Source of the DNA: a virus
Taxonomy: Duplodnaviria; Caudoviricetes
IMG/VR virus record: IMGVR_UViG_3300011423_000006
Coordinates: 60,303 to 124,302 of that record
Direction: 5' to 3' (one strand)
Length of the DNA stretch: 64,000 bases
Shown: piece by piece, positions 1-64,000 of the stretch
Position numbering within the stretch: the stretch's first letter is position 1
Layout: each line of letters begins with the position of its first letter
The notes under the pieces: model-generated
The model's database searches: none
Told to the model about the DNA's origin: nothing
The model's input: only the letters and a program-made list of their open reading frames with translations
Position numbers and translations under genes: made by a program

Positions 1-1
1 A

Positions 2-250
2 GATAAAAAAGCCTTAGAGTTGGGCGGGAAACCAATGATGGGCGTTTTCTACTTTTCGCAAGCAGAAATGTTTAATGAGTTAGCTGATAAAGTATTCGAA
101 CGACAAATAACAACAAACAATGAATATTATCTATCTAGCGCCCTATCTCAAATGTTAATCGAAAACAAGCCGGTTTTTGCATTTAAAGCTAATAAAATTA
201 TTCCTTTGGGGACTCCCGAGGATATAATAAAGTATGCGGGTTTGTCTTGA
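2..250 (+). CDS. sugar nucleotidyltransferase-like protein, C-terminal part (truncated by window start)
   Basis: Frame is open from base 2; NNEYYLS and LGTPED motifs typical of NTP-transferase/dTDP-glucose pyrophosphorylase-like C-termini. Confidence 0.7.
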   Translation, partial: DKKALELGGKPMMGVFYFSQAEMFNELADKVFERQITTNNEYYLSSALSQMLIENKPVFAFKANKIIPLGTPEDIIKYAGLS

Positions 251-563
251 TTTAGATGGAACAATTTGTTATAATAAACAAATAAATCAAAAATATGAAG
301 ATGTTTTGCCCATTGAAGGCGCGGTAGAGAAAATTAGACAATGGAAAAAGGACGGGCATGAGATAATTATTTATACGGCTCGTAACATGGCGACATGTAA
401 TAATAGTTTAGGCAAAATTATTAAGAATCAATCTTCGATAATTACCGATTGGTTGAATTATTACGGGATTCCATTTGATGAGTTATGGTTCGGGAAGCCG
501 TTAGCAGATATTTATATTGACGATAAAGCTTTAAAATTTGAAAATTGGAATATTAATTTATGA
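234..563 (+). CDS. HAD-family capsule-biosynthesis-type phosphatase (EcbF/BcbF-like)
   Basis: DLDGT motif I, IYTAR, GKPLADIYIDDKA motifs III/IV. Confidence 0.85.
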   Translation: MRVCLDLDGTICYNKQINQKYEDVLPIEGAVEKIRQWKKDGHEIIIYTARNMATCNNSLGKIIKNQSSIITDWLNYYGIPFDELWFGKPLADIYIDDKALKFENWNINL

Positions 564-1324
564 ATACGTTTTTTATTGATTCAGCAAATGTTAATTTTAT
601 TAATCGAATTTGTGATAATGTTAAAACCCACCTTCCTTTAAACAAGGTTTTGGCTGGATTTACCACTAATCCTAAAATTTTGGATCGAGAGGGTGTGACG
701 GGTATATTTTTAAAAGACAAAATACGTGAGCTTTTAGATTTGTTAGAAAGCTTGCGCGGCGACAAAGAAGGCAAGGTTTATGTCCAAATTCCTTATAGTT
801 ATATGCCTTTAGATGAAATGACAAATTGGATATTAGATTTATTCGGGTCTATGGGAGCTAATCCCCAACTAGGAATTAAATTGCCGCCAGATACAGATAT
901 TATTAATGCGGCAGGGTCATTACACGGTAAAATATCTTTGAACATTACTGGAGTTACTTCTTGGGAACAAGTTGAATTAGTAGAAAACAATTATATTTTA
1001 GTTGATTATATTAGTTTTCTTTTCGGTCGAATGGAAGCTTTGGGAATTAACGCGGAAAAACAAATTTTAAAAAGTCAAAAATATCTTGCTGCGGCTAAAT
1101 TATTAGCAGGAAGTTTGCGTGATTTAAATGGGCTGGAACGTTCTTTTGATTTAAATATGGTTCCGACAATAGGAACAACAGCTTGGGATTCGGTAGAAAA
1201 AGAGGGATTAGATAAATTTATTAGTTTGTTAGACGATGTACCACAAATTGCCAAGGATTTGTCAAATTCGTTTTTCGAAGAAATGGATGGGCTTGCTGGA
1301 AAAAACGGGTTAGCGAAAATATGA
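560..1324 (+). CDS. transaldolase / fructose-6-phosphate aldolase family protein
   Basis: FIDSAN, GFTTNP, Schiff-base Lys in GIKLP, LNITGV, LLAGSLR. Confidence 0.8.
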   Translation: MNTFFIDSANVNFINRICDNVKTHLPLNKVLAGFTTNPKILDREGVTGIFLKDKIRELLDLLESLRGDKEGKVYVQIPYSYMPLDEMTNWILDLFGSMGANPQLGIKLPPDTDIINAAGSLHGKISLNITGVTSWEQVELVENNYILVDYISFLFGRMEALGINAEKQILKSQKYLAAAKLLAGSLRDLNGLERSFDLNMVPTIGTTAWDSVEKEGLDKFISLLDDVPQIAKDLSNSFFEEMDGLAGKNGLAKI

Positions 1325-2178
1325 AATTTAAGATAATTGGTAGCCATGATCATGCTATGTCCGGGGTGCCTCAAATCATTGAGGCCCTAAAAAAATTAGG
1401 GCATGAAATTGTGGATTCGGACGCTGACGTTCTTTATCATCCTACAGGATTTTTCGAGGATTTGTTTGAAGCAGTCCCGGCAAATCCCAGAGCTTTAAAA
1501 GTTGGATGTTTATTAGATGCCAATCCTCTGAACCCCGATTGGCCCGAAGAAAAAGTTGCATTACAATTATCAAACTTGGATATAGCTTTAACTATTTCGG
1601 AAACGGCTCGTCAACAAATTTTAAAAAGAACGGGACAAGATACTAAAGTTGTTTATTATCCTATTAAACCGATTGTTTCAAAAAATTATATGCGCGGGGT
1701 AGATTTTCTAACAGTAGGTAGAATTTATTCTGAAAACAAGAGATTTAATTTAGTCGATGCATTTTTAAAAGCAGTTTCCTTTAATAGAGATTTACTTATT
1801 GTGGCTGGCCCAGAAAAACCTCCTTTTGGGTATTATACAGGATTATTACCAACTGAAACTTTAAATGAACTATATAATAGCGCAAAATATTTGTTATTTT
1901 TTAGTTCCCATGAGGGGTTAGGTTTAAGCGCGATTGAAGCTATTGTTGCCGGATGTACACCAATTTTATGCTCTGATAATGAATGCGTCAAAGAATTAGG
2001 ACTAGAAGATTTTTCTGCCGATCCTAATCCAATTAGTTTAGCCAGCAAATTAAAAGAAATGGAAGAAAATCGTTCTGTATTTTTAGAAAAAATAAATATA
2101 TTACGGGGGAAATTTTTAGCTCAATTTAGCGCGGAAGCTGTTGCTAAAAACATTTTAGATGCTATTTTAAATAAATGA
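1321..2178 (+). CDS. glycosyltransferase family 4 (GT-B)
   Basis: VGRIYSENKR and SSHEGLGLSAIEA (E-x7-E) motifs. Confidence 0.85.
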   Translation: MKFKIIGSHDHAMSGVPQIIEALKKLGHEIVDSDADVLYHPTGFFEDLFEAVPANPRALKVGCLLDANPLNPDWPEEKVALQLSNLDIALTISETARQQILKRTGQDTKVVYYPIKPIVSKNYMRGVDFLTVGRIYSENKRFNLVDAFLKAVSFNRDLLIVAGPEKPPFGYYTGLLPTETLNELYNSAKYLLFFSSHEGLGLSAIEAIVAGCTPILCSDNECVKELGLEDFSADPNPISLASKLKEMEENRSVFLEKINILRGKFLAQFSAEAVAKNILDAILNK

Positions 2179-3131
2179 ACCATGTTGCATTAATTGGTTT
2201 CGGGTATTTTGGGCCTAATATTTTTCGAGTCTTGACTCAATTCGAAGAAATTAAAACCATTACTGTTTGCGATATATCGGCGGACAATTTAAAGAAAATC
2301 CCCAAGGTTCATGATAATATTACATTAGTTATCACTCAAGATTATAATATTGTTCTTGGCGACTCAGAAATTAAAACTGTTTTTATTGCAACTCCGGGGA
2401 ACACTCATTTTGATTTAACAAAAAAAGCTCTAGAGAAAGGAAAAAATGTTTTTGTAGAAAAGCCCATTGCTTTTACGGTAAATGAAGTAGAAGAATTGAT
2501 TCAAATAGCTGGCCAGCAGGGGTTATTATTACATGTAGATCATACTTTTGTTTATTCTTCAGAAATAAATTTTTTAAAACAATGTTTACAATTTGATGTA
2601 TTGGGCGAACCGATATCATATCGTTCGATAAGGGCGAATTTAGGGCCTTTTTTAAATAATATTGATGTTATTTATGATTTAGCGGTTCATGATTTAGCGG
2701 TAATTCGATACTTATTTCCCACTAAAACTATCCAAAAAGTATCAGCGGTCGCCCATCGTAATATATGTTCTAAATATGATGACGCGGATATTAATTTGTT
2801 TGGGGTAAATTTTAGTGCCCATATCCATGTTAGCTGGTTTTACCCCAAAAAAGTCCGTGAAATTATAACGGGAGGAACAAAGGCGATGTTTCATCATGAT
2901 AGTGCGACAGTTTTACCGCCGCGCATTGTGGATTTAAAAGGCAAAATTTTAACTTACGAACATATAACAAATTTAGGCGAACCTTTGTATGTAGAGATTA
3001 ATCATTTTTTTGAATGTCTAAAAAACGATAAAAAAACTTTATCTACGGGCACAGATGCTTCTTATGTTGTAGAAATTTTAGAAGCTATACATAAAAGTAT
3101 TGAAAAATCAGGAGAAACCGTTTATATTTAA
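2175..3131 (+). CDS. Gfo/Idh/MocA family oxidoreductase (sugar dehydrogenase)
   Basis: IGFGYFG Rossmann motif, IATP, VEKP, DLAVHD. Confidence 0.9.
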   Translation: MNHVALIGFGYFGPNIFRVLTQFEEIKTITVCDISADNLKKIPKVHDNITLVITQDYNIVLGDSEIKTVFIATPGNTHFDLTKKALEKGKNVFVEKPIAFTVNEVEELIQIAGQQGLLLHVDHTFVYSSEINFLKQCLQFDVLGEPISYRSIRANLGPFLNNIDVIYDLAVHDLAVIRYLFPTKTIQKVSAVAHRNICSKYDDADINLFGVNFSAHIHVSWFYPKKVREIITGGTKAMFHHDSATVLPPRIVDLKGKILTYEHITNLGEPLYVEINHFFECLKNDKKTLSTGTDASYVVEILEAIHKSIEKSGETVYI

Positions 3132-3134
3132 ATT

Positions 3135-3914
3135 ATGAAAATTGGTTTAGTGCTTGCCGTTTATAACGCGATGGATTATTTGCAAGAATGTCTTGATCCT
3201 TGGATTGAATTTCCATGTGTCGAAATTGCATGTGTTCATTGTTGTTTTAAAGAAAATCATGAAAACCAAGAACCGATTGAGTCTGCGGATAAAACTCACG
3301 AATTTCTTCAAATTTACCAAAAGAAAAATTTTATTCAATATTTTGAATTTTTAGAAAAATCGGCTTTTGAACACGAAGCTCGTAATTATGCCGTTAAACA
3401 TCTTTTAGAACAAAGCGTGGATTTTATTTGGACTATTGGAGCAGATGAAATTTATACTATCGAGCAAATTCATTCTATTATAAAATATCTTGAAAAAGAT
3501 GAATTTACTTCTTGGTTTTCAATTTATCATAAAAATTTTACTTTCGATAATAAAATATGGATAGATGGATTTTGCCCTCCCAGAATTTTTCGAGTAAATA
3601 CCCCTAGTTTTAAATTAAAAGAGTTTTTTTGGGACGATGATATTCATTATACATGTAAAACTACTAATGCTTTATCTAGTTACCGGCATTTCCCGACAAA
3701 AAACATTCCTAAAAATATTGCATTAATTAATCATTATACTTGGCTTTCTAATGAAAGAAGCCGTAAAAAAGTAGAATATCAGGCAAAACATTTTGCCCCG
3801 CCCCGAGGGGCAGGTTGTTCATTTCGATGGAATTATGAACAAAATAAGTTAGAATTTAATTTAGATTATTATAATAAAGTAGGGCAAAGTTTGCCAGAAC
3901 TAAACTATGAATAA
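3135..3914 (+). CDS. glycosyltransferase family 2
   Basis: AVYNAMDYLQECL start, ARN and GADE (DxD-like) motifs. Confidence 0.75.
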   Translation: MKIGLVLAVYNAMDYLQECLDPWIEFPCVEIACVHCCFKENHENQEPIESADKTHEFLQIYQKKNFIQYFEFLEKSAFEHEARNYAVKHLLEQSVDFIWTIGADEIYTIEQIHSIIKYLEKDEFTSWFSIYHKNFTFDNKIWIDGFCPPRIFRVNTPSFKLKEFFWDDDIHYTCKTTNALSSYRHFPTKNIPKNIALINHYTWLSNERSRKKVEYQAKHFAPPRGAGCSFRWNYEQNKLEFNLDYYNKVGQSLPELNYE

Positions 3915-4914
3915 GAAAAAAGTTTTGATTACAGGAATCGCGGGGATGATAGGGGCTAATTTTGCCATTTATCTAATTAAAAAAGGATATGAAGTTATTG
4001 GCATAGATGATTTATCGGGCGGATATCAAGAAAATATTCCATTTGGAGTTAAACAGTTTTATCGAGCAAATTGTAGTGATTCTATTATTTACAATATCAT
4101 TTCAACTCATCGTCCTGATTATGTTTATCATTTTGCCGCTTATGCCGCTGAAGGATTAAGCCCTTATATTCGCAAATATAATTATGAAAATAACGTTGTG
4201 GCATCTGCTAATGTTATTAGCGCGTGTATCGAAAACGATGTTAAGAAAATTATTTTTACAAGTTCGATGGCTGTATATGGTCATACAGAGCCTCCTTTTA
4301 AGGAAATAGACCCTCCAAATCCAGCCGATCCTTATGGAATTGCTAAATACACGATTGAATTGGATTTAGCGTTAGCCAAGGAGCAATTTGGGCTTGATTA
4401 TTCTATTGTGCGACCCCACAATGTTATTGGAATTTATCAGAACATTTGGGATAGATATCGAAATGTTATTGGAATTTGGATTCGTCAGATTTTGAATAAT
4501 GAGCCTCTTACAATTTATGGAGATGGGACACAGACACGAGCTTTTTCTGACGTAGATTATATTATGTCGCCCTTGGAAAAATTAATGGCTTCCACTTCTG
4601 AAATTAATAATCATCATGTTTTCAATATTGGGGCTGATTTTGAATGCGAGATAAATTACGCCGCAACAACTTTATTAAAAATAGCCGAACAAAATGGTTA
4701 TACTGGAAGTATTAAACATTTGGAAGCGAGAAATGAAGTAAAACATGCGTTTTGCGACCATAGTTTAGCAAAAGATATATTAGGATTCGAAGATAAAACT
4801 CAACTAGATTTATTAATTCAAAAAATGTTTATTTGGGCTAAAGACCAGCCAAATCGTGAAATTAAAAAAATGAATTATGAAATTACGAAGAACATGTATT
4901 CGTTTTGGAGATAA
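3907..4914 (+). CDS. NAD-dependent sugar epimerase/dehydratase
   Basis: TGIAGMIG, TSSMAVYG, YGIAK (YxxxK), IYGDGTQTRAF. Confidence 0.92.
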   Translation: MNKKKVLITGIAGMIGANFAIYLIKKGYEVIGIDDLSGGYQENIPFGVKQFYRANCSDSIIYNIISTHRPDYVYHFAAYAAEGLSPYIRKYNYENNVVASANVISACIENDVKKIIFTSSMAVYGHTEPPFKEIDPPNPADPYGIAKYTIELDLALAKEQFGLDYSIVRPHNVIGIYQNIWDRYRNVIGIWIRQILNNEPLTIYGDGTQTRAFSDVDYIMSPLEKLMASTSEINNHHVFNIGADFECEINYAATTLLKIAEQNGYTGSIKHLEARNEVKHAFCDHSLAKDILGFEDKTQLDLLIQKMFIWAKDQPNREIKKMNYEITKNMYSFWR

Positions 4915-5696
4915 TGAACTTAGAATTATTAGCTAAAATTAAGCAAGACGTATTAAGCATTCCCTACGAGAAAAAACTTTTCTCTGAGGAATACGCCGGG
5001 GTCTATCTTCATTCTAATAGTCCTTTTAAACTAGAAGATCATGAGGCGTCTTTTCATTCTTTCCGGGTGTTTAGTCATTATGATTATCCAATTTATTTAT
5101 TTATTGATTCGGAGTCTTATACTTTGGATGTAGTTAAATTAAAGGAAAAATATGATCATATTCACGTTCTGTTTATTAATAAGCTTAATAGCGTTGTGGA
5201 ATTTAATTATTTCAGTATATATAATTTGCCGCATCTTATTCCTGCGGAACAACTCATCTACTTCCAATATGATGGATTTCTTATCAAAGGAGGATGGGAA
5301 GAACGAACCATAGGGCTTGATTGGTTGGGGGCCAAATGGAAGTCTCCGGTCAAAGTAATAGAAAATACTTTAAATTATTCCGCCATCCGAATAGGTAATG
5401 GGGGCTGCAATTTTAGACGCAAATCTAAAATGCTAGAAGTTCTAAAATTTGTCGATAAACATGGGGGACAAGGCAATATTGTAAAAGGAATAGAGATTGA
5501 TGGGCGAGTAGCTAATCAAGGGTCTTTTTTAGCAGAGGATTTGTTTTTTTGTTATTTTGGTTTTGGTTCAAAAATATTTAATACCGTCCCCGAATATGAA
5601 AAATATGTTGATCATTTTGCGCTTGAACCGATTACTTGGGAACAATATAATTTAAATCCTAAGCCCTGCCATTTATTTCATAGAATAGATGAATAA
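4914..5696 (+). CDS. DUF5672-like (GT-A-related) protein
   Basis: FQYDGFL, WLGAKW, GNGGCNFR, AEDLFF; ATG at 4914 overlaps the upstream stop (TAATG). Confidence 0.7.
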   Translation: MNLELLAKIKQDVLSIPYEKKLFSEEYAGVYLHSNSPFKLEDHEASFHSFRVFSHYDYPIYLFIDSESYTLDVVKLKEKYDHIHVLFINKLNSVVEFNYFSIYNLPHLIPAEQLIYFQYDGFLIKGGWEERTIGLDWLGAKWKSPVKVIENTLNYSAIRIGNGGCNFRRKSKMLEVLKFVDKHGGQGNIVKGIEIDGRVANQGSFLAEDLFFCYFGFGSKIFNTVPEYEKYVDHFALEPITWEQYNLNPKPCHLFHRIDE

Positions 5697-6573
5697 TTTA
5701 AAAATAGCTAACTGCTTGCGCCCAAGTATGTTGGGAGATATTATAGGTTCATTACCGTTTTTAACTTATTTGGAAAAAATACGTCCCGGTAGTTATAAAA
5801 TGGTTTATATTGATAAAAAATGCGCTCATATCGCTCCTTTTCTTTTAAATCATCCTTTAATTGATAAGATTTATATTTCCGAAGATTCCGATAAGGTGAG
5901 TGAGAAAGATGCGGAGTATTGCAAAAAATTCGATATGGTGTTTGAGCCATTCGTCTCGGTCTATTTCCAAGATTGGTTTAATACAATTCATATTACCGAA
6001 TCTTTGTTTCGCTTAAACTTTTTATGTGGTTCGGGATATATTGATCCGAAAGAATGGGATAGATTAACGGAAGAAGAAAAATGTCCTAAATTATATCAGT
6101 GGTTTGAACCCATCGAATATTGGAGGAAAACTATAGCTATTTGGCCATTCTCGGGATATGCCAATTCGGACGCAAGCATTCAATTACGTTCGCCAAGTTT
6201 AGAATGGTGGGAGAAAATGGTTGAATTATTATATGAAGCTGGTTTTGATGTTAATCAATACGGTCATCCTGAAAGTCCTTTAATTGGAGACGGAAAAACT
6301 GTAGATGATTTTCGTGATATGTCTTTATTTGACGCGATTAAAGATTCGCTCGCCTGTGATTTATCAATTACTACAGACTCGGGAAGTTCTTGGTTGCTAA
6401 ATGCTTATGGGCATGAAAATATTTGTCTTTATACTAATTATAAAGAGGGACATGTTACTAACGTAGACGCTTATGTTCCAAAAAATTGGAAAAATAACTT
6501 GATTTCTATCTACGGGAAGGATAATATTAATAATATCAAACAAGAGGAAGTCTTGGAAAGTATTAAAAGATAA
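5689..6573 (+). CDS. glycosyltransferase family 9 (heptosyltransferase-like)
   Basis: SMLGDII, LLNHPLIDKI and ITTDSGSSWL motifs. Confidence 0.8.
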   Translation: MNNLKIANCLRPSMLGDIIGSLPFLTYLEKIRPGSYKMVYIDKKCAHIAPFLLNHPLIDKIYISEDSDKVSEKDAEYCKKFDMVFEPFVSVYFQDWFNTIHITESLFRLNFLCGSGYIDPKEWDRLTEEEKCPKLYQWFEPIEYWRKTIAIWPFSGYANSDASIQLRSPSLEWWEKMVELLYEAGFDVNQYGHPESPLIGDGKTVDDFRDMSLFDAIKDSLACDLSITTDSGSSWLLNAYGHENICLYTNYKEGHVTNVDAYVPKNWKNNLISIYGKDNINNIKQEEVLESIKR

Positions 6574-7130
6574 TGATTTATTTAAACGGTTATAAAATTT
6601 TTAAAGAAGGAAAGGGAAATCGCGACCCCATTTTCCTAGAAGCTTTATCTTTACTGGAGGGAAAGCCAGCGAATATCCTTGAAATAGGAGCGATGCGAGA
6701 TGTAAACGGACGGGCGGGCGATGGGTTTTCTACTTTCTTCTTTGCTGAATACATTAAACAATATGGGGGCCATATTACTGTTTGTGATATTTCTAAAAAT
6801 GGATTGGATAATTGTAGACAAATTTTAGGCGAGTATTTAGATAATACTCAAATTACTTATCATCTTGGCCCCGGCTTGAATCATTTAACTAATACTTCGG
6901 AAATTTATAATTTAACTTTACTTGACGGTTCTGATGATCCAAATGAAATGTTAGCAGAATACGAAGCTTGCAAGTCTCGTTTTATTCTTTGTGACGACTT
7001 TTCAACTAAAGGATTTTTACTCAGACAAAAATATCCTGATTTTAAACTTTACAAGTGGCATCATGCGGGGCATGAATGCGCGTTATATGGAGTCCCCAAA
7101 GAAACAGTTTTTTTACCAAATTTATTATAA
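6573..7130 (+). CDS. class I SAM-dependent methyltransferase
   Basis: ILEIGA motif I, TVCDIS, LLDG, LCDD. Confidence 0.7.
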   Translation: MIYLNGYKIFKEGKGNRDPIFLEALSLLEGKPANILEIGAMRDVNGRAGDGFSTFFFAEYIKQYGGHITVCDISKNGLDNCRQILGEYLDNTQITYHLGPGLNHLTNTSEIYNLTLLDGSDDPNEMLAEYEACKSRFILCDDFSTKGFLLRQKYPDFKLYKWHHAGHECALYGVPKETVFLPNLL

Positions 7131-7136
7131 ATAATT

Positions 7137-7763
7137 ATGTCAGCATTACGAGATATACAAACGTTACCTTGGATTCATAAACATGGAACTAAGATTTTCT
7201 TTGAAACCGGGACTGGATTAGGAAGCGGCTTAATGAGGATGTTACAACCCGAATATGGGTTTAACATGCTTTTGTCCGTAGAAATAGACAAGGAATTGGC
7301 CGCGCATAGCCACAAAACTTTTTCTTTTGATAATCGTATTCAAATTTTTAATACCACTGGCATTCAGGCGTTAGAACAAATTCTTCCGCAATTACCTGTG
7401 CATGTGCCTATTTTCTTTTGGATCGATAGTCATTTTTCTAATTCAGATTATAATTTGGGCGACAAACCTTTGGTGCCTCATGATACCGATGCGCCCGAAA
7501 TCAGGCTTCCGGCATTCAAAGAAATGGAATTAATTAAAAACATTAGGACGAATCGCGGGGCCAAGGATTTTATTTTGTTAGATGATGCGATGTTATACGA
7601 TGAATTAGATCGATACGAAGATAGAGTAGAACGTTTGGGGCTTAATGCCGTTCCGCCCGAATATAGGAAGTTGTTGCCGAAAATTATCAATTTATTTCAA
7701 GATAGCCATAAAGCTCAAGTTATTACTATGTCTCAAGGGTTTTTAGCTTTACATCCAAAATGA
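7137..7763 (+). CDS. class I SAM-dependent methyltransferase-like protein
   Basis: FFETGTGLG, SVEID, FWIDSH, ILLDD. Confidence 0.7.
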   Translation: MSALRDIQTLPWIHKHGTKIFFETGTGLGSGLMRMLQPEYGFNMLLSVEIDKELAAHSHKTFSFDNRIQIFNTTGIQALEQILPQLPVHVPIFFWIDSHFSNSDYNLGDKPLVPHDTDAPEIRLPAFKEMELIKNIRTNRGAKDFILLDDAMLYDELDRYEDRVERLGLNAVPPEYRKLLPKIINLFQDSHKAQVITMSQGFLALHPK

Positions 7764-8371
7764 ATTCAAAGTTTAAATTAGGAAGTATTGAACTTCCGTA
7801 TTGTTACCACGAACATAATTCAAGTTTTCGAAACGAAAGGAAAGTTGAAGTTCCTTTAGGGGCGTATTTTCTTGATAAATTTAATAATGATGTTTTCGAA
7901 GTGGGTTGCGTTATGCCTCATTACGGGCGCGGCGAACATACAATTATTGATTTAACTGATAATCATCCTAGAAATATTAAAGCTAACGCTCTCCATTGGG
8001 ATTATACCGGGAAAAATGTTTTGTCTATTTCAACAATAGAACATTTCATGACGCGGGAATATGGCAATGGTTCAAACGAAGATAGTATTACTTGTTTAAG
8101 TAAAATTGTTACAGAAGCGAAAAATTATTTAATTACTTTTCCCACTTGTTATAATGAGTTTTTGCATCAACATATGAAAAGCAATGCCTTTATTCCAAGG
8201 GTTATGCTAAAACGTATTAATCAAAACGAAAATGAATGGGAACAGTATTTTGATTTTGATAATGTAGATATTGAATTCGGACATTGGGACGGGAGAAACC
8301 CCGATGGAAAGTTTAATAATGCAAACGCGGAATTTATCGTGACAAATTTACCGGAGTTGTTGATAAGGTAA
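7760..8371 (+). CDS. methyltransferase-like hypothetical protein
   Basis: RNERKVE, VFEVG, SISTIEH, LITFP resemble a class I methyltransferase core. Confidence 0.45.
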   Translation: MNSKFKLGSIELPYCYHEHNSSFRNERKVEVPLGAYFLDKFNNDVFEVGCVMPHYGRGEHTIIDLTDNHPRNIKANALHWDYTGKNVLSISTIEHFMTREYGNGSNEDSITCLSKIVTEAKNYLITFPTCYNEFLHQHMKSNAFIPRVMLKRINQNENEWEQYFDFDNVDIEFGHWDGRNPDGKFNNANAEFIVTNLPELLIR

Positions 8372-8380
8372 AGGATTTTA

Positions 8381-9340
8381 ATGAATAAACTGTGGCTAAC
8401 TTTAATTACACAAAATCGAGAACAAGACATTGATGAATTAACGAAAGAAACTTTTGATTTTTTTGATGGGATTGTAGGAGTTGTGAATCAGCCTTCCGAT
8501 GATAAAACATACGATATTCTTAATGAACGGAAAAAGGCGGGGCAAATTATTAAACGCCCCTTTGTTAAGCATCACGGATTTTTAATGAACGAGTTTCTTT
8601 TCTCGGGTGTGATTAAAAATTTAGATTGGTTTTTAATATTAGACAGTTCTGATCGTATTAATTTAGGTTGGTTAAAAGATTTAAGGCGTAGTATTAATTA
8701 TTATGAACAAAATAATATAGGAGCGGTTTTTTTAGATAGAGTATATTTAGCTCGTTATATTGATTCAATGGAGTTTCATGGTGGTGTTCATTGGGGTTTA
8801 AGTCCATTCTTGGGCCAAGTTATAAATTTTTCCGCACAACCCGGTTACAATAAAGAAAACTATATTATTAATACAAGAGGAAAAGATAAGGATAGTATTG
8901 AGCGTTCTGGAATTCGTCATCCAATTAAATACTATTTAGAATATGGGGCGAATAGCCATACTCAACTTTTATACCAACAATTTGGTAATGATGTTTGGCA
9001 AAAACATGAAAATTCACGAATGCAATTTCGGATTTATTGCGAGAGCGTGTTAGGATTTGAATGTACGGTAAATAATTTAATTGATTATATCAAAACTGGA
9101 ATTTTAAACAAAACCCTTCCAAATGAAGTCACTGAATTTATTGAAACAGAAGTATCGATGCAGGATTTAGTAAGATATTATATATTAAAACATAATTTTT
9201 TAGGAGAAATAGCAGTTAATCGTTTTAATTGGTCTTTTAAGAAATTTTATTATCAAGGGGCCGAACATCAAAATAAAAATGATGGGTTTGTTGGATTATT
9301 TAATCAATATAGACTTGCTCAAGGAAAGGAAATGGAATGA
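8381..9340 (+). CDS. GT-A/GT2-like glycosyltransferase
   Basis: TQNRE, SDDKTYDIL, DWFLILDSSD, FHGGVH. Confidence 0.6.
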   Translation: MNKLWLTLITQNREQDIDELTKETFDFFDGIVGVVNQPSDDKTYDILNERKKAGQIIKRPFVKHHGFLMNEFLFSGVIKNLDWFLILDSSDRINLGWLKDLRRSINYYEQNNIGAVFLDRVYLARYIDSMEFHGGVHWGLSPFLGQVINFSAQPGYNKENYIINTRGKDKDSIERSGIRHPIKYYLEYGANSHTQLLYQQFGNDVWQKHENSRMQFRIYCESVLGFECTVNNLIDYIKTGILNKTLPNEVTEFIETEVSMQDLVRYYILKHNFLGEIAVNRFNWSFKKFYYQGAEHQNKNDGFVGLFNQYRLAQGKEME

Positions 9341-9870
9341 ACGGACATAAAATACGAAGCGAAGGATATTATGCTTTTGAATTTGGAAAAAGTTTTGCCG
9401 AGGCGAATCCTTATAAAACAGTAGAAATGAGGGGCGATGCAAATGTTTTATCTTTACAAGTAGAGGCGATTCAATTTTTTAATGGATGGGAATCTAGACG
9501 AAAAGAAGTTTCGGGGCTCAGTGGATATTCTTTGTTTTTAGATGATTTTCGATTTCCAGATTGGGTTAGTTGGGTGCCGTTGGATTTAGAACAAAATTGG
9601 GTAATTGCGACTCATTTTTACGAGTTTATTGAAATCATTGTAAAATGTGGATTGCCTAGATTAATTAGTTTTGATTACGATTTAGATCGTCATAATTTAC
9701 CGGTGACTCATTTACCTTATGGTAATGGATTAGATTGCGCGAAATGGTTGATTGATTATTGTGAAAGAAACGAGAAAAAATTTCCTGATTATGTCATTCA
9801 TTCTTCTAATCCAGAAGGAAAAAAGGCAATTCAAGAATTAATTTGGAATTTTAAAAATAAACAACAATGA
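9337..9870 (+). CDS. Rmf-like N-terminal segment fused to a cyclic-phosphate-processing receiver (cREC)-like domain
   Basis: LFLDDFR, ISFDYDL, GLDCAKWL, IHSSNPEG; N-terminal GY-x-A-x3-G...NPY...GW pattern. Confidence 0.7.
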   Translation: MNGHKIRSEGYYAFEFGKSFAEANPYKTVEMRGDANVLSLQVEAIQFFNGWESRRKEVSGLSGYSLFLDDFRFPDWVSWVPLDLEQNWVIATHFYEFIEIIVKCGLPRLISFDYDLDRHNLPVTHLPYGNGLDCAKWLIDYCERNEKKFPDYVIHSSNPEGKKAIQELIWNFKNKQQ

Positions 9871-11009
9871 GCAAAAAAGTAATAATTAGTGGATGTACGG
9901 GACAAATGGGAAGTTTTTTTGTGGATTATTTATTAAAAAACACAAATCATGAACTCTTTGGATTGGTTAGACGATTATCTGTTAAAAATCATAAAAACAT
10001 AGAACATATTAAAGACCCGCGTTTTAAATTAATTAGCGCGGATTTGACTGATGGTGAGTCATTATATCAAGCAATAGATCAAGTTAGACCGGATTATTTT
10101 ATTAATTGTGCGGCCCAATCTTTTGTTTCCGAGTCTTGGATTAGTCCTGTCAATACGTTTCGCACAGATGCCGAAGCAATCATTCATATTTTAGAAGCGA
10201 TTCGTAAAGTTAATCCAGCATGTCGTTTTTATAATTTCGGATCAAGCGAGGAATTCGGAGACGTTTTATATTCCCCTCAGGATATTAAACATCCTTATCG
10301 GGCTCGTTCTCCTTATGGTGCTGCTAAAATTGCAGCACACTCCATAGTAAAAGTGTACCGAGAAAGTTATAATTTGTATGCTATTCAAGGTATTTGTTTT
10401 AATTACGAAGGAACGAGAAGGGGCGAGGAATTTGTTACTCGTAAAATTACTAAGGGAGTGGCTAGAATTAAAAATTTTTGGAATAAAGCTCACGGTTTTG
10501 AGCCAATTACACTTGGTAATTTAGATGCTCGTCGTGACTGGTCCGATTGCGAAGATTTTGTAGATGGAGTTTGGAGGATGTTAAATCAGGACGCGTTTAA
10601 TCCCGAAATTAAAAATATACCTTCGGTTACAGCTAGAAAGGCGGGGATTTTATTACCCCGTCCTGTAGAATATGATTTATCTAGTAAAGTAAGAGAATAT
10701 GTTTTAGCGAGTGGTGAAACTCATTCAATTAGAGAGTTTATAGAATTAGCATTTCAAGAAGTGGGTATTGTAGGTCAATGGGCAGGAAAGGGAATAAATG
10801 AGCAATATTTAATGACGGGACAAGGGTTAAAAGGTTTGCCTGTTTTGGTTCGTATTGATTCTAAATTTAATCGTCCCGCTGATGTAGAATTATTATTAGG
10901 AGACTCAACTCCTATTCGTCAGGAATTAGGTTGGTCCCCAAAAACTACTTTCCCCGAACTAGTTAAGAAAATGGTAATTGCAGATTTAAAAGAAGTAGGA
11001 TATAATTAA
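9867..11009 (+). CDS. gmd: GDP-mannose 4,6-dehydratase
   Basis: GCTGQMGS, AAQSFVSES, SSEEFG, SPYGAAK, RRGEEFVTRKIT, LGNLDARRDW, RPADVELLLGD. Confidence 0.95.
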   Translation: MSKKVIISGCTGQMGSFFVDYLLKNTNHELFGLVRRLSVKNHKNIEHIKDPRFKLISADLTDGESLYQAIDQVRPDYFINCAAQSFVSESWISPVNTFRTDAEAIIHILEAIRKVNPACRFYNFGSSEEFGDVLYSPQDIKHPYRARSPYGAAKIAAHSIVKVYRESYNLYAIQGICFNYEGTRRGEEFVTRKITKGVARIKNFWNKAHGFEPITLGNLDARRDWSDCEDFVDGVWRMLNQDAFNPEIKNIPSVTARKAGILLPRPVEYDLSSKVREYVLASGETHSIREFIELAFQEVGIVGQWAGKGINEQYLMTGQGLKGLPVLVRIDSKFNRPADVELLLGDSTPIRQELGWSPKTTFPELVKKMVIADLKEVGYN

Positions 11010-11013
11010 AGTC

Positions 11014-11355
11014 ATGGCTAAAAACATAGAGCACGAAAAATGTAAATTTTTGGTGTCGTTTTTCTGCGGTAAAATTGATACCAACTTTTGGGCGCGGGAA
11101 ATTAAAATTGCCAAAAAGTTAATTAAAGAACATCCCGAGACGGATTTGTGGGAGAAAATGGTATTTAAATGTAAACTTCCTTCTTTAGCATTCTTTCTCA
11201 CCGAAGACGGGCAAAACATGATGAAAAAACATTTTGCTATTAAAAAACTTGTTTTACCAGAAAAACCAGAGTATAATTTAGACAAGGAAACAAAAATTCA
11301 AGAAATAGCAGAAGTTTCCAAGCCAAAAACAATTTTTAATTTTTTAAATTCATAA
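11014..11355 (+). CDS. hypothetical protein
   Basis: 113-aa ORF tightly packed in the operon. Confidence 0.6.
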   Translation: MAKNIEHEKCKFLVSFFCGKIDTNFWAREIKIAKKLIKEHPETDLWEKMVFKCKLPSLAFFLTEDGQNMMKKHFAIKKLVLPEKPEYNLDKETKIQEIAEVSKPKTIFNFLNS

Positions 11356-11357
11356 TT

Positions 11358-12497
11358 ATGGGACGTAAAGCAAAAGAAGAAGAAGTAGAACAAGAAACTA
11401 AAAAATCTGGAAATAATTCAGCAAAATACGCAGCCGCTTATTTAGCCGAACATCCTGATCATCTCTGTACAGAGGAAGATATTGTTTACACTGTTTCTAG
11501 CGGGAGTCTTGGTTTGGATGTGGAAATGGGGGGAGGAATTAGGCCGGGTATTGTTAGAATGACGGGAATTTCGGAGGGCGGGAAAACATCTTGTTCTTTC
11601 TCTTATATGAAAAATTTCTTACAAGAAAAAAATCGCAAAGGTGTTTATATTAGAGCCGAAAGAAAAGAATCTGAGCAACTTAAAAAACGTATCGGCGTTC
11701 CATTAACTTATGACATTGAAAATTGGCCGGACCAAACTTGTTTTGTTTATCGTGGAAATATTTATGAAAACGTAATCGGTTTCATGAGAACTTTAGTTAT
11801 GAAGAATCCTGATAAAACTCAATATATGTTTATTCTTGATTCTATGGATGGATTGATACCTAAAGCAGATTACGATAAAGACTTCCAAGATGCTGTTCAA
11901 GTTGCGGGCGGGGCTCTTATTACAGCGGTATTTTTAAAAAAACTTGCGTTAGCAATGGGTGTTAGAGGCCATATATGTATTTTAATTAGTCAGGTTCGTG
12001 CAACCATTAGAATTAATCAACAACAAAAAATTGACCCAAAATTGACCAATGCAACAGGCGGAAATGCCGCCCAACATTGGGCGGATTGGATTTTAGAATT
12101 CCAAAATCACGAAACAAAAGAATGCAAAATACGAGAAAATGACGCGGAAAAGGGAAAAGTTTTGGGTCATTGGTGTAAAATTATTTTCAAAAAGACTCCT
12201 AACGAAAAAACCAACGAAGTAATTCAATATCCTATTAAATACAATCAATCTGCTGGCGATAGAGTTTGGGTGGAACGAGAAGTTGCGGATCAATTAATTT
12301 TTTGGGAATTTATTAAAGTAAGTGGCAAATGGATTTCGCCAACTTTTGTTTTTACAAATGTTTTAAAAGAACATAATTTTACTTTTCCAGAAAAGTTCGA
12401 CGGCATGAAAAACCTTAATGAATATCTAGAAGAAAATCCTGATTTAGTTAAATTTTTGTATAATTACTTTAGAGAAGTTAAAATGAAGGAAATTTAA
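11358..12497 (+). CDS. recA: RecA/UvsX-like recombinase
   Basis: SSGSLGLDVEMGGG, Walker A GISEGGKTS, ILDS, ISQVR, TGGNA. Confidence 0.88.
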   Translation: MGRKAKEEEVEQETKKSGNNSAKYAAAYLAEHPDHLCTEEDIVYTVSSGSLGLDVEMGGGIRPGIVRMTGISEGGKTSCSFSYMKNFLQEKNRKGVYIRAERKESEQLKKRIGVPLTYDIENWPDQTCFVYRGNIYENVIGFMRTLVMKNPDKTQYMFILDSMDGLIPKADYDKDFQDAVQVAGGALITAVFLKKLALAMGVRGHICILISQVRATIRINQQQKIDPKLTNATGGNAAQHWADWILEFQNHETKECKIRENDAEKGKVLGHWCKIIFKKTPNEKTNEVIQYPIKYNQSAGDRVWVEREVADQLIFWEFIKVSGKWISPTFVFTNVLKEHNFTFPEKFDGMKNLNEYLEENPDLVKFLYNYFREVKMKEI

Positions 12498-12907
12498 TGC
12501 GTTGGATTAATAAACGGGAGAAATTAGTTTGGCATCCTGATAATAAATATAGAATAAAATGGGGTAAAAAAGCCCCATCAAAAGGGGCTCAAGAAGTTAA
12601 AGATTTTTTGCATCGATATTGCAGCGATTATATTTGGTATGAAGAATACCGATTGCCGGGATGCTTGTTGAGAGTTGATTTTTTATCTCCCAATAAAAAA
12701 CTTGCTATTGAATTTAACGGGCCTCAACATGAGGGATTTAACAAATTTTTTCATGGAACAAGAACCGGTTATAAAAACATGTTTAAAAGAGACATGGATA
12801 AAGAAAAATTTCTAGTTAAAAATGGTTACACTTTCATAGAGATTTATAAAGAAGATTTGCCTTTGACCCATAGTTTCTTTTCAAGTAATTATAATATAAT
12901 AATTTAG
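12497..12907 (+). CDS. DUF559/Vsr-like PD-(D/E)XK endonuclease
   Basis: EEYRLPGCLLRVDF, AIEFNGPQH, RDMDK. Confidence 0.75.
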   Translation: MRWINKREKLVWHPDNKYRIKWGKKAPSKGAQEVKDFLHRYCSDYIWYEEYRLPGCLLRVDFLSPNKKLAIEFNGPQHEGFNKFFHGTRTGYKNMFKRDMDKEKFLVKNGYTFIEIYKEDLPLTHSFFSSNYNIII

Positions 12908-12914
12908 GTGTAAT
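12908..12914 (+). promoter_or_regulatory. GTGTAAT putative late-promoter motif
   Basis: Intergenic copy of the motif found before structural genes; 7 nt before the GTG start at 12922. Confidence 0.45.
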
Positions 12915-12921
12915 AGATAGT

Positions 12922-13176
12922 GTGGATAAACCCTTTGAATTGCCAGCGGCGTTTTTAAAACAGCTTAATGAATTTTCACGCGGCGGGTATATACTAATCA
13001 GAGCTAATACCAATGGCGCTCCTGAAGTTTACGTGCAATTTGATGATATGCTTACTGCTATTGGGATGATTCGTTACACTAAAATGTGGAGCACCGCTTT
13101 AGACGAACTAAACGAAGAAAACGTTATCGAGAATATTAAAAACGAAAACGACCCCGAAGATTCAGACGAAGAATAA
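12922..13176 (+). CDS. hypothetical protein
   Basis: 84-aa ORF with GTG start and acidic tail. Confidence 0.6.
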   Translation: MDKPFELPAAFLKQLNEFSRGGYILIRANTNGAPEVYVQFDDMLTAIGMIRYTKMWSTALDELNEENVIENIKNENDPEDSDEE

Positions 13177-13189
13177 GTTTCATTTTATC

Positions 13190-13218
13190 TTGAGTTTCTG
13201 TAAAGTTTAACATATAAT
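13190..13218 (+). promoter_or_regulatory. sigma70-type promoter for dnaB (probably leaderless transcript)
   Basis: TTGAGT-N17-TATAAT-N6-ATG. Confidence 0.7.
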
Positions 13219-13224
13219 TTAACT

Positions 13225-14706
13225 ATGGCGCAACTGTTTTCATTACAAGTCGAGAGACACACTTTGTCGGCGTTTTTTAAACATCCTCAGGTTTTTCCTG
13301 AAGTCGATGGGTTCATGACGGAATATGATTATTACAATGACACAAATCGAACTATATTTACGGTTATTCGTTCTATTTTAACGCGTGGGGAAAAGTTAGA
13401 TAAGGTTTTAGTTGCTCAAAAAATTGATAATTTGGGTTTTAAACCTAAGGACGACCTTAATATTTTTCAATATTTAGACGCGGTAGCCGGTTCTCAAATT
13501 ACCGCCAAAGCTGGCGTTGATGCTTGCAAAGAACTAGTGAAATTTCGGGTTCGGAGAGAGCTTTGCGAAACGTCAGAAAAAATTAAAGATTTTGTTCTTA
13601 AAAATGGTGAACTGAATATTGATAACTTGATTGCGGAAACCGATAAAATCTATAACGATAAAATATTTTCATATCAAATAGAACATGAGCCCAAAGACCT
13701 TTATGATGGTTTAGAGGAAATGGTTTTAAAACGCGGGGCCAATCCTTTGGAAGAAACCGGATTACTTACACCTTACGGAGAATTTAACAGGTTGTTTGGT
13801 GGGATTCGTGGCGGTAACGGATTATACGCCGTCGCTTCTCGTCCTAAACATGGTAAATCAACTTGGCTTTTAAATATGGCCGAAGGGATTACAATGTTAA
13901 ATAAAGACACTATTGCTCTTTATCTAGATACTGAAATGGAAACTGAAATCAGTCAGTTTCGAGCCGCTTCCGCTATTACTGACGCTCCTATGTGGTATCT
14001 CGAAACCGGGAACTGGAGTAAAAATGCCGAATTGACCAAAAAAGTAAAAGCGACTTTAAGTAATGTTCAAAAATTAAAAAATCGAGTTTTTCATCTTAAT
14101 GTAGCTAACCGTCCAGTAGAACAAATTTGTAGTTTGATTCGTCGTTTTTATTATAAACATATCGGGCGGACTTCGGGAAAAAGATTAGTGGTTTTTTATG
14201 ATTACATTAAATTAACCGGGGAAAAACTAACAAATAATTGGGCGGAACATCAAGCCATTGGCGAAAAAATCAATCTTCTTAATGAAACCGGGAATGAGTT
14301 GAAAGTTCCCCTTTGGGCGGCGATTCAATTAAACCGTTCCGCCGAAGACGGAAGGGATGATAGCGCGGCTATTGCTATCTCGGATCGTTTACAATGGTTT
14401 GCGGCATTTGTGGCAATTTTTAGACGCAAACGGATGGATGAATTAGCCGAAGATGGGATAGATTTTGGAACTCATAAAATGATTCCTACTGCGACTCGTT
14501 TCCAAGGTAAGGATTCGGCGGGGCATTTAGATATGGTGAAAGTTTCGGTAGGGAAGCAAAAACCAAAATATGAGCAAAATTTTATTAATTATAATATTGA
14601 AAATTTCCGTATTTGTGAGAAAGGAACTTTGATTGACGTTGTGAGACGGCGGCAAGCTTTAATTAAATTGCAAGATGACGATCAATCAGATGACGCCCAT
14701 GTATGA
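13225..14706 (+). CDS. dnaB: replicative DNA helicase
   Basis: DnaB N-terminal domain, Walker A ASRPKHGKST, LDTEM, YDYIKL, AIQLNR. Confidence 0.93.
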   Translation: MAQLFSLQVERHTLSAFFKHPQVFPEVDGFMTEYDYYNDTNRTIFTVIRSILTRGEKLDKVLVAQKIDNLGFKPKDDLNIFQYLDAVAGSQITAKAGVDACKELVKFRVRRELCETSEKIKDFVLKNGELNIDNLIAETDKIYNDKIFSYQIEHEPKDLYDGLEEMVLKRGANPLEETGLLTPYGEFNRLFGGIRGGNGLYAVASRPKHGKSTWLLNMAEGITMLNKDTIALYLDTEMETEISQFRAASAITDAPMWYLETGNWSKNAELTKKVKATLSNVQKLKNRVFHLNVANRPVEQICSLIRRFYYKHIGRTSGKRLVVFYDYIKLTGEKLTNNWAEHQAIGEKINLLNETGNELKVPLWAAIQLNRSAEDGRDDSAAIAISDRLQWFAAFVAIFRRKRMDELAEDGIDFGTHKMIPTATRFQGKDSAGHLDMVKVSVGKQKPKYEQNFINYNIENFRICEKGTLIDVVRRRQALIKLQDDDQSDDAHV

Positions 14707-15644
14707 ATTCTGTAGAAAGTATTTTAACAGAATTGGGTTATAATCTAACAAGGTCTGCAAACTATTTACAAGCGGCGGCGGTATATCGCGGGGGAGACGA
14801 TCATACTTCTTTGACAATATATCCCGAAGATAATTTATGCATTGATTGGGTTTTAGGGGAACGGTTTTCAATTGAAGTATTGATTGCTCGGACTTTAAAA
14901 ATAGAAAACCCGGACCTTGTTCAAGAATGGTTAAAAACAAAAAACGTTGTTATCAAAACCGAGATAACAAAACCAAAAATAAAAATGCCTAAAATCCATC
15001 CTCCTGAAACATTATTTAGTTTAAGCCCTGATCATAGTTATTGGATTAATCGTGGAATTGATTTAGATACCTTGAAATTATTTAAAGGGGGACTAGCTGG
15101 TAAAATTGGAAGTTTGAAAAACAGATATGTTTTTCCGATATTTAACGCTAAAAATGAAATTGTGGGTTTTACGGGGCGCGACACTCTTAAATTTGAAGGT
15201 GAATATGAGGGGCGCAAACGTCCAAAGTGGAAACATTTGGGCAATAAAGCAGCCTTTAAATGGCCCCTTATATTAAATAATAAAATAATCCAAAATAAGA
15301 AACAGGTTATTTTGGTCGAATCTCCCGGTGATGTTTTGTCTTTTTGGACATGCGGAATTAAAAATGTTATTTGTGTTTTTGGGACTGAACTAAGTTTTGA
15401 TATTATTAATTATCTTATCAAATATGATATAGATGATATTATTATTAGCACTAATAGCGATATAGTAAATGAACAAGGTCGAGCACCGGGGCAGGAAGCG
15501 GCTGAGAAAATGGAACGAAAATTGCAAAAATATTTTGATTATCGACAAATTCGCGTTTGTTTGCCAGAGTTAAAAGATTGGAACGAAGTTTTACGTGTCG
15601 AAAATGGCCCCGCCCAAATTAAGAAATGGTATGATAATTTATGA
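14703..15644 (+). CDS. dnaG: DNA primase (TOPRIM)
   Basis: YWINRGI, RYVFPIFN, VGFTGR, LVESPGD, KDWNE. Confidence 0.9.
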   Translation: MNSVESILTELGYNLTRSANYLQAAAVYRGGDDHTSLTIYPEDNLCIDWVLGERFSIEVLIARTLKIENPDLVQEWLKTKNVVIKTEITKPKIKMPKIHPPETLFSLSPDHSYWINRGIDLDTLKLFKGGLAGKIGSLKNRYVFPIFNAKNEIVGFTGRDTLKFEGEYEGRKRPKWKHLGNKAAFKWPLILNNKIIQNKKQVILVESPGDVLSFWTCGIKNVICVFGTELSFDIINYLIKYDIDDIIISTNSDIVNEQGRAPGQEAAEKMERKLQKYFDYRQIRVCLPELKDWNEVLRVENGPAQIKKWYDNL

Positions 15645-16375
15645 AGTTTTTAGAGGGCGTAGAGCCAATTATATTTAAAGAAAAAGAGCATCAATATTTT
15701 ACGCCGCAAGGTCAAGAATTAATATCGGCTTCGACTCTTGTTCATGAATATTCCCCGCCTTTTGATCCTACCGGGTCGATTTTAATTAATAAGGCGGAAA
15801 AATTGGGAATTTCCCCGGAAGAATTGCGGAAACAATGGGATTATGAACGTGATTCGGCGTGTGAGCGCGGAACACAATTTCATAAAGAGGCTGAATATTG
15901 GGTCGAGAATCGTAAAGTTGCCCCCGCAAACAAGTATAAGGGTCAATATCGAGACGTTATTAAACAATTAAAGCAAATCACTTTTAAAGGAACACCAATT
16001 ACGGAAACAGTAGTTTATTCGGTTCGCTTAGGACTCGCTGGAACCATCGATTTGCTTGATATGTATGATACTAATAAAGCCGATATTAAAGATTGGAAGA
16101 CCAATAAGGCCCTAAAATTCAAATCGTTTTTTAAACGCGGCTTAGGATATCAAAAAATGTTGCCGCCCGTAGGACATTTATTGGATTGTAATTTCGTGCA
16201 TTATTCATTACAACTAGCTATCTACGAGATACTTATGGAGGAAAACGGTTACTGGATAAACGATAAAACTCTATATTATATTAATCCCAAAACGAGAATT
16301 GTGGAACATCATAAGGTTCTTCCTCTCCGTAAAGAGGCTATGAAAATTATTAACCATTTTAATATTAATAAATAG
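15641..16375 (+). CDS. PD-(D/E)XK exonuclease (RecB-like phage exonuclease)
   Basis: RGTQFH, AGTIDL, IKDWKT, YSLQLAIY. Confidence 0.85.
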   Translation: MKFLEGVEPIIFKEKEHQYFTPQGQELISASTLVHEYSPPFDPTGSILINKAEKLGISPEELRKQWDYERDSACERGTQFHKEAEYWVENRKVAPANKYKGQYRDVIKQLKQITFKGTPITETVVYSVRLGLAGTIDLLDMYDTNKADIKDWKTNKALKFKSFFKRGLGYQKMLPPVGHLLDCNFVHYSLQLAIYEILMEENGYWINDKTLYYINPKTRIVEHHKVLPLRKEAMKIINHFNINK

Positions 16376-16378
16376 CCT

Positions 16379-16407
16379 TTGACAAAAAGTAATGAATTTG
16401 GTAGTTT
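16379..16407 (+). promoter_or_regulatory. sigma70-type promoter (probably leaderless transcript)
   Basis: TTGACA-N17-TAGTTT-N6-ATG(16414). Confidence 0.6.
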
Positions 16408-16413
16408 AATATT

Positions 16414-16635
16414 ATGTCATTTGATTTTGCAAGAGACTTGATGGATGCTTTGGAAAAGCAAGGGATGGATTATGCCCTCTTTACCATTCATAAAGATTGT
16501 TCTAATAAAAAAACCCCTGAATATGTTATCAGTCGTTTCGAGTCTTTAAATGACGAAACTAAAAAAGCTCTTTTAATTGGGCTTCAGAATTTTCAAATAG
16601 AATTAGAGAAGGCGTTAGCCAAAAAAACTAAATGA
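16414..16635 (+). CDS. hypothetical protein
   Basis: 73-aa ORF after the promoter, coupled to the next gene. Confidence 0.6.
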   Translation: MSFDFARDLMDALEKQGMDYALFTIHKDCSNKKTPEYVISRFESLNDETKKALLIGLQNFQIELEKALAKKTK

Positions 16636-17408
16636 GTCAAATCATTCCTTTATTTACAACAGATTATTCTGTAGGGAAGTCAATTCTTACACTAGAAGAA
16701 GCGAGCGAAATCAAGGAAGACGAACCAATTTCTATTACTTCCATTGCTAAAAAGTATAAAATTAATCCTGCTTTCGTGGTAGAATCAAGCATGACAGGTT
16801 TTGTTAAAGCTTATAAGCATTTTAAGGAACTTGATATACAATTTATTTTTGGGCTCATGTTGGTCATGGTAGACGATATCAAACAAAAAAACGAAGAATC
16901 GTTCGAAACCGAAAATAAGGTTATCGTTTTGTTAAATAACCAAGACGGTTATTCTGATTTGATTAAAATATTTTCTGTGGCTGCAACCGAGGGTAAATAT
17001 TACGTGCCGCGCCTAGATTGGAAAAACTTAAAAAAGTTTTGGACAAAAAATCTATCTTTAGCTATTCCAATGTATGATAGTTTTCTAGCAAATAATATGC
17101 TCCGAGTCGCTTCTTGCATTCCAGATTTTCCCGAAGAACCTGTATTTTTTATGGAAAATCATGATTTGCCGGTTGATGGATTAATTAATGCGGCAATAAT
17201 AAAATATTGTTCAACTAATAAAAACGAAATTGTTCCCACTCATTCTATTTATTATTTTAAAAACGCAGATGTTTTGCCTTATCAGATTTATCGTTGTATT
17301 GATCGGCGGTCTAAAAAATCAGTTTTTAGCAAACCTAATATGTCGGGGTTCGGATCGGATCGATTTTCCTTTGAAAGTTATTTAGAATTAGCTAATAGAA
17401 AGATTTAA
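16632..17408 (+). CDS. stand-alone PHP domain of DNA polymerase III alpha
   Basis: PLFTTDYSVGKS, SMTGFVKAY, FIFG, LLNNQDGYSDLIKI, YYVPRLD match the DnaE N-terminal PHP domain. Confidence 0.82.
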   Translation: MSQIIPLFTTDYSVGKSILTLEEASEIKEDEPISITSIAKKYKINPAFVVESSMTGFVKAYKHFKELDIQFIFGLMLVMVDDIKQKNEESFETENKVIVLLNNQDGYSDLIKIFSVAATEGKYYVPRLDWKNLKKFWTKNLSLAIPMYDSFLANNMLRVASCIPDFPEEPVFFMENHDLPVDGLINAAIIKYCSTNKNEIVPTHSIYYFKNADVLPYQIYRCIDRRSKKSVFSKPNMSGFGSDRFSFESYLELANRKI

Positions 17409-18059
17409 ATGGACGAGCATTTACTGAGAAATCAAAATTATAAGCATTTTTATTGGGATTTTGAAACATGTTCCGTTAATTTGGTTAGTCCTACTAATTT
17501 AATTTGGGAATTGGGTTTGCTGGTTTGTGACGGGACTCAAATTACCAAAGAAATTAAGCGATATATTCGTTGGGAGCCGTTGCCTATAACCGAGGGCGCG
17601 GCTAGAGTAACAAAGTTTCATTTAAAAGAACAGGAATATTGGGATACTGCAATTAGCCCGAAAGAAGCTTTAGACGAATTTGAAAGTTATCTTTATGATA
17701 AGGGCAATTGGGCGAAAGGCCATAATGTTTTGGGATTTGATATTTATCTTCATAATATTTGGAGAAAGAAATTAGGGAAGAAGCCTGATTGGTCATATTT
17801 AAATCGAGTAATTGATACCGATGCGGTTGCGCGAGCAAGTAAAGCGGGGTATAAATATCAACACAAAGAAGATTTGTTGGCGTTTCAATTTCGAGCGGGG
17901 TCTATTATTAAAAAGGGAAATAAAACTAATTTGACTGATTTAGCCAAAGAGTATAAAATAGAAGGAGTTGATTTTGAAAATCTCCATCAGGCCCTTGAAG
18001 ATGTACGTCTTAATCGGTTAGTTTGGGAAACTGGTTTAAAATGGACGATTGATATTTAA
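17409..18059 (+). CDS. DEDDh 3'-5' exonuclease (Pol III epsilon-like)
   Basis: ExoI DFET, ExoII HNVLGFD, ExoIII HQALED. Confidence 0.88.
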   Translation: MDEHLLRNQNYKHFYWDFETCSVNLVSPTNLIWELGLLVCDGTQITKEIKRYIRWEPLPITEGAARVTKFHLKEQEYWDTAISPKEALDEFESYLYDKGNWAKGHNVLGFDIYLHNIWRKKLGKKPDWSYLNRVIDTDAVARASKAGYKYQHKEDLLAFQFRAGSIIKKGNKTNLTDLAKEYKIEGVDFENLHQALEDVRLNRLVWETGLKWTIDI

Positions 18060-18060
18060 T

Positions 18061-20700
18061 ATGTTTTTAAATCGTTTTAAAAAATATGATTTTCCTTTGC
18101 TTGGGTATATTAAAATGCCCAAGATTGTCATTGATGAAAAGCAACGTAATCAATTAAATTTATCCCAAAACGCTACTCCCGATGACTATTTAAAAGCTCT
18201 TGTTCATAATGGTTTAAAAGAAAAAATTAGTAGTGGGAAAATTGCCGTCGCAGATTATCAAGAGTATAAAGACCGCGCAGACCATGAATTAAAAATTATT
18301 TGTGACTTGGGATTTGCAAGTTATATTTTGTTAGTTTACGAGATTTTGCGTTATTGTCGGGAAAACAATATTCTCAATTCTCCCTCGCGTGGGTCTGTGG
18401 GCGGGTCTTTATGTTGTTATTTAACACAAATTACTAAAATCGATCCGATTAAACATGGATTGTTGTTTTCTCGTTTTTTGAGTAGCGACCGCGCCGAAAA
18501 GAAAGAAATTAATGGCGAGATTTATATTAAATCAGATAGTTTGCCGGATATTGATTTGGATAGTGAGCACCGGGGCAAGCCTTTAGTTAAGGCTAAAATT
18601 GAGGCCATGTATCCCAAGCGAACAGTCGCTATTTCCAATGTTTCCACGTTAAGTTCCAAAGTTTTAATTAAAGAAGTTCTAAAAATTTATTGGGAATATT
18701 CAGAAACACAAGCCAAAGAAGTTTCTGACATGATCGATAAAACTTTCGGGAAGGTTTCTACTATCAAGAAATCTCTAGAAAATAATAAAATATTTCAAAA
18801 ATGGGCGGCGGATAAAAAAGAGATTATTGATATTTGTTGCAAGCTTCAAGATATGACGCGTCATAAAAGCGTTCATGCGGCGGGGGTCTTGTTGTGTGAA
18901 CGGCCTATTGAAGAAATGATTCCCGTCGAATTAGATAAAGACGGTAATCAAGTATGCGCCTATGATATGGATAGCGCCCAAATGTTGGGGATTAAAGTAG
19001 ATAATTTGGCGGTTATTACTTTGGATATTTGTCACGACTGTTTAACATTAATTGGAAAACCCATTGATTTTATAGATCAAATTGATGTTGAAGACCAAAG
19101 TATTTATGACTATTTATGTTCTAACGAGCATTATTACGGATTATTCCAAGTATCTGAGGGGGTGGGTAAACAAACACTTATTAAAATTCAACCTAAAAAT
19201 ATTGACAACATTATTGACTCGATTGCAATTGGCCGTCCGGGTTCATTAGCCTTCATTGATACGTATGTCAAGAAAAGCGCTGATTTATCAAAAATCGATC
19301 CTAGAGTAAGAGATTTATTAGAGGAAACTCGGGGTATCATTATTTATCAGGAAACGGTTATGAAATTAGCTATTAAAATGGCTGATTTTACCCCACAAGA
19401 AGCCGATAAATTGCGGAAAGGCATCGGGAAGAAGAAAAAAGAAATCATTCTTTCCATGAAGGAAAAATTTATTAATGGAGCCGTTAAAAATAAATATGAC
19501 GCCGAGTTTATTACTTGGTGTTGGTCTACGTTCGAAGCGAGCGCCGATTATTCATTTAATAAATCTCATTCAACGGGTTACGCGTACCTTACCGCGCTTT
19601 CTACTTATTTAAAAGCTAATCATACCAAAGAATACTTTCTTTCTTGTTTAAAGCATATCAAGGAGAACTCTAAGAAAAATACAGTAGAAGCGATTGCTTT
19701 AATTCAGTCAGAATTAGCGTTTTTTGGAATTGAGTTACTTCCGCCTCATATTCTTGATTCTGAACTTGATTTTACTATCGAAGGAAATAATATTCGATTT
19801 GGGTTGGGACAAATTAAAGGGATTGCCGAAAAATCCATAGAAAAACTAGATAAATTTCGAACCAAGTTTTTAAATAAACTTCAGGTTTTTGAAGCCGCAC
19901 AAGAAGCCGGGATTCCAATTTCTATTTTGAATAGTTTAATTTTAGTTGGAGCCCTAGAGAATAAATTTAGTAGTCGGAGTCGGGTTGTGCTAGAGGCTCA
20001 ATTATGGAACGTTCTTTCCGAGAAAGAAAAAAGATATGTGTTTGATAAGGATTTAGGAAAACAATTCGAATATGATGTTATTAGAATAGTAAAACATGTT
20101 CATGCTAACGGGCGCAACGAAAAAGACAAACCTATTATCAGGGATTCACGCATGGAAACGATTCGAACTAAATTTGCACCTTATAAGGCGATGTATGAAT
20201 TTAACAGAAAAAACGAAAAACTGGCTCGTTACTTTTTTGAATATTTATTACTTGGATATTCTTATTCAACAACTTTAAAAGATATTTATAGTAAATATGC
20301 CTCGGATTTAATTAATATTAGCGAAGTCAAGAATTGCTTTGAAAATGAGTATGTGCATTTTGCCGGGAGAGCTTTAGAAGTCAAAGAGGGAACTAGTAAA
20401 AACGAAAAGAAAACCAAATATCTCGCGTGCGATGTTCAAGATGAAACGGGCGTAACAACTGTTATGTTATTTAATGATAAAATAATAGAACACAAAGAAC
20501 AAAATGAACGCGCTGTAGAAAAAGACGATATTATTGTTGTGCGCGGAAAATGGATGGGAGATAAGGTATTTGCTGATAAAATTGGAATTCAGGACGTAGA
20601 AGTTTTCTTTAGAACCGCCGAAGTCACTAAACATTTAAAAGATCAAAAGAAATCAGTTGTTGCGGAAGCATTAAAGGCTGAAAATGCAGGAACTATATAA
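18061..20700 (+). CDS. dnaE: DNA polymerase III alpha catalytic core (no PHP domain)
   Basis: SRGSVGGSL, LPDIDLD, HAAGV, KVDNL, IIYQE, FNKSHS, RFGLGQIKGI, C-terminal OB fold. Confidence 0.95.
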   Translation: MFLNRFKKYDFPLLGYIKMPKIVIDEKQRNQLNLSQNATPDDYLKALVHNGLKEKISSGKIAVADYQEYKDRADHELKIICDLGFASYILLVYEILRYCRENNILNSPSRGSVGGSLCCYLTQITKIDPIKHGLLFSRFLSSDRAEKKEINGEIYIKSDSLPDIDLDSEHRGKPLVKAKIEAMYPKRTVAISNVSTLSSKVLIKEVLKIYWEYSETQAKEVSDMIDKTFGKVSTIKKSLENNKIFQKWAADKKEIIDICCKLQDMTRHKSVHAAGVLLCERPIEEMIPVELDKDGNQVCAYDMDSAQMLGIKVDNLAVITLDICHDCLTLIGKPIDFIDQIDVEDQSIYDYLCSNEHYYGLFQVSEGVGKQTLIKIQPKNIDNIIDSIAIGRPGSLAFIDTYVKKSADLSKIDPRVRDLLEETRGIIIYQETVMKLAIKMADFTPQEADKLRKGIGKKKKEIILSMKEKFINGAVKNKYDAEFITWCWSTFEASADYSFNKSHSTGYAYLTALSTYLKANHTKEYFLSCLKHIKENSKKNTVEAIALIQSELAFFGIELLPPHILDSELDFTIEGNNIRFGLGQIKGIAEKSIEKLDKFRTKFLNKLQVFEAAQEAGIPISILNSLILVGALENKFSSRSRVVLEAQLWNVLSEKEKRYVFDKDLGKQFEYDVIRIVKHVHANGRNEKDKPIIRDSRMETIRTKFAPYKAMYEFNRKNEKLARYFFEYLLLGYSYSTTLKDIYSKYASDLINISEVKNCFENEYVHFAGRALEVKEGTSKNEKKTKYLACDVQDETGVTTVMLFNDKIIEHKEQNERAVEKDDIIVVRGKWMGDKVFADKIGIQDVEVFFRTAEVTKHLKDQKKSVVAEALKAENAGTI

Positions 20701-21403
20701 ACTATATAATCAGGATTTTTTAATTGGAGCGGAGTTGTTGGATGATGAGTCTATTAACTTAATTGTAACAAGTCCCCCCTATAAAGACTCGGATGGATTT
20801 TCTTATCCTTGGATGCGAAAGATATGGGTAGAAATGAGACGGCTTTTATCAAAGGACGGTTTAATATTTTTGAATTTTGGTCATTTAGCTGAAGATAAAT
20901 TTCGGCCTTTTAAAGTGTGTGAACAAGCTTTGGAATTGGGATTTCAACTTAACGAAACAATTACATGGAAGAAAAATCATTATCGACCGATTCAGGGCAA
21001 GAAAAGACTGAATAATTTAACTGAGTTTATTTTTGTTTTACATAAGGGAAAAATGAGGGATTTGGACCGATTAGCCATTGGAGTTCCTTATAAAGATAAA
21101 AGTAATGTTAAAAGATTCGCTAATGGACGAGATTTAAAATGTCGTGGCAATCATTGGGAAATTAATTATGAAACTATTCAAAATAAAAAGGACAAACTTC
21201 ATAATGATCGATTTCCTTTAGAATTGCCTTTAAATTGTATTAAATTAGCGAATTTAAAAGAAGACGATACAATTTGTGATCCGTTTTTAGGAAGTGGCAC
21301 AACTGCTTGCGCCGCAAAGATTTGCAATAAAAAATTTATAGGGTTTGAAATCAATAACAAGAATTTTGAGATTGCTTTAAAAAGAATTCTTGACTTACCT
21401 TGA
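20684..21403 (+). CDS. DNA N4-cytosine/N6-adenine methyltransferase, beta class (no partner REase seen)
   Basis: VTSPPY catalytic motif precedes the DPFLGSGTT SAM-binding motif. Confidence 0.9.
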   Translation: MQELYKLYNQDFLIGAELLDDESINLIVTSPPYKDSDGFSYPWMRKIWVEMRRLLSKDGLIFLNFGHLAEDKFRPFKVCEQALELGFQLNETITWKKNHYRPIQGKKRLNNLTEFIFVLHKGKMRDLDRLAIGVPYKDKSNVKRFANGRDLKCRGNHWEINYETIQNKKDKLHNDRFPLELPLNCIKLANLKEDDTICDPFLGSGTTACAAKICNKKFIGFEINNKNFEIALKRILDLP

Positions 21404-21418
21404 GAATGTAGTTATTAT
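21390..21418 (+). promoter_or_regulatory. sigma70-type promoter
   Basis: TTGACT-N17-TATTAT, same hexamers as at 25445. Confidence 0.65.
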
Positions 21419-21429
21419 TAAAACAGAAT

Positions 21430-21603
21430 ATGAAACAAAAGCGAAATTATACCTTAAACCTGACCGAAGAAACAACTGGAGTTTTCCGTATTGTTTCGGC
21501 GGAAGTATTGCAGCCAATTAATCAACATCGTCAAGTTATGCGGCGTGTTGATGCGAGAGATTTAGCTCGCAAGATTAAACGCGGGAATGTAACAGCCAAG
21601 TAA
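21430..21603 (+). CDS. small basic hypothetical protein, 57 aa (absent from ORF track)
   Basis: ATG at 21430 to TAA at 21603, MKQKRNYTLNL...KRGNVTAK; fills the gap between a promoter and the next gene. Confidence 0.6.
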   Translation: MKQKRNYTLNLTEETTGVFRIVSAEVLQPINQHRQVMRRVDARDLARKIKRGNVTAK

Positions 21604-21611
21604 TTTTAAAT

Positions 21612-22223
21612 ATGCCATTGTCATTTTTTAGTCCAAAATCTACCGGAAAAGGCGCGGCCCTTTATGTTTCCTTTAATTCCAAGGATGCGGCCCTTTATTT
21701 TAAATTGATTTCCCAAACAGGATGGGACAACAACACGAAGCAAGGTTCTTTCAAAAACGGAACAATTATTAATGTAAAGTTTTCCTTGGATGAAATTGGA
21801 AGCTTTATTCATGCAATTCGTACCAAGAAAAAGGCAAATTTCTATCATTCCTTTGGAGAGGAAAATTGTAGCGGTAGTTTGAGTTATTATTTGATTAAGG
21901 CTCAAAAAGAAGGGGATACAGATAAAGACGGTTTTGGGATTCAAATTAAAAAGGGCGAATTGACTTATCAAGTTGGTTTAACGACCGGTTCGGCAGAAAA
22001 GTTAATGGAATATCTCAGGTTTGCTTTGGATCATATCTTTTCAGCTATTTACGCTGCTGATAAGAAGCAAGCCGAGGAATTTGCAAGGGCAAAAGAAGAA
22101 ACGGCGGCGGCTCCCAAGAAGCTCGCTGCTAAAAAGCTTACGAAAGCGGCTCCAGAACCAGAGCCCGAAGCAGAAGAAACGGAACAAGAGCCAGAGCAGG
22201 AAGAAGCGTCGGTTGATTTTTAA
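21612..22223 (+). CDS. probable single-stranded DNA-binding protein (PUR/Whirly/PC4-like) with acidic tail
   Basis: Two predicted beta-beta-beta-beta-alpha units, Lys/Ala linker, acidic tail ending EEASVDF; replication context. Confidence 0.5.
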   Translation: MPLSFFSPKSTGKGAALYVSFNSKDAALYFKLISQTGWDNNTKQGSFKNGTIINVKFSLDEIGSFIHAIRTKKKANFYHSFGEENCSGSLSYYLIKAQKEGDTDKDGFGIQIKKGELTYQVGLTTGSAEKLMEYLRFALDHIFSAIYAADKKQAEEFARAKEETAAAPKKLAAKKLTKAAPEPEPEAEETEQEPEQEEASVDF

Positions 22224-22270
22224 AATTTCTTTCTAAAGGAGAGTTCAGTCGATTCGTTGTTGCGTGAGTA

Positions 22271-22304
22271 AAGGCCGGTCTTAATTGACCGGCTTTTATT
22301 TTTG
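22271..22304 (+). terminator. Rho-independent terminator
   Basis: GCCGGTC-ttaatt-GACCGGC followed by TTTTATTTTTG. Confidence 0.85.
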
Positions 22305-22310
22305 TTTTTT

Positions 22311-22339
22311 TAGATTATTTATTAAAATAATCATATTAT
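22311..22339 (+). promoter_or_regulatory. sigma70-like promoter
   Basis: TAGATT-N17-TATTAT-N7-ATG; same design as 38054-38082. Confidence 0.5.
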
Positions 22340-22346
22340 ATAAAGG

Positions 22347-24257
22347 ATGCGAAAGAAAACAGTTGTCATAAATACAGACTTTCCTTTATTAAAGACGGGT
22401 TTAGGACGTAATGGGCGCGAATTGGCTAATTATCTATATAAAACCGGGAAATATAATATAGTCTATTACGCTTGCGGAACAACTTGGGACTCTCCCGATT
22501 ACGCTCGATTTCCGTATAAAATTGTTGGGGCATTGCCAAATACCCAACAGGAAATTGACCAGTTAGCTCGCGACCCCGGACAAGCAAGAGCAGCGTCTTA
22601 CGGCCTTTATTATATTGATCGGGTTATTCAAGATTTTAAACCTGATGTTTTAATTACTTCTAATGATAGTTGGGCAAGTCAGTCCTTTTTAGATAAAATG
22701 TGGTGGAATAAAATTCATGTTTTGCCTCATATTACTTTGGATTCTTTGCCGTTTTTGACAGACCAAGTAAAGTATATTCAAAATTCTAAACAATTCTTTG
22801 TATGGGCGGATTTTGCCGAAAAAGAAGCAAAACGACTTGGATTAAATCAAGTAAAAACTTTAAGTGGGATTGTTGATTCCAAACATTTTTGCAAACTAGA
22901 TAATTATAAAAAAAGAAGTTTACGCACTAAATTTAAACTTCCCGAAGATGCTTTGATTTGTGGCTTTGTATTTCGAAATCAATTGCGTAAAGAAGTTAAA
23001 CCCTTGATGGAAGGATTTAAACTACATCTAGATCAAGGACACAAAAAATCCTATTTACTTTTACATACTCATTTTACCGAGCCAATGGGGTGGGATATTC
23101 CAAGATTTTGTCAGGAATTAAAAATCGATCCACAATATGTATTAACTACTTATGTTTGCAAGCGTTGCCATAATTACGAAGTCAAACCATTTGTTGGCCA
23201 AGATATTAAATGTAATTGCTGTGGCGAGGAAAAAGGGCAAACAACTTGTAATGTAAGTAATGGAGTTACCGAGCCGGAACTTAACGAAGTTTATGGGTTG
23301 ATGGATTGTTACTGTCATTTATTGAATGCCGGGGGGCTTGAAATGCCATTGGTTGAATCGCTTTACGCCGAATTGCCTTTAGCTACCGTGGGCTATTCAT
23401 CGGGAGAAATGTTTACAGACCAAGCGTTTGTCTATCCGATTAAATTTACAACTACCGTCCAACATGGGACGCAATTCATTCGCGCCGTTCCTCAACCCGA
23501 GTCTGTTTGTAAATTTCTAAATAAAATTTTCGAAATGGACGAGCAAAAACGAGCCGAACTAGGACGACAAGGACGAGCATGGGCAACTAGTAAATTTTCT
23601 GTTGAAGTGATCGGGAAGCAATGGGAAGCTGTTATTGACGCCTTACCCGAGCATAATTGGGATTTTAATTTTACGATTCAGGCCAAAAACCCAAATGCGG
23701 TTATCCCTGAAATTTCCGATGATAGTTTATGGTTAATTACGTTATACAAGGAAATCTTGAATATGACCGTAGACGGGAATGATGACGGGCATAAATATTG
23801 GACGCAAAGACTAAAAAACGGCGAATCAAGACAAACCATTGACAATTATTTTAGACAAGTCGCGGCCCAAGAAAATGGTAAAAACCAACCAGTAGATTTT
23901 GGCGAAACATTAGATAAAAATGATAAAAAACGAGTTTTATGCGTTTTGCCCGAATCAATTGGAGATATTGTGTTAGCAACATCTTTATTTAAATCTATCC
24001 GAGAAAGATATCCGCGCCCGGAATGGACGTTTTATTTTGCTACCAAACCAGAATATTTTGAATTATTGGACGGTAATCCGTATCTTGATAAAGTAATTCC
24101 ATATCTCCCTCAAATGGATAATTTAGTGGCAATGGAGGGGCAAGGAGGCCACAAAGGATATTTTGACGTAGTTTATCCTATTCATGCGGGAACTCAGCGA
24201 TTTTTGAACTATTTACATAATGGGACAGATAAACACGATTTACAATTAACTTATTAA
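22347..24257 (+). CDS. multidomain glycosyltransferase: GT4 with Cys-rich insert, DUF4214-like helical module, GT9 N-terminal lobe
   Basis: TGLGRNGRE, FRNQLRKE, GGLEMPLVE; CKRC...CNCC; LYKEIL..DDGHKYW; ESIGDIVLAT...NPYLDKVI. Confidence 0.8.
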   Translation: MRKKTVVINTDFPLLKTGLGRNGRELANYLYKTGKYNIVYYACGTTWDSPDYARFPYKIVGALPNTQQEIDQLARDPGQARAASYGLYYIDRVIQDFKPDVLITSNDSWASQSFLDKMWWNKIHVLPHITLDSLPFLTDQVKYIQNSKQFFVWADFAEKEAKRLGLNQVKTLSGIVDSKHFCKLDNYKKRSLRTKFKLPEDALICGFVFRNQLRKEVKPLMEGFKLHLDQGHKKSYLLLHTHFTEPMGWDIPRFCQELKIDPQYVLTTYVCKRCHNYEVKPFVGQDIKCNCCGEEKGQTTCNVSNGVTEPELNEVYGLMDCYCHLLNAGGLEMPLVESLYAELPLATVGYSSGEMFTDQAFVYPIKFTTTVQHGTQFIRAVPQPESVCKFLNKIFEMDEQKRAELGRQGRAWATSKFSVEVIGKQWEAVIDALPEHNWDFNFTIQAKNPNAVIPEISDDSLWLITLYKEILNMTVDGNDDGHKYWTQRLKNGESRQTIDNYFRQVAAQENGKNQPVDFGETLDKNDKKRVLCVLPESIGDIVLATSLFKSIRERYPRPEWTFYFATKPEYFELLDGNPYLDKVIPYLPQMDNLVAMEGQGGHKGYFDVVYPIHAGTQRFLNYLHNGTDKHDLQLTY

Positions 24258-24263
24258 AATATT

Positions 24264-25448
24264 ATGCATTTGGTAGAACGCTATTCGTTAGATTCTTCTT
24301 CTAAAATTGATAAACCATTTATTTATCAAAAATTTTATCCTTTGGTTGTAGATAAATTCATTACTTTTCAGCCGGTTTCTAAATATGGGTCTAAAAATTA
24401 CGATTATTGGGCCGATGTATTATTTATTTTAGAGCCAATTTTAAAGAAAAGCGGCATTCAGATCGTCCAAATTGGAGGCCCTAACGAAAAAGGATTCGAT
24501 GGGATTTATCAAACCCAAGGACAAACCAATTTAGGTCAAGTTAGCTATATAATAGACAAGGGGCTGTTGCATTTGGGGGCCGATTCGTTCGGAACTCATA
24601 TGGCAAGTTATTTAGATAAAAAAATTGTTACTATTTATTCTAATAACTTTGTTGAATGTGTTAAGCCTTATTGGGGCGATGCAAATAATCATATTTTGCT
24701 AGAGCCCGAACGTAATGGCCAAAAGCCAAGTTTTTCCGCCGAAGAAAATCCTAAAACAATTAATACAATCAAACCCGAAAAAATAGCCGAAGCAGTTTGT
24801 AAATTGCTTAACTTGGATTATGATTACCCCTTTGAAACGGTATATCACGGAGCCTTTTTTACTCAACCCAAGATGTTAGAAATGGTTCCTGATTTTGCCG
24901 TCAATGTATCTAATTTAGGGGTCGATACAATTATTGCTAGAATGGATTTTAATTTTGACGAAACTATTTTGGCTAATCAATTAAGAGCTTCTAATTGCGT
25001 CGTGGTTACAGACCGGCCTATTTCTGAGTCCTTGATTTTACAATTTCGCGATAGAATTAAGCAAGTTGTTTACGATATCAAAGAAAATAATGATCCAAAA
25101 TTTGCAATGTTTTTGAATAAAATGGGTATTAATTTCGGATTAATCAGCACGTTACCCGAAGAAACATTGAATAAATTTAAATTAGATTATTTGGATATTG
25201 GTTTGATTCATAGAAAAGATGTTCCTCAAAAAATTGAGCATACTACTTTTAGTCATTTGAATATCAAGGACTTATATTATCGAACTAATAAAGTTACATT
25301 GGGGCGTCAAAAAATTTATAATTCAAAAGCTGCATGGTTAACTAATGTGCCGAGCCCGAATTTTGTTCCCGCTTTTATGCCCGCCATTGATTCCCCGGCG
25401 TTTTTTGAAGAAATCGATTATTTATATATTGTTAAAATAAAGAATTGA
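24264..25448 (+). CDS. GT9 C-terminal lobe plus an unknown C-terminal domain
   Basis: MHLVERY start, KNYDYW, IVQIGG, LHLGADSFGTHMA. Confidence 0.72.
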   Translation: MHLVERYSLDSSSKIDKPFIYQKFYPLVVDKFITFQPVSKYGSKNYDYWADVLFILEPILKKSGIQIVQIGGPNEKGFDGIYQTQGQTNLGQVSYIIDKGLLHLGADSFGTHMASYLDKKIVTIYSNNFVECVKPYWGDANNHILLEPERNGQKPSFSAEENPKTINTIKPEKIAEAVCKLLNLDYDYPFETVYHGAFFTQPKMLEMVPDFAVNVSNLGVDTIIARMDFNFDETILANQLRASNCVVVTDRPISESLILQFRDRIKQVVYDIKENNDPKFAMFLNKMGINFGLISTLPEETLNKFKLDYLDIGLIHRKDVPQKIEHTTFSHLNIKDLYYRTNKVTLGRQKIYNSKAAWLTNVPSPNFVPAFMPAIDSPAFFEEIDYLYIVKIKN

Positions 25449-25473
25449 CTTGGGTTTTAAAATAAGCTATTAT
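25445..25473 (+). promoter_or_regulatory. sigma70-type promoter
   Basis: TTGACT-N17-TATTAT upstream of ATG 25487. Confidence 0.65.
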
Positions 25474-25486
25474 TAAAATAGATTTT

Positions 25487-26236
25487 ATGGACAAACCTTT
25501 TGTGACGACATTGAATGAATTCGGGTTGGTTGCCGGTCAAACTTATATTTTTAAAGACGAGGGGCGGCGGGTTGATTGGCGAGCTATGATTCCTGCTGAA
25601 TATTTAGTTCCTAATAAACAAAATTTCGAAAAACGTGGCGAAAAAATCCCTCAAGATATCAAGGGAATTGCAGACAAGGATTTGCTGATTCTTTTAGATG
25701 GGATTAAATACGTTGCGGATTTACGCGGATTCGAATCTGTAACCTATAATTTCAATTCTAGCCCCGAGCATTGTACCGCAAGTTGCACTATTGTTTGGTC
25801 CCCTAATTTTGAAACGCGTAACCAAGCCAAGACCTTTACCGGCATGGGAGACGCTAATTTTAGTAATACTAATGGTTTTGGTTCTAAATTTTTAGGCCCC
25901 ATTGCGGAAAACAGAGCATTCGTGCGGGCGGTTAGAAATTTCTTGCGTATTCCAATTTTGGGTAAAGATGAAGTGGACGGAGTAACCGCTCAAGAACCAA
26001 CAGAAGATAGGTCTATTAATCAAGAAATTGCGAAAATGCAAAAAGAATTATCAAATTTAATGGCAACAAATTCCATTAATTTTGAAACAATTAAAAATAA
26101 ATTAGTAGAAGAAGGGGTTCCTCAAGCCGAAAGTTTTACTTCTGTAGAAGATTTTCCTAAAGCTATTTTGATTAGTCTCGTTCAACGTCTTCAAAAGGTG
26201 AAAAAGGTAAAAGCCAAAACTAAAGTTAGCGCTTAA
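25487..26236 (+). CDS. possible Rad52/Erf-like single-strand annealing protein
   Basis: Beta sheet, then FTGMGDA and the helix IAENRAFVRAVR, as in Rad52-fold annealases. Confidence 0.45.
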   Translation: MDKPFVTTLNEFGLVAGQTYIFKDEGRRVDWRAMIPAEYLVPNKQNFEKRGEKIPQDIKGIADKDLLILLDGIKYVADLRGFESVTYNFNSSPEHCTASCTIVWSPNFETRNQAKTFTGMGDANFSNTNGFGSKFLGPIAENRAFVRAVRNFLRIPILGKDEVDGVTAQEPTEDRSINQEIAKMQKELSNLMATNSINFETIKNKLVEEGVPQAESFTSVEDFPKAILISLVQRLQKVKKVKAKTKVSA

Positions 26237-26271
26237 TTTTCCGTGAGTCAGTAAATCAAAAACATATATAG

Positions 26272-26303
26272 TAGGCCGGGGCCATATCCCCGGCTTATTT
26301 TTT
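26272..26303. terminator. terminator between convergent transcription units
   Basis: GCCGGGG-ccatat-CCCCGGC followed by TTATTTTTT, where the + and - gene blocks meet. Confidence 0.8.
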
Positions 26304-29300
26304 ATGCTAGTTTAATATAAGAGATGTGACTTTCTTTAGAAATAATTAATGGCTCTCCCCCGCCCGAATCATCGGCCCCGCTATGTAAAGCATATGGTTG
26401 CACGTTGATAGGACCAGTTAAAGAAGCAATTGTTCGTAATATATATTGGTCGTTAGCTTGTCGGAAAGGAGTAATTGTATTCGCAACATCGGCGGCGGAA
26501 GTAGTATCTCTAAATTTTACAAAGATATGGCTACAAGTTGAACCGTGAGTTGTGCCAAATATAAAATCAAGTAAATAAGTAGCCGTTCCTGCCGGAATAC
26601 TTAAAATTGGGCTATTAGAACCAAATGCTACTGCGGTCCATGTTGGTGCGCTTGTTCCGTCCCCGCCAAAAGGAATAGTAAAATTACTTCCCCCGCCATA
26701 AGTGATAGCAGAAGTATTATCAACTCCCGCCCCCGAAACTCCCGAAGTCCCCGCTGTTCCACTTGTGCCCGAACTTCCTGAAGTGCCATTTGTTCCATTC
26801 GCCCCGCCCGCGCCGGTTGCCCCCGTCGCGCCGGTTGCGCCAGTTGCCCCCAAATCTCCTGTTCTTGAAAAAGAAATTATAATATTTTCATTATTAGCAA
26901 AAAATCCATCGCTACTTGATACATAAGTTACGTTTAATTTAATATATCCAGTTGCGCTTGTATTGGCGGCAGTTATATTAAAAATAACAAAAACAGTAGG
27001 ATCAAATTCACGATATAAACGAATGCTACCTTTGATTGTCGAGGTACTATCGTCTAAAGCCGCTATCCAAGAGCTTCTAATATCGGTGCCGTCTTCGTTT
27101 TCATCGTCAATATAAATTTGAGTTACGTCAGTAGAAAAATCTACGTCATTAAATCTTAAAAATCCACTTCCGGGGTCGCTATCAGTGATTGAATCACTAA
27201 ATTGATATTTTTGACTATTGCCACCAAAGACTCCATTTTGTCCTGACGTTCCAGATGTACCAGATGCTCCAGAAATTCCAGATGTTCCCGAAGTCCCGCT
27301 TGTGCCCGAACTACCCGAACTACCCGAACTACCTGACGTTCCTGATGTTCCCGATGCCCCCGAAACACCCGAACTACCAGAGCTTCCAGATGAACCGTTA
27401 AATGGAGCGATTGTAGGTGTGCTAGAAATTGTTGCGGTAACATCGGTAGATAAAAATTCAAGTTTCCAATTTCCACTCAATAAATTTTGGTTTAACCAAC
27501 CAACAGAAACTTCCGTTAAAGCAATTTTAGGATAATGCCATACTGTGCCAGTCGTTCCTAATAAAATATGATAATTTGGAATTACCATATTAGTCCCACT
27601 ATAAGCAAATTGCACGCCACTAAAAGGAGCACTACCACGAATAGAAGCAGAAGTGTTAAACCATCCTGTACTTCCTACGTCAGCATAATTATATCCCCCC
27701 AACATAATATCCCATGCGCCTTGGCCCGCCGCATAAGTATATCCTTGCAAACGTATATTCGACATGTTGAACCGCGTACCACTTGGAAAGGTAAGCATAC
27801 AATATCCCGTTATAGGATTTGTTGTCCCAAAAGTGTCACTGGATATTCCTGTTAAATTTTCGTAACGCCAAAAACCATCGGCTCCACCTAGTTGAGTTAC
27901 TTGCTTTTTATGGAAAAGAATATCGCCCGCTTCTTCTGTTATTGGGGCGTCTCCGATGGCGTCTCCCGAAGTAAATTTAACTAAACGATTAACAGTACCA
28001 CTAATAACAGGATTTAAATCCCTTGACGCTCTAATATTAGATAAACTAGGAGACAAACTATTAACTTCTCGTCCGATATTTTCGTTACTACGATAATAAA
28101 GGCATCCAGTAACATTTTGAATTACATATAAACTATTTTGGGTAGGAACAGTTTGATTATCTCCTAATTCATTATTTAATAGCCAAATTCTATCGGCGTT
28201 TACCATCACAACAGAACTTGAAGCGGTACTTTGTCCATTATTAACAATTCGATTGTTTTTAATTGTCGTTTCCCCGGACATGGTAGTATTGATTAATCTT
28301 ATACCGTCTAATTTGGCTTTTTCAATTATACTATTTTCAATACTTACTTTATGAGTAGGATAAATTGGATTAGAAACGGCAAGAGAAAGAATTCCATAAT
28401 TTAAAGCATTTTTAATATTTAAATTTCTAAATTCTGTGTTTTCAATGCTACGATAAAATAAAATTCCAGCAGTATCAGACACCAACCCATCAACGATAAA
28501 ATTCTTAACTCCAGTGGTATTAGAACTATGATAATAAGCGTATATTGCGCCCACGCCTGTTAAACTGCTTTTAACAACTTCGTTCTTAAAAATAAAACTT
28601 ACATTACTATTTGCAGGAGCGCCAATTATTCCAAATTGAACCGCCGATGTAATTGACGTACCAGTAAAAGTATTTAAATTATAAGTGTTATTGCTGAAAA
28701 CGGCTTGGCCCGGACGAATATTAGTTGATCTTGCAAATGCACTTACTAATCCATTATCGAAATTACGGCTCGCGTAAAAATTATTATTAGAAATTTTAAA
28801 ATTAGGACCGCAATTTTCAGTGAAAGTAAAACAATAACTACTATCATTAAAATTCCCAACATCTGAATTTGAAAGCGTTCCGTTGTCGCCGCCAAATCCT
28901 ACGCCACCGGGAATAATACATTGATCGACTTTATAATGTTCGCTATTTCCGTGAAAATCTAATGCATATCCAATCCCAACGTTGCTAAGATGACATTTAT
29001 CAATTAAAATATCACGATTTACAACACAACCATATCCGGTTGCCCCACCAAATGAAATTACATGACGAGTTGTTTCTCCGTGACAGTCTGTAATAAATAC
29101 TTTTTGAGCATTACCAATAGCAAGACCATAGTTGTTTCCAACACTAGGCTGAGAATCTAAAAATCGGCATTTTGAAAAATGCAAATTATAGCCTCGATCA
29201 ACATAAATATTAGCATATTGACTATCCGCGCAATGGACATTATCAAAAACTACGTCTTCAACACAAGATAATTGCATTCCCGCTATTGAGGCACCCAAAC

Positions 29301-32300
29301 CCGCTTTGAAGTTTAAAGCAATATCGCGCACTTCTAAAGACGCAGAGTTTAATTTGAAAAGTTGAAATGACGCCCCGGTTCCATAACTGTCATAAAGCGG
29401 TTGAGTTAATGCGACCGCCGCACTACCTGAAATTTTTCCAACTTTGCAATATTCACCCGCGTAATAAAAAAATCTCGCAGGATTAAAACCACTTTGTTGC
29501 GTATTATGAATTATAAATACATCGCCAGTACTTAAACTATGAGGGGAACTAAAAGTAATAACATTTGCGCCCGACACCACATTACCACTTAAAGACGGAA
29601 GCGTAGTTAAAAATCCCGATCTATGCATTCCAACATTAGTTCCTAAATCAAAATTTAGAAAAGTTTTATTTGGGCCGTCTCCGAAGAAACTTGTGACACC
29701 GGTAATACCACTTAATATGTAGGTTCCAGCGGGGAAGAAAACAGTTTTGCTTCCTGTTAAAGCGGTATTAAAAGCTGTTTGCACAGCCGCATTATCGTTA
29801 TTAAATCCATCTCCAATAGCTCCATGAGCCTTGACATTAATAAAATAATCTAAAACCGATGTTCCCGATGAACCACCAGTGCCCGAACTTCCTGAGCTTC
29901 CAGAACTTCCCGATGAACCACTTGACCCCGAGCTTCCTGATGTTCCCGATGTTCCCGAGGCCCCGGAACTACCGGAACTACCAGAGCTACCATTAAAAGG
30001 CGAAATACTAGGAGTCGATGAAATCGTTAATCCATTTTCTGAATCTAAGAAATCAATTGCAAAATCGCCCGATAAAGCCGCTTGGTTGAGATATCCCACA
30101 TAAACATCTTCGACGGCAATTTTAGGATAACTCCAAACGGTACCGGTGTTTCCCAATAAAATATGAAAATTCGCAATAGGTAAATGTGTGCCACTGGAAG
30201 CAAATCTGACTCCAGTAAATGGAGCATTACCCCGAATTGAAGCAGAAGGGTTAAACCAGCCCGTAACTTGACCAACACCCGACTGAGAATAAAGATAACC
30301 ACCAATCATGACTTCCCAAGCTCCCTGACTGCTATTATATGTATAACCCCTGATGATTGAATTGATTATATTAAAACGAGTGCCACTTGGGAAACGTATT
30401 GATAATACACCAGTTAAATTTAAATTAATATCATCACTATAAGCTAAACAATTTTCATGTTTCCAGAATCCATCGGCCCCCCCTAATTTACTAATAGTTT
30501 TTCCAGTAGTAATAAAATGGCCGTTTTCTTCAGAAACGTTAGAACTAGTTGGTAATAAATTATTAAATTTAACTAATTGATTATTATTGCCGGAAAAAGC
30601 GGGCATTACGCTATACCATCCCGTCGAAACTGGAATTGCTCCGTTTCCTCCCGCTTTAAAATAAAACATTGAAGTTGGAGTACAATCCGTTCTACGATAA
30701 GTTGCTCTGCCAGCGATACCCGAAACTACACCTTCCGGGCTTCCCGCTCCTTCCAAATCCCCTTCAGCATTACCTATATTTGCCCAAGTAAAACTACGTC
30801 CTCCACTAATAGCCGTATTCCCATTCCATTCTAACGATCTTGCTCCGACGATATTCCATGCTGTTCCGTTAAGAGCGGGAGCATTAAATAAACAATTTTT
30901 AACAATAAATCTCTCATTAACAACTACAGCTATTGCACTATTTCCGGGTCCAATGGTAGTAACGCTTGTATTGTATAAAGCAATTGCTCCATTAATTAAA
31001 CTCGTAGCATAAAACCCATTATTTCTAATACTATGAATTGTATCCGAAGTAAAAGAAGCAAATCCACCCGAAGAAAAATTTTGCATTTCTACGGCCCCCG
31101 CGCTTGTACTAGGAGCACTACCAAAGTAATAATTATTAGAACTTTTAATATTTCCCGCCGCATTTGTTATTTGTAACGCGCGTCCTGATGGATTATAACA
31201 AAAATTAGAATCTAAAATTACATCTTTATAACTATCTGCTAATCCGGTGCCCCGTCCTGCAATTCGTATAGCTGGCACATTTCCTACGTGAAAAATTCTA
31301 TTATTACTTATAATAGCACGACCATAATCTAATTCGGCATTACCTAAAACACGATTTACATCAACTAAAATACCGCCAATTCCTTCTGTGAGCCCAATAC
31401 CAGTATAAATTCCAGAAACAAAATTTCCTTCGATTACAGGAGAGAGACTGTTTTGACATTTGATTGTTGCATATTGACTATCAATAAATTGATTATTACG
31501 AATTATTCCTTTTGCTGTTCCTTCATAAAAATCAATAGCTCCAATATGATTTGAATTACCGGAACGAGGATAACTTTGACCAATTTTTTCAAAATAACAA
31601 TTTTCAATAATAGGCGTAATGATTGTATTAGTTGAAAGTTGGCCTCCAAAAATAAAACCACCGGGAGCTTTAGCCGTATCACTTGGGTAACTTGTTTGAA
31701 CAACTCGACAATTTGAAATATAAAAATGAGGATTTATATTACTTGTTACGATAGATACTGCAATAGCCGCCGATAATTCTGATGGACTTGCAAGATAATT
31801 ACCGCCGTGTTCAGCCCCATCAATAAAATTTACATGATCGATATATACGCTGGTCTTTGTAGCAAGGTCCATAATACCAGCGTAAGTATAATTTGTAATA
31901 TTTACATTACGAATATGCATTCCGCTGGAGTTAATTGATAAACAAGCGTATCTACTATTACTAACTCCAGTTAAAACTTGTTGTGATTTATTACCATCTA
32001 AAGTTCCGCCCTCAAAAACCGCACTACAAGGGACGGTATAACTAATCATGTTACTAACTCCGGTCCCTTTATGTTTTAGTCTTGCTCCTTGGGCTAATAA
32101 AAATCCCACATCTTTACTAACAATTAAATTATCTAGAATATAAATTCCAGAAGAAACATAAATTATACTTTTAGGAGGGGCGGCGGTGATTGTTGCGGCA
32201 AACGAAGTTGTATCATTTGTAAAATCATCTCCCAAAGCCCCATAATCTCTTACATGATAATAAATATCAGTTCCAGAACTTCCGCTACTTCCCCCGGTTC

Positions 32301-33981
32301 CAGACGTACCGCTTGATCCAGCACTACCCGCTGTTCCAGAGCTACCATTAAAAGGAGCGGGAGTTATTGTATCCGTAACCGTAATTCCATTTTCACTATT
32401 AAGTAGATTTATATCATATAATCCGCTCCAATATTCTTGGTTTGCTTCGCCAGCATATAAATCACTAATACAAATTTGCGGATTTGTCCAAACCGTTCCA
32501 GTATTACCTAATAAAATACAAAAACCGGTGTTATCATATCCGAGGCGAACGTTAGAAAAAGGCGGCGTTCCTTTAATGTGACCAGTATGATTTACCCAGA
32601 CATTGGCGGCTCCACCCCAATTAGGATTGCCTCCTAAATCTAAATCCCATACTGAAGTATCAGAGGTATAATTAAACCCGATAATCTTCATTCGCATGAA
32701 AGATTGAATTGCTGTGGTTCCAGTGGCGGGAGTTCTAATTCTTATAGTTCCTGTAGACGAAGACGTAAAAGCAGCATAAGAAGCAACGTTTTCATATCTC
32801 CAAAATTGAAAATCTTGATTTCCAAATTTGTTGATCATTTTTCCACTCTCAACTACCAAACTTCCTTTTGATTCTGATAAAATAGAATTAGTAATTAAAT
32901 TACGGTCGGTAAATTTAGGGAAATAACCCGCCATACCAGTATTACTTACTTCAACAACTCGCGCCCCCGTCCAATATAAATCTCCGCTAAGATTATAAAT
33001 GCGACTCGTAGTAGTTGATGGAGTTACAGTTTGAGGATGCAAAACATTCGGGCTTTGAAAAGTTTGCTCGCCGGTAAATGTATTTGGTAAAAATTTATTT
33101 GGAAAAATTACTGTATTTGGAATATAGTTACGTTGCCATACTCCAAATTCATTAGCGTAAGTTGTGTAAGTCCCAGAAGGGAAATTAGCGGTAAATCTTA
33201 CTCCAAGCACAGTTGCTTGCCAAGTATTACGAGTCCCAATCCAAGTAGTGGTTCCAATCCAATTGGCACTATTAGGAGCTTCGTTATTAATAACTCCCCA
33301 AATACCACCAGTAAATATTTCTACCACCATCCCGGTAGGCCGATTAGTACCAAAACGATGAATATAAAAAGGATACCAATTGGCACTATTCGCGTGAGCT
33401 AAATTTAAGCCCGAAAATTCTATTGTAAAAAATGGAGTATTGGTTGTACCGTTAGTATTAATAATTGCAATAGAGGTTGAATATCCTGAAATATTGGCTA
33501 TATTTTCATTTTTATAAAGTGCTTGCGGCGATTCTAAATGCAAGTCGCCGGTTGTAACAGTAACCCGCCCCCCTCTTTCGGTATAATGAGCTAGGACGTT
33601 ATGAGTTTTTCCGCCCATAATTCCATTAGAAGCGTCAGTTTCGTTGTTGCCTTTAGTTAAACCGGGTAAATAAAGAAAATCTGCTCCGGTAACAGGAGAA
33701 ATAATTCCTGATACTCTTTGAAACATGTCGCCGCCGTCGCGACCAGATGAACCGGCGCTTCCCGATGTTCCCGAAGTGCCAGAAGACCCCGCCGTTCCAG
33801 AAGAACCCGAAGTAGTTGCCGAATTGTCTCCAACAGTTTGAACAACCCACAACCCACTAATTCTGATATAACGGTCTTTAGTGTCCCACTCGTCAAAAAC
33901 CCCACCGTCCATGACGTTGTTTGGTTTTACGTCAAGACTAGTTCCAAAAAACCGATCCCCGGCATAGCGCACGATTGGCAT
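26302..33981 (-). CDS. giant tail fibre/spike (2559 aa) with two pectate-lyase-like beta-helix domains, three repeated ~200-aa domains and Gly-Ser/Thr triplet tracts
   Basis: HVRDYGALGDDFTND and NVKAHGAIGDGFNND...FFPAGTY beta-helix starts; repeated ILLG.TGTVW..P.I domain; GSS/GTS repeats. Confidence 0.85.
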   Translation of the reverse strand: MPIVRYAGDRFFGTSLDVKPNNVMDGGVFDEWDTKDRYIRISGLWVVQTVGDNSATTSGSSGTAGSSGTSGTSGSAGSSGRDGGDMFQRVSGIISPVTGADFLYLPGLTKGNNETDASNGIMGGKTHNVLAHYTERGGRVTVTTGDLHLESPQALYKNENIANISGYSTSIAIINTNGTTNTPFFTIEFSGLNLAHANSANWYPFYIHRFGTNRPTGMVVEIFTGGIWGVINNEAPNSANWIGTTTWIGTRNTWQATVLGVRFTANFPSGTYTTYANEFGVWQRNYIPNTVIFPNKFLPNTFTGEQTFQSPNVLHPQTVTPSTTTSRIYNLSGDLYWTGARVVEVSNTGMAGYFPKFTDRNLITNSILSESKGSLVVESGKMINKFGNQDFQFWRYENVASYAAFTSSSTGTIRIRTPATGTTAIQSFMRMKIIGFNYTSDTSVWDLDLGGNPNWGGAANVWVNHTGHIKGTPPFSNVRLGYDNTGFCILLGNTGTVWTNPQICISDLYAGEANQEYWSGLYDINLLNSENGITVTDTITPAPFNGSSGTAGSAGSSGTSGTGGSSGSSGTDIYYHVRDYGALGDDFTNDTTSFAATITAAPPKSIIYVSSGIYILDNLIVSKDVGFLLAQGARLKHKGTGVSNMISYTVPCSAVFEGGTLDGNKSQQVLTGVSNSRYACLSINSSGMHIRNVNITNYTYAGIMDLATKTSVYIDHVNFIDGAEHGGNYLASPSELSAAIAVSIVTSNINPHFYISNCRVVQTSYPSDTAKAPGGFIFGGQLSTNTIITPIIENCYFEKIGQSYPRSGNSNHIGAIDFYEGTAKGIIRNNQFIDSQYATIKCQNSLSPVIEGNFVSGIYTGIGLTEGIGGILVDVNRVLGNAELDYGRAIISNNRIFHVGNVPAIRIAGRGTGLADSYKDVILDSNFCYNPSGRALQITNAAGNIKSSNNYYFGSAPSTSAGAVEMQNFSSGGFASFTSDTIHSIRNNGFYATSLINGAIALYNTSVTTIGPGNSAIAVVVNERFIVKNCLFNAPALNGTAWNIVGARSLEWNGNTAISGGRSFTWANIGNAEGDLEGAGSPEGVVSGIAGRATYRRTDCTPTSMFYFKAGGNGAIPVSTGWYSVMPAFSGNNNQLVKFNNLLPTSSNVSEENGHFITTGKTISKLGGADGFWKHENCLAYSDDINLNLTGVLSIRFPSGTRFNIINSIIRGYTYNSSQGAWEVMIGGYLYSQSGVGQVTGWFNPSASIRGNAPFTGVRFASSGTHLPIANFHILLGNTGTVWSYPKIAVEDVYVGYLNQAALSGDFAIDFLDSENGLTISSTPSISPFNGSSGSSGSSGASGTSGTSGSSGSSGSSGSSGSSGSSGTGGSSGTSVLDYFINVKAHGAIGDGFNNDNAAVQTAFNTALTGSKTVFFPAGTYILSGITGVTSFFGDGPNKTFLNFDLGTNVGMHRSGFLTTLPSLSGNVVSGANVITFSSPHSLSTGDVFIIHNTQQSGFNPARFFYYAGEYCKVGKISGSAAVALTQPLYDSYGTGASFQLFKLNSASLEVRDIALNFKAGLGASIAGMQLSCVEDVVFDNVHCADSQYANIYVDRGYNLHFSKCRFLDSQPSVGNNYGLAIGNAQKVFITDCHGETTRHVISFGGATGYGCVVNRDILIDKCHLSNVGIGYALDFHGNSEHYKVDQCIIPGGVGFGGDNGTLSNSDVGNFNDSSYCFTFTENCGPNFKISNNNFYASRNFDNGLVSAFARSTNIRPGQAVFSNNTYNLNTFTGTSITSAVQFGIIGAPANSNVSFIFKNEVVKSSLTGVGAIYAYYHSSNTTGVKNFIVDGLVSDTAGILFYRSIENTEFRNLNIKNALNYGILSLAVSNPIYPTHKVSIENSIIEKAKLDGIRLINTTMSGETTIKNNRIVNNGQSTASSSVVMVNADRIWLLNNELGDNQTVPTQNSLYVIQNVTGCLYYRSNENIGREVNSLSPSLSNIRASRDLNPVISGTVNRLVKFTSGDAIGDAPITEEAGDILFHKKQVTQLGGADGFWRYENLTGISSDTFGTTNPITGYCMLTFPSGTRFNMSNIRLQGYTYAAGQGAWDIMLGGYNYADVGSTGWFNTSASIRGSAPFSGVQFAYSGTNMVIPNYHILLGTTGTVWHYPKIALTEVSVGWLNQNLLSGNWKLEFLSTDVTATISSTPTIAPFNGSSGSSGSSGVSGASGTSGTSGSSGSSGSSGTSGTSGTSGISGASGTSGTSGQNGVFGGNSQKYQFSDSITDSDPGSGFLRFNDVDFSTDVTQIYIDDENEDGTDIRSSWIAALDDSTSTIKGSIRLYREFDPTVFVIFNITAANTSATGYIKLNVTYVSSSDGFFANNENIIISFSRTGDLGATGATGATGATGAGGANGTNGTSGSSGTSGTAGTSGVSGAGVDNTSAITYGGGSNFTIPFGGDGTSAPTWTAVAFGSNSPILSIPAGTATYLLDFIFGTTHGSTCSHIFVKFRDTTSAADVANTITPFRQANDQYILRTIASLTGPINVQPYALHSGADDSGGGEPLIISKESHISYIKLA
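26725..26859 (-). repeat. collagen-like Gly-X-Y tract (GAT/GTS)
   Basis: GATGATGATGATGAGGANGTNGTSGSSGTSGTAGTSGVSG in the protein. Confidence 0.85.
27233..27399 (-). repeat. (Gly-Ser/Thr-Ser)n tract
   Basis: NGSSGSSGSSGVSGASGTSGTSG... encoded by degenerate 9-bp repeats. Confidence 0.9.
29858..29994 (-). repeat. (Gly-Ser/Thr-Ser)n tract
   Basis: NGSSGSSGSSGASGTSGTSGSSG... Confidence 0.9.
32269..32349 (-). repeat. (Gly-Ser/Thr-X)n tract
   Basis: NGSSGTAGSAGSSGTSGTGGSSGSSGT. Confidence 0.9.
33742..33815 (-). repeat. (Gly-Ser/Thr-X)n tract
   Basis: TTSGSSGTAGSSGTSGTSGSAGSSG. Confidence 0.9.
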
Positions 33982-34008
33982 TTTTAATTCCTTTTACCTT
34001 AACTATAT

Positions 34009-34015
34009 ATTACAC
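34009..34015 (-). promoter_or_regulatory. GTGTAAT putative late promoter for the giant fibre gene
   Basis: GTGTAATATATAGTTAAGGTAAAAGG...ATG; overlaps the upstream stop codon. Confidence 0.6.
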
Positions 34016-36097
34016 TAAATTATTTGATTTTAGTGTTTTTATAACTGTTTCTGGAGTAATAGACTTAGAACAAACAAAATCTTGATTTCGGGGGCACCAT
34101 TTCCAGTTTCCGGGGTCAAACCTATGGTTTTGATCATTCCAGCAACTATTACATAAATAATTGTTATGAATACGAATACAATCGAACTCATTCCAAGGGG
34201 CCGTAAACCCAGAAATCATTACAACCTTCTTACCTAAGGCCCAAGCTAACCAAGGAACGCCCGAACTAACTCCAATAACAAATTCAGCATGTCTTAAATA
34301 ATTAATAGCAGCTTCAATATTTTCATGAGAAAAATAATCTATATTTTTTAAATCTGTTTGTTCTTTTTGAACTAAAGCTATTTTAAATCCTTCCTTTTTG
34401 AGATAGTTGATTAAGGTTTGCCAGCCTTCAGGATGATTCCAAAATTTAGCTTGTGCGGTTGAATTTACGCTAATTGCGACGTATTTTTGAGGAATAATTC
34501 GTTTAGTAACCGGAAAATGAATTTTGGGGGCGATTTCTTTATAATCCAATCCTAAAATATCAGAGGCAATTCTTTGAAGCGGTATTGTGCGTGGGTCAGT
34601 TTTATGTCTAAATCGATCAGAAGGAACGAAAAACCCAATGTTATACATTGCATACATATCATTAACGGTCGTTCCCGGCGCGACGAACTCGATTTGTGGA
34701 TATGTGTCAACAAACAAATGATTCCAAAAAGTAGAACAAACAATCTGACAATTATGTTTTTTACGGAATTCTTCTACATAAGGAAACCATGCAATCGTGT
34801 CTCCCAAAGCTTTGCTATCTAAATGTATGTAAATTTTTTTATTGGTCGCCTCATAATAATGTTTGTGTAATATTTTTCCCTGAAGGTTTTTTACTCGTAT
34901 TTCATAATTTATAAAATATTTGAAATTAGTTTTAGACCAAGTGTTGGATTTTAATGTAGTAGAATAAAGAGTTTTTTGTTCATTTCTGTCTATGAATTCT
35001 ACATTGTAAGTATTATTAGAATATCCTTTGATTTCAAAGAAAGCTCCATCAATAAAATTAATATTAAATTCATCTTTGACGGGCTTGCTGCCAGCTTGAG
35101 GATTAAAAGAAGACGTATCGTAAATAGTTTTTAAACTTGTTTGAAACTTATTATAATTAAAAGATTCTTTAATATCTAAAACAGATTGGTAGATGTTTTC
35201 TAATTTTTTAGTAATAATTGAGTAATCATGGGCGCGGGCGGTATTTAAAGCGGCTTGATAATAACTGCTATAATCTTTTTGTATTTTTAAAATTGCTTCT
35301 TTAATTTCTTGCAAATTATGACGCGAGACTTTAACCAGTCCCGGCAATTCTGGCCCCGAATAAGTTGCAATTACCGGATTTCCGCACGCCATAGCTTCTA
35401 AAAGTGTAAGGTTGGGGTGCCCCGCTTCTAATTCACTTAAATGTAAAAAAATACTATGATTAGAATATAGATCGCGCAGTTTTTCGTCATTAAAATCATA
35501 GAGAACGCTTAATTTATTGTATGTTGGACGTAGTTTTTCAAAATAGGCTTGATTGTTTTGAGTCGGCCCCGCAATAGTTATCTCCATGTTTAATGATTGA
35601 GCAACTTTAATAGCCATTTCAAAGCCTTTTCGGTCTGCGGTTAAATCATCTGCATAACCATTGTTTGCCACACATAATAATTGTTTACCAGTAGAAGTTG
35701 GCGATGGCTTAAAAAAATTAGTATTAACTCCATGAGAAAAATAAAACGTCTTGTAAGGATGATCAAAATAATTAACTAAATATTCTGCTGGTACCAAAGA
35801 AATAATAGATTTTTGAATAGCCTTTTGGTTTTCCAGAAAACAAGACGAAGTTTTTCCCCATCGCACTGTATGATGATCGTGCATATGGAAAATATAAGGG
35901 ATATTCCTTTCGGCCAGCATTAAGGCTTGATTAGCAACATTGACATGGACAATATCATACATTCCCGGTTTAATTTCGGCGGGGTATCTAATATCACTTT
36001 TTAAATATGTAGCATATTCCCAAATAATTGATTCAATCGCTCCATAATTAGTGCGTGGAATGGGAAGAATCCCCGGATTTATTTGACAGGTTTTCAT
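34010..36097 (-). CDS. GT4 fused to a TibC/Aah-family (BAHT) protein O-heptosyltransferase
   Basis: GT4: YGAIE, RKG, EAGHPNLTLLEAMACG. BAHT: SKALGDTIAWFPYVEEFRKKH, STAQAKFWN, IGVSSGVPWLAWA, ISGFTAPWNEF, iron-finger CNSCWND...WCP...C. Confidence 0.88.
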   Translation of the reverse strand: MKTCQINPGILPIPRTNYGAIESIIWEYATYLKSDIRYPAEIKPGMYDIVHVNVANQALMLAERNIPYIFHMHDHHTVRWGKTSSCFLENQKAIQKSIISLVPAEYLVNYFDHPYKTFYFSHGVNTNFFKPSPTSTGKQLLCVANNGYADDLTADRKGFEMAIKVAQSLNMEITIAGPTQNNQAYFEKLRPTYNKLSVLYDFNDEKLRDLYSNHSIFLHLSELEAGHPNLTLLEAMACGNPVIATYSGPELPGLVKVSRHNLQEIKEAILKIQKDYSSYYQAALNTARAHDYSIITKKLENIYQSVLDIKESFNYNKFQTSLKTIYDTSSFNPQAGSKPVKDEFNINFIDGAFFEIKGYSNNTYNVEFIDRNEQKTLYSTTLKSNTWSKTNFKYFINYEIRVKNLQGKILHKHYYEATNKKIYIHLDSKALGDTIAWFPYVEEFRKKHNCQIVCSTFWNHLFVDTYPQIEFVAPGTTVNDMYAMYNIGFFVPSDRFRHKTDPRTIPLQRIASDILGLDYKEIAPKIHFPVTKRIIPQKYVAISVNSTAQAKFWNHPEGWQTLINYLKKEGFKIALVQKEQTDLKNIDYFSHENIEAAINYLRHAEFVIGVSSGVPWLAWALGKKVVMISGFTAPWNEFDCIRIHNNYLCNSCWNDQNHRFDPGNWKWCPRNQDFVCSKSITPETVIKTLKSNNLV

Positions 36098-38046
36098 ATT
36101 TTAGTTGCGAATAAAATTCCTTCGTGATCGTGTATTGATCCTTCTTGTTGAGTAGATTGTTTTCGAAAGGTGACTTTAAAACCATGTTGGTATAATTTCC
36201 CGGCGACAATAGCAATTTCTCCATTTTGGCCAAAATGAAATTCTAAAATAATTTGTTGGATTTGGCTTAAATCGTGAGCATCAAAATTTTGAAATATAGC
36301 GTATTCATGTCCTTCTATGTCCATTTTTAATAAAGATACTTCTTTGATTTCTAGTATCCTTATCATATCCTTCCAAGTAATAGTGGCGACTTCGGTTTTA
36401 CCGTAATTATAATTTAAAGTCGGAAAATTATTAATGAACCGGCTAATAGTTGTGTTTTCGTCAGTAAAATAAATATCTCGCGTTCCCGAGGCAGTATCTA
36501 AAGCCATATTTAAAGGCGTAATTCTTTGATCGTCGGAACATAAATTACTTAAATTATCATATGCTTTTTGAATTGGCTCTAGAGCATAGATTTTTTTAGG
36601 ATTTTTGGTAGCAATGTATTTAGTGAATAACCCCACACTTGCTCCGATATCTACTACGGTATTTAGGTTGGAAAAATCAATAATAGAGTTTTCGTAAACT
36701 TTAATATCAAAAAACTCCCGATAATTAATATACGCACAGTCAAAAGGACTTAGATTTAATTTAGTTTTCTCTTGCGGCGGTTTTAATCGAAAGGTTTTAC
36801 TTAAAAGTAATTTTTTGTTTTCATCGTAGAATTCTATTAAAAATCCGTTACAAAAACGGTCTTCGGCAAAATTATGGCCATTGATAGGAACACACCAAAC
36901 ATTTCCTCCTGTCCATAAATTAATATCCTGCCAAAAGTAAATGGGAATTTCTGAATCGATTTCTTTGATAACACAATATTTAAAAAAAAGATTTTGAGAA
37001 TAACTAGAATGAATTAAAATTTTATTTGATTCGGGCTCATATTGCACCGATAGATAAGCATCTAAAATAGAAGTAATGGGTGATTTTTTAGTTTCGAGAC
37101 TCAATAATTCAACAATTTTCGAAGAATCTTGATCTATATTACCAGTTAAAAAAGAAATGTCTCGCACGTTATTATATTTTCCTAAATAAACATCTAAATT
37201 ATACATTAATAATGGAATTTGGTTCTCTAAAGATTCTTTGATAATCAAGGGATTTAATTCTTTGTCTCCAACGCATCCCTCCGAAGGAAATAGACTTAAA
37301 TCTCCTGCTTGCAAAAAATCCTGAACATCGCTTCGTTCTCCCCATAAAATACAATTAGCTGGTTTTTGATCGATAATCGGCTTCCAATAATGAGCAAAGT
37401 TATCAGCCGTGTTCCCAATAAAATGAAACAAAACGTTATTATTCAAAAGTTTCTTAGCTAATCGGAACGCATATCCTTGGTTTTTTCTGGGAGTAAATAA
37501 TCCAACGATAACAATATGTTTTTGATTAAGGTCTAAACCTAGTTTTTTTCGGACGGCTTGTTTGTCAAAACGAATGCTTTCAATAGGAAACTCGACAACT
37601 TCGCAAGGAACGTCAAAATTAGCATATTGAATTTTACTGAATTGACACACGAAGATAAATTTATCAGGGAAAAAAACTTTATTAGCTACATTAAAATCTG
37701 ACGTATGAGTTGTTTCGAAAATTAAATAAGGACGCGGCGATGCATAAATTTGCGCGGCGGTTGCATAATCCATAAACATTTCTGGAATTTCCGCTAAATG
37801 AATGTAATCAGGACGAATGGTTTGAATTATTTTTAAAATTTGTGTTTTGTCTTCCCCTAAAGTATAAAAAGTAGTTGACAAAAGTTGACGAATTTTGTTC
37901 TTTTGAACAACAAAAGTATCGGAAATATTGGCCCACTCAACTAAATGAATATTAAAGAAGGGTTTTAAAGCCTCAATTTTTTTTAATAAATACTGCGGCA
38001 TTCCGCCAGTTGACAAATGGCTAGTTATGAATAAAATCGTTTTCAA
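36094..38046 (-). CDS. GT4 fused to an FkbM-family methyltransferase
   Basis: HLSTGGMPQ, VGLFTPRKNQ, ELNPLIIKE; VDIGASVGLF, ALEP, LKMDIEGHE, ILEFH; TTG start. Confidence 0.88.
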   Translation of the reverse strand: MKTILFITSHLSTGGMPQYLLKKIEALKPFFNIHLVEWANISDTFVVQKNKIRQLLSTTFYTLGEDKTQILKIIQTIRPDYIHLAEIPEMFMDYATAAQIYASPRPYLIFETTHTSDFNVANKVFFPDKFIFVCQFSKIQYANFDVPCEVVEFPIESIRFDKQAVRKKLGLDLNQKHIVIVGLFTPRKNQGYAFRLAKKLLNNNVLFHFIGNTADNFAHYWKPIIDQKPANCILWGERSDVQDFLQAGDLSLFPSEGCVGDKELNPLIIKESLENQIPLLMYNLDVYLGKYNNVRDISFLTGNIDQDSSKIVELLSLETKKSPITSILDAYLSVQYEPESNKILIHSSYSQNLFFKYCVIKEIDSEIPIYFWQDINLWTGGNVWCVPINGHNFAEDRFCNGFLIEFYDENKKLLLSKTFRLKPPQEKTKLNLSPFDCAYINYREFFDIKVYENSIIDFSNLNTVVDIGASVGLFTKYIATKNPKKIYALEPIQKAYDNLSNLCSDDQRITPLNMALDTASGTRDIYFTDENTTISRFINNFPTLNYNYGKTEVATITWKDMIRILEIKEVSLLKMDIEGHEYAIFQNFDAHDLSQIQQIILEFHFGQNGEIAIVAGKLYQHGFKVTFRKQSTQQEGSIHDHEGILFATKI

Positions 38047-38053
38047 CCTTATA

Positions 38054-38082
38054 ATTATAAGGGTTTTTCCGATAGAAATCTA
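38054..38082 (-). promoter_or_regulatory. sigma70-like promoter for the GT4-FkbM / GT4-BAHT pair
   Basis: TAGATT-N17-TATAAT-N7-TTG; the -10 box lies inside palindrome CCTTATAATTATAAGG (38047-38062). Confidence 0.55.
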
Positions 38083-38086
38083 ATTT

Positions 38087-41000
38087 TTATGTGCCTGTGG
38101 CGCAAACAGAAGCGACCCTAACTTTAATGCCATTGACATAAGAATTCCAAACTGTATAATGTTTGCCGCTTTCCAGTTCGTAATTGGCACTTATTAGAAC
38201 ATGATAACCCGTCGCATCTCCAGTTTTTAACTCAATTCCGGTAACGTAAAGTTTTTCTTTGCCGGATAAAGGCCCCCAAATTTCTGTTGGTCCGGGGCGG
38301 ATAATAAACTGATTTGGGGAAATGTAAGACCCCGCTTCGCTCATGATTTTAAGTTGAAATCCTCTTGCAATGTTTTCACTTACCATTGGGATAATTCCGC
38401 TTAATTGATAAACAGTTCCAACTAAATTAATAGAAAAACTAGTTGGATAATTATTAAAATAAAATCCTGTTATATCTCTAATTCCCGAACCGCTAATTTT
38501 AACCCAATTTCCGGTAATATCCTGCGTCGGGAAAAATCCTGACATATGTAGATTTTCAATATAAGTGAAATAATTAGTTGAAACAGTATTTCCGAAATTA
38601 GTATAAACATCAAATTGTCCCGAGCGTGGCGCATAATTAGCAGGAGGATAGAATGTGATTTGTGACAATCCGCTACTTGCCAAAGTGCAAAGACTACGAG
38701 TTGCCCCGGATAATAAATATACTCCGGTGGTTCTACTTAGACTAAATCCATTCAAAGTTACTAAAGTATTTTGATTGCCTCGGTCTGGAGTAAAAGAATC
38801 AATAGTTGGGGCGCTTTGTAATATATTGATATTTCCAGTGAGAGTTTGAGGGCCAACTCCAGATATCATTTGGGAACTTCTTAGACCCGCAACTGTTGTT
38901 GCCGTTGAATAAAATGAATTAACTAATAATAAAGCCCCGGTTCCGGCGAAATCAGTATTTAAAGTAAAAGTAAATACGGTAAAACCAGTCGAAGGACTAA
39001 CAATACCCGCTCCGCTAATTTGACTATAATTAACGGTGGCGGCACTATTAACAATATTCGCTAATATTCCATCTCCCGTTGCAAAAATAGCGGTAGACAA
39101 GGCGTGTCCTGCGTTAATTCCAGAAATTACAACCGTTGTTCCGGTTGTTGCACTCGCGGGCGCGAAAGCTCTAATTGTAGGTAACGGGTAAAAAGCTCCG
39201 GTTGTCCCGTTAAATAAACGCCCTAATCCGCTAATTAAAATTGGACCGTTTACAATTTCCCTTGGAACAGTAAATGTCGCCCCGGTGCCATTAATGACGC
39301 TCACGCTTCCTGCTTCTACATACCTTCCTGAATTGATATTTGGGAAGAAGAAGGTACAACCACTTAAATTATTACCCGAAATTCTGACGGTAGATTGATA
39401 AACGCCAGTATTCGGAGTGTAGGAATTAATAACTGGAGTAGGAATAATAGTAAAATTAGATGAACTAGTAATTGTTGCTCGATCTGTTCTAACTTTAATT
39501 GGTCCTGTTTTTGTGCCATTGGGAACGTTAATTCTAATTCCAGTACTACCGATAATCGAAAAACTAGATTCTCCTATTGAAATATCTCCGGTATTTCCCG
39601 AGAACAAAACATAATCTACATAATTAAAATTACTTCCCGAAATAGAAATTGTGTCTTGCCAATAGCCGCTTGTTGGAGTAAATAAACCAATAGTTGGATA
39701 CGCGCTTAATACTTCAAAAATTCCTGTAGAACGAACCGAGCCGCCATTATAATACAAAGAAATATAATCTGTATTTGCGCCCGTTGGAACGGTAGCAGTA
39801 ATGCCAGTACTTCCAATAATACTGAAAACAATCGCTTGCCCCGAACCAAAATATACGCCCGTAGTATTACTTAAATTTGATCCAGATATTGAAACAAAAT
39901 CGCCAAAAGCTCCCGAAGTAGGTCTGAATCCACTTATTCCCGGCGCTTGAATTAATCTTAAACCACTAATACCTGTTACCCAACCATATTGATTATATAA
40001 TATGATATCATTAAAACCCGTTCTAGCCGCAACCGGAATATAAAATTGAATTGAATCATGACCAGTTGGAATAGAGCCGGTTAATACAGTGGCTTCTACG
40101 CCCGTAGTATTAAAATAAATTCTAGAATCAGGATACAGATTTCTTCCTGTAAACGTAATTAAAGCTCCCACCGCTCCGCTACTAGGAGTAATATTATAAC
40201 GAATTGGAACGGTACGAATGAAAACTCCGCTATATCCTGTTGCGCTACCTTCTGGAGTAGTAATGACAGTGTGATAATATCCGCCCGTTCCTAGAGGATA
40301 TTGAAAAGCAATTACATCTCCTAGTTGACTTGTAGAAATTTGAGAAGTAGGAATGGTAAAAGTACCAGTCGTTCCTGATACCCGAACCGAAGATACTTCG
40401 AAAAAGTTAGTACCTTCTAATACTGCGTAACCAGAATAAAAACCAGTTTGAACACCGCTGCTTGTAATTGTTGGAGGGTGATGCCTTAATTTGAAAAAAC
40501 CAGTCGAAGCATATGGATTTAAATCAGGATCATATAAAAAGACCGCCCCGCTTTTAGCGTTATATGGAACCAAGCCCGTTAATCTTGTAGAATTAATTCG
40601 AATAAAATGACCCGTAACGTCGCCCCCTCCGAAACTAACTAAAAATGAATTAGTTGTATTTGGAATTTTATATAAAATATCTTCGTAAAAATTAAATCCT
40701 AAAATTTCAATCGCGCTTCCGGTGCGAGCACTACTAGGACTCAAGCCGGTAATTGTAATATATGCGCCGAAATCTGTAGTAGAAGAAACGCGCACGCCGC
40801 TTTGTCCTAATAAAGTAATACGGCCTCGAAAATTGCCAGTTGGTACTAATCCTGAAATGCCCGTATTTGTCAAAACTCTAAAAGTAGTTGTAAACGGGCT
40901 AACATTTGGTAAATTATTAAATAAAACTCCAGTTATGCCCGAAAATCCATAACCTTGAATAATAACTGTTTCACCCGTATTACCCGTAACAGGGGTAAAT

Positions 41001-42271
41001 CTTGTAATTCTTGGAATAGGAACGAAACTTTGTTGAGATAATCCCGAAATTCCTCTTTGACTTGATACTACCCAAATTTTTCCCCACGCGGCATTTAAAG
41101 GAACTGTAGCTTGAATCATAGTCGGAGACAAAACTTGAAAACTTGAGTCTACTCCGGTATTAAAAATAACTTGGCTAATACGATGATAATTACTGCCCGA
41201 TAATCGAACAGAACCACTAATTTCTCCCGTAATTGGGATAATCCCCGAAATAGTAATTGCATGATGGACGGGAACAAAGTTATTATTGCTGTAAACTGTG
41301 CCGCCATGATTGGTTACTGATACCAATCCGCTAATAGCGTCATCCGGCACAATGCCACTAACTTCCGTATCGCTTACCGGAATGACTGTTACACTAACCC
41401 CTCCAATATTAATCGATGAAATTTGACCCAAGTTTGTTCCTATGATTTGGAATCTTGAACCGGGAGACGCCGTTGGAGTAAAACTAATAATTGTAGGAGG
41501 ATTGTCTACATAATTTTGTTTAATATTGATTGTGGAACGAACAAAGTCTCCAACGGAAGTTCCGATGCTGCGTTGAAACAAAACCCCGCTCACGCCAAAA
41601 GATTCGTTGACCGCAACAATATCAGGATGGTTGAAATTAATATTAATTCCGGCTCGTTTTCCGCTTACTGGTAAATCGCCACTTAAATTATCAAAAGTGA
41701 TAGATGCGCTTAACTCCTTGGGGCCGTAAAATACTCGAAAGGGAATTAACTCGCCCGCCCGATACGAAGGCTGAATGTCGGCTCCAAAATTAAAAGATAA
41801 ATTTGTTATGTTGCTAATATTACCAATGTTTCCATTAGTTGGGTCCGAGACGGAGGCATAAGCGACATTCAAAAAATTTGCTTCGGGGGCAATTTCATAA
41901 GTAGGACGAAATTCTCCTTGTAGTTGATCGAAAAAGATAATATCAGCATTTACTACGGCTGTTTTATTTGGCAGGCAGTTTAAAATATATGATTTTAAAT
42001 AACCGCTATTGAAATAAAGCCCTCCAAAATTTCCTGAAATAACCCCTGCTTCATTAGTAATGAACGTTTTTAAAGGGTCGAAGCCGGTTAAGTAATAACT
42101 ACATGAAAATACTCCACCAATCCCTTCAGTGGGCGTATAAGTAAAGGAATGACGATTCTGAGACAAATATAAAGGAGAAACGCTGGCCTGAATATTAATT
42201 TGAGCGTCAGTAGCAACAACGCCGGAATTATTAATTAGAATTTTTGAATTTTTATAGGAATAGAAAGACAT
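38087..42271 (-). CDS. tail-tube-like N-terminal domain followed by about 11-12 IPT/TIG (Ig-like) repeats
   Basis: First ~250 aa align by eye with the 280/295/390-aa proteins; repeats of the form P.I.sFtP.sG..G..v.isG.Nf...V.F...I.a.VP. Confidence 0.75.
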   Translation of the reverse strand: MSFYSYKNSKILINNSGVVATDAQINIQASVSPLYLSQNRHSFTYTPTEGIGGVFSCSYYLTGFDPLKTFITNEAGVISGNFGGLYFNSGYLKSYILNCLPNKTAVVNADIIFFDQLQGEFRPTYEIAPEANFLNVAYASVSDPTNGNIGNISNITNLSFNFGADIQPSYRAGELIPFRVFYGPKELSASITFDNLSGDLPVSGKRAGININFNHPDIVAVNESFGVSGVLFQRSIGTSVGDFVRSTINIKQNYVDNPPTIISFTPTASPGSRFQIIGTNLGQISSINIGGVSVTVIPVSDTEVSGIVPDDAISGLVSVTNHGGTVYSNNNFVPVHHAITISGIIPITGEISGSVRLSGSNYHRISQVIFNTGVDSSFQVLSPTMIQATVPLNAAWGKIWVVSSQRGISGLSQQSFVPIPRITRFTPVTGNTGETVIIQGYGFSGITGVLFNNLPNVSPFTTTFRVLTNTGISGLVPTGNFRGRITLLGQSGVRVSSTTDFGAYITITGLSPSSARTGSAIEILGFNFYEDILYKIPNTTNSFLVSFGGGDVTGHFIRINSTRLTGLVPYNAKSGAVFLYDPDLNPYASTGFFKLRHHPPTITSSGVQTGFYSGYAVLEGTNFFEVSSVRVSGTTGTFTIPTSQISTSQLGDVIAFQYPLGTGGYYHTVITTPEGSATGYSGVFIRTVPIRYNITPSSGAVGALITFTGRNLYPDSRIYFNTTGVEATVLTGSIPTGHDSIQFYIPVAARTGFNDIILYNQYGWVTGISGLRLIQAPGISGFRPTSGAFGDFVSISGSNLSNTTGVYFGSGQAIVFSIIGSTGITATVPTGANTDYISLYYNGGSVRSTGIFEVLSAYPTIGLFTPTSGYWQDTISISGSNFNYVDYVLFSGNTGDISIGESSFSIIGSTGIRINVPNGTKTGPIKVRTDRATITSSSNFTIIPTPVINSYTPNTGVYQSTVRISGNNLSGCTFFFPNINSGRYVEAGSVSVINGTGATFTVPREIVNGPILISGLGRLFNGTTGAFYPLPTIRAFAPASATTGTTVVISGINAGHALSTAIFATGDGILANIVNSAATVNYSQISGAGIVSPSTGFTVFTFTLNTDFAGTGALLLVNSFYSTATTVAGLRSSQMISGVGPQTLTGNINILQSAPTIDSFTPDRGNQNTLVTLNGFSLSRTTGVYLLSGATRSLCTLASSGLSQITFYPPANYAPRSGQFDVYTNFGNTVSTNYFTYIENLHMSGFFPTQDITGNWVKISGSGIRDITGFYFNNYPTSFSINLVGTVYQLSGIIPMVSENIARGFQLKIMSEAGSYISPNQFIIRPGPTEIWGPLSGKEKLYVTGIELKTGDATGYHVLISANYELESGKHYTVWNSYVNGIKVRVASVCATGT

Positions 42272-42272
42272 A

Positions 42273-43115
42273 TTAATAAAATTTAGAGACTTCTACCGCC
42301 GTTTTCACAAAATCGTCCAGTTGGACGTTAATTTCAGATGTTTTAATGCGAGTTCCAGATAATGAAATAATCAAGGATGGAGAATTGACGCCCGTAGATG
42401 CAATATAATGATATGGTAACAAATTAATTTCATTGTCGTTGTTTTTTTGTAAAAAAGCTGTAGAAGATTCTCTACTTGCTTCTTCGCCGCTAAATTGAAT
42501 ATTATGAAAAACATCTCTGACAAATGACATACTTTCGGACATTTGCATAAGTTCGACTTGATTAGATAAAGAGTTCGCGACGGTAAAAACCGGGCTCCAG
42601 TCTATTTCTAAATTATAATTAAAATCATAAATAGGAACGGTTAAATAACTATTTCCCGATAGAATTTGAGTTGTCCATCCGTGAGCTAAAAATCCACTAA
42701 AATTACTAATAGAATTTTCTCCCGAAATACGGGCTCGTAAAACTCCTGAGAATGGTTTGTAAGTAGTAAAAGCAGCTTCAGCCTTGACTAATTGATTAGG
42801 AGCGCTTTTCAGACTATAACTTGTTAAATAGCAATTGAATCCAGTCACCCCACCAATTACGATGTTAATTCCATCATAACTTCCTGTTAAATTTTTAAAT
42901 GTATTGGTTAGGGGAAAAATCGGCTCTGATAACAAATTAATATAATAAGAAAAATTGACTGTTCCCTCGATCCCGTCTTCGGGGATTTGATTGAAAATCC
43001 CGCGCCGTCCTATTCCATAAACAGGTTGTATATTATTACGCGCCCGGATAGTGGCAGAATCCGCCAAAATACCCGAATTATTCACAGAAATATGACAAGC
43101 ATCAAAATAAACCAT
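42273..43115 (-). CDS. tail-tube-like protein (paralogue)
   Basis: QPVYGIG...GTVNFSYY...NCYLTSYSL pattern shared with the major tail protein. Confidence 0.6.
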   Translation of the reverse strand: MVYFDACHISVNNSGILADSATIRARNNIQPVYGIGRRGIFNQIPEDGIEGTVNFSYYINLLSEPIFPLTNTFKNLTGSYDGINIVIGGVTGFNCYLTSYSLKSAPNQLVKAEAAFTTYKPFSGVLRARISGENSISNFSGFLAHGWTTQILSGNSYLTVPIYDFNYNLEIDWSPVFTVANSLSNQVELMQMSESMSFVRDVFHNIQFSGEEASRESSTAFLQKNNDNEINLLPYHYIASTGVNSPSLIISLSGTRIKTSEINVQLDDFVKTAVEVSKFY

Positions 43116-43136
43116 TGACCTTTAACCTTTTTATAT

Positions 43137-43143
43137 ATTACAC
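43137..43143 (-). promoter_or_regulatory. GTGTAAT putative late promoter
   Basis: GTGTAATATATAAAAAGGTTAAAGGTCAATG. Confidence 0.6.
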
Positions 43144-44030
43144 TAACTTTGCCCCGCGCTTCCCGAATCTCCCGAGTTATAATATCCCTTGTAAACAGCC
43201 GATATAATTACCGGCCCTTCTGTTCCTGCTGTTTGTTGCTCCTGAACCAAAAAAAGATTTGGGAACGTATAATTTGTAATTAAACTATCGTCAGAATGTG
43301 AGCGTAAACTTAAAGAAATATTTTTTGTTTTGGGCTCGTAAGGAAATTTATGAACCTGATGGGGGACATAATCATTTACAACAAACTGAAACCCTAATAC
43401 AACTTCGATTGGATAATTGATTTCTACTTTAGTAGGTACGCGAATTCCTAAAGGATAGATTGCGTTTCTATTGATATTAATAGATAAATCATATGATAAC
43501 ACTCGATTTGTCGTAAAGTCATCTAAATTTAAAGTAATTGCACCGGGGCTTGTAATATTAGGGGATAAAACGGCGGACCCGCCAGTAATTGCAGCAAATT
43601 GGCCGGAAACCACTACCGATTCGGCGGCGGTAAGTCTTCCGACATTTCCGAACGCAACAAAATCTACGGAAATTTCTGGAATTTGTCCTATAGAACATCT
43701 TGAGTTATAAGATGTTAGATATCCGCTGACGAAAGAAAAATTTTCAGCATAATTATCACGGCTTTTAATTAAATATCCATTAAATCCGGTATTGCCCGTT
43801 AAAGAAAGAAAGGGGTCGCTTCCAAGAACTAATGTATTAATATTACATCCGGCGCTAGGAGTTCCATTAGGAACAAAAACCGGATTACCCATGCCAATGA
43901 ATTTTAAAGGCGAAGCATTTGATTCATAATTTACATTTATGCTTTGAATCCCAAAGATTTCCCGAGTATTTAAAAAGAACTTTTGTTGTTCCCTTCGAAT
44001 GTTTTCTTTGGTGATGAAATTGTTAGACAT
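43143..44030 (-). CDS. tail-tube-like protein (paralogue, possible baseplate tube protein)
   Basis: GIQSINVNY, GYLTSYNSRCSIGQIP, VLSYDLSININRNAIYPLG, NYPIEV match the major tail protein. Confidence 0.65.
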   Translation of the reverse strand: MSNNFITKENIRREQQKFFLNTREIFGIQSINVNYESNASPLKFIGMGNPVFVPNGTPSAGCNINTLVLGSDPFLSLTGNTGFNGYLIKSRDNYAENFSFVSGYLTSYNSRCSIGQIPEISVDFVAFGNVGRLTAAESVVVSGQFAAITGGSAVLSPNITSPGAITLNLDDFTTNRVLSYDLSININRNAIYPLGIRVPTKVEINYPIEVVLGFQFVVNDYVPHQVHKFPYEPKTKNISLSLRSHSDDSLITNYTFPNLFLVQEQQTAGTEGPVIISAVYKGYYNSGDSGSAGQS

Positions 44031-44038
44031 TTAAATAA

Positions 44039-44060
44039 ATTACACTCTTTTAGGTGTAAT
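44039..44060. promoter_or_regulatory. back-to-back divergent GTGTAAT motifs
   Basis: ATTACAC-tcttttag-GTGTAAT between divergent tail operons. Confidence 0.65.
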
Positions 44061-44080
44061 ATTTGATAGGTTTAAGGTTT

Positions 44081-44590
44081 ATGTCAATCTATAGTGTCAG
44101 TACATGGTCTAACGCTACCACATATAATATTCACGATATTGTCAAACATGGTAATTTTTATTACTATTCCGAGACGAACAGTAATTTAAACAATACGCCG
44201 AGCGAAAGTAGTAGTGCATGGGGCGGAACAAAAGTTTATAATGGCGCTGTTAAATCACATTTCATTTGGATTCCTAGTTATAACCATTCTATCAATATCG
44301 AGCCTAATGTCAAAGTAATGCAATACGGCGAGGGGTATGAACAAACTGTTCCTGATGGGATTAATAATACGTTGCTGAAAATTGAACTAACTTTTGATTT
44401 AAGAAACAAAGCCGAAGCACAAGCAATTAATCATTTTCTAGAAAAAAGAAAGGGTTCAGAATCTTTTGTTTTTGCCCCTTCTGAGCCTTATAATTTAGAT
44501 AAACTATTCAAATGTCGAGGATGGGCGTCTAATTTCTTGTTTTATGATAATTATTCGATCCGATGCCGTTTTGACGAAGTGCCTGTATAA
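44081..44590 (+). CDS. distal tail protein, lambda gpM-like, with an N-terminal CBM5/12-like module
   Basis: PNVKVMQYGEGYEQTVPDGINN, FLEKRKGSESFVF; N-terminal WSNATTYNIHDIVKHGNFYY; ATG 44081 preferred over TTG 44063. Confidence 0.8.
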   Translation: MSIYSVSTWSNATTYNIHDIVKHGNFYYYSETNSNLNNTPSESSSAWGGTKVYNGAVKSHFIWIPSYNHSINIEPNVKVMQYGEGYEQTVPDGINNTLLKIELTFDLRNKAEAQAINHFLEKRKGSESFVFAPSEPYNLDKLFKCRGWASNFLFYDNYSIRCRFDEVPV

Positions 44591-44592
44591 AT

Positions 44593-45636
44593 ATGTCTAT
44601 CTCTACTAGTCAAGCAGAAATTTCTTTAAAGAAAATCAATAATAGTTTAGCGTTGCTAAACCCTTCTAGTTTGATTGTTCTTTATGAAATAGATATTGAA
44701 ACGATTGCTTCCGACCAAGGATTAGTTTTAAATAATGACGACACAAAGATTTTCCGCTTTCATAATCATATAAAATTAACAACAAATAGTATTATTTTTC
44801 AAGGCAAAGAATTTATTGCGGCCCCGATTTTAGCTGAAGGATTTGAAATTAATGGACGGGGAACTTTACCTACTCCTAAATTAGCTATGACAGTAAATGA
44901 AGAAGGAATTGATTTTCTTAATTTGTTTAAAGACAGAATGAAAGTGTTGGGAGATTTGTCCGGGGCTAAAGTTTCAAGAATTAGAACTTTTGCTAAATAT
45001 TTAGATGCGATTAATTGGCCGGTTGATCAAATTCCTGAAGATTCAGAGCCCGATCCGTATGCTGAATTCCCTCGGGACGTTTATTACATAGATCGTAAAA
45101 GTAATGAAAATAAATTTACAATCGAATTTGAATTAGCTTCGGCATTAGATTTAGAAGGAATAAAATTACCGGCGCGAATGATTTACGCAAAAAGATGCAG
45201 TTTTGTTTATAGAGGGGAAGGATGTTGTTACGAATACGCCTCTAGACACAACGAAGATATACATGGGGAAGCAAGTTTGCCAGCGTTTGCGCCTCCTGTG
45301 GCTAATGACCGGGACGAAAAAGCCACGACTGTTTTAGGGATTCGCCGTTTCCGAGAGCCAGAAGTTTACAACGCGAGCAAACTTAGTTCGTATGTCGCCG
45401 GAAGTTCGGTTTTCCTTACCAAAAACGGTATAAACTATTATTTTCTATCTAAAGTAAACGCGCCTCCTTCCGGGCCTCCTGATACAAGGTATTGGTTTGC
45501 AGATAATTGCAGCAAATCTTTAATTGGTTGCCGATTGCGATTCGGAAACACCGGGGCGGTAGGAGTGGGTAATTCGGGATTAACAAAAGGTCAATTGCCC
45601 TACGGTGGATTCGCGGCGGCAGACAAAATACGCTAA
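44593..45636 (+). CDS. minor tail protein, lambda gpL-like
   Basis: PILAEGFE, LPTPKL, RIRTFAKYLD, EFELASALD, C-x3-YRGEGC...CSKSLIGCRLRF. Confidence 0.92.
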   Translation: MSISTSQAEISLKKINNSLALLNPSSLIVLYEIDIETIASDQGLVLNNDDTKIFRFHNHIKLTTNSIIFQGKEFIAAPILAEGFEINGRGTLPTPKLAMTVNEEGIDFLNLFKDRMKVLGDLSGAKVSRIRTFAKYLDAINWPVDQIPEDSEPDPYAEFPRDVYYIDRKSNENKFTIEFELASALDLEGIKLPARMIYAKRCSFVYRGEGCCYEYASRHNEDIHGEASLPAFAPPVANDRDEKATTVLGIRRFREPEVYNASKLSSYVAGSSVFLTKNGINYYFLSKVNAPPSGPPDTRYWFADNCSKSLIGCRLRFGNTGAVGVGNSGLTKGQLPYGGFAAADKIR

Positions 45637-46340
45637 TGAATGAATTAATTCAAAAACAAATACGAGAAATTGTTTCCAACAACAAAGAAACTGAATCGTG
45701 TGGGTTATTGGTTTATTCTGAAGACTCCGAAGAAACTTTAGTGTTGCCTTGTAGGAATATCGCAAACAATCAAGCCCATAATTTTACTATTCATCCCAAA
45801 GACTATTTAAAAGCTTCTTTAAAAGGCAAAATTGTTGGATGTTATCACGTTCATGTAAATGAAAATGAAACTTTTTCCATGAAAGATAGAATTTCCGCCG
45901 CGAATTTAAAACTTCCTTTTATTTTATATCATTTGCCGACTGATCAATTTTATCAATTAAATGAAAATAATGCATATTTTACAAAAAACTATGAACCGGG
46001 AATATTTGATTGTTATACCCTAGTTAAAAATTATTATAAAAATGAATTAAATAAAGAGCTTCCAAATATAGATGATTATGAAAAATATTTTGCAAATTTT
46101 GAATTCAACCTGCAAGCAGATTATAACAGATATGGATTTAAAGAAGTTAGTCCCGACTGTGCGCGAAGACATGATATTTTATTATTTAATTTTTATCGGA
46201 CGGTTACTCCCCCACATTTCGCCGTATATCTGGGAAACGGGTATTTTTTACACCATCCTCGAAATGGTTGTCCACAAATTGAATTTTTAAGTCCTATTTT
46301 ATCTCAAAAAATTGTTTGCTGTTTACAATGCAATATTTAA
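45636..46340 (+). CDS. tail assembly protein gpK-like, copy 1 (JAB/MPN plus NlpC/P60)
   Basis: ESCGLL, YHVH...SMKD; FDCYTLVKNYY, HFAVYLGNG, LHHP. Confidence 0.85.
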   Translation: MNELIQKQIREIVSNNKETESCGLLVYSEDSEETLVLPCRNIANNQAHNFTIHPKDYLKASLKGKIVGCYHVHVNENETFSMKDRISAANLKLPFILYHLPTDQFYQLNENNAYFTKNYEPGIFDCYTLVKNYYKNELNKELPNIDDYEKYFANFEFNLQADYNRYGFKEVSPDCARRHDILLFNFYRTVTPPHFAVYLGNGYFLHHPRNGCPQIEFLSPILSQKIVCCLQCNI

Positions 46341-47083
46341 CTTCCAAAATTAAAAAAGAGATAGTTCGATTTTCTGAAAGAAACCCGGCGATTGAATCAG
46401 GGGGGTTAATTTTTCAACGTGGAAAAAGTATTGTCGCGCTTCCGTGTTTAAATGTTTCTCCTACTCCCAAGGAGCATTTTTTAATTGCCCAAGAGGAAAT
46501 AGCGGTACATTCAGCACCGCCCTTTAAAATTTTGGCATTTTGGCATACACATGTTGATACGGATAGTTCTCCAAGCGAAGGCGATAAACTCGTAGCAGAA
46601 AGATACAATATCAATTCAATTGTTTACTCATTGAAAGATCATGGTTTTAATGAATATGAGCCGATAGGTTTGGAAGTTCCATTTGTAGGACGTAATTTTT
46701 ATTTTGGGTTGCAAGACTGTGTTCAGTTAGTCATTGATTATTATCAAAGAAGATTGAATATTAATTTGCCGTATCCGGTCGAAAGTCCTTTTTTGGTTAT
46801 TCCTCCTGATCAATGGGCATCGCACCCCGATAATCGGAAAGATAACTATTTTGTTCGTGATTATTTTGCTAAGTTTGGATTTTCTGAAGCGTCCAATCTT
46901 AAAAAAGATGATGTTTTAGTTTTTAGCTTTGGAATAATTAAAGCGCCTTGTCATTTAGCGGTTTATTTAGGAAATGGACGGATATTACATCATCGTTACG
47001 AAATGATTTCCGAAGAAAGCATTTATAACAATTATTGGAAAAGGCATTTATGTCATATCTTAAGGCATAAGGATATAGTATGA
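46328..47083 (+). CDS. tail assembly protein gpK-like, copy 2 (JAB/MPN plus NlpC/P60)
   Basis: ESGGLI, WHTH...PSEGD; QDCVQLVIDYY, HLAVYLGNG, LHH. Confidence 0.85.
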   Translation: MQYLTSKIKKEIVRFSERNPAIESGGLIFQRGKSIVALPCLNVSPTPKEHFLIAQEEIAVHSAPPFKILAFWHTHVDTDSSPSEGDKLVAERYNINSIVYSLKDHGFNEYEPIGLEVPFVGRNFYFGLQDCVQLVIDYYQRRLNINLPYPVESPFLVIPPDQWASHPDNRKDNYFVRDYFAKFGFSEASNLKKDDVLVFSFGIIKAPCHLAVYLGNGRILHHRYEMISEESIYNNYWKRHLCHILRHKDIV

Positions 47084-47754
47084 AACATAATTTAGTTGAA
47101 GTAAAATTACATGGGAATATTTTTCCCAATCTTAAAAATTTATATAAATTAGCGGTGCGTTCAGTGAGCGAAGCGATTCATGCCGTTAATATGATTTCTC
47201 GTAATCATTTCTATAAAACATTATTAGAAAACGATAAAAAAGGGATAAAATATAGAGTATTGATTAATGGACGAGATTTTGTATCTACTGAGCCGTTAAC
47301 AACAAATAATTTAGAAAAAATTAAAGAATCGGAATTAGTTATGCAATTATCTAATCTTCAAACTATTGATATCGTGCCCGTTGTAGAGGGCGCGGATAGT
47401 GATATTGGAGCTATTATTGCGGGAGTTTTATTAGTTGTGGTTGGTATTGTGGTTGGGGTTGTGGCTGGATGGACTGGAATTGGAGGCGTATTTGCGGGCG
47501 CGTTAATTGTTGGGGGGCTTGGATTAGTCGCGGCGGGAGTGATTAACTTATTAAGTTCGCCACCAAAATTTGAAGATTTTAGAGAAATCGGGGGTGGGGG
47601 CAGGGTTTCGTATTTGTTTAGCGGGCCTCAACAAACGGTAAATGAAGGCGGGCCTGTTCCGCTAGGATATGGAAGGCTTTTGATTGGTTCGCATGTTATT
47701 AGTGCAAGCTATGAAATCAGTGAGGTATCAGCTAAAGAAAGGCTAACGGTTTAA
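47080..47754 (+). CDS. tail assembly protein, lambda gpI-like
   Basis: VKLHG, SVSEAIHA, IDIVPVVEGA, Gly-rich hydrophobic hairpin, SYLFSGP, VPLGYGRLLIGS. Confidence 0.9.
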   Translation: MKHNLVEVKLHGNIFPNLKNLYKLAVRSVSEAIHAVNMISRNHFYKTLLENDKKGIKYRVLINGRDFVSTEPLTTNNLEKIKESELVMQLSNLQTIDIVPVVEGADSDIGAIIAGVLLVVVGIVVGVVAGWTGIGGVFAGALIVGGLGLVAAGVINLLSSPPKFEDFREIGGGGRVSYLFSGPQQTVNEGGPVPLGYGRLLIGSHVISASYEISEVSAKERLTV

Positions 47755-47757
47755 AAT

Positions 47758-50700
47758 ATGGCATTAGATGACAATCTAAATAATAGGATAATCATTCAGG
47801 CGTGGAAAAAGAAACAACGCCAGCAAGAAACGCGCTATCCCGTTGAAGACCCGGAAGGCGTAGATAGTACTGCTTTTCCTCGCCGCGAGCCCTTTGAAGA
47901 AACTCCCGGTGTGGTTTCGTTGAGTGAAATAGAAACTCTTGATTTGTTATCAGAAGGAAGAATCAGTGGATTAGCCGAGGGGGAATATAGTTTTGTTGGG
48001 ACAGCCGGAAACGTGGGATATACATCGGCAACTTATACACCCTATGCTCTTGCGCCCGATACAACAGTTAGATGGTTGCGTTCCGTTTATTGGAATGAAG
48101 TGCCCGTAGTGAATTCTCAAAATCAATTTAATTTTCAATCAATCGATACTGCGTTTACCGTAGGACAACCCAACGGTTCTTTAGTTGGATTACTAAGTAA
48201 TGAACTAACCGTTTCTCGTCAAATAGGAGAGCGATTAAGATACGGAACTGATTTTGCTAAAGTTTATCGACTTTTTAACCGCGAAATTAAAGCTTTCGAA
48301 GTAAATATAAGATTTAATGCTTTATCTCAGACCGTTACTAATCCGAGTGAATACGGAGACGTTGAGGCAATTTTGGTAGAATGTTATGTTCAATGGCGAC
48401 CCTTATTTTCAACTACCGGCAAAACCCCGTCAACTTTTCCAAATACATGGTGGGTACCCGTTAAAGGAAAAATTACAAACGGATATATTGAAAAAACTCG
48501 TATTAACTTAGTTACAGCCGGTAACTTGGTATATGAGCCTGACTTTCTTGGATGGGAAGTTAAAGTTTATCGAACGACTCCCGATGCAACTACCGCCAGC
48601 GTTAGAAGTCAAACCTATATAGATTCAATTACAGAAGTTTTTGGAGACGTATTCACTTATCCTAATTCCGCAATTATTTCTTCTCGGTTTAGCGCGGAAT
48701 ATTTTACTCAAGTTCCGGCGCGGGCTTTTGATACTTATCTATTAAGAGTAAAAGTCCCAAGTAATTATGATCCTATTTTAAAAAGTTATAATGGTGATTG
48801 GGACGGAACATTTAAAGATGATAAAGAATGGACGGATAATCCCGCTTGGTGTTTTTATGATTTAATTACAAACAAACGTTATGGGTTAGGAAAACATATT
48901 AGCGAAGACCAAGTAGATAAATGGACTTTATATGAAATTGGAAAATATTGCGATACTTTAGTTTCCAATGGAGAAGGCGGAATTGAACCTAGATTTACTT
49001 GTAATTTGTATATTAATTCAAGAGAGGAAGCTTATAATGTCGTTAATAATTTAGCCAGTATTTTCCAAGCGATGACTTATTACTTTGCAGGTTCTATTTA
49101 TACTTCGCAAGACGCTTTGAAAGAGCCTCTTTATTCATTTACAAACGCTAACGTCGAAAATGGAGATTTCAGCTATTCATCTAGTAGCCGTCGCGTTCGC
49201 CACACTACGGCAATGATACGTTATAATGATAAAAAGAATTTTTACAAACCCGCCGTCGAATATGTTGAAGATTTCGAGGGGATTCGAAAACTTGGAATTA
49301 GAGAACTGGAATTGACGGCTTTTGGTTGCACAAGTCGCGGGCAAGCTTGGAGACAGGGGCGATGGGCTCTATTAAGCGAAACCCTAGAAACGGAAAGCGT
49401 TTCGTTTACGGCAGGATTAGAAGGAGCTTATTTACGCCCCGGTGATATTATTCAAGTTCAAGATAATCATCGCACAACGCAAAGATTTGGAGGGCGAGTT
49501 TATCGTATTTATGATTCGTCTCATTTATTATTAGATGGACAAGTTACCGGGCTTTCAACTAATTCTTTGTATTATTTTTCTCTAGTTACTCCAACTTTTA
49601 ATTATGAGCCATCTTTAGTTAATTTATCAGATAGTTCCGAATCGGATCAAATTCGTAACTCCCAAGTTCAAAAACGCACATTTTTAGGTTCTCAAGTAAC
49701 TCCTGTAACGGGCGATGACGGCATGATACGTTCGGATATTACTTTTAGCGCTCCCTTTGATGTTGCTAACTATGTTTTAACGGGAAGCCCTGTTTGGACT
49801 GTAGAGGGGTCTGGAATTAGTAATTCCTTCTCTAATCAATGGAACTATTACCGTGTTTTACGCACCGAAGAACAAGGCCAAAATCGTTTCGCGGTGTCTG
49901 CAATCCAATATGAAAGCGGGAAATTCGCGGCTATAGAATCCGGGTTAAATTTCGAAGAACCTAATTATATTAATGTTCTGCCAACCGGACCAACAAATTT
50001 ACAATTATCTGTATTACCACTTTCGACTAATACTAAAAAAATTGACTATCGTTTTACTTTACCCGATGATGAAAATATAAATTCTTATAAAGTATATATC
50101 AAGAATGGGCCTTGGGCGGGGGAAAGCGATTTTGATTCCAGCACTTATTTGGCGGCTAATTTACAAGGGCATGAAAGTCAAGGATCATATTATCCCACAA
50201 CTAATGGAGTTTATTATTTCCGGGTTTATTCAGTAAGTCGTTTAGGAAGCCGGTCTTCCACCTATGCGGCGGGCAACATTGAAGTCGCCGGAATGAATGC
50301 CCTAAAAGATATTTTAATTGGCGGGCTGGTTTTGGAAGAAGAAACTACAGATAGCACTACTGGAGGGACGAAGAAAAACAGTACGGCCATTGGTTCAGAT
50401 ACCGTTTTTAAATGGCAATTAGGTTTACAAGAAAATGGGTCTTATCAAACTGGATTGTATTATAGATTCACGGCTCGCGAGCCAAGTAATAATAGCGTTC
50501 CAACTAAACATATCTATTTCCAAAGAACGGGATTATTAAGGGGTGCGGTGAATAATTTAGCTTATGAGTTCACTTTTTATGATAATACTCTAGCAATATC
50601 AAATCAAGGCGCTCCGGGGCCATTTAGAACTTATGATGCCGTAATTGAAGGTATGTTAGCCGATGGAACAAGTACGGCAGGAGGGAATTTTGTTCTGAAT

Positions 50701-51498
50701 AATGATTCAGATTTTAGTAATCCTAATGGTTATGATATTTTGGCGGTTGCCAACCCAAGAGTAGACCCGGTTTTACTTACTGAAGGGAACAATTTCAATA
50801 GTAGCTGGAAAAGTGAGCAATGGATTAATCCAGACGGCGAAATTAAAGTAAGGTTTATTAATAGTTCCTTTCCCGAGGATATGGCGGGCGGATACGCTTA
50901 TTATAGCACCGAGTCTTTTAATCGGGCGGAAGGTTTGGGATTAGTTACTACGCCCAAAGTAATTAATTCATTCAGAATAACTGAAAGCGGTAATCCTTTT
51001 AATATTTATGCTAATTTAACGGGGGCTTCTAGTGCTTATTTGGCCTTAGCTTTCTATGATGATTTTGACGAGGCAATTCTTCAAACCGGAAATAACATTC
51101 AAAATCAATTAAATTGGTCTAATGTCGTTAAAATTGATAAAAGGGGCGATGCTCAATTTAGAACTTCTTATTTTGCGGCTTGGTTAGATATGAGCGTGGA
51201 TTGTTCGGCTGGAAACATTGATACTAGTTGGGCTCAAAAGAATTTTGGTGTTTCTAATGTGGACTCATATTTTACAATGCCTCCGGGTGAAACGGTGTCT
51301 TCCTTTGGATACCGTGTATATTTTAGTACGCCTTTTAGTAATACGAATTATGTGGTTATGGGTTACGAAATAGGGGAAACGTCGAATTTCCCTGATGCCC
51401 GTCTCCCTCGGGTTGTTAAATACAATGATCGATTTGAAGTATTTAATATTATTGGGCAAAGGTTTTTTGGTATATTATATAATAATCAGGTAAATTAA
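47758..51498 (+). CDS. central tail tip / host specificity protein, lambda gpJ-like
   Basis: DLLSEGRISGL, WDGTFK, WTDNPAW, RYGLG, EPRFTCN, FGCTSRGQA, LRPGDII, FN3-like domains. Confidence 0.93.
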   Translation: MALDDNLNNRIIIQAWKKKQRQQETRYPVEDPEGVDSTAFPRREPFEETPGVVSLSEIETLDLLSEGRISGLAEGEYSFVGTAGNVGYTSATYTPYALAPDTTVRWLRSVYWNEVPVVNSQNQFNFQSIDTAFTVGQPNGSLVGLLSNELTVSRQIGERLRYGTDFAKVYRLFNREIKAFEVNIRFNALSQTVTNPSEYGDVEAILVECYVQWRPLFSTTGKTPSTFPNTWWVPVKGKITNGYIEKTRINLVTAGNLVYEPDFLGWEVKVYRTTPDATTASVRSQTYIDSITEVFGDVFTYPNSAIISSRFSAEYFTQVPARAFDTYLLRVKVPSNYDPILKSYNGDWDGTFKDDKEWTDNPAWCFYDLITNKRYGLGKHISEDQVDKWTLYEIGKYCDTLVSNGEGGIEPRFTCNLYINSREEAYNVVNNLASIFQAMTYYFAGSIYTSQDALKEPLYSFTNANVENGDFSYSSSSRRVRHTTAMIRYNDKKNFYKPAVEYVEDFEGIRKLGIRELELTAFGCTSRGQAWRQGRWALLSETLETESVSFTAGLEGAYLRPGDIIQVQDNHRTTQRFGGRVYRIYDSSHLLLDGQVTGLSTNSLYYFSLVTPTFNYEPSLVNLSDSSESDQIRNSQVQKRTFLGSQVTPVTGDDGMIRSDITFSAPFDVANYVLTGSPVWTVEGSGISNSFSNQWNYYRVLRTEEQGQNRFAVSAIQYESGKFAAIESGLNFEEPNYINVLPTGPTNLQLSVLPLSTNTKKIDYRFTLPDDENINSYKVYIKNGPWAGESDFDSSTYLAANLQGHESQGSYYPTTNGVYYFRVYSVSRLGSRSSTYAAGNIEVAGMNALKDILIGGLVLEEETTDSTTGGTKKNSTAIGSDTVFKWQLGLQENGSYQTGLYYRFTAREPSNNSVPTKHIYFQRTGLLRGAVNNLAYEFTFYDNTLAISNQGAPGPFRTYDAVIEGMLADGTSTAGGNFVLNNDSDFSNPNGYDILAVANPRVDPVLLTEGNNFNSSWKSEQWINPDGEIKVRFINSSFPEDMAGGYAYYSTESFNRAEGLGLVTTPKVINSFRITESGNPFNIYANLTGASSAYLALAFYDDFDEAILQTGNNIQNQLNWSNVVKIDKRGDAQFRTSYFAAWLDMSVDCSAGNIDTSWAQKNFGVSNVDSYFTMPPGETVSSFGYRVYFSTPFSNTNYVVMGYEIGETSNFPDARLPRVVKYNDRFEVFNIIGQRFFGILYNNQVN

Positions 51499-51503
51499 AA
51501 TTT

Positions 51504-52367
51504 ATGAAAAATCTCAATTTAATTGGGTCAATTTTACACGCAACGAAGAAAATCATTTCTAATGCCGATTCCGATTGGCGGGGCATTAGAGAGGGCCATA
51601 TTGTTAAATTTCAAACAGATAATTTAACTTATCAAGCGGTGAAAACCGAGCCGTTTTTCTATATTAGAGATTTTGAAGTAATTGATGATCATACGCTTGC
51701 GATTCATGATAATACTTCTGTTTTTCTATCCAAAGGAGACGATATCACTATTTCTTTTAAAGAATATGAACTCTTAACCGTTTTTCAAGTAGTGAATGGA
51801 GGCAAAGGCTATAAAATAGATGATGTTTTATTTTTGGAAGGCGGGACTCCCTCAACCAATATTAGCGATGGAATTATTGAAAAGGCTTATTTGCGTGTTG
51901 CGGACGTATTACCGGGGGGTATTATTACCAAGGCGACTATTGATAAAAAAGGTAAATATATCGAAGTTCCTGCCAAAGAATGTAAGGTAAGTGGCGGGAA
52001 TGGCACCGGAGCTTTATTCAAGGTAGATTATAAATTATTAGATGCGCGGGCGTTAATCGAAAGAGATATTGTTAGTATTGAAATTACTGATAAAACTATT
52101 ATTAAATTACAATATCCTGTGCCCGCCGCAGTTAAAGAGGGCAAAATTTCAGTTCAAAAATATTCTTTGCTTTTAAATTCTGAATATAATGGAACGGATA
52201 AAAACGGAGAAACATTTTTAGTGTTTGGTGATTTTACAGAAAATTATAATTGGCCACTAACGATCCCAAATAGTTTCTCAATGCATAGCATTATCAACCA
52301 AGTCTTTGTCGCTCAAGATAAAAAAATCAAAGAGCTAGAAGAACGTCTTAAGAAATTAGAGAAATAA
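51504..52367 (+). CDS. probable tail-associated structural protein
   Basis: Follows gpJ; VVNGGKGY and GGNGTGA turns; C-terminal coiled coil. Confidence 0.5.
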   Translation: MKNLNLIGSILHATKKIISNADSDWRGIREGHIVKFQTDNLTYQAVKTEPFFYIRDFEVIDDHTLAIHDNTSVFLSKGDDITISFKEYELLTVFQVVNGGKGYKIDDVLFLEGGTPSTNISDGIIEKAYLRVADVLPGGIITKATIDKKGKYIEVPAKECKVSGGNGTGALFKVDYKLLDARALIERDIVSIEITDKTIIKLQYPVPAAVKEGKISVQKYSLLLNSEYNGTDKNGETFLVFGDFTENYNWPLTIPNSFSMHSIINQVFVAQDKKIKELEERLKKLEK

Positions 52368-52369
52368 TT

Positions 52370-55300
52370 TTATCTCTTGGTTTGTTCGTAAATCAATCCT
52401 CCGGGTCTTGATTGTTCGATAATAACTTTCAAGATAGCGCCTTCGAATTGTGTTCCCAATTTACGATTCGATTCCTCGTTAGAGCCCGCGCCCTCACTAC
52501 GAGTTTCGGTTTTGCCTTGGGCACCGCCGTTTTTATCGCTAGAGATTTGAATGGTATTATAGACGTTAATAACCGGTGCATTAGAATTGGTTTTACTTTC
52601 CGCATTGGCTAAAGACCCACCCCCTCTAACTTCTTTCATAGTTAGAGTTTTTTCCAAACTTTCTCGTAAAGATTCGGTGCTGGCAATTAAACGAGTTAGA
52701 TTTTCTGTTAATTTATCACTACCGTTATTTCCAACGCTTTGAGAAGCTTCTCCTGCTAATCCGCCCGCCGCAAACTTGCCAGCGTTCAAACGATTGAAAA
52801 AATCAACTCCATATTTACTCACAGAGCCGCGATTCATTACAAACTCGCCGCCCATTAATAAAGCAGGAACATTATCTCCCCCGGATAAACCACCGGCTGC
52901 AAAACGTTTAATCAAACCACCCATTGCATGTCCGCCGCCAAATCTTTTATATGCGTCGGCAGAACCATAGGCGCTTTGGCCAGCCGGAACTAAATGATTG
53001 CCACTCGCCCCACTAGAAGAACCGCCCCAATTTATGTTTTGCATTCCCGCTTGCGCCCCCGCCCCCGCCAAACCAATTCCGGCTGCAAGATAAGCGGCTT
53101 GAACACGTTGACGCTTGCCTAACTTCCAATTATACATAGCTATTGATTTAGCTTCTTCGTAGTTGGAACGATCCCTTAAATATTGCATTAAGGCGCTTTC
53201 ACGATCCATTCGAATGGCGTTTTGTGGATTATCATCGTTACTTAGTGCGTAATTAGATAAATTAGAACTAATATTATTAGAACCAGCCGTAGGGAATTTA
53301 GCATCATTATAACTATAAGAATTAGCTAAACGAGCCGACACGCGACCAGAATTTAAAGCTTTTAATAATGAAGTACCGTATTTATTGACGGAACTTTTTT
53401 TGATTACATATTCGCCTTCGCTTAACATAGCGGGAACATCGTCTCTTGTGCCCGATCCGCCGTAAACACTTCCGCCCCCGGCAAATTTCTTGATATACCC
53501 TCCATTTGCCTTGAATAAACCGCTAATTCCATTGACTGCCGCCCCCGCAAACATATCAAAGCTTGTATCAATAGATTTGCTTAGAATTTTATCTGCGAAA
53601 TTAATTCCAAAAGATTTTAATGCTTCGCTGGCATCTAAACTTCCGTTGGCAAATTCTTTAAATGCATCTTTAAAAGATGATTTTAAATTTTGTCCCACTT
53701 CAAATGCCCCCTCATTTAAATCACGGTATAAATCTTGAGTATCATAACGTAAACTATCTACAAAAGAAACTCCCGTATCTTTACCAACATTATAACGGCC
53801 AAAATCTTGAGGGAACAAAATTTTATTATTGCGAGAATCAACCATTGACGAACCGAAATCATCGCTAAACATTTCCTTGCGTCCGTACATCATTTTTTGA
53901 TAAGGACCGTTCATGAAACGAACCATTTCTTTTTCCTCTGCGGTTCTTTCTTTTAAAATAAGGGCTCCAACTTTTAATTCATTTTCAAAAAATTTAACTT
54001 GTTCATTTGCTCCCATTAATTCAGTTTGAAGCTCTCTTAAACCATCTTGTAAATCCATGTGCAAATTAGGGTCTAATTGACTGAAGGGGGTTGTTCGTGC
54101 TACGTCTTCAAGTTCCTTCATTAAATTAATAGCATCGCCCATTTGATCATTATTAATTAAATCAGTTATCTCTTGTAAAGTATTAAAAGCTCCTTCAATA
54201 TTTTTTAAAGCTTTAGGAGACATGGCGGCATTTTCCATTAACTTCCGGCGTAATCCCCCAACTGCGTTATCTCCAAAGGCGGCAAATTTATTTCCTAATC
54301 CTGAAGTTAGATTAGTACGATTCATATTACGTTGATTTTCTAAATTGTGTACACCTAAAATGTGTGCGTAATCAAGTTTCCCGCGTGGACTTTGAAAAGC
54401 TCCTTGTTTTTGCATCCAAAAATCGGCATCCATTGTTGTTCTTTCGTTGCCAACTTGAGTTAATAAGGGCGCGTTTAAACCTATAGCCATTCGTGCTATT
54501 TGGGTTTTTCGCATTGAATCGCGTAATTTATTAATATCGCCTAAATATGCTAAATGATTTACGCCTAGAGTTGTTCTGGCAGGTAATTGAGCGTCAGCGA
54601 CGGTGCCTTGACCAGTTAAAGCTCTGCGTTCGGCTTCGGAATAATTTTCTGCTTTTTGACGAGAATAATATTTTAAACCACCCGTAACGGCTCCTATACC
54701 CGCTCCAATTGTTGCACCTACCCCACCGCCAAACATTGTTCCTGTACCGCCATACATCAAAACATCTGAAATCCATTCATTTCTTGCTAATGCTTTTCGA
54801 TCATCGGAAAAATTTGGATTATACAAATCTGAAATTGCGGAATTCACCATTGGCGCGGCTAAACCGATCCCCATACCCACCGCTGAATGTTTTCCTATGA
54901 AACTGTTTAAACGAGACATGCGACCGGGGCCGCGAGATTCATAACCGGAACTAAAAGGATTTCTTGCATTGCCGCCGAATGGATTTCTCCATCCACCCAT
55001 AATTCCGCTCATCCAGCCTTGTTTTGGTTGTTGCCACATTCTAGAATCGTAATCTTGTCTCCAGTTGGCCATTCTAGCTTGTTGAAAAACTTCAGGCGGC
55101 GGACCTTCTGGAATCATATATTTAGGAAAAGCGCGAGCAATACTATATTGTGGATTATCGCCATATATACGTCGCGCAATCGTGCTAGAATTATCAAAAG
55201 CTGCTCCTAAGTTATAACCTTGAGCAATAGCAGGATTAGAATTAGAAATTGCGGGTTCCATTCTAATATTATTTAATGCATTAGCGCTAGGGGCTCTAAA

Positions 55301-57532
55301 CTTTAAACCAGCCTCACCTTGAAATAAAATTTGTTGTTGGGCGGCGGCGTGTCTTGCCATCGTCGCGTTTGCCGAAACCGTATTACGTGCGTCTCGCATT
55401 CCAAAAAACATAGGAAACGTTTCTGCCCCGCCATACATGCCCGCTCTTGACACCCCCGCTTGTAATTGAGAAGGGGCTGTTCCGGTTCTTGTGTTATAAG
55501 CGTAAGTAAAAGATTGAGTTAATCGTCTAACTGATTTTTCGTCGGCATTAAATGTTTTGGCTAATTTTTTCGCCATTTCATTTAATTCCTTCATGTTTTT
55601 AATCGTGACTTGTTGAGTGCGTATTTCCTCAATAATACGATCACGTTCGCTAGTCATCATTTGATTATAACTAGCAGGCATTGGTGCATTGAAAGAATAA
55701 GGATTATTACTTGCAAAATTAGGAACACCGTGAGTTGCGGGGTTTAACCCCATTGACCTAGCCCTAGAAATACCTTGAGATAATCCGCCCGGTTCATCTC
55801 TTAAATTATAAACTCCTAATCCTCGCGGATTTAAACTAGATTTTAAAGCGGGGTGACTTCCTACGCGAATTAATGAAGATGGAATGCCGGATGCTTGCTC
55901 TCTAGACATAGCTTCGGCTACAGGAGAAAAACGAGGGGCCGCAGGCATTTTTATGCCTCCACCCGCGCCGACTCTTGCCCCTGCATTAAATAAATTAGCG
56001 GCAACAGGAGCGACGGTTTTATTTACCGCTGTTTGGACGGCGTTTGTTGCGTTTACTGTGGCTAAAATTTCACGTTGCAATTCTAGCTCGGTCATTTTAC
56101 CCTGAACAATACGATTAATTAATTCTGGTTGACGCGCTAAAGAATTAGCAATTAATTGATGTATTTGAACTTGTTGTTGCAAAGCGTTATTCATTCCAGT
56201 GAACGATTTAACAGCTTCTTTTGTGAAAACGATTGCGTCCCGAACTAATTTACCAAAAATAATACCCGCGCCTAATAACGCCGGTCCTGTTAGGAAATCT
56301 CCCAAACCTTCTAAAATATTTTTACCTGCCCCTTGTCTTAATTCGCGAATTTTACCCCCCGCCGCGTCTAACATCATTAAGAAATCTCTTAAAGGTTCGG
56401 CAAAAGTTAAATTACCTATTACTACTCCTAATTCAGTAAAACGAGTTTTAACAGCGTTAATTTGTTGAGACAAACTTTTGTTTTGTTCCGCCATGCGAGT
56501 ATAGGCTTCATTTTGTGCCGACGCTGCCGTTTGAGTGGCCCCCGTAAAAACCCCCATTGAATTAGCCATATCATCCATCACGGCGCGGAATTTATCAGAT
56601 TGATAAAGATTTGCTCCAACGGAAACGATCATGTTTTGAATTTGTTGATTTGCGCCTTGGTAATATTTTGCCAAGTCTTGCAACAAATCAGCTTGGCTTC
56701 TAATATTATGATTTGTATCTTGAATTTCTATTTTTAAATTTTCTAAAAATTGCAAACTATCAGGATTTTGCATTCTTTGAAAAATAGTTTTGAAAGCGTT
56801 GCCGATTTCCGGCCCGGAACGTTGGGTAATTTGAGCGACCGCAGTAATTAATCCGAACAATTCATTAATTCCAACCCCGGCATCGGCAGCAGTAGAACCA
56901 ACTTTTTGTAGACCTTCAACCAAATCCGCCGCGCTAACAGCGTATTTTCGGTCCACCGCAATTAGTTTGTTCAAAACTTGCGCGGTAGTAATACCGGTTT
57001 TGGCATAAGTATTCGTAACGGCTGTTAATGCTTTGACCGCATCTTGGGCGCTCATTCCACCTTGATTAACCAAAATCATTGCATCATTAACCCGCTTTAA
57101 TGTTTCTTCAACGCTTAACCCTTGACGCGCTAATTCTTGAGCCGATGCAGCAACCGTTTTCCAGCTTTGTCCGGTTTTACGAGCTACGTCAAACATGGCA
57201 TCGCCAAATTCATTAATATTAAAATTAACGTCATCTACAATAACTTTAATATCTATCAAGCTTTTTTCGACTTCAATCGTAGACCTGACAAGGGCCTGAA
57301 ATGCTCTTGTTACGGTCATAATAACGGCGGCGGAAGCTCCGAAGGCAGTAACGCGAGCAAATGCGGCTTCCATTGATTTATCGAATTCAGAAGCGGTTTT
57401 ACTTAACCGCCCCAAGGGAAGATTTAAATGGCGTTCGATTTTTTGGCCGATTTGGGCGGCTTGTTGAAATGCTTGTTGTCCATCCAGTTTGACAACTGCA
57501 TCAATAATCATGTCAGATTGTGCATTAGGCAT
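52370..57532 (-). CDS. tail tape measure protein
   Basis: 1720 aa, helical and Ala/Gly-rich; TP901-type core (ELARQGL, GPEIGNAFKTIFQR); two D.VPA.L..GE.V motifs. Confidence 0.92.
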   Translation of the reverse strand: MPNAQSDMIIDAVVKLDGQQAFQQAAQIGQKIERHLNLPLGRLSKTASEFDKSMEAAFARVTAFGASAAVIMTVTRAFQALVRSTIEVEKSLIDIKVIVDDVNFNINEFGDAMFDVARKTGQSWKTVAASAQELARQGLSVEETLKRVNDAMILVNQGGMSAQDAVKALTAVTNTYAKTGITTAQVLNKLIAVDRKYAVSAADLVEGLQKVGSTAADAGVGINELFGLITAVAQITQRSGPEIGNAFKTIFQRMQNPDSLQFLENLKIEIQDTNHNIRSQADLLQDLAKYYQGANQQIQNMIVSVGANLYQSDKFRAVMDDMANSMGVFTGATQTAASAQNEAYTRMAEQNKSLSQQINAVKTRFTELGVVIGNLTFAEPLRDFLMMLDAAGGKIRELRQGAGKNILEGLGDFLTGPALLGAGIIFGKLVRDAIVFTKEAVKSFTGMNNALQQQVQIHQLIANSLARQPELINRIVQGKMTELELQREILATVNATNAVQTAVNKTVAPVAANLFNAGARVGAGGGIKMPAAPRFSPVAEAMSREQASGIPSSLIRVGSHPALKSSLNPRGLGVYNLRDEPGGLSQGISRARSMGLNPATHGVPNFASNNPYSFNAPMPASYNQMMTSERDRIIEEIRTQQVTIKNMKELNEMAKKLAKTFNADEKSVRRLTQSFTYAYNTRTGTAPSQLQAGVSRAGMYGGAETFPMFFGMRDARNTVSANATMARHAAAQQQILFQGEAGLKFRAPSANALNNIRMEPAISNSNPAIAQGYNLGAAFDNSSTIARRIYGDNPQYSIARAFPKYMIPEGPPPEVFQQARMANWRQDYDSRMWQQPKQGWMSGIMGGWRNPFGGNARNPFSSGYESRGPGRMSRLNSFIGKHSAVGMGIGLAAPMVNSAISDLYNPNFSDDRKALARNEWISDVLMYGGTGTMFGGGVGATIGAGIGAVTGGLKYYSRQKAENYSEAERRALTGQGTVADAQLPARTTLGVNHLAYLGDINKLRDSMRKTQIARMAIGLNAPLLTQVGNERTTMDADFWMQKQGAFQSPRGKLDYAHILGVHNLENQRNMNRTNLTSGLGNKFAAFGDNAVGGLRRKLMENAAMSPKALKNIEGAFNTLQEITDLINNDQMGDAINLMKELEDVARTTPFSQLDPNLHMDLQDGLRELQTELMGANEQVKFFENELKVGALILKERTAEEKEMVRFMNGPYQKMMYGRKEMFSDDFGSSMVDSRNNKILFPQDFGRYNVGKDTGVSFVDSLRYDTQDLYRDLNEGAFEVGQNLKSSFKDAFKEFANGSLDASEALKSFGINFADKILSKSIDTSFDMFAGAAVNGISGLFKANGGYIKKFAGGGSVYGGSGTRDDVPAMLSEGEYVIKKSSVNKYGTSLLKALNSGRVSARLANSYSYNDAKFPTAGSNNISSNLSNYALSNDDNPQNAIRMDRESALMQYLRDRSNYEEAKSIAMYNWKLGKRQRVQAAYLAAGIGLAGAGAQAGMQNINWGGSSSGASGNHLVPAGQSAYGSADAYKRFGGGHAMGGLIKRFAAGGLSGGDNVPALLMGGEFVMNRGSVSKYGVDFFNRLNAGKFAAGGLAGEASQSVGNNGSDKLTENLTRLIASTESLRESLEKTLTMKEVRGGGSLANAESKTNSNAPVINVYNTIQISSDKNGGAQGKTETRSEGAGSNEESNRKLGTQFEGAILKVIIEQSRPGGLIYEQTKR

Positions 57533-57550
57533 ACCTTTTACCTGCTAGTT

Positions 57551-57557
57551 ATTACAC
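57551..57557 (-). promoter_or_regulatory. GTGTAAT putative late promoter for the tape measure gene
   Basis: GTGTAATAACTAGCAGGTAAAAGGTATG. Confidence 0.6.
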
Positions 57558-57567
57558 TAAAAAGGCT

Positions 57568-58572
57568 TTATTTACCCATTGCCCGCATGATATCATGTAA
57601 ATTTAGTTCCCCGCCTTTATTTTGAGCCGCTTTTATTAAAGCTTCGTGAGGATTGCCGTCATCTAACCCGTATTTTTCCCTATCGGCGCGAGAAACACCC
57701 ACTAAACTAGAAGCTCCCTCTTTAACGTCTATTCCCTTTTTATTTGCTAATTCTTGGGCGGTATTGCTACTTTCATGCCATTCAATCAATTTGTCGGGCT
57801 CATCCATCAGGTTTTCCGGGGGTTTTCCCTTGGTATTTTGTAATAAACTACGGAAATATCGCCCATGCCCAAATAATTCTGCTTGATAAAACGTTAATTT
57901 AATAATAGGCAAACCATAAAATTCCCGAGCAGTTTCACATAAACAGAACGTATTAAAGAAAAAAGGACTTAAAGCGATGCGTTTCAGATTATAATCAACG
58001 AAAGGATGTAGGGCTTGATTATATAAAGATGCTAAATTTGCTAAATCATTTTCTTCTAATTCGTCAAATTCTTCTATAGTAAAAAGACGAGTTTTAAACT
58101 CCTTGTCTTTATAAAAAGAATTAAAAATGTAATATTCATTTACCTTTTTGTTGGCGAAGCTTTCGGCGGTAAAAGAAATTAATTCTTCCTTTTCATCTGT
58201 TAAGTCTGTGATTTTTTTCTGATATTCAAGGATGCGTTTATTAATTTCGTTGATTTCCGCTTCACGGAATAATTTGGATTTGGTAGTTTTAAGCCCCTCG
58301 ATATATGCCCGGTATTCAATAATTAAATTATTTTTATCATGGCTCCAGAATTTTTCTTCAATTAAATATCGTTCTCTTTCTTCCTTTGTCGGCAAGCCTT
58401 CTTTAATTGCTTGTTGTAAATATTCTTCTTGTTTTAAATCTACGTCGCCAATATCAAAAGTATTAAAGTGCTTCAGATAAAGTATTTTATGTTCAGCATG
58501 GTTTATCGAAGTAAAACCATGTAATATATCGATATAAAGTAATTTTAATTTATTCTTGGGAAAACGATCCAA
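57568..58572 (-). CDS. probable tail assembly chaperone (gpT position)
   Basis: Directly upstream of the tape measure gene; coiled coil; LTFYQ and DPD-like (DEPDKLIEW) motifs. Confidence 0.5.
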   Translation of the reverse strand: MDRFPKNKLKLLYIDILHGFTSINHAEHKILYLKHFNTFDIGDVDLKQEEYLQQAIKEGLPTKEERERYLIEEKFWSHDKNNLIIEYRAYIEGLKTTKSKLFREAEINEINKRILEYQKKITDLTDEKEELISFTAESFANKKVNEYYIFNSFYKDKEFKTRLFTIEEFDELEENDLANLASLYNQALHPFVDYNLKRIALSPFFFNTFCLCETAREFYGLPIIKLTFYQAELFGHGRYFRSLLQNTKGKPPENLMDEPDKLIEWHESSNTAQELANKKGIDVKEGASSLVGVSRADREKYGLDDGNPHEALIKAAQNKGGELNLHDIMRAMGK

Positions 58573-59319
58573 TTATTTTTCGCTTTCTTCAAGAATTTTT
58601 TCAAACTTGGCAAAATCTTCAGGAGTCACAGCCCGATTGTTAACCCATAAAGAAACGTAAGTTAGAAATTTTAGAATCACTTTATTAATAAAATCGTTTT
58701 CTTTTTCAATAAGTTCATCATACTTACTTAAACGTTCGTCTACGGTGCCTTCTCCGAAAAATGGGGCGGCTTTCCCGTCAACTTCCTGATAACTCAGATT
58801 AACTAACCACCATGTAGTTACCCAATTTCGGGCTCTAACTTCGGCGGTATTTTCATAAGCTACGTTTTTAAACGTTTCGATACGTTGTAATTCCATGCGG
58901 GCGCTAGATAATTTTTCACCTAATTCTTGGTGTTCCTTTTTTTGTTCTTCGGTGCGTTCTTCTGTCTTGACTGAATCCAGAATGACATATTTCTTTTCTA
59001 GCTCAAGAGATTCCGCCCATAATGTTTTGCTACGAGCGTCTTCTTGGTTCGTTAAAAGCCCGCCATCTTCAGAATTGCGACGATCTAATTGAGCGATAGT
59101 TAACATTCCGGCGCGAGTGCCTTCAGCGATTTTAACGCCATAAAACAAATTCGCCGCGTCATTGAGGGCGCGATTAGGCTTCCGCAAAAAGAATTTTTGA
59201 GGAATTTCTTTTTCTTGCTTTTTTGTTGTTTTAACTTGTTCACCTTGTTCGTTGGTAGATATTTCTTCTACATCAACGGTTTCCTTTTTACTAACATTGA
59301 ATTCGAATAACCTTTTCAT
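58573..59319 (-). CDS. probable tail assembly chaperone (gpG position)
   Basis: Acidic helical protein between major tail and tape measure genes; similar layout to the next ORF (TAE motif). Confidence 0.5.
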   Translation of the reverse strand: MKRLFEFNVSKKETVDVEEISTNEQGEQVKTTKKQEKEIPQKFFLRKPNRALNDAANLFYGVKIAEGTRAGMLTIAQLDRRNSEDGGLLTNQEDARSKTLWAESLELEKKYVILDSVKTEERTEEQKKEHQELGEKLSSARMELQRIETFKNVAYENTAEVRARNWVTTWWLVNLSYQEVDGKAAPFFGEGTVDERLSKYDELIEKENDFINKVILKFLTYVSLWVNNRAVTPEDFAKFEKILEESEK

Positions 59320-59320
59320 A

Positions 59321-59578
59321 TTAATTTAAATCCTTTACCTTTTTATCAAAATAATCCTGCGTTTTGTTAAAATTGGTGCGTCCGCCGACAACAACAATAA
59401 ATTTGTTTCGAGTAGAGTTGTCCCATCTCTTATATAAATTCAAAAATTCTTCGGTTTGTAATTTTTCTAAAGTCGCGAATTGAATATCAAATTCCGTCCA
59501 TAAAATACGCCGATTAGTTTCTAATTGGAGCCTTTGAATAATAATATTTTCTATATTATTCCTTGTTAGTGTCTTCAT
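59321..59578 (-). CDS. hypothetical protein
   Basis: 85-aa ORF within the operon. Confidence 0.5.
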   Translation of the reverse strand: MKTLTRNNIENIIIQRLQLETNRRILWTEFDIQFATLEKLQTEEFLNLYKRWDNSTRNKFIVVVGGRTNFNKTQDYFDKKVKDLN

Positions 59579-59792
59579 AATTTGAAAATGTAATGTTTAG
59601 GCTATCGAAGGTTTCTTCTAGTTCGCGAAGCTTATTATTAGCATCATCCAAAATCCTTTTACGGTATTTTTGGTATTCTTCGTCGTTTAGTTCAATATCT
59701 TCTAGAATTAGGAAGAAATTTTTAAATAAATTAGTAAAATTCCGACGAATTTGAAATTTTACGAAGTCTTTGACTTTATCATGTTTATCCAT
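59556..59792 (-). CDS. hypothetical protein
   Basis: 78-aa helical ORF after a GTGTAAT motif and AAGG repeats. Confidence 0.6.
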   Translation of the reverse strand: MDKHDKVKDFVKFQIRRNFTNLFKNFFLILEDIELNDEEYQKYRKRILDDANNKLRELEETFDSLNITFSNYEDTNKE

Positions 59793-59819
59793 AAACCTTT
59801 AATCTACCTTTACCTATTA

Positions 59820-60677
59820 TTATATTACACTTTTTAACCTGTTTTCTACTAAAGTTTTTTTAATATGTTCTTTATACCATAGGGGACGAGTATTGGAATA
59901 GTGAAAACACTGTTTTTGTTCTTTAGGGTCTTGCAAATTAAATAAAATACAAGGTTTTATATGGTCAATTTGCCATTTTCCCGGCCCACAACCATAATTA
60001 TCCCATGACATTTCTGAATCAAAAAGAGACTCCAAATATTTACGGTAATCCACGAAAGTACACCCTAATAAACTATTAGTTTCAATATTTTTAGTTGCAT
60101 TATGTGATTTTACTACTTTTTTAATTCGGCTCCGAATATTAAGAGCAATACGGGCCTGTTCCTTGCGATATTGCCAATGATTTACTAGTATTTTTAATAT
60201 TTGAGGAAAACGGGCGACTCCAAAGCAAAAGGCTTGGAATTTTTGTTGTTTTTCTTGCTGCCAGTTTGATTTGCGTTTTTGTTTAATGTGTTTTTGATAA
60301 CTTGGAGAGTTATAATGATCGAGCTTTCTTTGTTTAATAATTTCTTTATTTTTGCCGCGATATTCTTTTGAAGATTCGGCGGCTCTTTGTTTGTTTGATT
60401 GATAATACGATTTGCTACGTTGTTTAATTTTATCCGAGTTTTTTTTATAATATTCTTTTTGATTTTTAAGGTCTTTGTCCCGGTTTCTCCAATACCAATT
60501 CATTTTGGACTTTCGCATTTTATCTCTGTTTTGATGATAATCAATTTTTCGTATTTTGTTTCTACATTCTCGGCAAATATTCATTAAACCATCTTTTCCA
60601 TATTTCCACTTGTTAAAGCTTTCTACCAGTTTCTCCGTTTTACAATGTGAACACCTTTTATTTAGATTTGATATCAT
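59820..60677 (-). CDS. free-standing HNH-type (homing) endonuclease
   Basis: N-terminal CSHC...CREC, basic helical repeats, LLGC, MSWDNYG, WQIDHIKPC, CFHYSNTRPLW. Confidence 0.8.
   Translation of the reverse strand: MISNLNKRCSHCKTEKLVESFNKWKYGKDGLMNICRECRNKIRKIDYHQNRDKMRKSKMNWYWRNRDKDLKNQKEYYKKNSDKIKQRSKSYYQSNKQRAAESSKEYRGKNKEIIKQRKLDHYNSPSYQKHIKQKRKSNWQQEKQQKFQAFCFGVARFPQILKILVNHWQYRKEQARIALNIRSRIKKVVKSHNATKNIETNSLLGCTFVDYRKYLESLFDSEMSWDNYGCGPGKWQIDHIKPCILFNLQDPKEQKQCFHYSNTRPLWYKEHIKKTLVENRLKSVI
59824..59830 (-). promoter_or_regulatory. GTGTAAT putative late promoter inside the HNH gene 3' end
   Basis: GTGTAATATAATAATAGGTAAAGGTAGATTAAAGGTTTATG. Confidence 0.55.
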
Positions 60678-60683
60678 ACTAAA

Positions 60684-60729
60684 TAATAAAAAGAAATAAG
60701 CGAAAACTCAAAAGAATCTTCGCTTATTT
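60684..60729 (-). terminator. terminator downstream of the major tail gene
   Basis: Minus-strand stem AAAUAAGCGAAGAUUC-UUUU-GAGUUUUCGCUUAUUU (with G-U pairs) followed by CUUUUUAUU. Confidence 0.75.
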
Positions 60730-60771
60730 ACTGTAGGATTATTTTTAGGAATAATTTATGTAAGTGCTTGA

Positions 60772-61944
60772 TTATTGGACAGTTGTGACCCCACTCATAA
60801 ACAAACCAACCGTTGTCTGGTTTGGGCCACCGATTTGTGCTGCAAATTCCATAGTAACCGTTTTGTTATCACCGATGCCGTTGCTGTAGGAATGACTATT
60901 GATTTTAGCATTCTTCACAACATAGCGAGCCATAACGGGTTGAGGGTCGCCCGGAGCTACGGGTTTTTTGATATTAATGGTTACGTCAAACGAATCGTCT
61001 CCGTTGACCATATCGCTTAAAGAGCCCGTAGTTAAATCGCCCACAAGAGCGTCAACAGTCAAACTTACGTCGATTGGATAGGTAATTGTGCGGGCGAAAG
61101 CATATTTGCTACCAAGTTTTTGTAAAGCTTCTCGTCCCAAATCGAAAGAAAGACTATAGCTTTGAATATTAGCATTGCCGATATTAGTTCCCGGAACGTC
61201 ATAAACGCCGGTCGCATTTTCGAGAATACCTTCATCAACTGCATCTCGTTTTCTAAAGTCCAATGTAATATCACCGGGCCTCAAAACACTGATATCAAGC
61301 AATCCTGTCCCCGGACTACTTAGAATTGTAGGAATAACGTAATGATATTGAGAAACGCGGGTTCCGTTGTCTGGGAAAATAGCAGGCGACTTACCGGAAA
61401 GACCGGTGGCAAAAGTCATGTTTAATGCCGCAACACTGATATCAACACTTGGGAAACTGTTTACCGCCGCAGATGATGAATAAGAAGTTAAAAATCCATT
61501 ACCAAATCCAACGACAAAGACGTTAGAAGAATCTTCCGTATCTCCTACGGCGTCAACTCCTTCTGCAACTACTTTAAGAAAATAATTACGATCATCAGTT
61601 AATCCCTTCGTAATACCAGACAAAGCGGGCAAACGACCGTCAGTAACAAAGCCTAATTGTCTTTCGTTCCAGAAATTTGCTAACAAATAACTAAAAGAAA
61701 GTCCAACAGTTGGAGTATCCAAAATAACTCGATCAATTGCGGCTGTTTCCCCGAATTGCATAACGGGAGTTCTGCCTACATTAAAAGAGTAATTACAGTT
61801 CTGAATACGATAAAAGCCGGTAAGCAAATTAGCGCCGGTATATATAGATTCGGCTCCAAATTGCGTAAAGTGTTGGCCAGTTGAAACCGGAGGGCCAATC
61901 AATAATGATTGAGATTGGTATGTTGTTCTATTTCTATTTGGCAT
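60772..61944 (-). CDS. major tail tube protein (internally duplicated tube fold)
   Basis: Between neck genes and chaperones, with its own promoter-like motif and terminator; two similar beta-rich halves (RIQNCNYSF...GRTPVMQFG and NIQSYSLSF...GREALQKLG). Confidence 0.75.
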   Translation of the reverse strand: MPNRNRTTYQSQSLLIGPPVSTGQHFTQFGAESIYTGANLLTGFYRIQNCNYSFNVGRTPVMQFGETAAIDRVILDTPTVGLSFSYLLANFWNERQLGFVTDGRLPALSGITKGLTDDRNYFLKVVAEGVDAVGDTEDSSNVFVVGFGNGFLTSYSSSAAVNSFPSVDISVAALNMTFATGLSGKSPAIFPDNGTRVSQYHYVIPTILSSPGTGLLDISVLRPGDITLDFRKRDAVDEGILENATGVYDVPGTNIGNANIQSYSLSFDLGREALQKLGSKYAFARTITYPIDVSLTVDALVGDLTTGSLSDMVNGDDSFDVTINIKKPVAPGDPQPVMARYVVKNAKINSHSYSNGIGDNKTVTMEFAAQIGGPNQTTVGLFMSGVTTVQ

Positions 61945-61970
61945 AAAATTAAATTAATTCCTATACATTA

Positions 61971-61977
61971 ATTACAG
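61971..61977 (-). promoter_or_regulatory. CTGTAAT variant of the late motif before the major tail gene
   Basis: One mismatch to GTGTAAT, intergenic, 26 nt before the ATG. Confidence 0.45.
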
Positions 61978-62011
61978 ACAAGTTCAAAAAATGTGAAATT
62001 ATTATTAAGTA

Positions 62012-62881
62012 TTAGATTCTTGGGTTTCGGACGCTTTCTAGGTATAAATCAATGAGTTTAATAAAGACATGCGGGTTTATCTTGCGAATCTCAGAGTAAG
62101 CACTACCGGGAAGGCTGCTAACATCAACATTCTCAATCCACATTGAATTACTCATAATGTTTCTGCCAGCGGTCAAAGCCCTATAATTATAAAGTCCATT
62201 TGTATAGTCTCCAAAATCGTCAAAAGGCATTTCTTCGACCCCCGTTAATAAAGGAATCAAAGTTCGGGCCTTTTCCTTGAAAATAGAGCCAACGGCATCG
62301 GCTCCAAATTGAGAATCGGCAAAAACCAGCATTCGAACATTAATCATTTCCTTGTCCAAGCCTCCGAACGCAAATGGGTCAAGACGGCCCCCAAAATCCT
62401 TGATATAAACAACAGGAAATGTAGTATCATTAGGACTTAAACCAGTAATAAATGTAAACCCGGCCTTAGGTTTTATTTCATGTTTTGTTTCAAATAATAA
62501 TTCTTCTTCGGGCGAACTAGTGATTTTTACATTAAATTCTGCGACTGAAAAATTGCCGGAAAGTCTTGTGTGTGAAGCGGTTATTTCGTTTTCAAAATAA
62601 ACTTGACCCTTTTCATAATTAATATGAGCCAATCCTGATTGACCTGTAGTTATGAAAGTGTTATCTAGGTAAACTCCCGTCATGACATTCGCGCCAGAAA
62701 TTGCCGCATTTGCAACTAAAGGTTGAAAAGGCAACGAATAAGTATAGTAATTATTAAAAATATCTTTTACATCATAGAAAAAGCCTGAATAATTAGTAAA
62801 AGCATCGCCTTTATCTAATAAAGTGTGTTCTATCCAGCATTTAACCGATGCCATTACCTTATGTATGTGTTGGACTCTCAT
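62012..62881 (-). CDS. probable tail terminator / neck protein
   Basis: Position before the major tail gene; FPVVYI and PFAFGG segments. Confidence 0.5.
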   Translation of the reverse strand: MRVQHIHKVMASVKCWIEHTLLDKGDAFTNYSGFFYDVKDIFNNYYTYSLPFQPLVANAAISGANVMTGVYLDNTFITTGQSGLAHINYEKGQVYFENEITASHTRLSGNFSVAEFNVKITSSPEEELLFETKHEIKPKAGFTFITGLSPNDTTFPVVYIKDFGGRLDPFAFGGLDKEMINVRMLVFADSQFGADAVGSIFKEKARTLIPLLTGVEEMPFDDFGDYTNGLYNYRALTAGRNIMSNSMWIENVDVSSLPGSAYSEIRKINPHVFIKLIDLYLESVRNPRI

Positions 62882-63507
62882 GAACCGCCGTCAAACTTTC
62901 TTTTAAATTTTTCTAGTATTTCGCTAATGTATCTTACACCGCTCATTTTACTTGGGCTCGCTCTTATGATTGTTTTGGCTTGAATAGCATAACCAGAACG
63001 AGAATTTTTAAATGTTGATGTTTTTTTAGCATCTGTCGAGAAAAGATAATATCTTAACCCCGGAATTCCTTTTTCAATGCCTCGTAACCAACTTCCGGTG
63101 GTATGATCATCTGGATAGGGAGTTGCTTCATATAAACTTGCCATACTTGGTAATTGCACAGAGAATCGATAATTAATAGAAAACCCTCGGACTGTTTTCA
63201 TGGGCGGCATTCTTTTTAAATAAGTTCCCTCTCTTAATAATTTCTCTAATTGTGCGACCGGATCATCTTCTTCGTAAAAGCCAATTAATGCTCTTAAATT
63301 ACCGCTACGTCCATCTAGAAAAGAACTTCCGTCCGCTCCCCCGTCACCTTCTAATTCCGCTGATACTTCATGTTCTTTTAAAAGTTCAATTAATTTATCA
63401 GTTTTTGTTCCTATATCCTTTTCGACGCGAGCTTGAACCTTCAAGTCCATTTTTTTACTTGGAGTAGTTAGTTTTCTTCTAATAGACTCTTTATTAATAT
63501 AAGGCAT
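62878..63507 (-). CDS. probable tail completion / neck protein
   Basis: Basic 209-aa protein in the gpZ / HK97-gp10 syntenic position. Confidence 0.4.
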   Translation of the reverse strand: MPYINKESIRRKLTTPSKKMDLKVQARVEKDIGTKTDKLIELLKEHEVSAELEGDGGADGSSFLDGRSGNLRALIGFYEEDDPVAQLEKLLREGTYLKRMPPMKTVRGFSINYRFSVQLPSMASLYEATPYPDDHTTGSWLRGIEKGIPGLRYYLFSTDAKKTSTFKNSRSGYAIQAKTIIRASPSKMSGVRYISEILEKFKRKFDGGS

Positions 63508-63508
63508 T

Positions 63509-63961
63509 TTACTTAGTCTTTTGTAAGCGATAAACGTAGAAAACTAATCCCATATAGTTTTGAACCCCCTCATCGGTAATATTATTATAACTACTACCAT
63601 CAAAATCAAATCGTTCATTTTTACGCCCGTCTTCTATAAAATTACGCGCATTTAATTCCAATTTAATTCTTACGCTGCCGATACTAATTTGGTTTTTAAT
63701 TTCTTCTAACTCTTGGGTTTTTTGATTTAAATCATAGGTAATCATCGCCGGGAAAATTCCAGTAACCGGAGTATAAGTAATATTAGCGGGCGCGGAACTG
63801 TCCCCATATCCATATATTGTATTAGTGCGGCGGGCAATGGTTTTAATTGGCTCTTTGTAAATTGTAATTAATCGTGTTCGACTATGGGAAAACGTATCAA
63901 AATGAGCTTGTAAAGCCCCCGTAAAAAAAAGAAGATCATTATTAGATAATAAACTTGCCAT
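63509..63961 (-). CDS. probable head-closure / head-tail adaptor protein
   Basis: 150-aa beta-rich protein in the SPP1-gp16 syntenic position. Confidence 0.45.
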   Translation of the reverse strand: MASLLSNNDLLFFTGALQAHFDTFSHSRTRLITIYKEPIKTIARRTNTIYGYGDSSAPANITYTPVTGIFPAMITYDLNQKTQELEEIKNQISIGSVRIKLELNARNFIEDGRKNERFDFDGSSYNNITDEGVQNYMGLVFYVYRLQKTK

Positions 63962-64000
63962 ATTTATCTTGCTCTGATAGAGTCGTCATTATCCGAAGAA

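Follow-up and report, generated by a model that had tools for sequence, protein, structure and literature searches.

A three-gene block inside the tail module

The stretch analysed here (the window, 64,000 nucleotides of a Caudoviricetes record) carries three genes in one block on the minus strand, in the order GT4-FkbM fusion, GT4-TibC-like fusion and giant tail fibre, surrounded by lambda-like tail-tip genes (M, L, K, I and J) and the tape measure gene. The first gene (36094-38046, TTG start) encodes 650 aa, in which ORF, Pfam, TIGRFAM and PHROG evidence delimits a GT4 domain, a middle beta-rich region and an FkbM methyltransferase domain (residues ~459-625, 36172-36672; PF05050, E 1e-12; TIGR01444, E 3e-21), so that the fusion recognised by an earlier note on this DNA holds. 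Its stop overlaps by 4 nt the start of the second gene (34010-36097), whose 695-aa product is a two-domain glycosyltransferase by its ORF, motifs, Pfam matches and TIGR04414. The N-terminal half of this product is a GT4 domain (residues ~1-310, 35168-36097; PF13692, E 5e-10; PF00534, E 3e-9) with a weak PDB sequence match to BshA-type GT4, and the C-terminal half is TibC/Aah-type (BAHT-like, GT9; residues 340-695, 34013-35080). The GT4 domains of the two proteins are not close paralogues. Between the enzyme stop (34010-34012) and the fibre ATG (33981) lie 28 nt, as first described. We found no convincing terminator within this unit before a GC-rich, 12-bp hairpin with a T-run (26270-26299), which sits between convergent gene ends and likely closes the fibre transcription unit.

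The fibre gene (26302-33981, minus strand; ORF, Pfam, PHROG) encodes 2559 aa. Pfam matches comprise Collagen (E 9e-19), Pect-lyase_RHGA_epim, a Gp49 pectate-lyase-like family and Beta_helix, and PHROG matches comprise phrog_13768, a tail protein (E 7e-56), along with several tail-fibre or collagen-like minor-tail families. From the N-terminus, an anchor (residues 1-58) is followed by tract 1, a globular part, module A1, tract 2, beta-helix 1, module A2, tract 3, beta-helix 2, module A3, tract 4, a 120-aa domain, tract 5 and a C-terminal domain. The five Gly-[ST]-[ST] tracts, which had already been noticed, hold 68 triplets and not a single proline: tract 1 (residues 59-85, 33727-33807) and tract 2 (546-572, 32266-32346) have 9 triplets each, tract 3 (1331-1375, 29857-29991) has 15, with 93% Ser/Thr at X and Y together, tract 4 (2196-2255, 27217-27396) has 20, and tract 5 (2375-2419, 26725-26859) has 15, opening with Gly-Ala-Thr and ending in the Gly-Thr-Ser type.

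Three of these tracts are abutted by copies of an all-beta module of ~200 aa, recovered by internal BLASTP (E 1e-25 to 2e-31). Copy 1 (residues 348-545, 32347-32940) has PFN as its last residues, immediately ahead of tract 2. Copy 2 (1127-1330, 29992-30603) and copy 3 (1991-2195, 27397-28011), likewise supported by alignment and 52% identical to each other, immediately precede tracts 3 and 4; an AlphaFold (AF2) model of the module reached a pLDDT of 43. The second beta-helix (residues ~1380-1946, 28144-29844) is tailspike- or depolymerase-like (PF12708, PF22442, PF13229; phrog_13768). Between tracts 4 and 5, residues ~2257-2373 (26863-27213) form a domain whose homologues, at 37-49% identity (tblastn, E 3e-13 to 3e-23), belong to smaller proteins with tracts at other viral loci. 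The gene for that protein comes immediately after the enzyme gene in two of these loci (L007 and L058) and lies several kb upstream of it in a third (L027).

Upstream, in the same-strand block, lies the gene for an IPT/TIG-repeat protein of 1394 aa (38087-42271, minus strand; Pfam TIG_SUH). Convergent with the fibre gene, a 394-aa protein (24264-25448, plus strand) contains a partial GT9 (heptosyltransferase-family) nucleotide-sugar lobe (PF01075, 26.9 bits, cut-off 22; weak TIGR02201); a PDB sequence search returned no match, and the protein may belong to the same glycosylation set. The adjoining 636-aa protein (22347-24257, plus strand) matches a phage glycosyltransferase family (phrog_2170, E 2e-12) and has no Pfam match. 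The genome also has a large, separate glycan island with unusual sugar-nucleotide enzymes.

A TibC/Aah-family enzyme and its donor sugar

The C-terminal half of the 695-aa protein is a genuine relative of TibC and Aah by profile, residues and predicted fold. The motifs on which this assignment was originally made are present in the sequence, and profile and structure searches agree: TIGR04414, an equivalog model with a cut-off of 200 bits, scores 302.4 bits, PF01075 (the GT9 nucleotide-sugar lobe) matches as well, TibC itself (PDB 4rap) is matched by sequence at E 4e-52, and an AF2 model of the domain (pLDDT 86.5) superposes on 4rap with a Foldseek TM of 0.88 (E 4e-34). The next-best folds are the GT9 LPS heptosyltransferases WaaC and WaaF (TM about 0.5, E about 1e-7), which share the superfamily and the nucleotide-sugar lobe but are without beta-barrel and iron finger and act on a lipid-linked oligosaccharide. 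Residue roles have been defined for TibC (PMC4358343), and aligned to 4rap the phage enzyme keeps Asp-110, Thr-226, Lys-230, Trp-305 and the four iron-finger cysteines, with Asp-433 at the catalytic base position, Thr-547, Lys-551 and Trp-616 at the ligand positions and Cys-649, -652, -668 and -676 in the finger. The E. coli BAHT systems TibC-TibA and Aah-AIDA-I (TIGR04414; PDB 4rap/4rb4; PMC4358343) share its fold, in which a GT-B core is combined with an N-terminal beta-barrel and a 1Fe-0S iron finger, and the same key residues: Asp as catalyst, Thr and Lys as phosphate ligands, Trp as sugar ligand and the four Cys. Unlike them, it is phage-encoded and fused to a GT4 domain, and the viral enzymes fall outside the bacterial autotransporter clade (support 1.0). 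It also departs from TibC in having Ala-597 for Arg-286 and Asp for Phe-265, and in a dodecamer-building beta-hairpin thumb that is ~11 residues shorter.

The first and last of these changes imply that donor and oligomeric state may differ from those of TibC. In TibC, Arg-286 hydrogen-bonds the adenine N1, and its mutation to Ala abolishes or strongly reduces activity (PMC4358343). With this adenine-reading residue missing, ADP-heptose is not assured, and heptose is only a possible donor sugar. The original proposal that heptose is transferred from ADP-heptose is a part of the interpretation that we could not uphold; its TibC-family enzyme, GT4-FkbM fusion, gene layout and linkage stand, glycan extension by the GT4 domains and methyl capping by FkbM are plausible, and priming of Thr as well as Ser is less assured. 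That, like TibC and Aah, the enzyme takes ADP-heptose from the host and adds a heptose of +192 Da appears to us rather unlikely. Its TIGR04414 score does exceed the equivalog cut-off, Trp-305, which contacts heptose O4, is retained, as are Thr-226 and Lys-230, which bind the beta-phosphate, position 300, which governs the choice of heptose stereoisomer (PMC4358343), is Ser as in Aah, and a second, partial GT9-like gene lies nearby. However, Arg-286 is kept in 55/57 bacterial members but only 34/80 viral ones, the phage has its own island of unusual sugar-nucleotide enzymes, and no GmhA, PfkB, GHMP kinase, NTP_transferase or cytidylyltransferase-like gene of a heptose-nucleotide pathway was found in 124 kb (64% complete). 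Such a donor would also depend on an ADP-heptose supply in the host.

Recurrence of the enzyme-tract pairing

Linkage between BAHT genes and tract fibres, proposed at the outset as a check, proved strong both ways. A Ser/Thr-rich Gly-X-Y ORF occurred in 40 of 80 viral loci chosen by the enzyme (1.17 Mb) and in none of 133 random viral loci (1.22 Mb; Fisher p 3e-21). After dereplication at 80% identity, which still leaves loci that share phylogeny, 29 of 50 clusters had a tract ORF, directly adjacent to the enzyme gene in 11; the gaps between the two genes ranged from 3 to 94 nt, mostly 30-45 nt (12 examples). Conversely, among viral records picked by (Gly-[ST]-[ST])x8-type DNA, TIGR04414 matched in 12/44, compared with 0/50 controls (p 4e-5). 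The linkage is real in both directions. It is not obligate: about half of the viral enzyme loci have no tract gene within 10 kb, and three of six near-complete tract-bearing viral records have no enzyme. In classical bacterial BAHT loci, tract proteins were found in 0/58.

Among the fibres next to the enzyme, the globular domains differ and the N-terminal anchors are of at least three unrelated kinds, which makes the tract their common element. The triplet signature (X = Thr/Ser, Y = Ser) is the same in the fibre described here and in the neighbours' tracts. Among 92 immediate neighbours in the dereplicated loci, GT4 proteins numbered 16 and the tail-fibre chaperone Peptidase_S74 6, with methyltransferases recurring. 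Our literature search found no paper describing the pairing of a TibC-like enzyme with a Gly-[ST]-Ser fibre in phages.

Candidate acceptors and comparison with known systems

On balance we favour the reading that the two enzyme genes form a phage-encoded protein O-glycosylation cassette acting on the phage's own tail fibre. Since the enzyme-tract pairing recurs in many uncultured phages, this phage probably sugar-coats its fibre, judging from sequence. What follows on acceptor, sequence of steps, methyl capping and benefit is our inference. The cassette would act in the cytoplasm of the infected cell, before or during assembly. The TibC-type domain, with Asp-433 as catalytic residue, would place the first sugar on hydroxyl groups of Ser, and perhaps Thr, in the proline-free Gly-[ST]-Ser tracts; TibC modifies Ser and not Thr. 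The two unrelated GT4 domains would then extend the glycan with further sugars, and the FkbM domain would O-methylate it. The likely benefit would be greater stability or stiffness of the collagen-like tracts, which have neither proline nor charge pairs, together with shielding of the fibre. Glycosylated Thr can stand in for hydroxyproline in triple-helix stabilisation (PMC11923368). Counting against this mechanism, the tracts are short (9-20 triplets, compared with hundreds in some other phages).

A tract acceptor must also be weighed against the fact that known BAHT substrates are folded beta-helices rather than collagen-like tracts, and that the fibre itself holds two beta-helix domains. 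A virion protein might be glycosylated on these beta-helices, on the 1394-aa IPT/TIG protein or on both, instead of or besides the tracts, an arrangement to which we give a small but appreciable chance. The substrate that TibC binds is a folded beta-helix, in which the modified Ser residues have loop contexts such as N-S-G-G, and the two helices of the fibre are of the pectate-lyase type, the fold recognised by TibC/Aah in TibA and AIDA-I. Yet many adjacent fibres have tracts without any beta-helix match to the fibre here, and no beta-helix family is among the 25 neighbour families listed. The IPT/TIG protein is a possible second acceptor on compositional grounds: it has 90 [ST]G dipeptides where 35.8 are expected, the highest excess in the genome (z 11.7), and the fibre without its tracts comes next (z 4.7). 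In a protein made up of about a dozen repeated Ig-like domains, part of such an excess comes from the repetition itself. In three loci (L033-L035) the enzyme gene is followed by an IPT/TIG protein, but a homologue of the 1394-aa protein lies near the enzyme in none of the 80, and collagen-like proteins account for 10 of the 92 neighbours whereas TIG occurs once.

Much less probable still, we consider, is a non-protein acceptor such as phage DNA or a glycan of the host envelope, the latter for serotype conversion or superinfection exclusion. Phage GT genes often serve such roles according to a review (PMC12619734), the genome has its separate glycan island, and GT9 enzymes typically act on LPS cores, with WaaC/WaaF as next-best folds. 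Against this, the match to the protein-specific TibC branch is far closer than that to the LPS enzymes, the two features that set this branch apart, an N-terminal beta-barrel and an iron finger, are retained, the genes lie inside the tail module co-oriented with the fibre, and the strong two-way linkage to tracts would be left unexplained.

Several known systems invite comparison with this locus. In mycobacteriophages, the enzymes that glycosylate virions are reportedly GT2-type. These phages use their own GTs, encoded beside structural genes, to O-glycosylate virion proteins (Freeman et al. 2023, PMC10527164, cited in PMC12619734), but there the C-termini of capsid and tail-tube proteins are modified and the hosts are actinobacterial; as far as the cited account describes it, that system is without a TibC-type enzyme or a collagen-like acceptor. 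The E. coli systems mirror the layout noted earlier, with Aah followed by AIDA-I as the enzyme here is followed by the fibre: the gene immediately after that of the enzyme encodes a very large surface protein with repeats, and hyper-glycosylation of Ser in Gly-rich repeats would be the expected outcome. Where E. coli has a beta-helical autotransporter, the phage has a tail fibre bearing collagen-like Gly-[ST]-Ser tracts. Collagen-like Gly-X-Thr repeats with O-linked sugars occur in BclA of the Bacillus anthracis exosporium and in Riftia cuticle collagen and (Gly-Pro-Thr)10 peptides, where the sugar is described as replacing hydroxyproline (PMC11923368, citing Daubenspeck 2004, Mann 1996 and Bann 2000). 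Proline is present in those repeats, the transferases, where known, are unrelated, and the systems are non-viral, whereas the phage tracts are proline-free with mostly Ser at Y.

Identity of the TibC-type enzyme

The 695-aa enzyme encoded at 34010-36097 (-) carries a TibC/Aah-type domain in residues 340-695, preceded by a GT4 domain (residues ~1-310). The earlier note had described such a fusion next to a GT4-FkbM fusion and a giant Gly-Ser/Thr-repeat fibre; all the features it listed are present in the sequence, and its assignment to the TibC family holds by both HMM and structure search. Against TIGR04414, the profile of the bacterial autotransporter heptosyltransferases (BAHT), the domain scored 302.4 bits (curated cut-off 200) over profile positions 26-372 of 374, the result being the same when the genome was searched, and phmmer aligned residues 347-683 to TibC (4rap) with an E-value of 4e-52. 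With an AlphaFold (AF2) model of the domain, built from 13 sequences (pLDDT 86.5, pTM 0.87), Foldseek returned 4rap at a TM-score of 0.88 (E 3.7e-34), followed by the GT9 LPS heptosyltransferases at ~0.5. The predicted structure matches the fold of the TibC protomer, with an N-terminal beta-barrel, a GT-B catalytic core and an iron-finger insertion. The closest homologues, P0007 and P0010, are 61% and 59% identical. PHROGs had no family for the TibC-like domain, the GT4 half alone being matched.

In TibC, Asp-110 is the catalytic base, Thr-226 and Lys-230 are ligands of the beta-phosphate, and Trp-305 is a ligand of heptose O4 (PMC4358343). By alignment, these correspond to Asp-433, Thr-547, Lys-551 and Trp-616 here; position 300 is Ser, the same as in Aah, and the iron-finger residues Cys-649, 652, 668 and 676 (TibC 339, 342, 358 and 370) are invariant in 80/80 viral loci. 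Profile score, fold and most catalytic residues all place the phage enzyme in the TibC family.

Two regions diverge. Arg-286 of TibC hydrogen-bonds N1 of adenine, which its authors gave as the explanation of ADP specificity, and its substitution to alanine abolishes or strongly reduces activity (PMC4358343); in the phage enzyme this residue is Ala-597. Arg-286 is retained by 55/57 classical bacterial members and by the true Aah encoded beside AIDA-I (locus L419), as against 34/80 viral members. Its loss tracks fusion, being found in 36/44 fused and 12/39 stand-alone enzymes (Fisher p 3e-6, a statistic that ignores phylogeny). Within the viral clade (loci L005-L084), retention of the arginine is associated with stand-alone enzymes of ~400 aa that have a separate upstream GT4 gene of ~316 aa. 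The second region is the beta-hairpin thumb, the tip of which (Phe-265/Val-266) joins TibC dimers into a dodecamer ring (PMC4358343). Here the thumb region is ~11 residues shorter than in Aah and the bacterial members (30 residues separate the anchors, as against a median of 41), and an Asp aligns with Phe-265.

The domain is widespread, with 1788 proteins matching at E <= 1e-10 within the length band searched; among the best 120 of these, the domain is often fused to GT4, FkbM, a class-I methyltransferase or GT2. In IMG/VR, at least 551 stretches carry a match. Among 50,697 GenBank phage records there were four, namely two 735-kb and one 636-kb uncultured phages and Microcystis phage Mel-JY01. 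The domain is thus very common in environmental data and rare in cultured phages. In a FastTree phylogeny of 164 domains, 56 bacterial sequences including the true Aah formed one clade with support 1.0, and all 84 viral and 22 MAG-borne sequences fell outside it. The MAG-borne loci (L218-L239), the closest matches among genome contigs, come from MAGs of unrelated phyla (Ignavibacteriaceae, Pacearchaeota, Staphylococcaceae, Patescibacteria, Rickettsiaceae and others) and lie mostly on short contigs; they are probably phage DNA that was binned with these MAGs. In the cultured Mel-JY01 (PP395634.1; L002), a 1226-aa GT4 + TibC-like protein at 4750-8430 (+) is annotated merely as 'methyltransferase FkbM'. 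At the start of the same record, a 1016-aa open frame with ~200 Gly-X-Y triplets (2-3052 (+)) overlaps annotated CDSs on the opposite strand, so this collagen-like gene may be mis-annotated.

Unlike the BAHT enzymes TibC and Aah, which are paired with autotransporter adhesins (in L419, Aah is followed by AIDA-I), the phage enzyme has a tail fibre gene directly downstream. Given this neighbour, the absence of Arg-286 and a position outside the bacterial clade, together with a doubtful thumb, we do not file it as a TIGR04414 equivalog.

Genomic setting and anatomy of the fibre

The cassette sits within the tail-gene region of the phage, the source record of which is 124 kb long and an estimated 64% complete, the window covering its positions 60303-124302. 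This region comprises the tape measure gene (52370-57532 (-)), a lambda-J-like central fibre gene (47758-51498 (+)) and homologues of minor tail proteins M, L, K (two copies) and I (44063-47754 (+)). The K-type genes form a tandem pair (45636-46340 and 46316-47083 (+)), both phrog_30 (E 5e-41 and 9e-51), which amounts to a duplication in the tail-tip module. On the minus strand, a block running from 44030 to 26302 encodes two small paralogues, a 1394-aa IPT/TIG-repeat protein, the two enzymes and the 2559-aa fibre, and a 12-bp GC-rich hairpin with a T-run (26270-26299) lies at its end; apart from this hairpin, scans for promoters and terminators gave nothing above shuffled expectation.

The first of the two enzyme genes (36094-38046 (-)) overlaps the second by 4 nt. 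Its 650-aa product joins a GT4 domain (PF00534, 28.5 bits; cut-off 26.4) to an FkbM methyltransferase domain in residues 459-625 (PF05050, 49 bits, cut-off 22.7; TIGR01444, 76.2 bits, cut-off 37.7). The GT4 domain of the 695-aa enzyme matches Pfam Glycos_transf_1 and Glyco_trans_1_4 at 36.9 and 40.3 bits, over the gathering score. A recent duplication of the two GT4 domains was rejected, as they share no significant pairwise similarity. The stop codon of the 695-aa enzyme and the ATG of the fibre are separated by 28 nt. At its 3′ end the fibre gene faces three convergent plus-strand genes (22347-26236). The 636-aa product matches a glycosyltransferase PHROG of phages, the 394-aa product has a partial GT9 nucleotide-sugar lobe, and the 249-aa product has no assignment; sugar-transferase-like genes thus lie on both sides of the fibre gene. 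Profile and sequence searches ruled out the 394-aa protein as a second TibC-type enzyme.

The fibre (26302-33981 (-)) is collagen-like by sequence, with five Gly-X-Y runs of 9-20 triplets (criterion >=6) and a match to PF01391 (E 9e-19), and it also matches collagen-like minor tail and tail-fibre PHROGs. Its five Gly-[ST]-[ST] tracts comprise 9, 9, 15, 20 and 15 triplets with zero prolines and no charged pairs; the X position is taken by Ser, Thr or Ala, and the Y position by Ser in 46/68 triplets. Overall, the fibre is a string of beads and not a single long collagen rod. An all-beta module of ~200 aa occurs three times (residues 348-545, 1127-1330 and 1991-2195; 32-52% identity), every copy terminating in PFN exactly where a tract starts; AF2 modelling of the module with the three copies as alignment reached pLDDT 43, unusable for fold. 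Two pectate-lyase-type beta-helices come after tracts 2 and 3, the second matching a tail-protein PHROG (E 7e-56).

Tracts 4 and 5 enclose a 120-aa domain with homologues in smaller tract-bearing proteins of three other enzyme loci; these proteins are encoded directly downstream of the enzyme gene in L007 and L058 and several kb upstream in L027. This domain was the sole match when the whole fibre was searched by tblastn against all loci, which means that the fibres are not orthologues over their full length. At the N-terminus, residues 1-58 match the start of the enzyme-adjacent fibre of locus L059 (47.5% identity, E 6e-16).

Linkage of enzyme and tracts, and candidate acceptors

The pairing that the earlier note had read from a single layout recurs as a genomic linkage that is strong in both directions. 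In the forward direction, 80 viral loci chosen solely for the enzyme (1.17 Mb; a limited sample of fragmentary contigs that are not independent lineages) were compared with 133 viral loci drawn with two arbitrary k-mers (1.22 Mb). A Gly-X-Y ORF, defined by at least 6 triplets, was present in 46/80 enzyme loci and 6/133 controls; ORFs rich in Ser/Thr (in >=60% of X and Y positions) were present in 40/80 and 0/133, respectively (p 3e-21). After dereplication at 80% identity the association was kept in 29/50 clusters, with the tract gene directly adjacent in 11. Twelve examples show a gap of 3-94 nt, mostly 30-45 nt, from the end of the enzyme gene to the start of the tract gene, the same arrangement as in the phage studied. 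In the reverse direction, 44 viral records were found by the DNA pattern (GGN WSN WSN)x8; TIGR04414 matched (E <= 1e-10) in 12 of them, and in 3/6 of the near-complete ones, as against 0/50 controls (p 4e-5). Ser/Thr-rich Gly-X-Y ORFs were found in 0/58 classical bacterial BAHT loci and in 8/22 MAG-borne phage-like loci.

The fibres adjacent to the enzyme differ in their globular parts, which are unrelated, and in their N-terminal anchors, of which there are at least three unrelated kinds; what they have in common is thus the tract. When the 92 immediate neighbours of the enzyme were assigned to Pfam families, the count gave GT4 (16), Collagen (10), the tail-fibre chaperone Peptidase_S74 (6) and TIG (1), along with methyltransferases, tail sheath and other virion genes. 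Of the 80 viral enzyme loci, 42-49 have homologues of this phage's GT4 domains and 15 a homologue of its FkbM domain.

The acceptor could instead, or also, be the beta-helices of the fibre, a beta-helix being the fold bound by TibC, or the IPT/TIG protein (38087-42271 (-)). The latter has the highest [ST]-Gly excess in the genome (90 vs 35.8 expected from shuffles, z 11.7), and the fibre without its tracts ranks second (z 4.7). This excess could mark a second acceptor or merely the repeat consensus of Ig-like domains, which inflates the statistic of the IPT/TIG protein by repetition. Moreover, TIG appears once among the 92 neighbours, and tblastn of the IPT/TIG protein against the 80 enzyme loci gave zero matches, which argues that it is no general partner of the enzyme. 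Its 280-aa neighbour (42273-43115 (-)) has an [ST]-Gly z of 4.0. The TibC-specific elements of the fold, the position among tail genes and the linkage to tracts make a non-protein acceptor unlikely.

Proposed glycosylation and its donor sugar

From the identity of the enzyme and its linkage to the tracts, we infer the acceptor, the steps and their rationale. In the most parsimonious reading, the TibC-type domain would act in the cytoplasm and prime Ser, and perhaps Thr, in the Gly-[ST]-Ser tracts; the two GT4 domains, unrelated to each other, would lengthen the glycan, and FkbM would methylate it. Each Y-position Ser in the tracts precedes Gly, a context that occurs at one mapped TibA site, N-S-G-G (PMC4358343). 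Lacking proline and Lys/Glu pairs, such tracts are expected to form triple helices poorly, and glycosylated Thr is documented as a substitute for hydroxyproline (PMC11923368); together these suggest a functional rationale for glycosylating the tracts. As a whole, a joint reading can be put forward only tentatively, and we consider it rather doubtful: a virus-specific TibC branch, present on at least hundreds of uncultured phage contigs and almost absent from cultured phages, would prime an undescribed virion O-glycosylation with proline-free Gly-[Thr/Ser]-Ser as sequon; a sugar coat, and not hydroxyproline or salt bridges, would let the tracts form stable triple helices; and in the sub-branch without Arg-286, which includes the phage studied, ADP-heptose would have been replaced as donor by a different nucleotide sugar, perhaps a product of the phage's own sugar island.

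The nearest functional precedents are virion glycosylation in mycobacteriophages, the enzymes and acceptors of which differ, and BclA, a glycosylated collagen-like protein. To our knowledge, glycosylation of virion proteins has been shown experimentally in phages for mycobacteriophages only, and the TibC/Aah family has hitherto been known just as a virulence-linked modifier of bacterial autotransporters. A literature search with limited coverage of subscription journals turned up nothing on TibC-type enzymes in phages or other viruses, or on heptosylated collagen-like fibres. If the pairing is functional, it would extend the family to a new class of acceptors, collagen-like tracts, and to a new setting, virion assembly. 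It would also account for the folding of the very long proline-free Gly-Ser/Thr repeats that are common in fibres of environmental phages. Further, it would give a simple sequence rule to predict glycosylated phage fibres, which is relevant to host recognition, to the stability of the particle and to the ways in which immune systems or predators recognise phages. The natural variation at Arg-286, in turn, offers a handle on donor specificity in GT9.

The earlier note had named ADP-heptose as the donor, which was not borne out: the adenine-reading arginine is absent, and a search for a heptose-nucleotide pathway found no SIS_2/GmhA, NTP_transferase, CTP_transf_like, PfkB or GHMP kinase in the 124 kb (64% complete), the lone trace being an 18-bit NTP_transf_3 match just upstream of the window. 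As the phage, besides, has an unusual-sugar island of its own, ADP-heptose is not to be assumed, and we regard it as a somewhat unlikely donor. Heptose itself may nonetheless be the sugar, since the counterparts of Trp-305, Thr-226, Lys-230 and Ser-300 are all Aah-like.

The sugar-nucleotide island spans window positions 234-11009 and, upstream, positions 11360-18301 of locus L298 (genome 53359-60302). It encodes an NDP-sugar C-methyltransferase, RibB, an APH-like kinase, a HAD phosphatase, a transaldolase/FSA-like protein, GT4, GT2, DUF5672, a GFO/IDH/MocA oxidoreductase and two GDP-mannose-dehydratase-type enzymes, and could supply an unusual donor to the fibre cassette. Between the island and a second GDP-mannose dehydratase gene lies a gene for a 177-aa cREC_REC protein (9337-9870 (+)), a cyclic-phosphate processing receiver (PF20274, E 1e-18).

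Follow-up and report, generated by a model that had tools for sequence, protein, structure and literature searches.

Over-use of Ser/Thr-Gly in the tail proteins of an uncultured phage lineage, and a separate BAHT-fibre cassette

In several tail proteins of the large phage analyzed here, Ser-Gly or Thr-Gly ([ST]G) occurs at two- to threefold the frequency expected by chance, and this excess is real and conserved. The scattered excess is independent of the TibC-like enzyme, and of the cassette to which that enzyme belongs, encoded in the same window (the entire 64,000-nucleotide stretch of DNA under study). Judging from the comparison with cellular domains, a large part of the pattern appears to belong to the protein folds themselves. 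The explanation that we favor, tentatively, is that a strand-entry motif borne by these folds was amplified in the lineage and that a BAHT-fibre system exists separately beside it.

Directional excess of Ser/Thr-Gly

We counted [ST]G and the reverse pair, G[ST], in each protein and compared the counts with those in composition-preserving shuffles (observed-to-expected ratio, O/E, with z and p values), testing about 155 open reading frames (ORFs) for [ST]G excess. The 1394-aa tail protein (38087..42271, minus strand), which is built of a tube-like N-domain (residues 1-258), an array of 12 IPT/TIG-like repeats (residues 259-1325) and a C-terminal region, contains 90 [ST]G pairs compared to 35.9 expected (z 11.3), while the 29 G[ST] pairs show no enrichment (z -1.3). 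The excess is thus directional, and a locally Ser-, Thr- and Gly-rich composition is excluded as its source. The pairs comprise 45 SG and 45 TG, Ser or Thr precedes 56% of the glycines, TG (z 7.3) and SG (z 7.0) are the two most over-represented of the 400 dipeptides, and DG is depleted. The residues flanking the IPT sites are hydrophobic or small (I/L/V/T at position -1, I/V/L at +2), and Asp and Glu together account for 4.8% of the protein; its sites thus lack the acidic surroundings of Ser-Gly typical of proteoglycan xylosylation, and [ST]-G-S tripeptides are not in excess, with Ser at +2 in only 7 of the 90 sites.

The IPT repeats match PF20144 with 26.5 bits (cut-off 24), and PF01833 is present in orthologues. 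In the AF2 model, the IPT domains reach a pLDDT of ~90 and are matched by Foldseek to plexin IPT (E 3e-12), the N-domain being matched to the siphophage major tail protein and the T5 tail tip. A search of a cultured-phage collection yielded no match for either the IPT protein or the major tail protein. Among the orthologues of the IPT protein, the [ST]G excess is kept down to 37% identity. A Ser or Thr that precedes Gly remains Ser or Thr in 84% of the orthologue cells, compared to 50% for other Ser and Thr residues, and a Gly that follows Ser or Thr remains Gly in 83%, compared to 65% for other Gly. Outside the 60 universally conserved columns, [ST]G is still over-represented 1.5-2.0x in every orthologue, a range that misalignment of the repeats may inflate; this enrichment suggests continuing selection for the motif itself.

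The sequence-only reading of this DNA had proposed that [ST]G is over-used in probable surface tail proteins of unrelated folds. Its hand counts were exact for the 1394-aa (90), 280-aa (10), 295-aa (7), 390-aa (10) and 289-aa (8) proteins and for DnaE (3); for the tape measure protein, the recount gave 21 rather than ~18. After correction for composition, the claimed excess survived in the 1394-aa protein, in the fibre and, at a borderline level, in the 280-aa and 289-aa proteins, but not in the 295-aa and major tail proteins. The 280-aa paralogue of the tube-like N-domain (42273..43115, minus strand) contains 10 pairs versus 3.4 expected (p = 0.0007; family O/E 1.52), and the 289-aa protein (62012..62881, minus strand; called a neck protein in that reading) contains 8 versus 2.8 (p = 0.003; family O/E 2.26, 553 versus 245 in 66 orthologues); both p values are borderline because about 155 ORFs were tested, and both excesses hold at the family level. 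The 7 pairs versus 4.2 in the 295-aa paralogue (43143..44030, minus strand) are not a significant excess (p 0.11; family O/E 1.18), and neither, individually, are the 10 versus 7.2 in the 390-aa major tail protein (60772..61944, minus strand; p 0.14; family O/E 1.37 over 101 representatives). Two negative controls, the internal, Gly-rich tape measure protein (52370..57532, minus strand) and the exposed lambda J-like central tail fibre (47758..51498, plus strand; family O/E 1.14), contain 21 pairs versus 21.3 and 15 versus 16.1, respectively. Across the families, the excess is clear in the IPT and 289-aa proteins, weaker in the tube-like paralogues (1.5-1.7), and slight or lacking in the major tail protein, the 295-aa paralogue, J and the tape measure protein. 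The use of the motif across unrelated folds was confirmed, the one-directional excess being found in IPT, tail-terminator-like and fibre proteins.

At the family level, O/E is 2.31 for the IPT-rich proteins, 1.67 for the tube-like N-domain, 0.4-0.9 for minor tail-tip proteins and ~1 for replication genes. In 171 control ORFs from unrelated phages, the median for [ST]G is 1.14 (99th percentile 1.97; G[ST] 1.13), and a single one reaches an O/E of 2. The rest of the genome is without [ST]G excess, including the unannotated ORFs of 334-348 aa at the start of the genome, a possible location of head genes, and in the terminator and major tail protein families O/E shows no gradient with distance from the query.

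The 289-aa protein is tail-terminator-like. Its AF2 model (pTM 0.83) is matched by Foldseek to T4 gp15, T5 p142, lambda gpU and the Mu terminator (TM for the target 0.35-0.5, E ~1e-3), the top matches are consistently terminators, and its gene immediately precedes the one for the major tail protein, as fits a terminator. Profile searches produced no sequence-family match for this protein, nor did a viral-contig scan with it alone produce any match; its orthologues were drawn from the protein database. Between 63 and 66 of the 66 orthologues retain sites 68, 108 and 146, with Ser and Thr swapping at sites 68 and 146 and Ser nearly always present at site 108.

Ordinary IPT domains and the geometry of the sites

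We compared 1136 cellular IPT domains with 147 IPT domains of the phage clade by HMM state. Cellular domains have [ST]G at states 10 (0.53), 20 (0.67), 57 (0.82) and 25 (0.38), amounting to 3.7 pairs per domain at fixed columns compared to 5.3 in the phage clade, and ~70% of the phage IPT sites coincide with columns at which ordinary cellular domains also have [ST]G. Because ordinary IPT domains carry that many pairs, [ST]G counts have to be corrected for the fold consensus before being read as glycosylation. Ordinary IPT/TIG domains (PF01833/PF20144; bacterial surface proteins, plexins), which according to Foldseek have the same fold, share the phage columns in the form of P-x-S-G, I-T-G-x-N-F, and T-G-P-I before the last strands. 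Unlike them, domains of the phage clade have additional [ST]G pairs at five columns (4, 28, 36, 45 and 48) and fewer Ser and Thr elsewhere, and for this reason the O/E of its IPT proteins is 2.5 rather than the 1.26 of ordinary ones (95th percentile 1.67). At the added columns, cellular domains have Ser or Thr at frequencies of 0.67-0.82 (0.21 at state 36), and only the +1 residue differs, phage Gly replacing Ser or Ala. Ser or Thr precedes 61% of Gly in the phage clade versus 39% in ordinary IPT proteins. The enrichment does exceed that of ordinary IPT proteins, as the sequence-only reading required, and most of the sites follow the ordinary consensus.

In two AF2 models (IPT and the 289-aa protein), the sites lie within strands or at the residue just preceding a strand. 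When the motif Ser/Thr were assigned to strand faces by a hydrophobicity proxy, six fell on the polar face, two on the hydrophobic face and four were ambiguous. We infer that the [ST]G scattered through the IPT array, the terminator-like protein and the tube-like paralogues most likely represents a structural strand-entry motif, in which a hydroxyl residue would precede a glycine of special conformation, either where a short beta-strand begins or within it. The starting point would be the motif that ordinary IPT domains already have at 4-6 fixed columns; the lineage would have extended it by changing Ser or Ala to Gly after already conserved Ser/Thr positions. In each protein family, the individual sites are passed on at fixed positions.

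The near absence of enrichment in exposed, abundant proteins (major tail protein, 1.37; J, 1.14) speaks for a structural reading. Several other observations speak against it. Within a single lineage, the same directional excess is shared by three or more unrelated folds, for which independent structural needs are hard to credit; the usual turn or bulge residues almost never replace the motif Ser/Thr in orthologues (Asn 3%, Asp 1%, Ala 2%), and DG is depleted; the over-representation extends beyond the universally conserved columns; six of the eight judgeable in-strand Ser/Thr are on the polar face; and every relative has a glycan-gene island with a conserved GT4.

The fibre and its glycosyltransferase cassette

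The 2559-aa fibre (26302..33981, minus strand) has five long proline-free Gly-X-Ser tracts. In the whole protein, [ST]G occurs 127 times versus 67.5 expected (z 8.7), with 51 of the 127 pairs within Gly-X-Y tracts; outside the tracts, 74 pairs versus 44.8 remain (z 5.1, O/E 1.65; G[ST] z -0.1), divided into 37 SG and 37 TG. The Y position of the tracts has 46 Ser and 4 Thr. Immediately upstream of the fibre gene, between it and the IPT gene in the tail block, lies the gene for a 695-aa fusion protein (34010..36097, minus strand) in which Pfam identifies an N-terminal GT4 and a C-terminal Aah/TibC-family (BAHT) domain (residues 347-690). This protein scores 302.4 bits against TIGR04414 (cut-off 200) over residues 361-690 and matches TibC (PDB 4RAP) with an E of 4e-52. 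In TibC, Asp110 is the catalytic base, and Thr226, Lys230, Trp305 and Arg286 contact the donor (PMC4358343). In the alignment, Asp110, Thr226, Lys230 and Trp305 are identical, Arg286 is replaced by Ala, Pro300 is replaced by Ser as it is in Aah, and the four Cys of the iron finger (Cys339, 342, 358 and 370) are all aligned; the region of the beta-hairpin thumb, on which the dodecamer ring depends, has ~10 fewer residues around Phe265/Val266. Judged by the profile score, the match to TibC and the four Cys, the C-terminal domain is a genuine member of the BAHT (Aah/TibC) protein O-glycosyltransferase family.

The adjacent gene encodes a 650-aa fusion of GT4 and FkbM methyltransferase (36094..38046, minus strand; Pfam), and in other phages, too, genes of this type accompany BAHT genes. 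Of 80 phage loci with BAHT, 32 also encode a Gly-X-Ser tract protein, compared to 0 of 62 IPT-clade loci, and where such tracts are linked to BAHT, in 22 further phage proteins, Ser stands at 0.65 and Thr at 0.10. BAHTs (bacterial autotransporter heptosyltransferases) transfer heptose from ADP-heptose to Ser of the protein encoded next to them; no ADP-heptose pathway genes (GmhA/HldE-type) were recognized among the island ORFs scanned.

The cassette resembles the Aah-AIDA-I and TibC-TibA systems of E. coli (TIGR04414; PDB 4RAP/4RB4) in several respects. The C-terminal half of the 695-aa protein, which lies above the curated cut-off, has all four Cys of the iron finger and appears to retain the catalytic Asp together with the residues that contact phosphate and heptose; the BAHT gene is followed directly by the gene for a giant beta-rich surface protein; and AIDA-I and the fibre tracts both show a strong excess of Ser-Gly. 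Unlike Aah and TibC, the enzyme is phage-encoded and fused to GT4, with the adenine contact Arg286 lost to Ala and a shorter thumb, and instead of an autotransporter, it has as its neighbor a tail fibre that bears collagen-like Gly-X-Ser tracts. In the BclA-type collagen-like repeats of the Bacillus exosporium, which consist of Gly-X-Thr/Ser triplets, the hydroxyl residue before Gly is O-glycosylated; this system resembles the fibre tracts only, not the scattered sites, and involves other enzymes in another organism. The fibre, the GT4-FkbM gene and the GT4-BAHT gene would constitute a separately acquired cassette, in which the TibC-like enzyme most likely O-glycosylates Ser of the Gly-X-Ser tracts. 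With the fibre inferred to be the BAHT substrate, the cassette is a stronger candidate for glycosylation than the scattered sites.

Glycosylation and artefact as alternative explanations

The sequence-only reading proposed that the many phage glycosyltransferases coat the virion at [ST]G sites. It appears highly improbable that the TibC-like enzyme, together with the others, uses [ST]G as a general sequon and coats all outer tail proteins. A BAHT domain with the catalytic Asp, the equivalents of Thr226, Lys230 and Trp305 and the iron-finger Cys does lie between the IPT protein and the fibre, and many motif sites are located at loop-strand junctions, comparable to the 'strand-loop-strand' acceptor of Aah. 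The link that this reading drew between Ser-Gly and BAHT targets also holds, SG being the dominant dipeptide of AIDA-I, a confirmed substrate, and NSGG contains one of the two mapped TibA sites (PMC4358343). However, known BAHTs are Ser-only: TibC modifies Ser, not Thr (PMC4358343), and the AIDA-I passenger has 49 SG versus 18.5 expected (z 8.6) but only 7 TG versus 14.5 (z -2.2). In the phage's tail proteins, this signature is displayed by the fibre tracts only; in the IPT protein, SG equals TG, and the scattered sites are Thr as often as Ser. The enzyme is, furthermore, dispensable for the excess. In 62 related IMG/VR loci, neither the fibre nor either of the two glycosyltransferases is encoded within 10 kb, and in three of these loci (L058-L060), where the IPT gene adjoins a homologue of window positions 25487-26236, the IPT O/E is 2.3-2.4. 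In the 90%-complete relative G002, which lacks any BAHT homologue, the IPT O/E is 2.47, and the Ser to Thr ratio at the IPT sites (36:35) is the same as in G001, which has BAHT (35:36). Because relatives that lack the cassette retain the excess, Ser and Thr are used 1:1 and ~70% of the IPT sites are ordinary IPT columns, BAHT does not explain the scattered sites. No linear BAHT sequon has emerged from the literature, in which a structural motif is described, and the BEMAP motifs contain Asn and Thr, not Gly (PMC5000012). An artefact of composition, repeats or DNA-level bias is scarcely credible. The IPT sites are not mutually independent, because the protein is an internal 12-fold repeat, and the codons before GGN are biased to end in C or G. 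Nevertheless, the excess is conserved at 37% identity and in the non-repetitive 289-aa family, G[ST] is not enriched, and the controls are flat; the codon bias extends over the whole genome and affects every residue that precedes Gly, so it is not specific to [ST]G.

A clade-wide, BAHT-independent O-glycosylation of the virion, with the scattered [ST]G as acceptors for a lineage-conserved glycosyltransferase and a variable island building different sugars, is more probable than these two explanations, although we consider it unlikely. The candidate enzyme is a 360-aa GT4 (G000:47844-48926) encoded just upstream of the window, at the edge of the variable sugar-gene island, which in G002 comprises GT4, GT2, UDP-GlcNAc 2-epimerase and dehydratase genes. 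Its sequence is 52-54% identical in G001, G002, G004 and G005, better conserved than the IPT protein, and the excess itself is directional, hydroxyl-specific, Ser/Thr-interchangeable, conserved in unrelated folds and still present at non-core sites. DNA hypermodification as the use of the glycosyltransferase genes was rejected: over the 64% of the genome covered, there is no sign of hydroxymethyl-pyrimidine DNA glycosylation, and ThyA is an ordinary thymidylate synthase. A Tet/JBP search gave no match in any genome, the controls included, and hence carries no weight. On the other side, the co-occurrence of the GT4 with the excess is confounded by common descent, and because every clade member carries the island, there is no contrast by which to test the enzyme. 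The GT4 gene lies ~50 kb from the tail genes, beside ribonucleotide reductase, and its product has no detectable similarity to known protein glycosyltransferases; the consensus columns account for most IPT sites, enrichment is slight at best in the major tail protein and J, and the ORFs at the genome start show no excess. We know of no O-glycosylation sequon consisting of [ST]-G with hydrophobic flanks, which also counts against this explanation. In mycobacteriophages, the glycans reportedly reside on capsid and tail tube subunits, and no [ST]G motif is known to have been described. The precedent itself is virion O-glycosylation in mycobacteriophages, where, according to the account of Freeman et al. 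2023 given in PMC12582341, Che8, Corndog and Myrna have glycosyltransferase genes near structural genes, with virion proteins proposed as acceptors. There the modification has been chemically shown (Freeman et al. 2023, as cited in PMC12582341), whereas the phage described here is known from sequence alone and its major tail protein is barely enriched. An extended version strikes us as quite doubtful: the lineage, an abundant one of large siphophages from aquatic settings with Bacteroidota as probable hosts, would coat its tail with O-glycans, the core GT4 priming phi-[ST]-G-phi on IPT arrays, terminator and tube-like proteins, the island building strain-specific glycans, and a captured TibC-like enzyme adding Ser-specific glycosylation of the fibre tracts in some members.

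Under the favored model of a structural motif beside a separate BAHT-fibre system, the finding that [ST]G counts must be set against the fold consensus would still be a useful lesson, and the ratio of Ser to Thr separates likely BAHT substrates, such as AIDA-I and the fibre tracts, from look-alikes. If, instead, the scattered sites are sugar acceptors, they would be a mark of virion glycosylation readable from sequence in a widespread uncultured phage lineage, providing a testable sequon and candidate enzymes, with a bearing on host recognition, stability, and evasion of grazing or immunity.

Distribution of the Ser/Thr-Gly excess

The window makes up the right-hand end (64 kb) of a 124.3-kb virus record (CheckV completeness 64%). 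It encodes a lambda-like tail tip (J-like and minor tail proteins) on the plus strand and, on the minus strand, two ~290-aa proteins and a 1394-aa protein with IPT repeats (the IPT protein, 38087..42271). The same span holds two glycosyltransferase (GT) fusions and a 2559-aa fibre (26302..33981, minus strand), with the tape measure, the major tail protein and a 289-aa protein (62012..62881, minus strand) farther right. Residues 1-258 of the IPT protein are paralogous to both ~290-aa proteins (280 and 295 aa), and this tube-like N-domain is similar to siphophage tail tube proteins. A cultured-phage collection queried with the IPT and major tail proteins yielded no matches; the metagenomic contigs that encode related proteins are 100-210 kb long, some of them labelled Bacteroidota or Flavobacterium. 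A 285-aa endonuclease VII-like gene (PHROG 1035, 59820-60677) lies among the tail genes, with the major tail protein gene on one side and the genes that lead to the tape measure on the other; it may be a homing endonuclease insertion.

The sequence-only reading had counted by hand Ser or Thr directly before Gly ([ST]G), correctly in every protein but the tape measure, which has 21 rather than 18. The enrichment outlasts composition correction: in shuffles, the IPT protein has 90 [ST]G against 35.9 expected (z 11.3), and 29 of the reverse dipeptide, G[ST] (z −1.3). TG and SG top the ranking of its 400 dipeptides by over-representation, Ser or Thr precedes 56% of its glycines, and DG and GG are depleted. 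The fibre contains 127 [ST]G against 67.5 expected, 51 of them inside collagen-like Gly-X-Y tracts; outside the tracts there are 74 against 44.8 (z 5.1) and no G[ST] enrichment. Shuffle p values are 0.0007 for the 280-aa and 0.003 for the 289-aa protein; the excess is not significant for the 295-aa and major tail proteins taken singly, and none of the remaining ORFs of the genome is conspicuous. Ser and Thr codons that precede Gly have C or G in third position far more commonly than elsewhere (59% vs 31%; 42% vs 25% for other residues, ~2x). Because this preference is present in all genes and for every residue before Gly, it reflects a genome-wide codon-pair bias, which looks like avoidance of T|GG and A|GG junctions at Gly (GGN) codons.

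Across 62 related IMG/VR loci, the observed/expected ratio (O/E) was 2.31 for IPT-rich proteins, 1.67 for the tube-like N-domain, 1.52 and 1.18 for the 280-aa and 295-aa families, 1.14 for J-like proteins, 0.4-0.9 for minor tip proteins and ~1 for replication genes; that of the major tail protein family (101 representatives) was 1.37. Among 171 ORFs of unrelated phages, the median was 1.14 and the 99th percentile 1.97, with G[ST] at the same level as [ST]G. Given these family values and the flat control, the signature is real, unusual, directional and restricted to a subset of the tail proteins. It has no simple dependence on exposure, since enrichment is slight or absent in the major tail protein and J. 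The claim that the motif spans unrelated folds is borne out by the 289-aa family (66 orthologues, 33-76% identity), with 553 [ST]G against 245 expected (O/E 2.26; G[ST] 0.72). Several of its sites are retained in 63-66 of the 66 members, with free Ser/Thr exchange at two, and the predicted structure (pTM 0.83) has a mixed alpha/beta fold matching tail terminators, not IPT.

One minor tail-tip family (47080-47754 and homologues in 44 loci; 12% Gly) is depleted in [ST]G (O/E 0.42), the reverse of its neighbours. In relatives, giant proteins with the same bias as the IPT protein come after the IPT gene: a 776-aa protein (locus L001:15414-17744; O/E 3.05) with ~65-aa repeats (NPQQF-NSGNL-TGSALDARL...ITISG) and a 3431-aa protein (locus L008:15005-25298; O/E 2.37). 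Neither matches the IPT repeat profile, and a Pfam search with the 776-aa protein gave no domain above the cut-off.

Contribution of the IPT fold

The IPT protein contains 12 IPT/TIG-like repeats, a fold confirmed by its predicted model. Its enrichment surpasses that of ordinary IPT proteins: fourteen orthologues at 35-76% identity have O/E of 2.2-3.0, compared with a median of 1.26 and a 95th percentile of 1.67 among 105 cellular IPT proteins (whole proteins and IPT segments alone alike), although by density the gap is smaller (7.5 vs 4.95 [ST]G per 100 residues). When 147 phage-clade and 1136 cellular IPT domains were aligned to one profile, cellular [ST]G fell at fixed columns (P-x-S-G 0.53, I-T-G-x-N 0.67, T-G-P-I 0.82, another 0.38). 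The extra sites of the phage clade fall at five columns, where the Ser/Thr frequency in cellular domains is 0.67-0.82 at four and 0.21 at the fifth; the sole change is in the following residue, Gly in the phage clade and Ser or Ala in cellular domains. Because ordinary domains already hold 3.7 [ST]G at fixed columns, compared with 5.3 per phage-clade domain, roughly 70% of the IPT sites represent ordinary fold consensus and the remainder is lineage-specific.

In ten full-length orthologues, Ser/Thr before Gly is kept as Ser or Thr in 84% of alignment cells, compared with 50% for other Ser/Thr, with the two residues exchanging freely, and Gly after Ser/Thr is kept in 83%, compared with 65% for other Gly. 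Sixty [ST]G columns are nearly universal; beyond them, the motif is still 1.5-2.0x over-represented in every orthologue, which could reflect continuing selection or repeat misalignment.

The GT4-BAHT enzyme and the scattered sites

Between the IPT gene and the fibre, a 695-aa protein (34010..36097, minus strand) joins a GT4 domain to a domain matching TibC (PDB 4RAP, E 4e-52; TIGR04414, 302 bits, cut-off 200), of the Aah/TibC (BAHT) family. Aligned to TibC and judged by the residues described in PMC4358343, the phage domain shares the catalytic Asp110, Thr226, Lys230, Trp305 and all four iron-finger cysteines. Arg286, the sole adenine-specific contact of TibC, is replaced by Ala, Pro300 by Ser, as in Aah, and the thumb hairpin is ~10 residues shorter. 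By these sequence features, a protein O-glycosyltransferase is truly present. Its sugar donor may be other than ADP-heptose, because of the Arg286 replacement, the lack of ADP-heptose pathway genes among the scanned island ORFs and the GDP-mannose 4,6-dehydratase encoded in the glycan island. Upstream of the window, the island also carries a homologue of RibB (3,4-dihydroxy-2-butanone-4-phosphate synthase; L145:12612-13211, E 2e-66) and an NDP-sugar C-methyltransferase gene (L145:9648-10910), a possible sign of an unusual sugar, branched or methylated.

The observation of the sequence-only reading holds, with exceptions, and its interpretation does so in part: such an enzyme is present and virion (fibre) glycosylation is plausible, but [ST]G as a general sequon of this enzyme did not stand up to comparison with cassette-free relatives, Ser/Thr usage or gene co-occurrence. 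Neither the fibre nor either GT occurs within 10 kb of any of the 62 related loci, and in three of them (L058-L060) the IPT gene directly adjoins the homologue of 25487-26236, so the fibre and GTs (26302-38046) are a cassette particular to this phage; the IPT proteins of these three loci nevertheless have O/E of 2.3-2.4. One of two near-complete relatives has a BAHT homologue elsewhere in its genome; in the other, 90% complete, none was found, and its IPT protein has O/E 2.47. TibC and Aah modify Ser and not Thr (PMC4358343), and the passenger of AIDA-I, from an Aah-AIDA-I pair on an E. coli plasmid, has 49 SG against 18.5 (z 8.6) and 7 TG against 14.5 (z −2.2). The fibre tracts are likewise nearly Ser-only (Y position S 46 : T 4), and 22 other phage tract proteins beside BAHT genes show S 0.65, T 0.10. 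In contrast, the scattered sites are even (IPT protein 45:45, fibre outside tracts 37:37), alike in the BAHT-positive (35:36) and BAHT-negative (36:35) relatives. In 80 phage-contig loci, BAHT genes accompany Gly-X-Ser tract proteins (32/80; homology confined to tracts) and a GT4-FkbM gene, with no association with IPT arrays; the BAHT literature gives no linear sequon. The BAHT enzyme was accordingly rejected as the cause of the scattered sites, and [ST]G is most improbable as its sequon.

Lineage glycan genes and a proposed strand-entry motif

Glycosylation of [ST]G across the clade by non-BAHT enzymes would explain a hydroxyl-specific pattern in several folds. In its favour, the relatives carry sugar genes and GT4, and the 64%-complete record showed no route to glycosylated DNA. 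One core gene of the lineage encodes a 360-aa GT4 (47844-48926 of the whole record, = L145:2845-3927; ~11.4-12.5 kb upstream of where the window starts) that is 52-54% identical in 4/5 relatives. Its neighbours are a conserved 121-130-aa ORF and a class II ribonucleotide reductase, and it is located at the margin of a variable glycan island, which in the BAHT-less relative encodes GT2, UDP-GlcNAc 2-epimerase and a dehydratase. However, the association is confounded by common descent and every relative examined has sugar genes, leaving no GT-free comparison; we consider clade-wide glycosylation rather unlikely. In one related locus (L054:14516-15163), the IPT-array gene is followed at its end by a convergent PF13759 2OG-Fe(II) oxygenase gene; seven others (L005, L011, L017, L021, L023, L028, L043) have an ORF of similar size there, and the window has no such gene at this position.

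In the predicted models, the [ST]G sites are split evenly between strand interiors and the position just ahead of a strand; of 12 sites assessed with a strand-face proxy, 6 are on the polar face, 2 on the hydrophobic face and 4 ambiguous. We tentatively favour the explanation that the scattered [ST]G would be a strand-entry motif supplied by the fold and expanded in this phage lineage.
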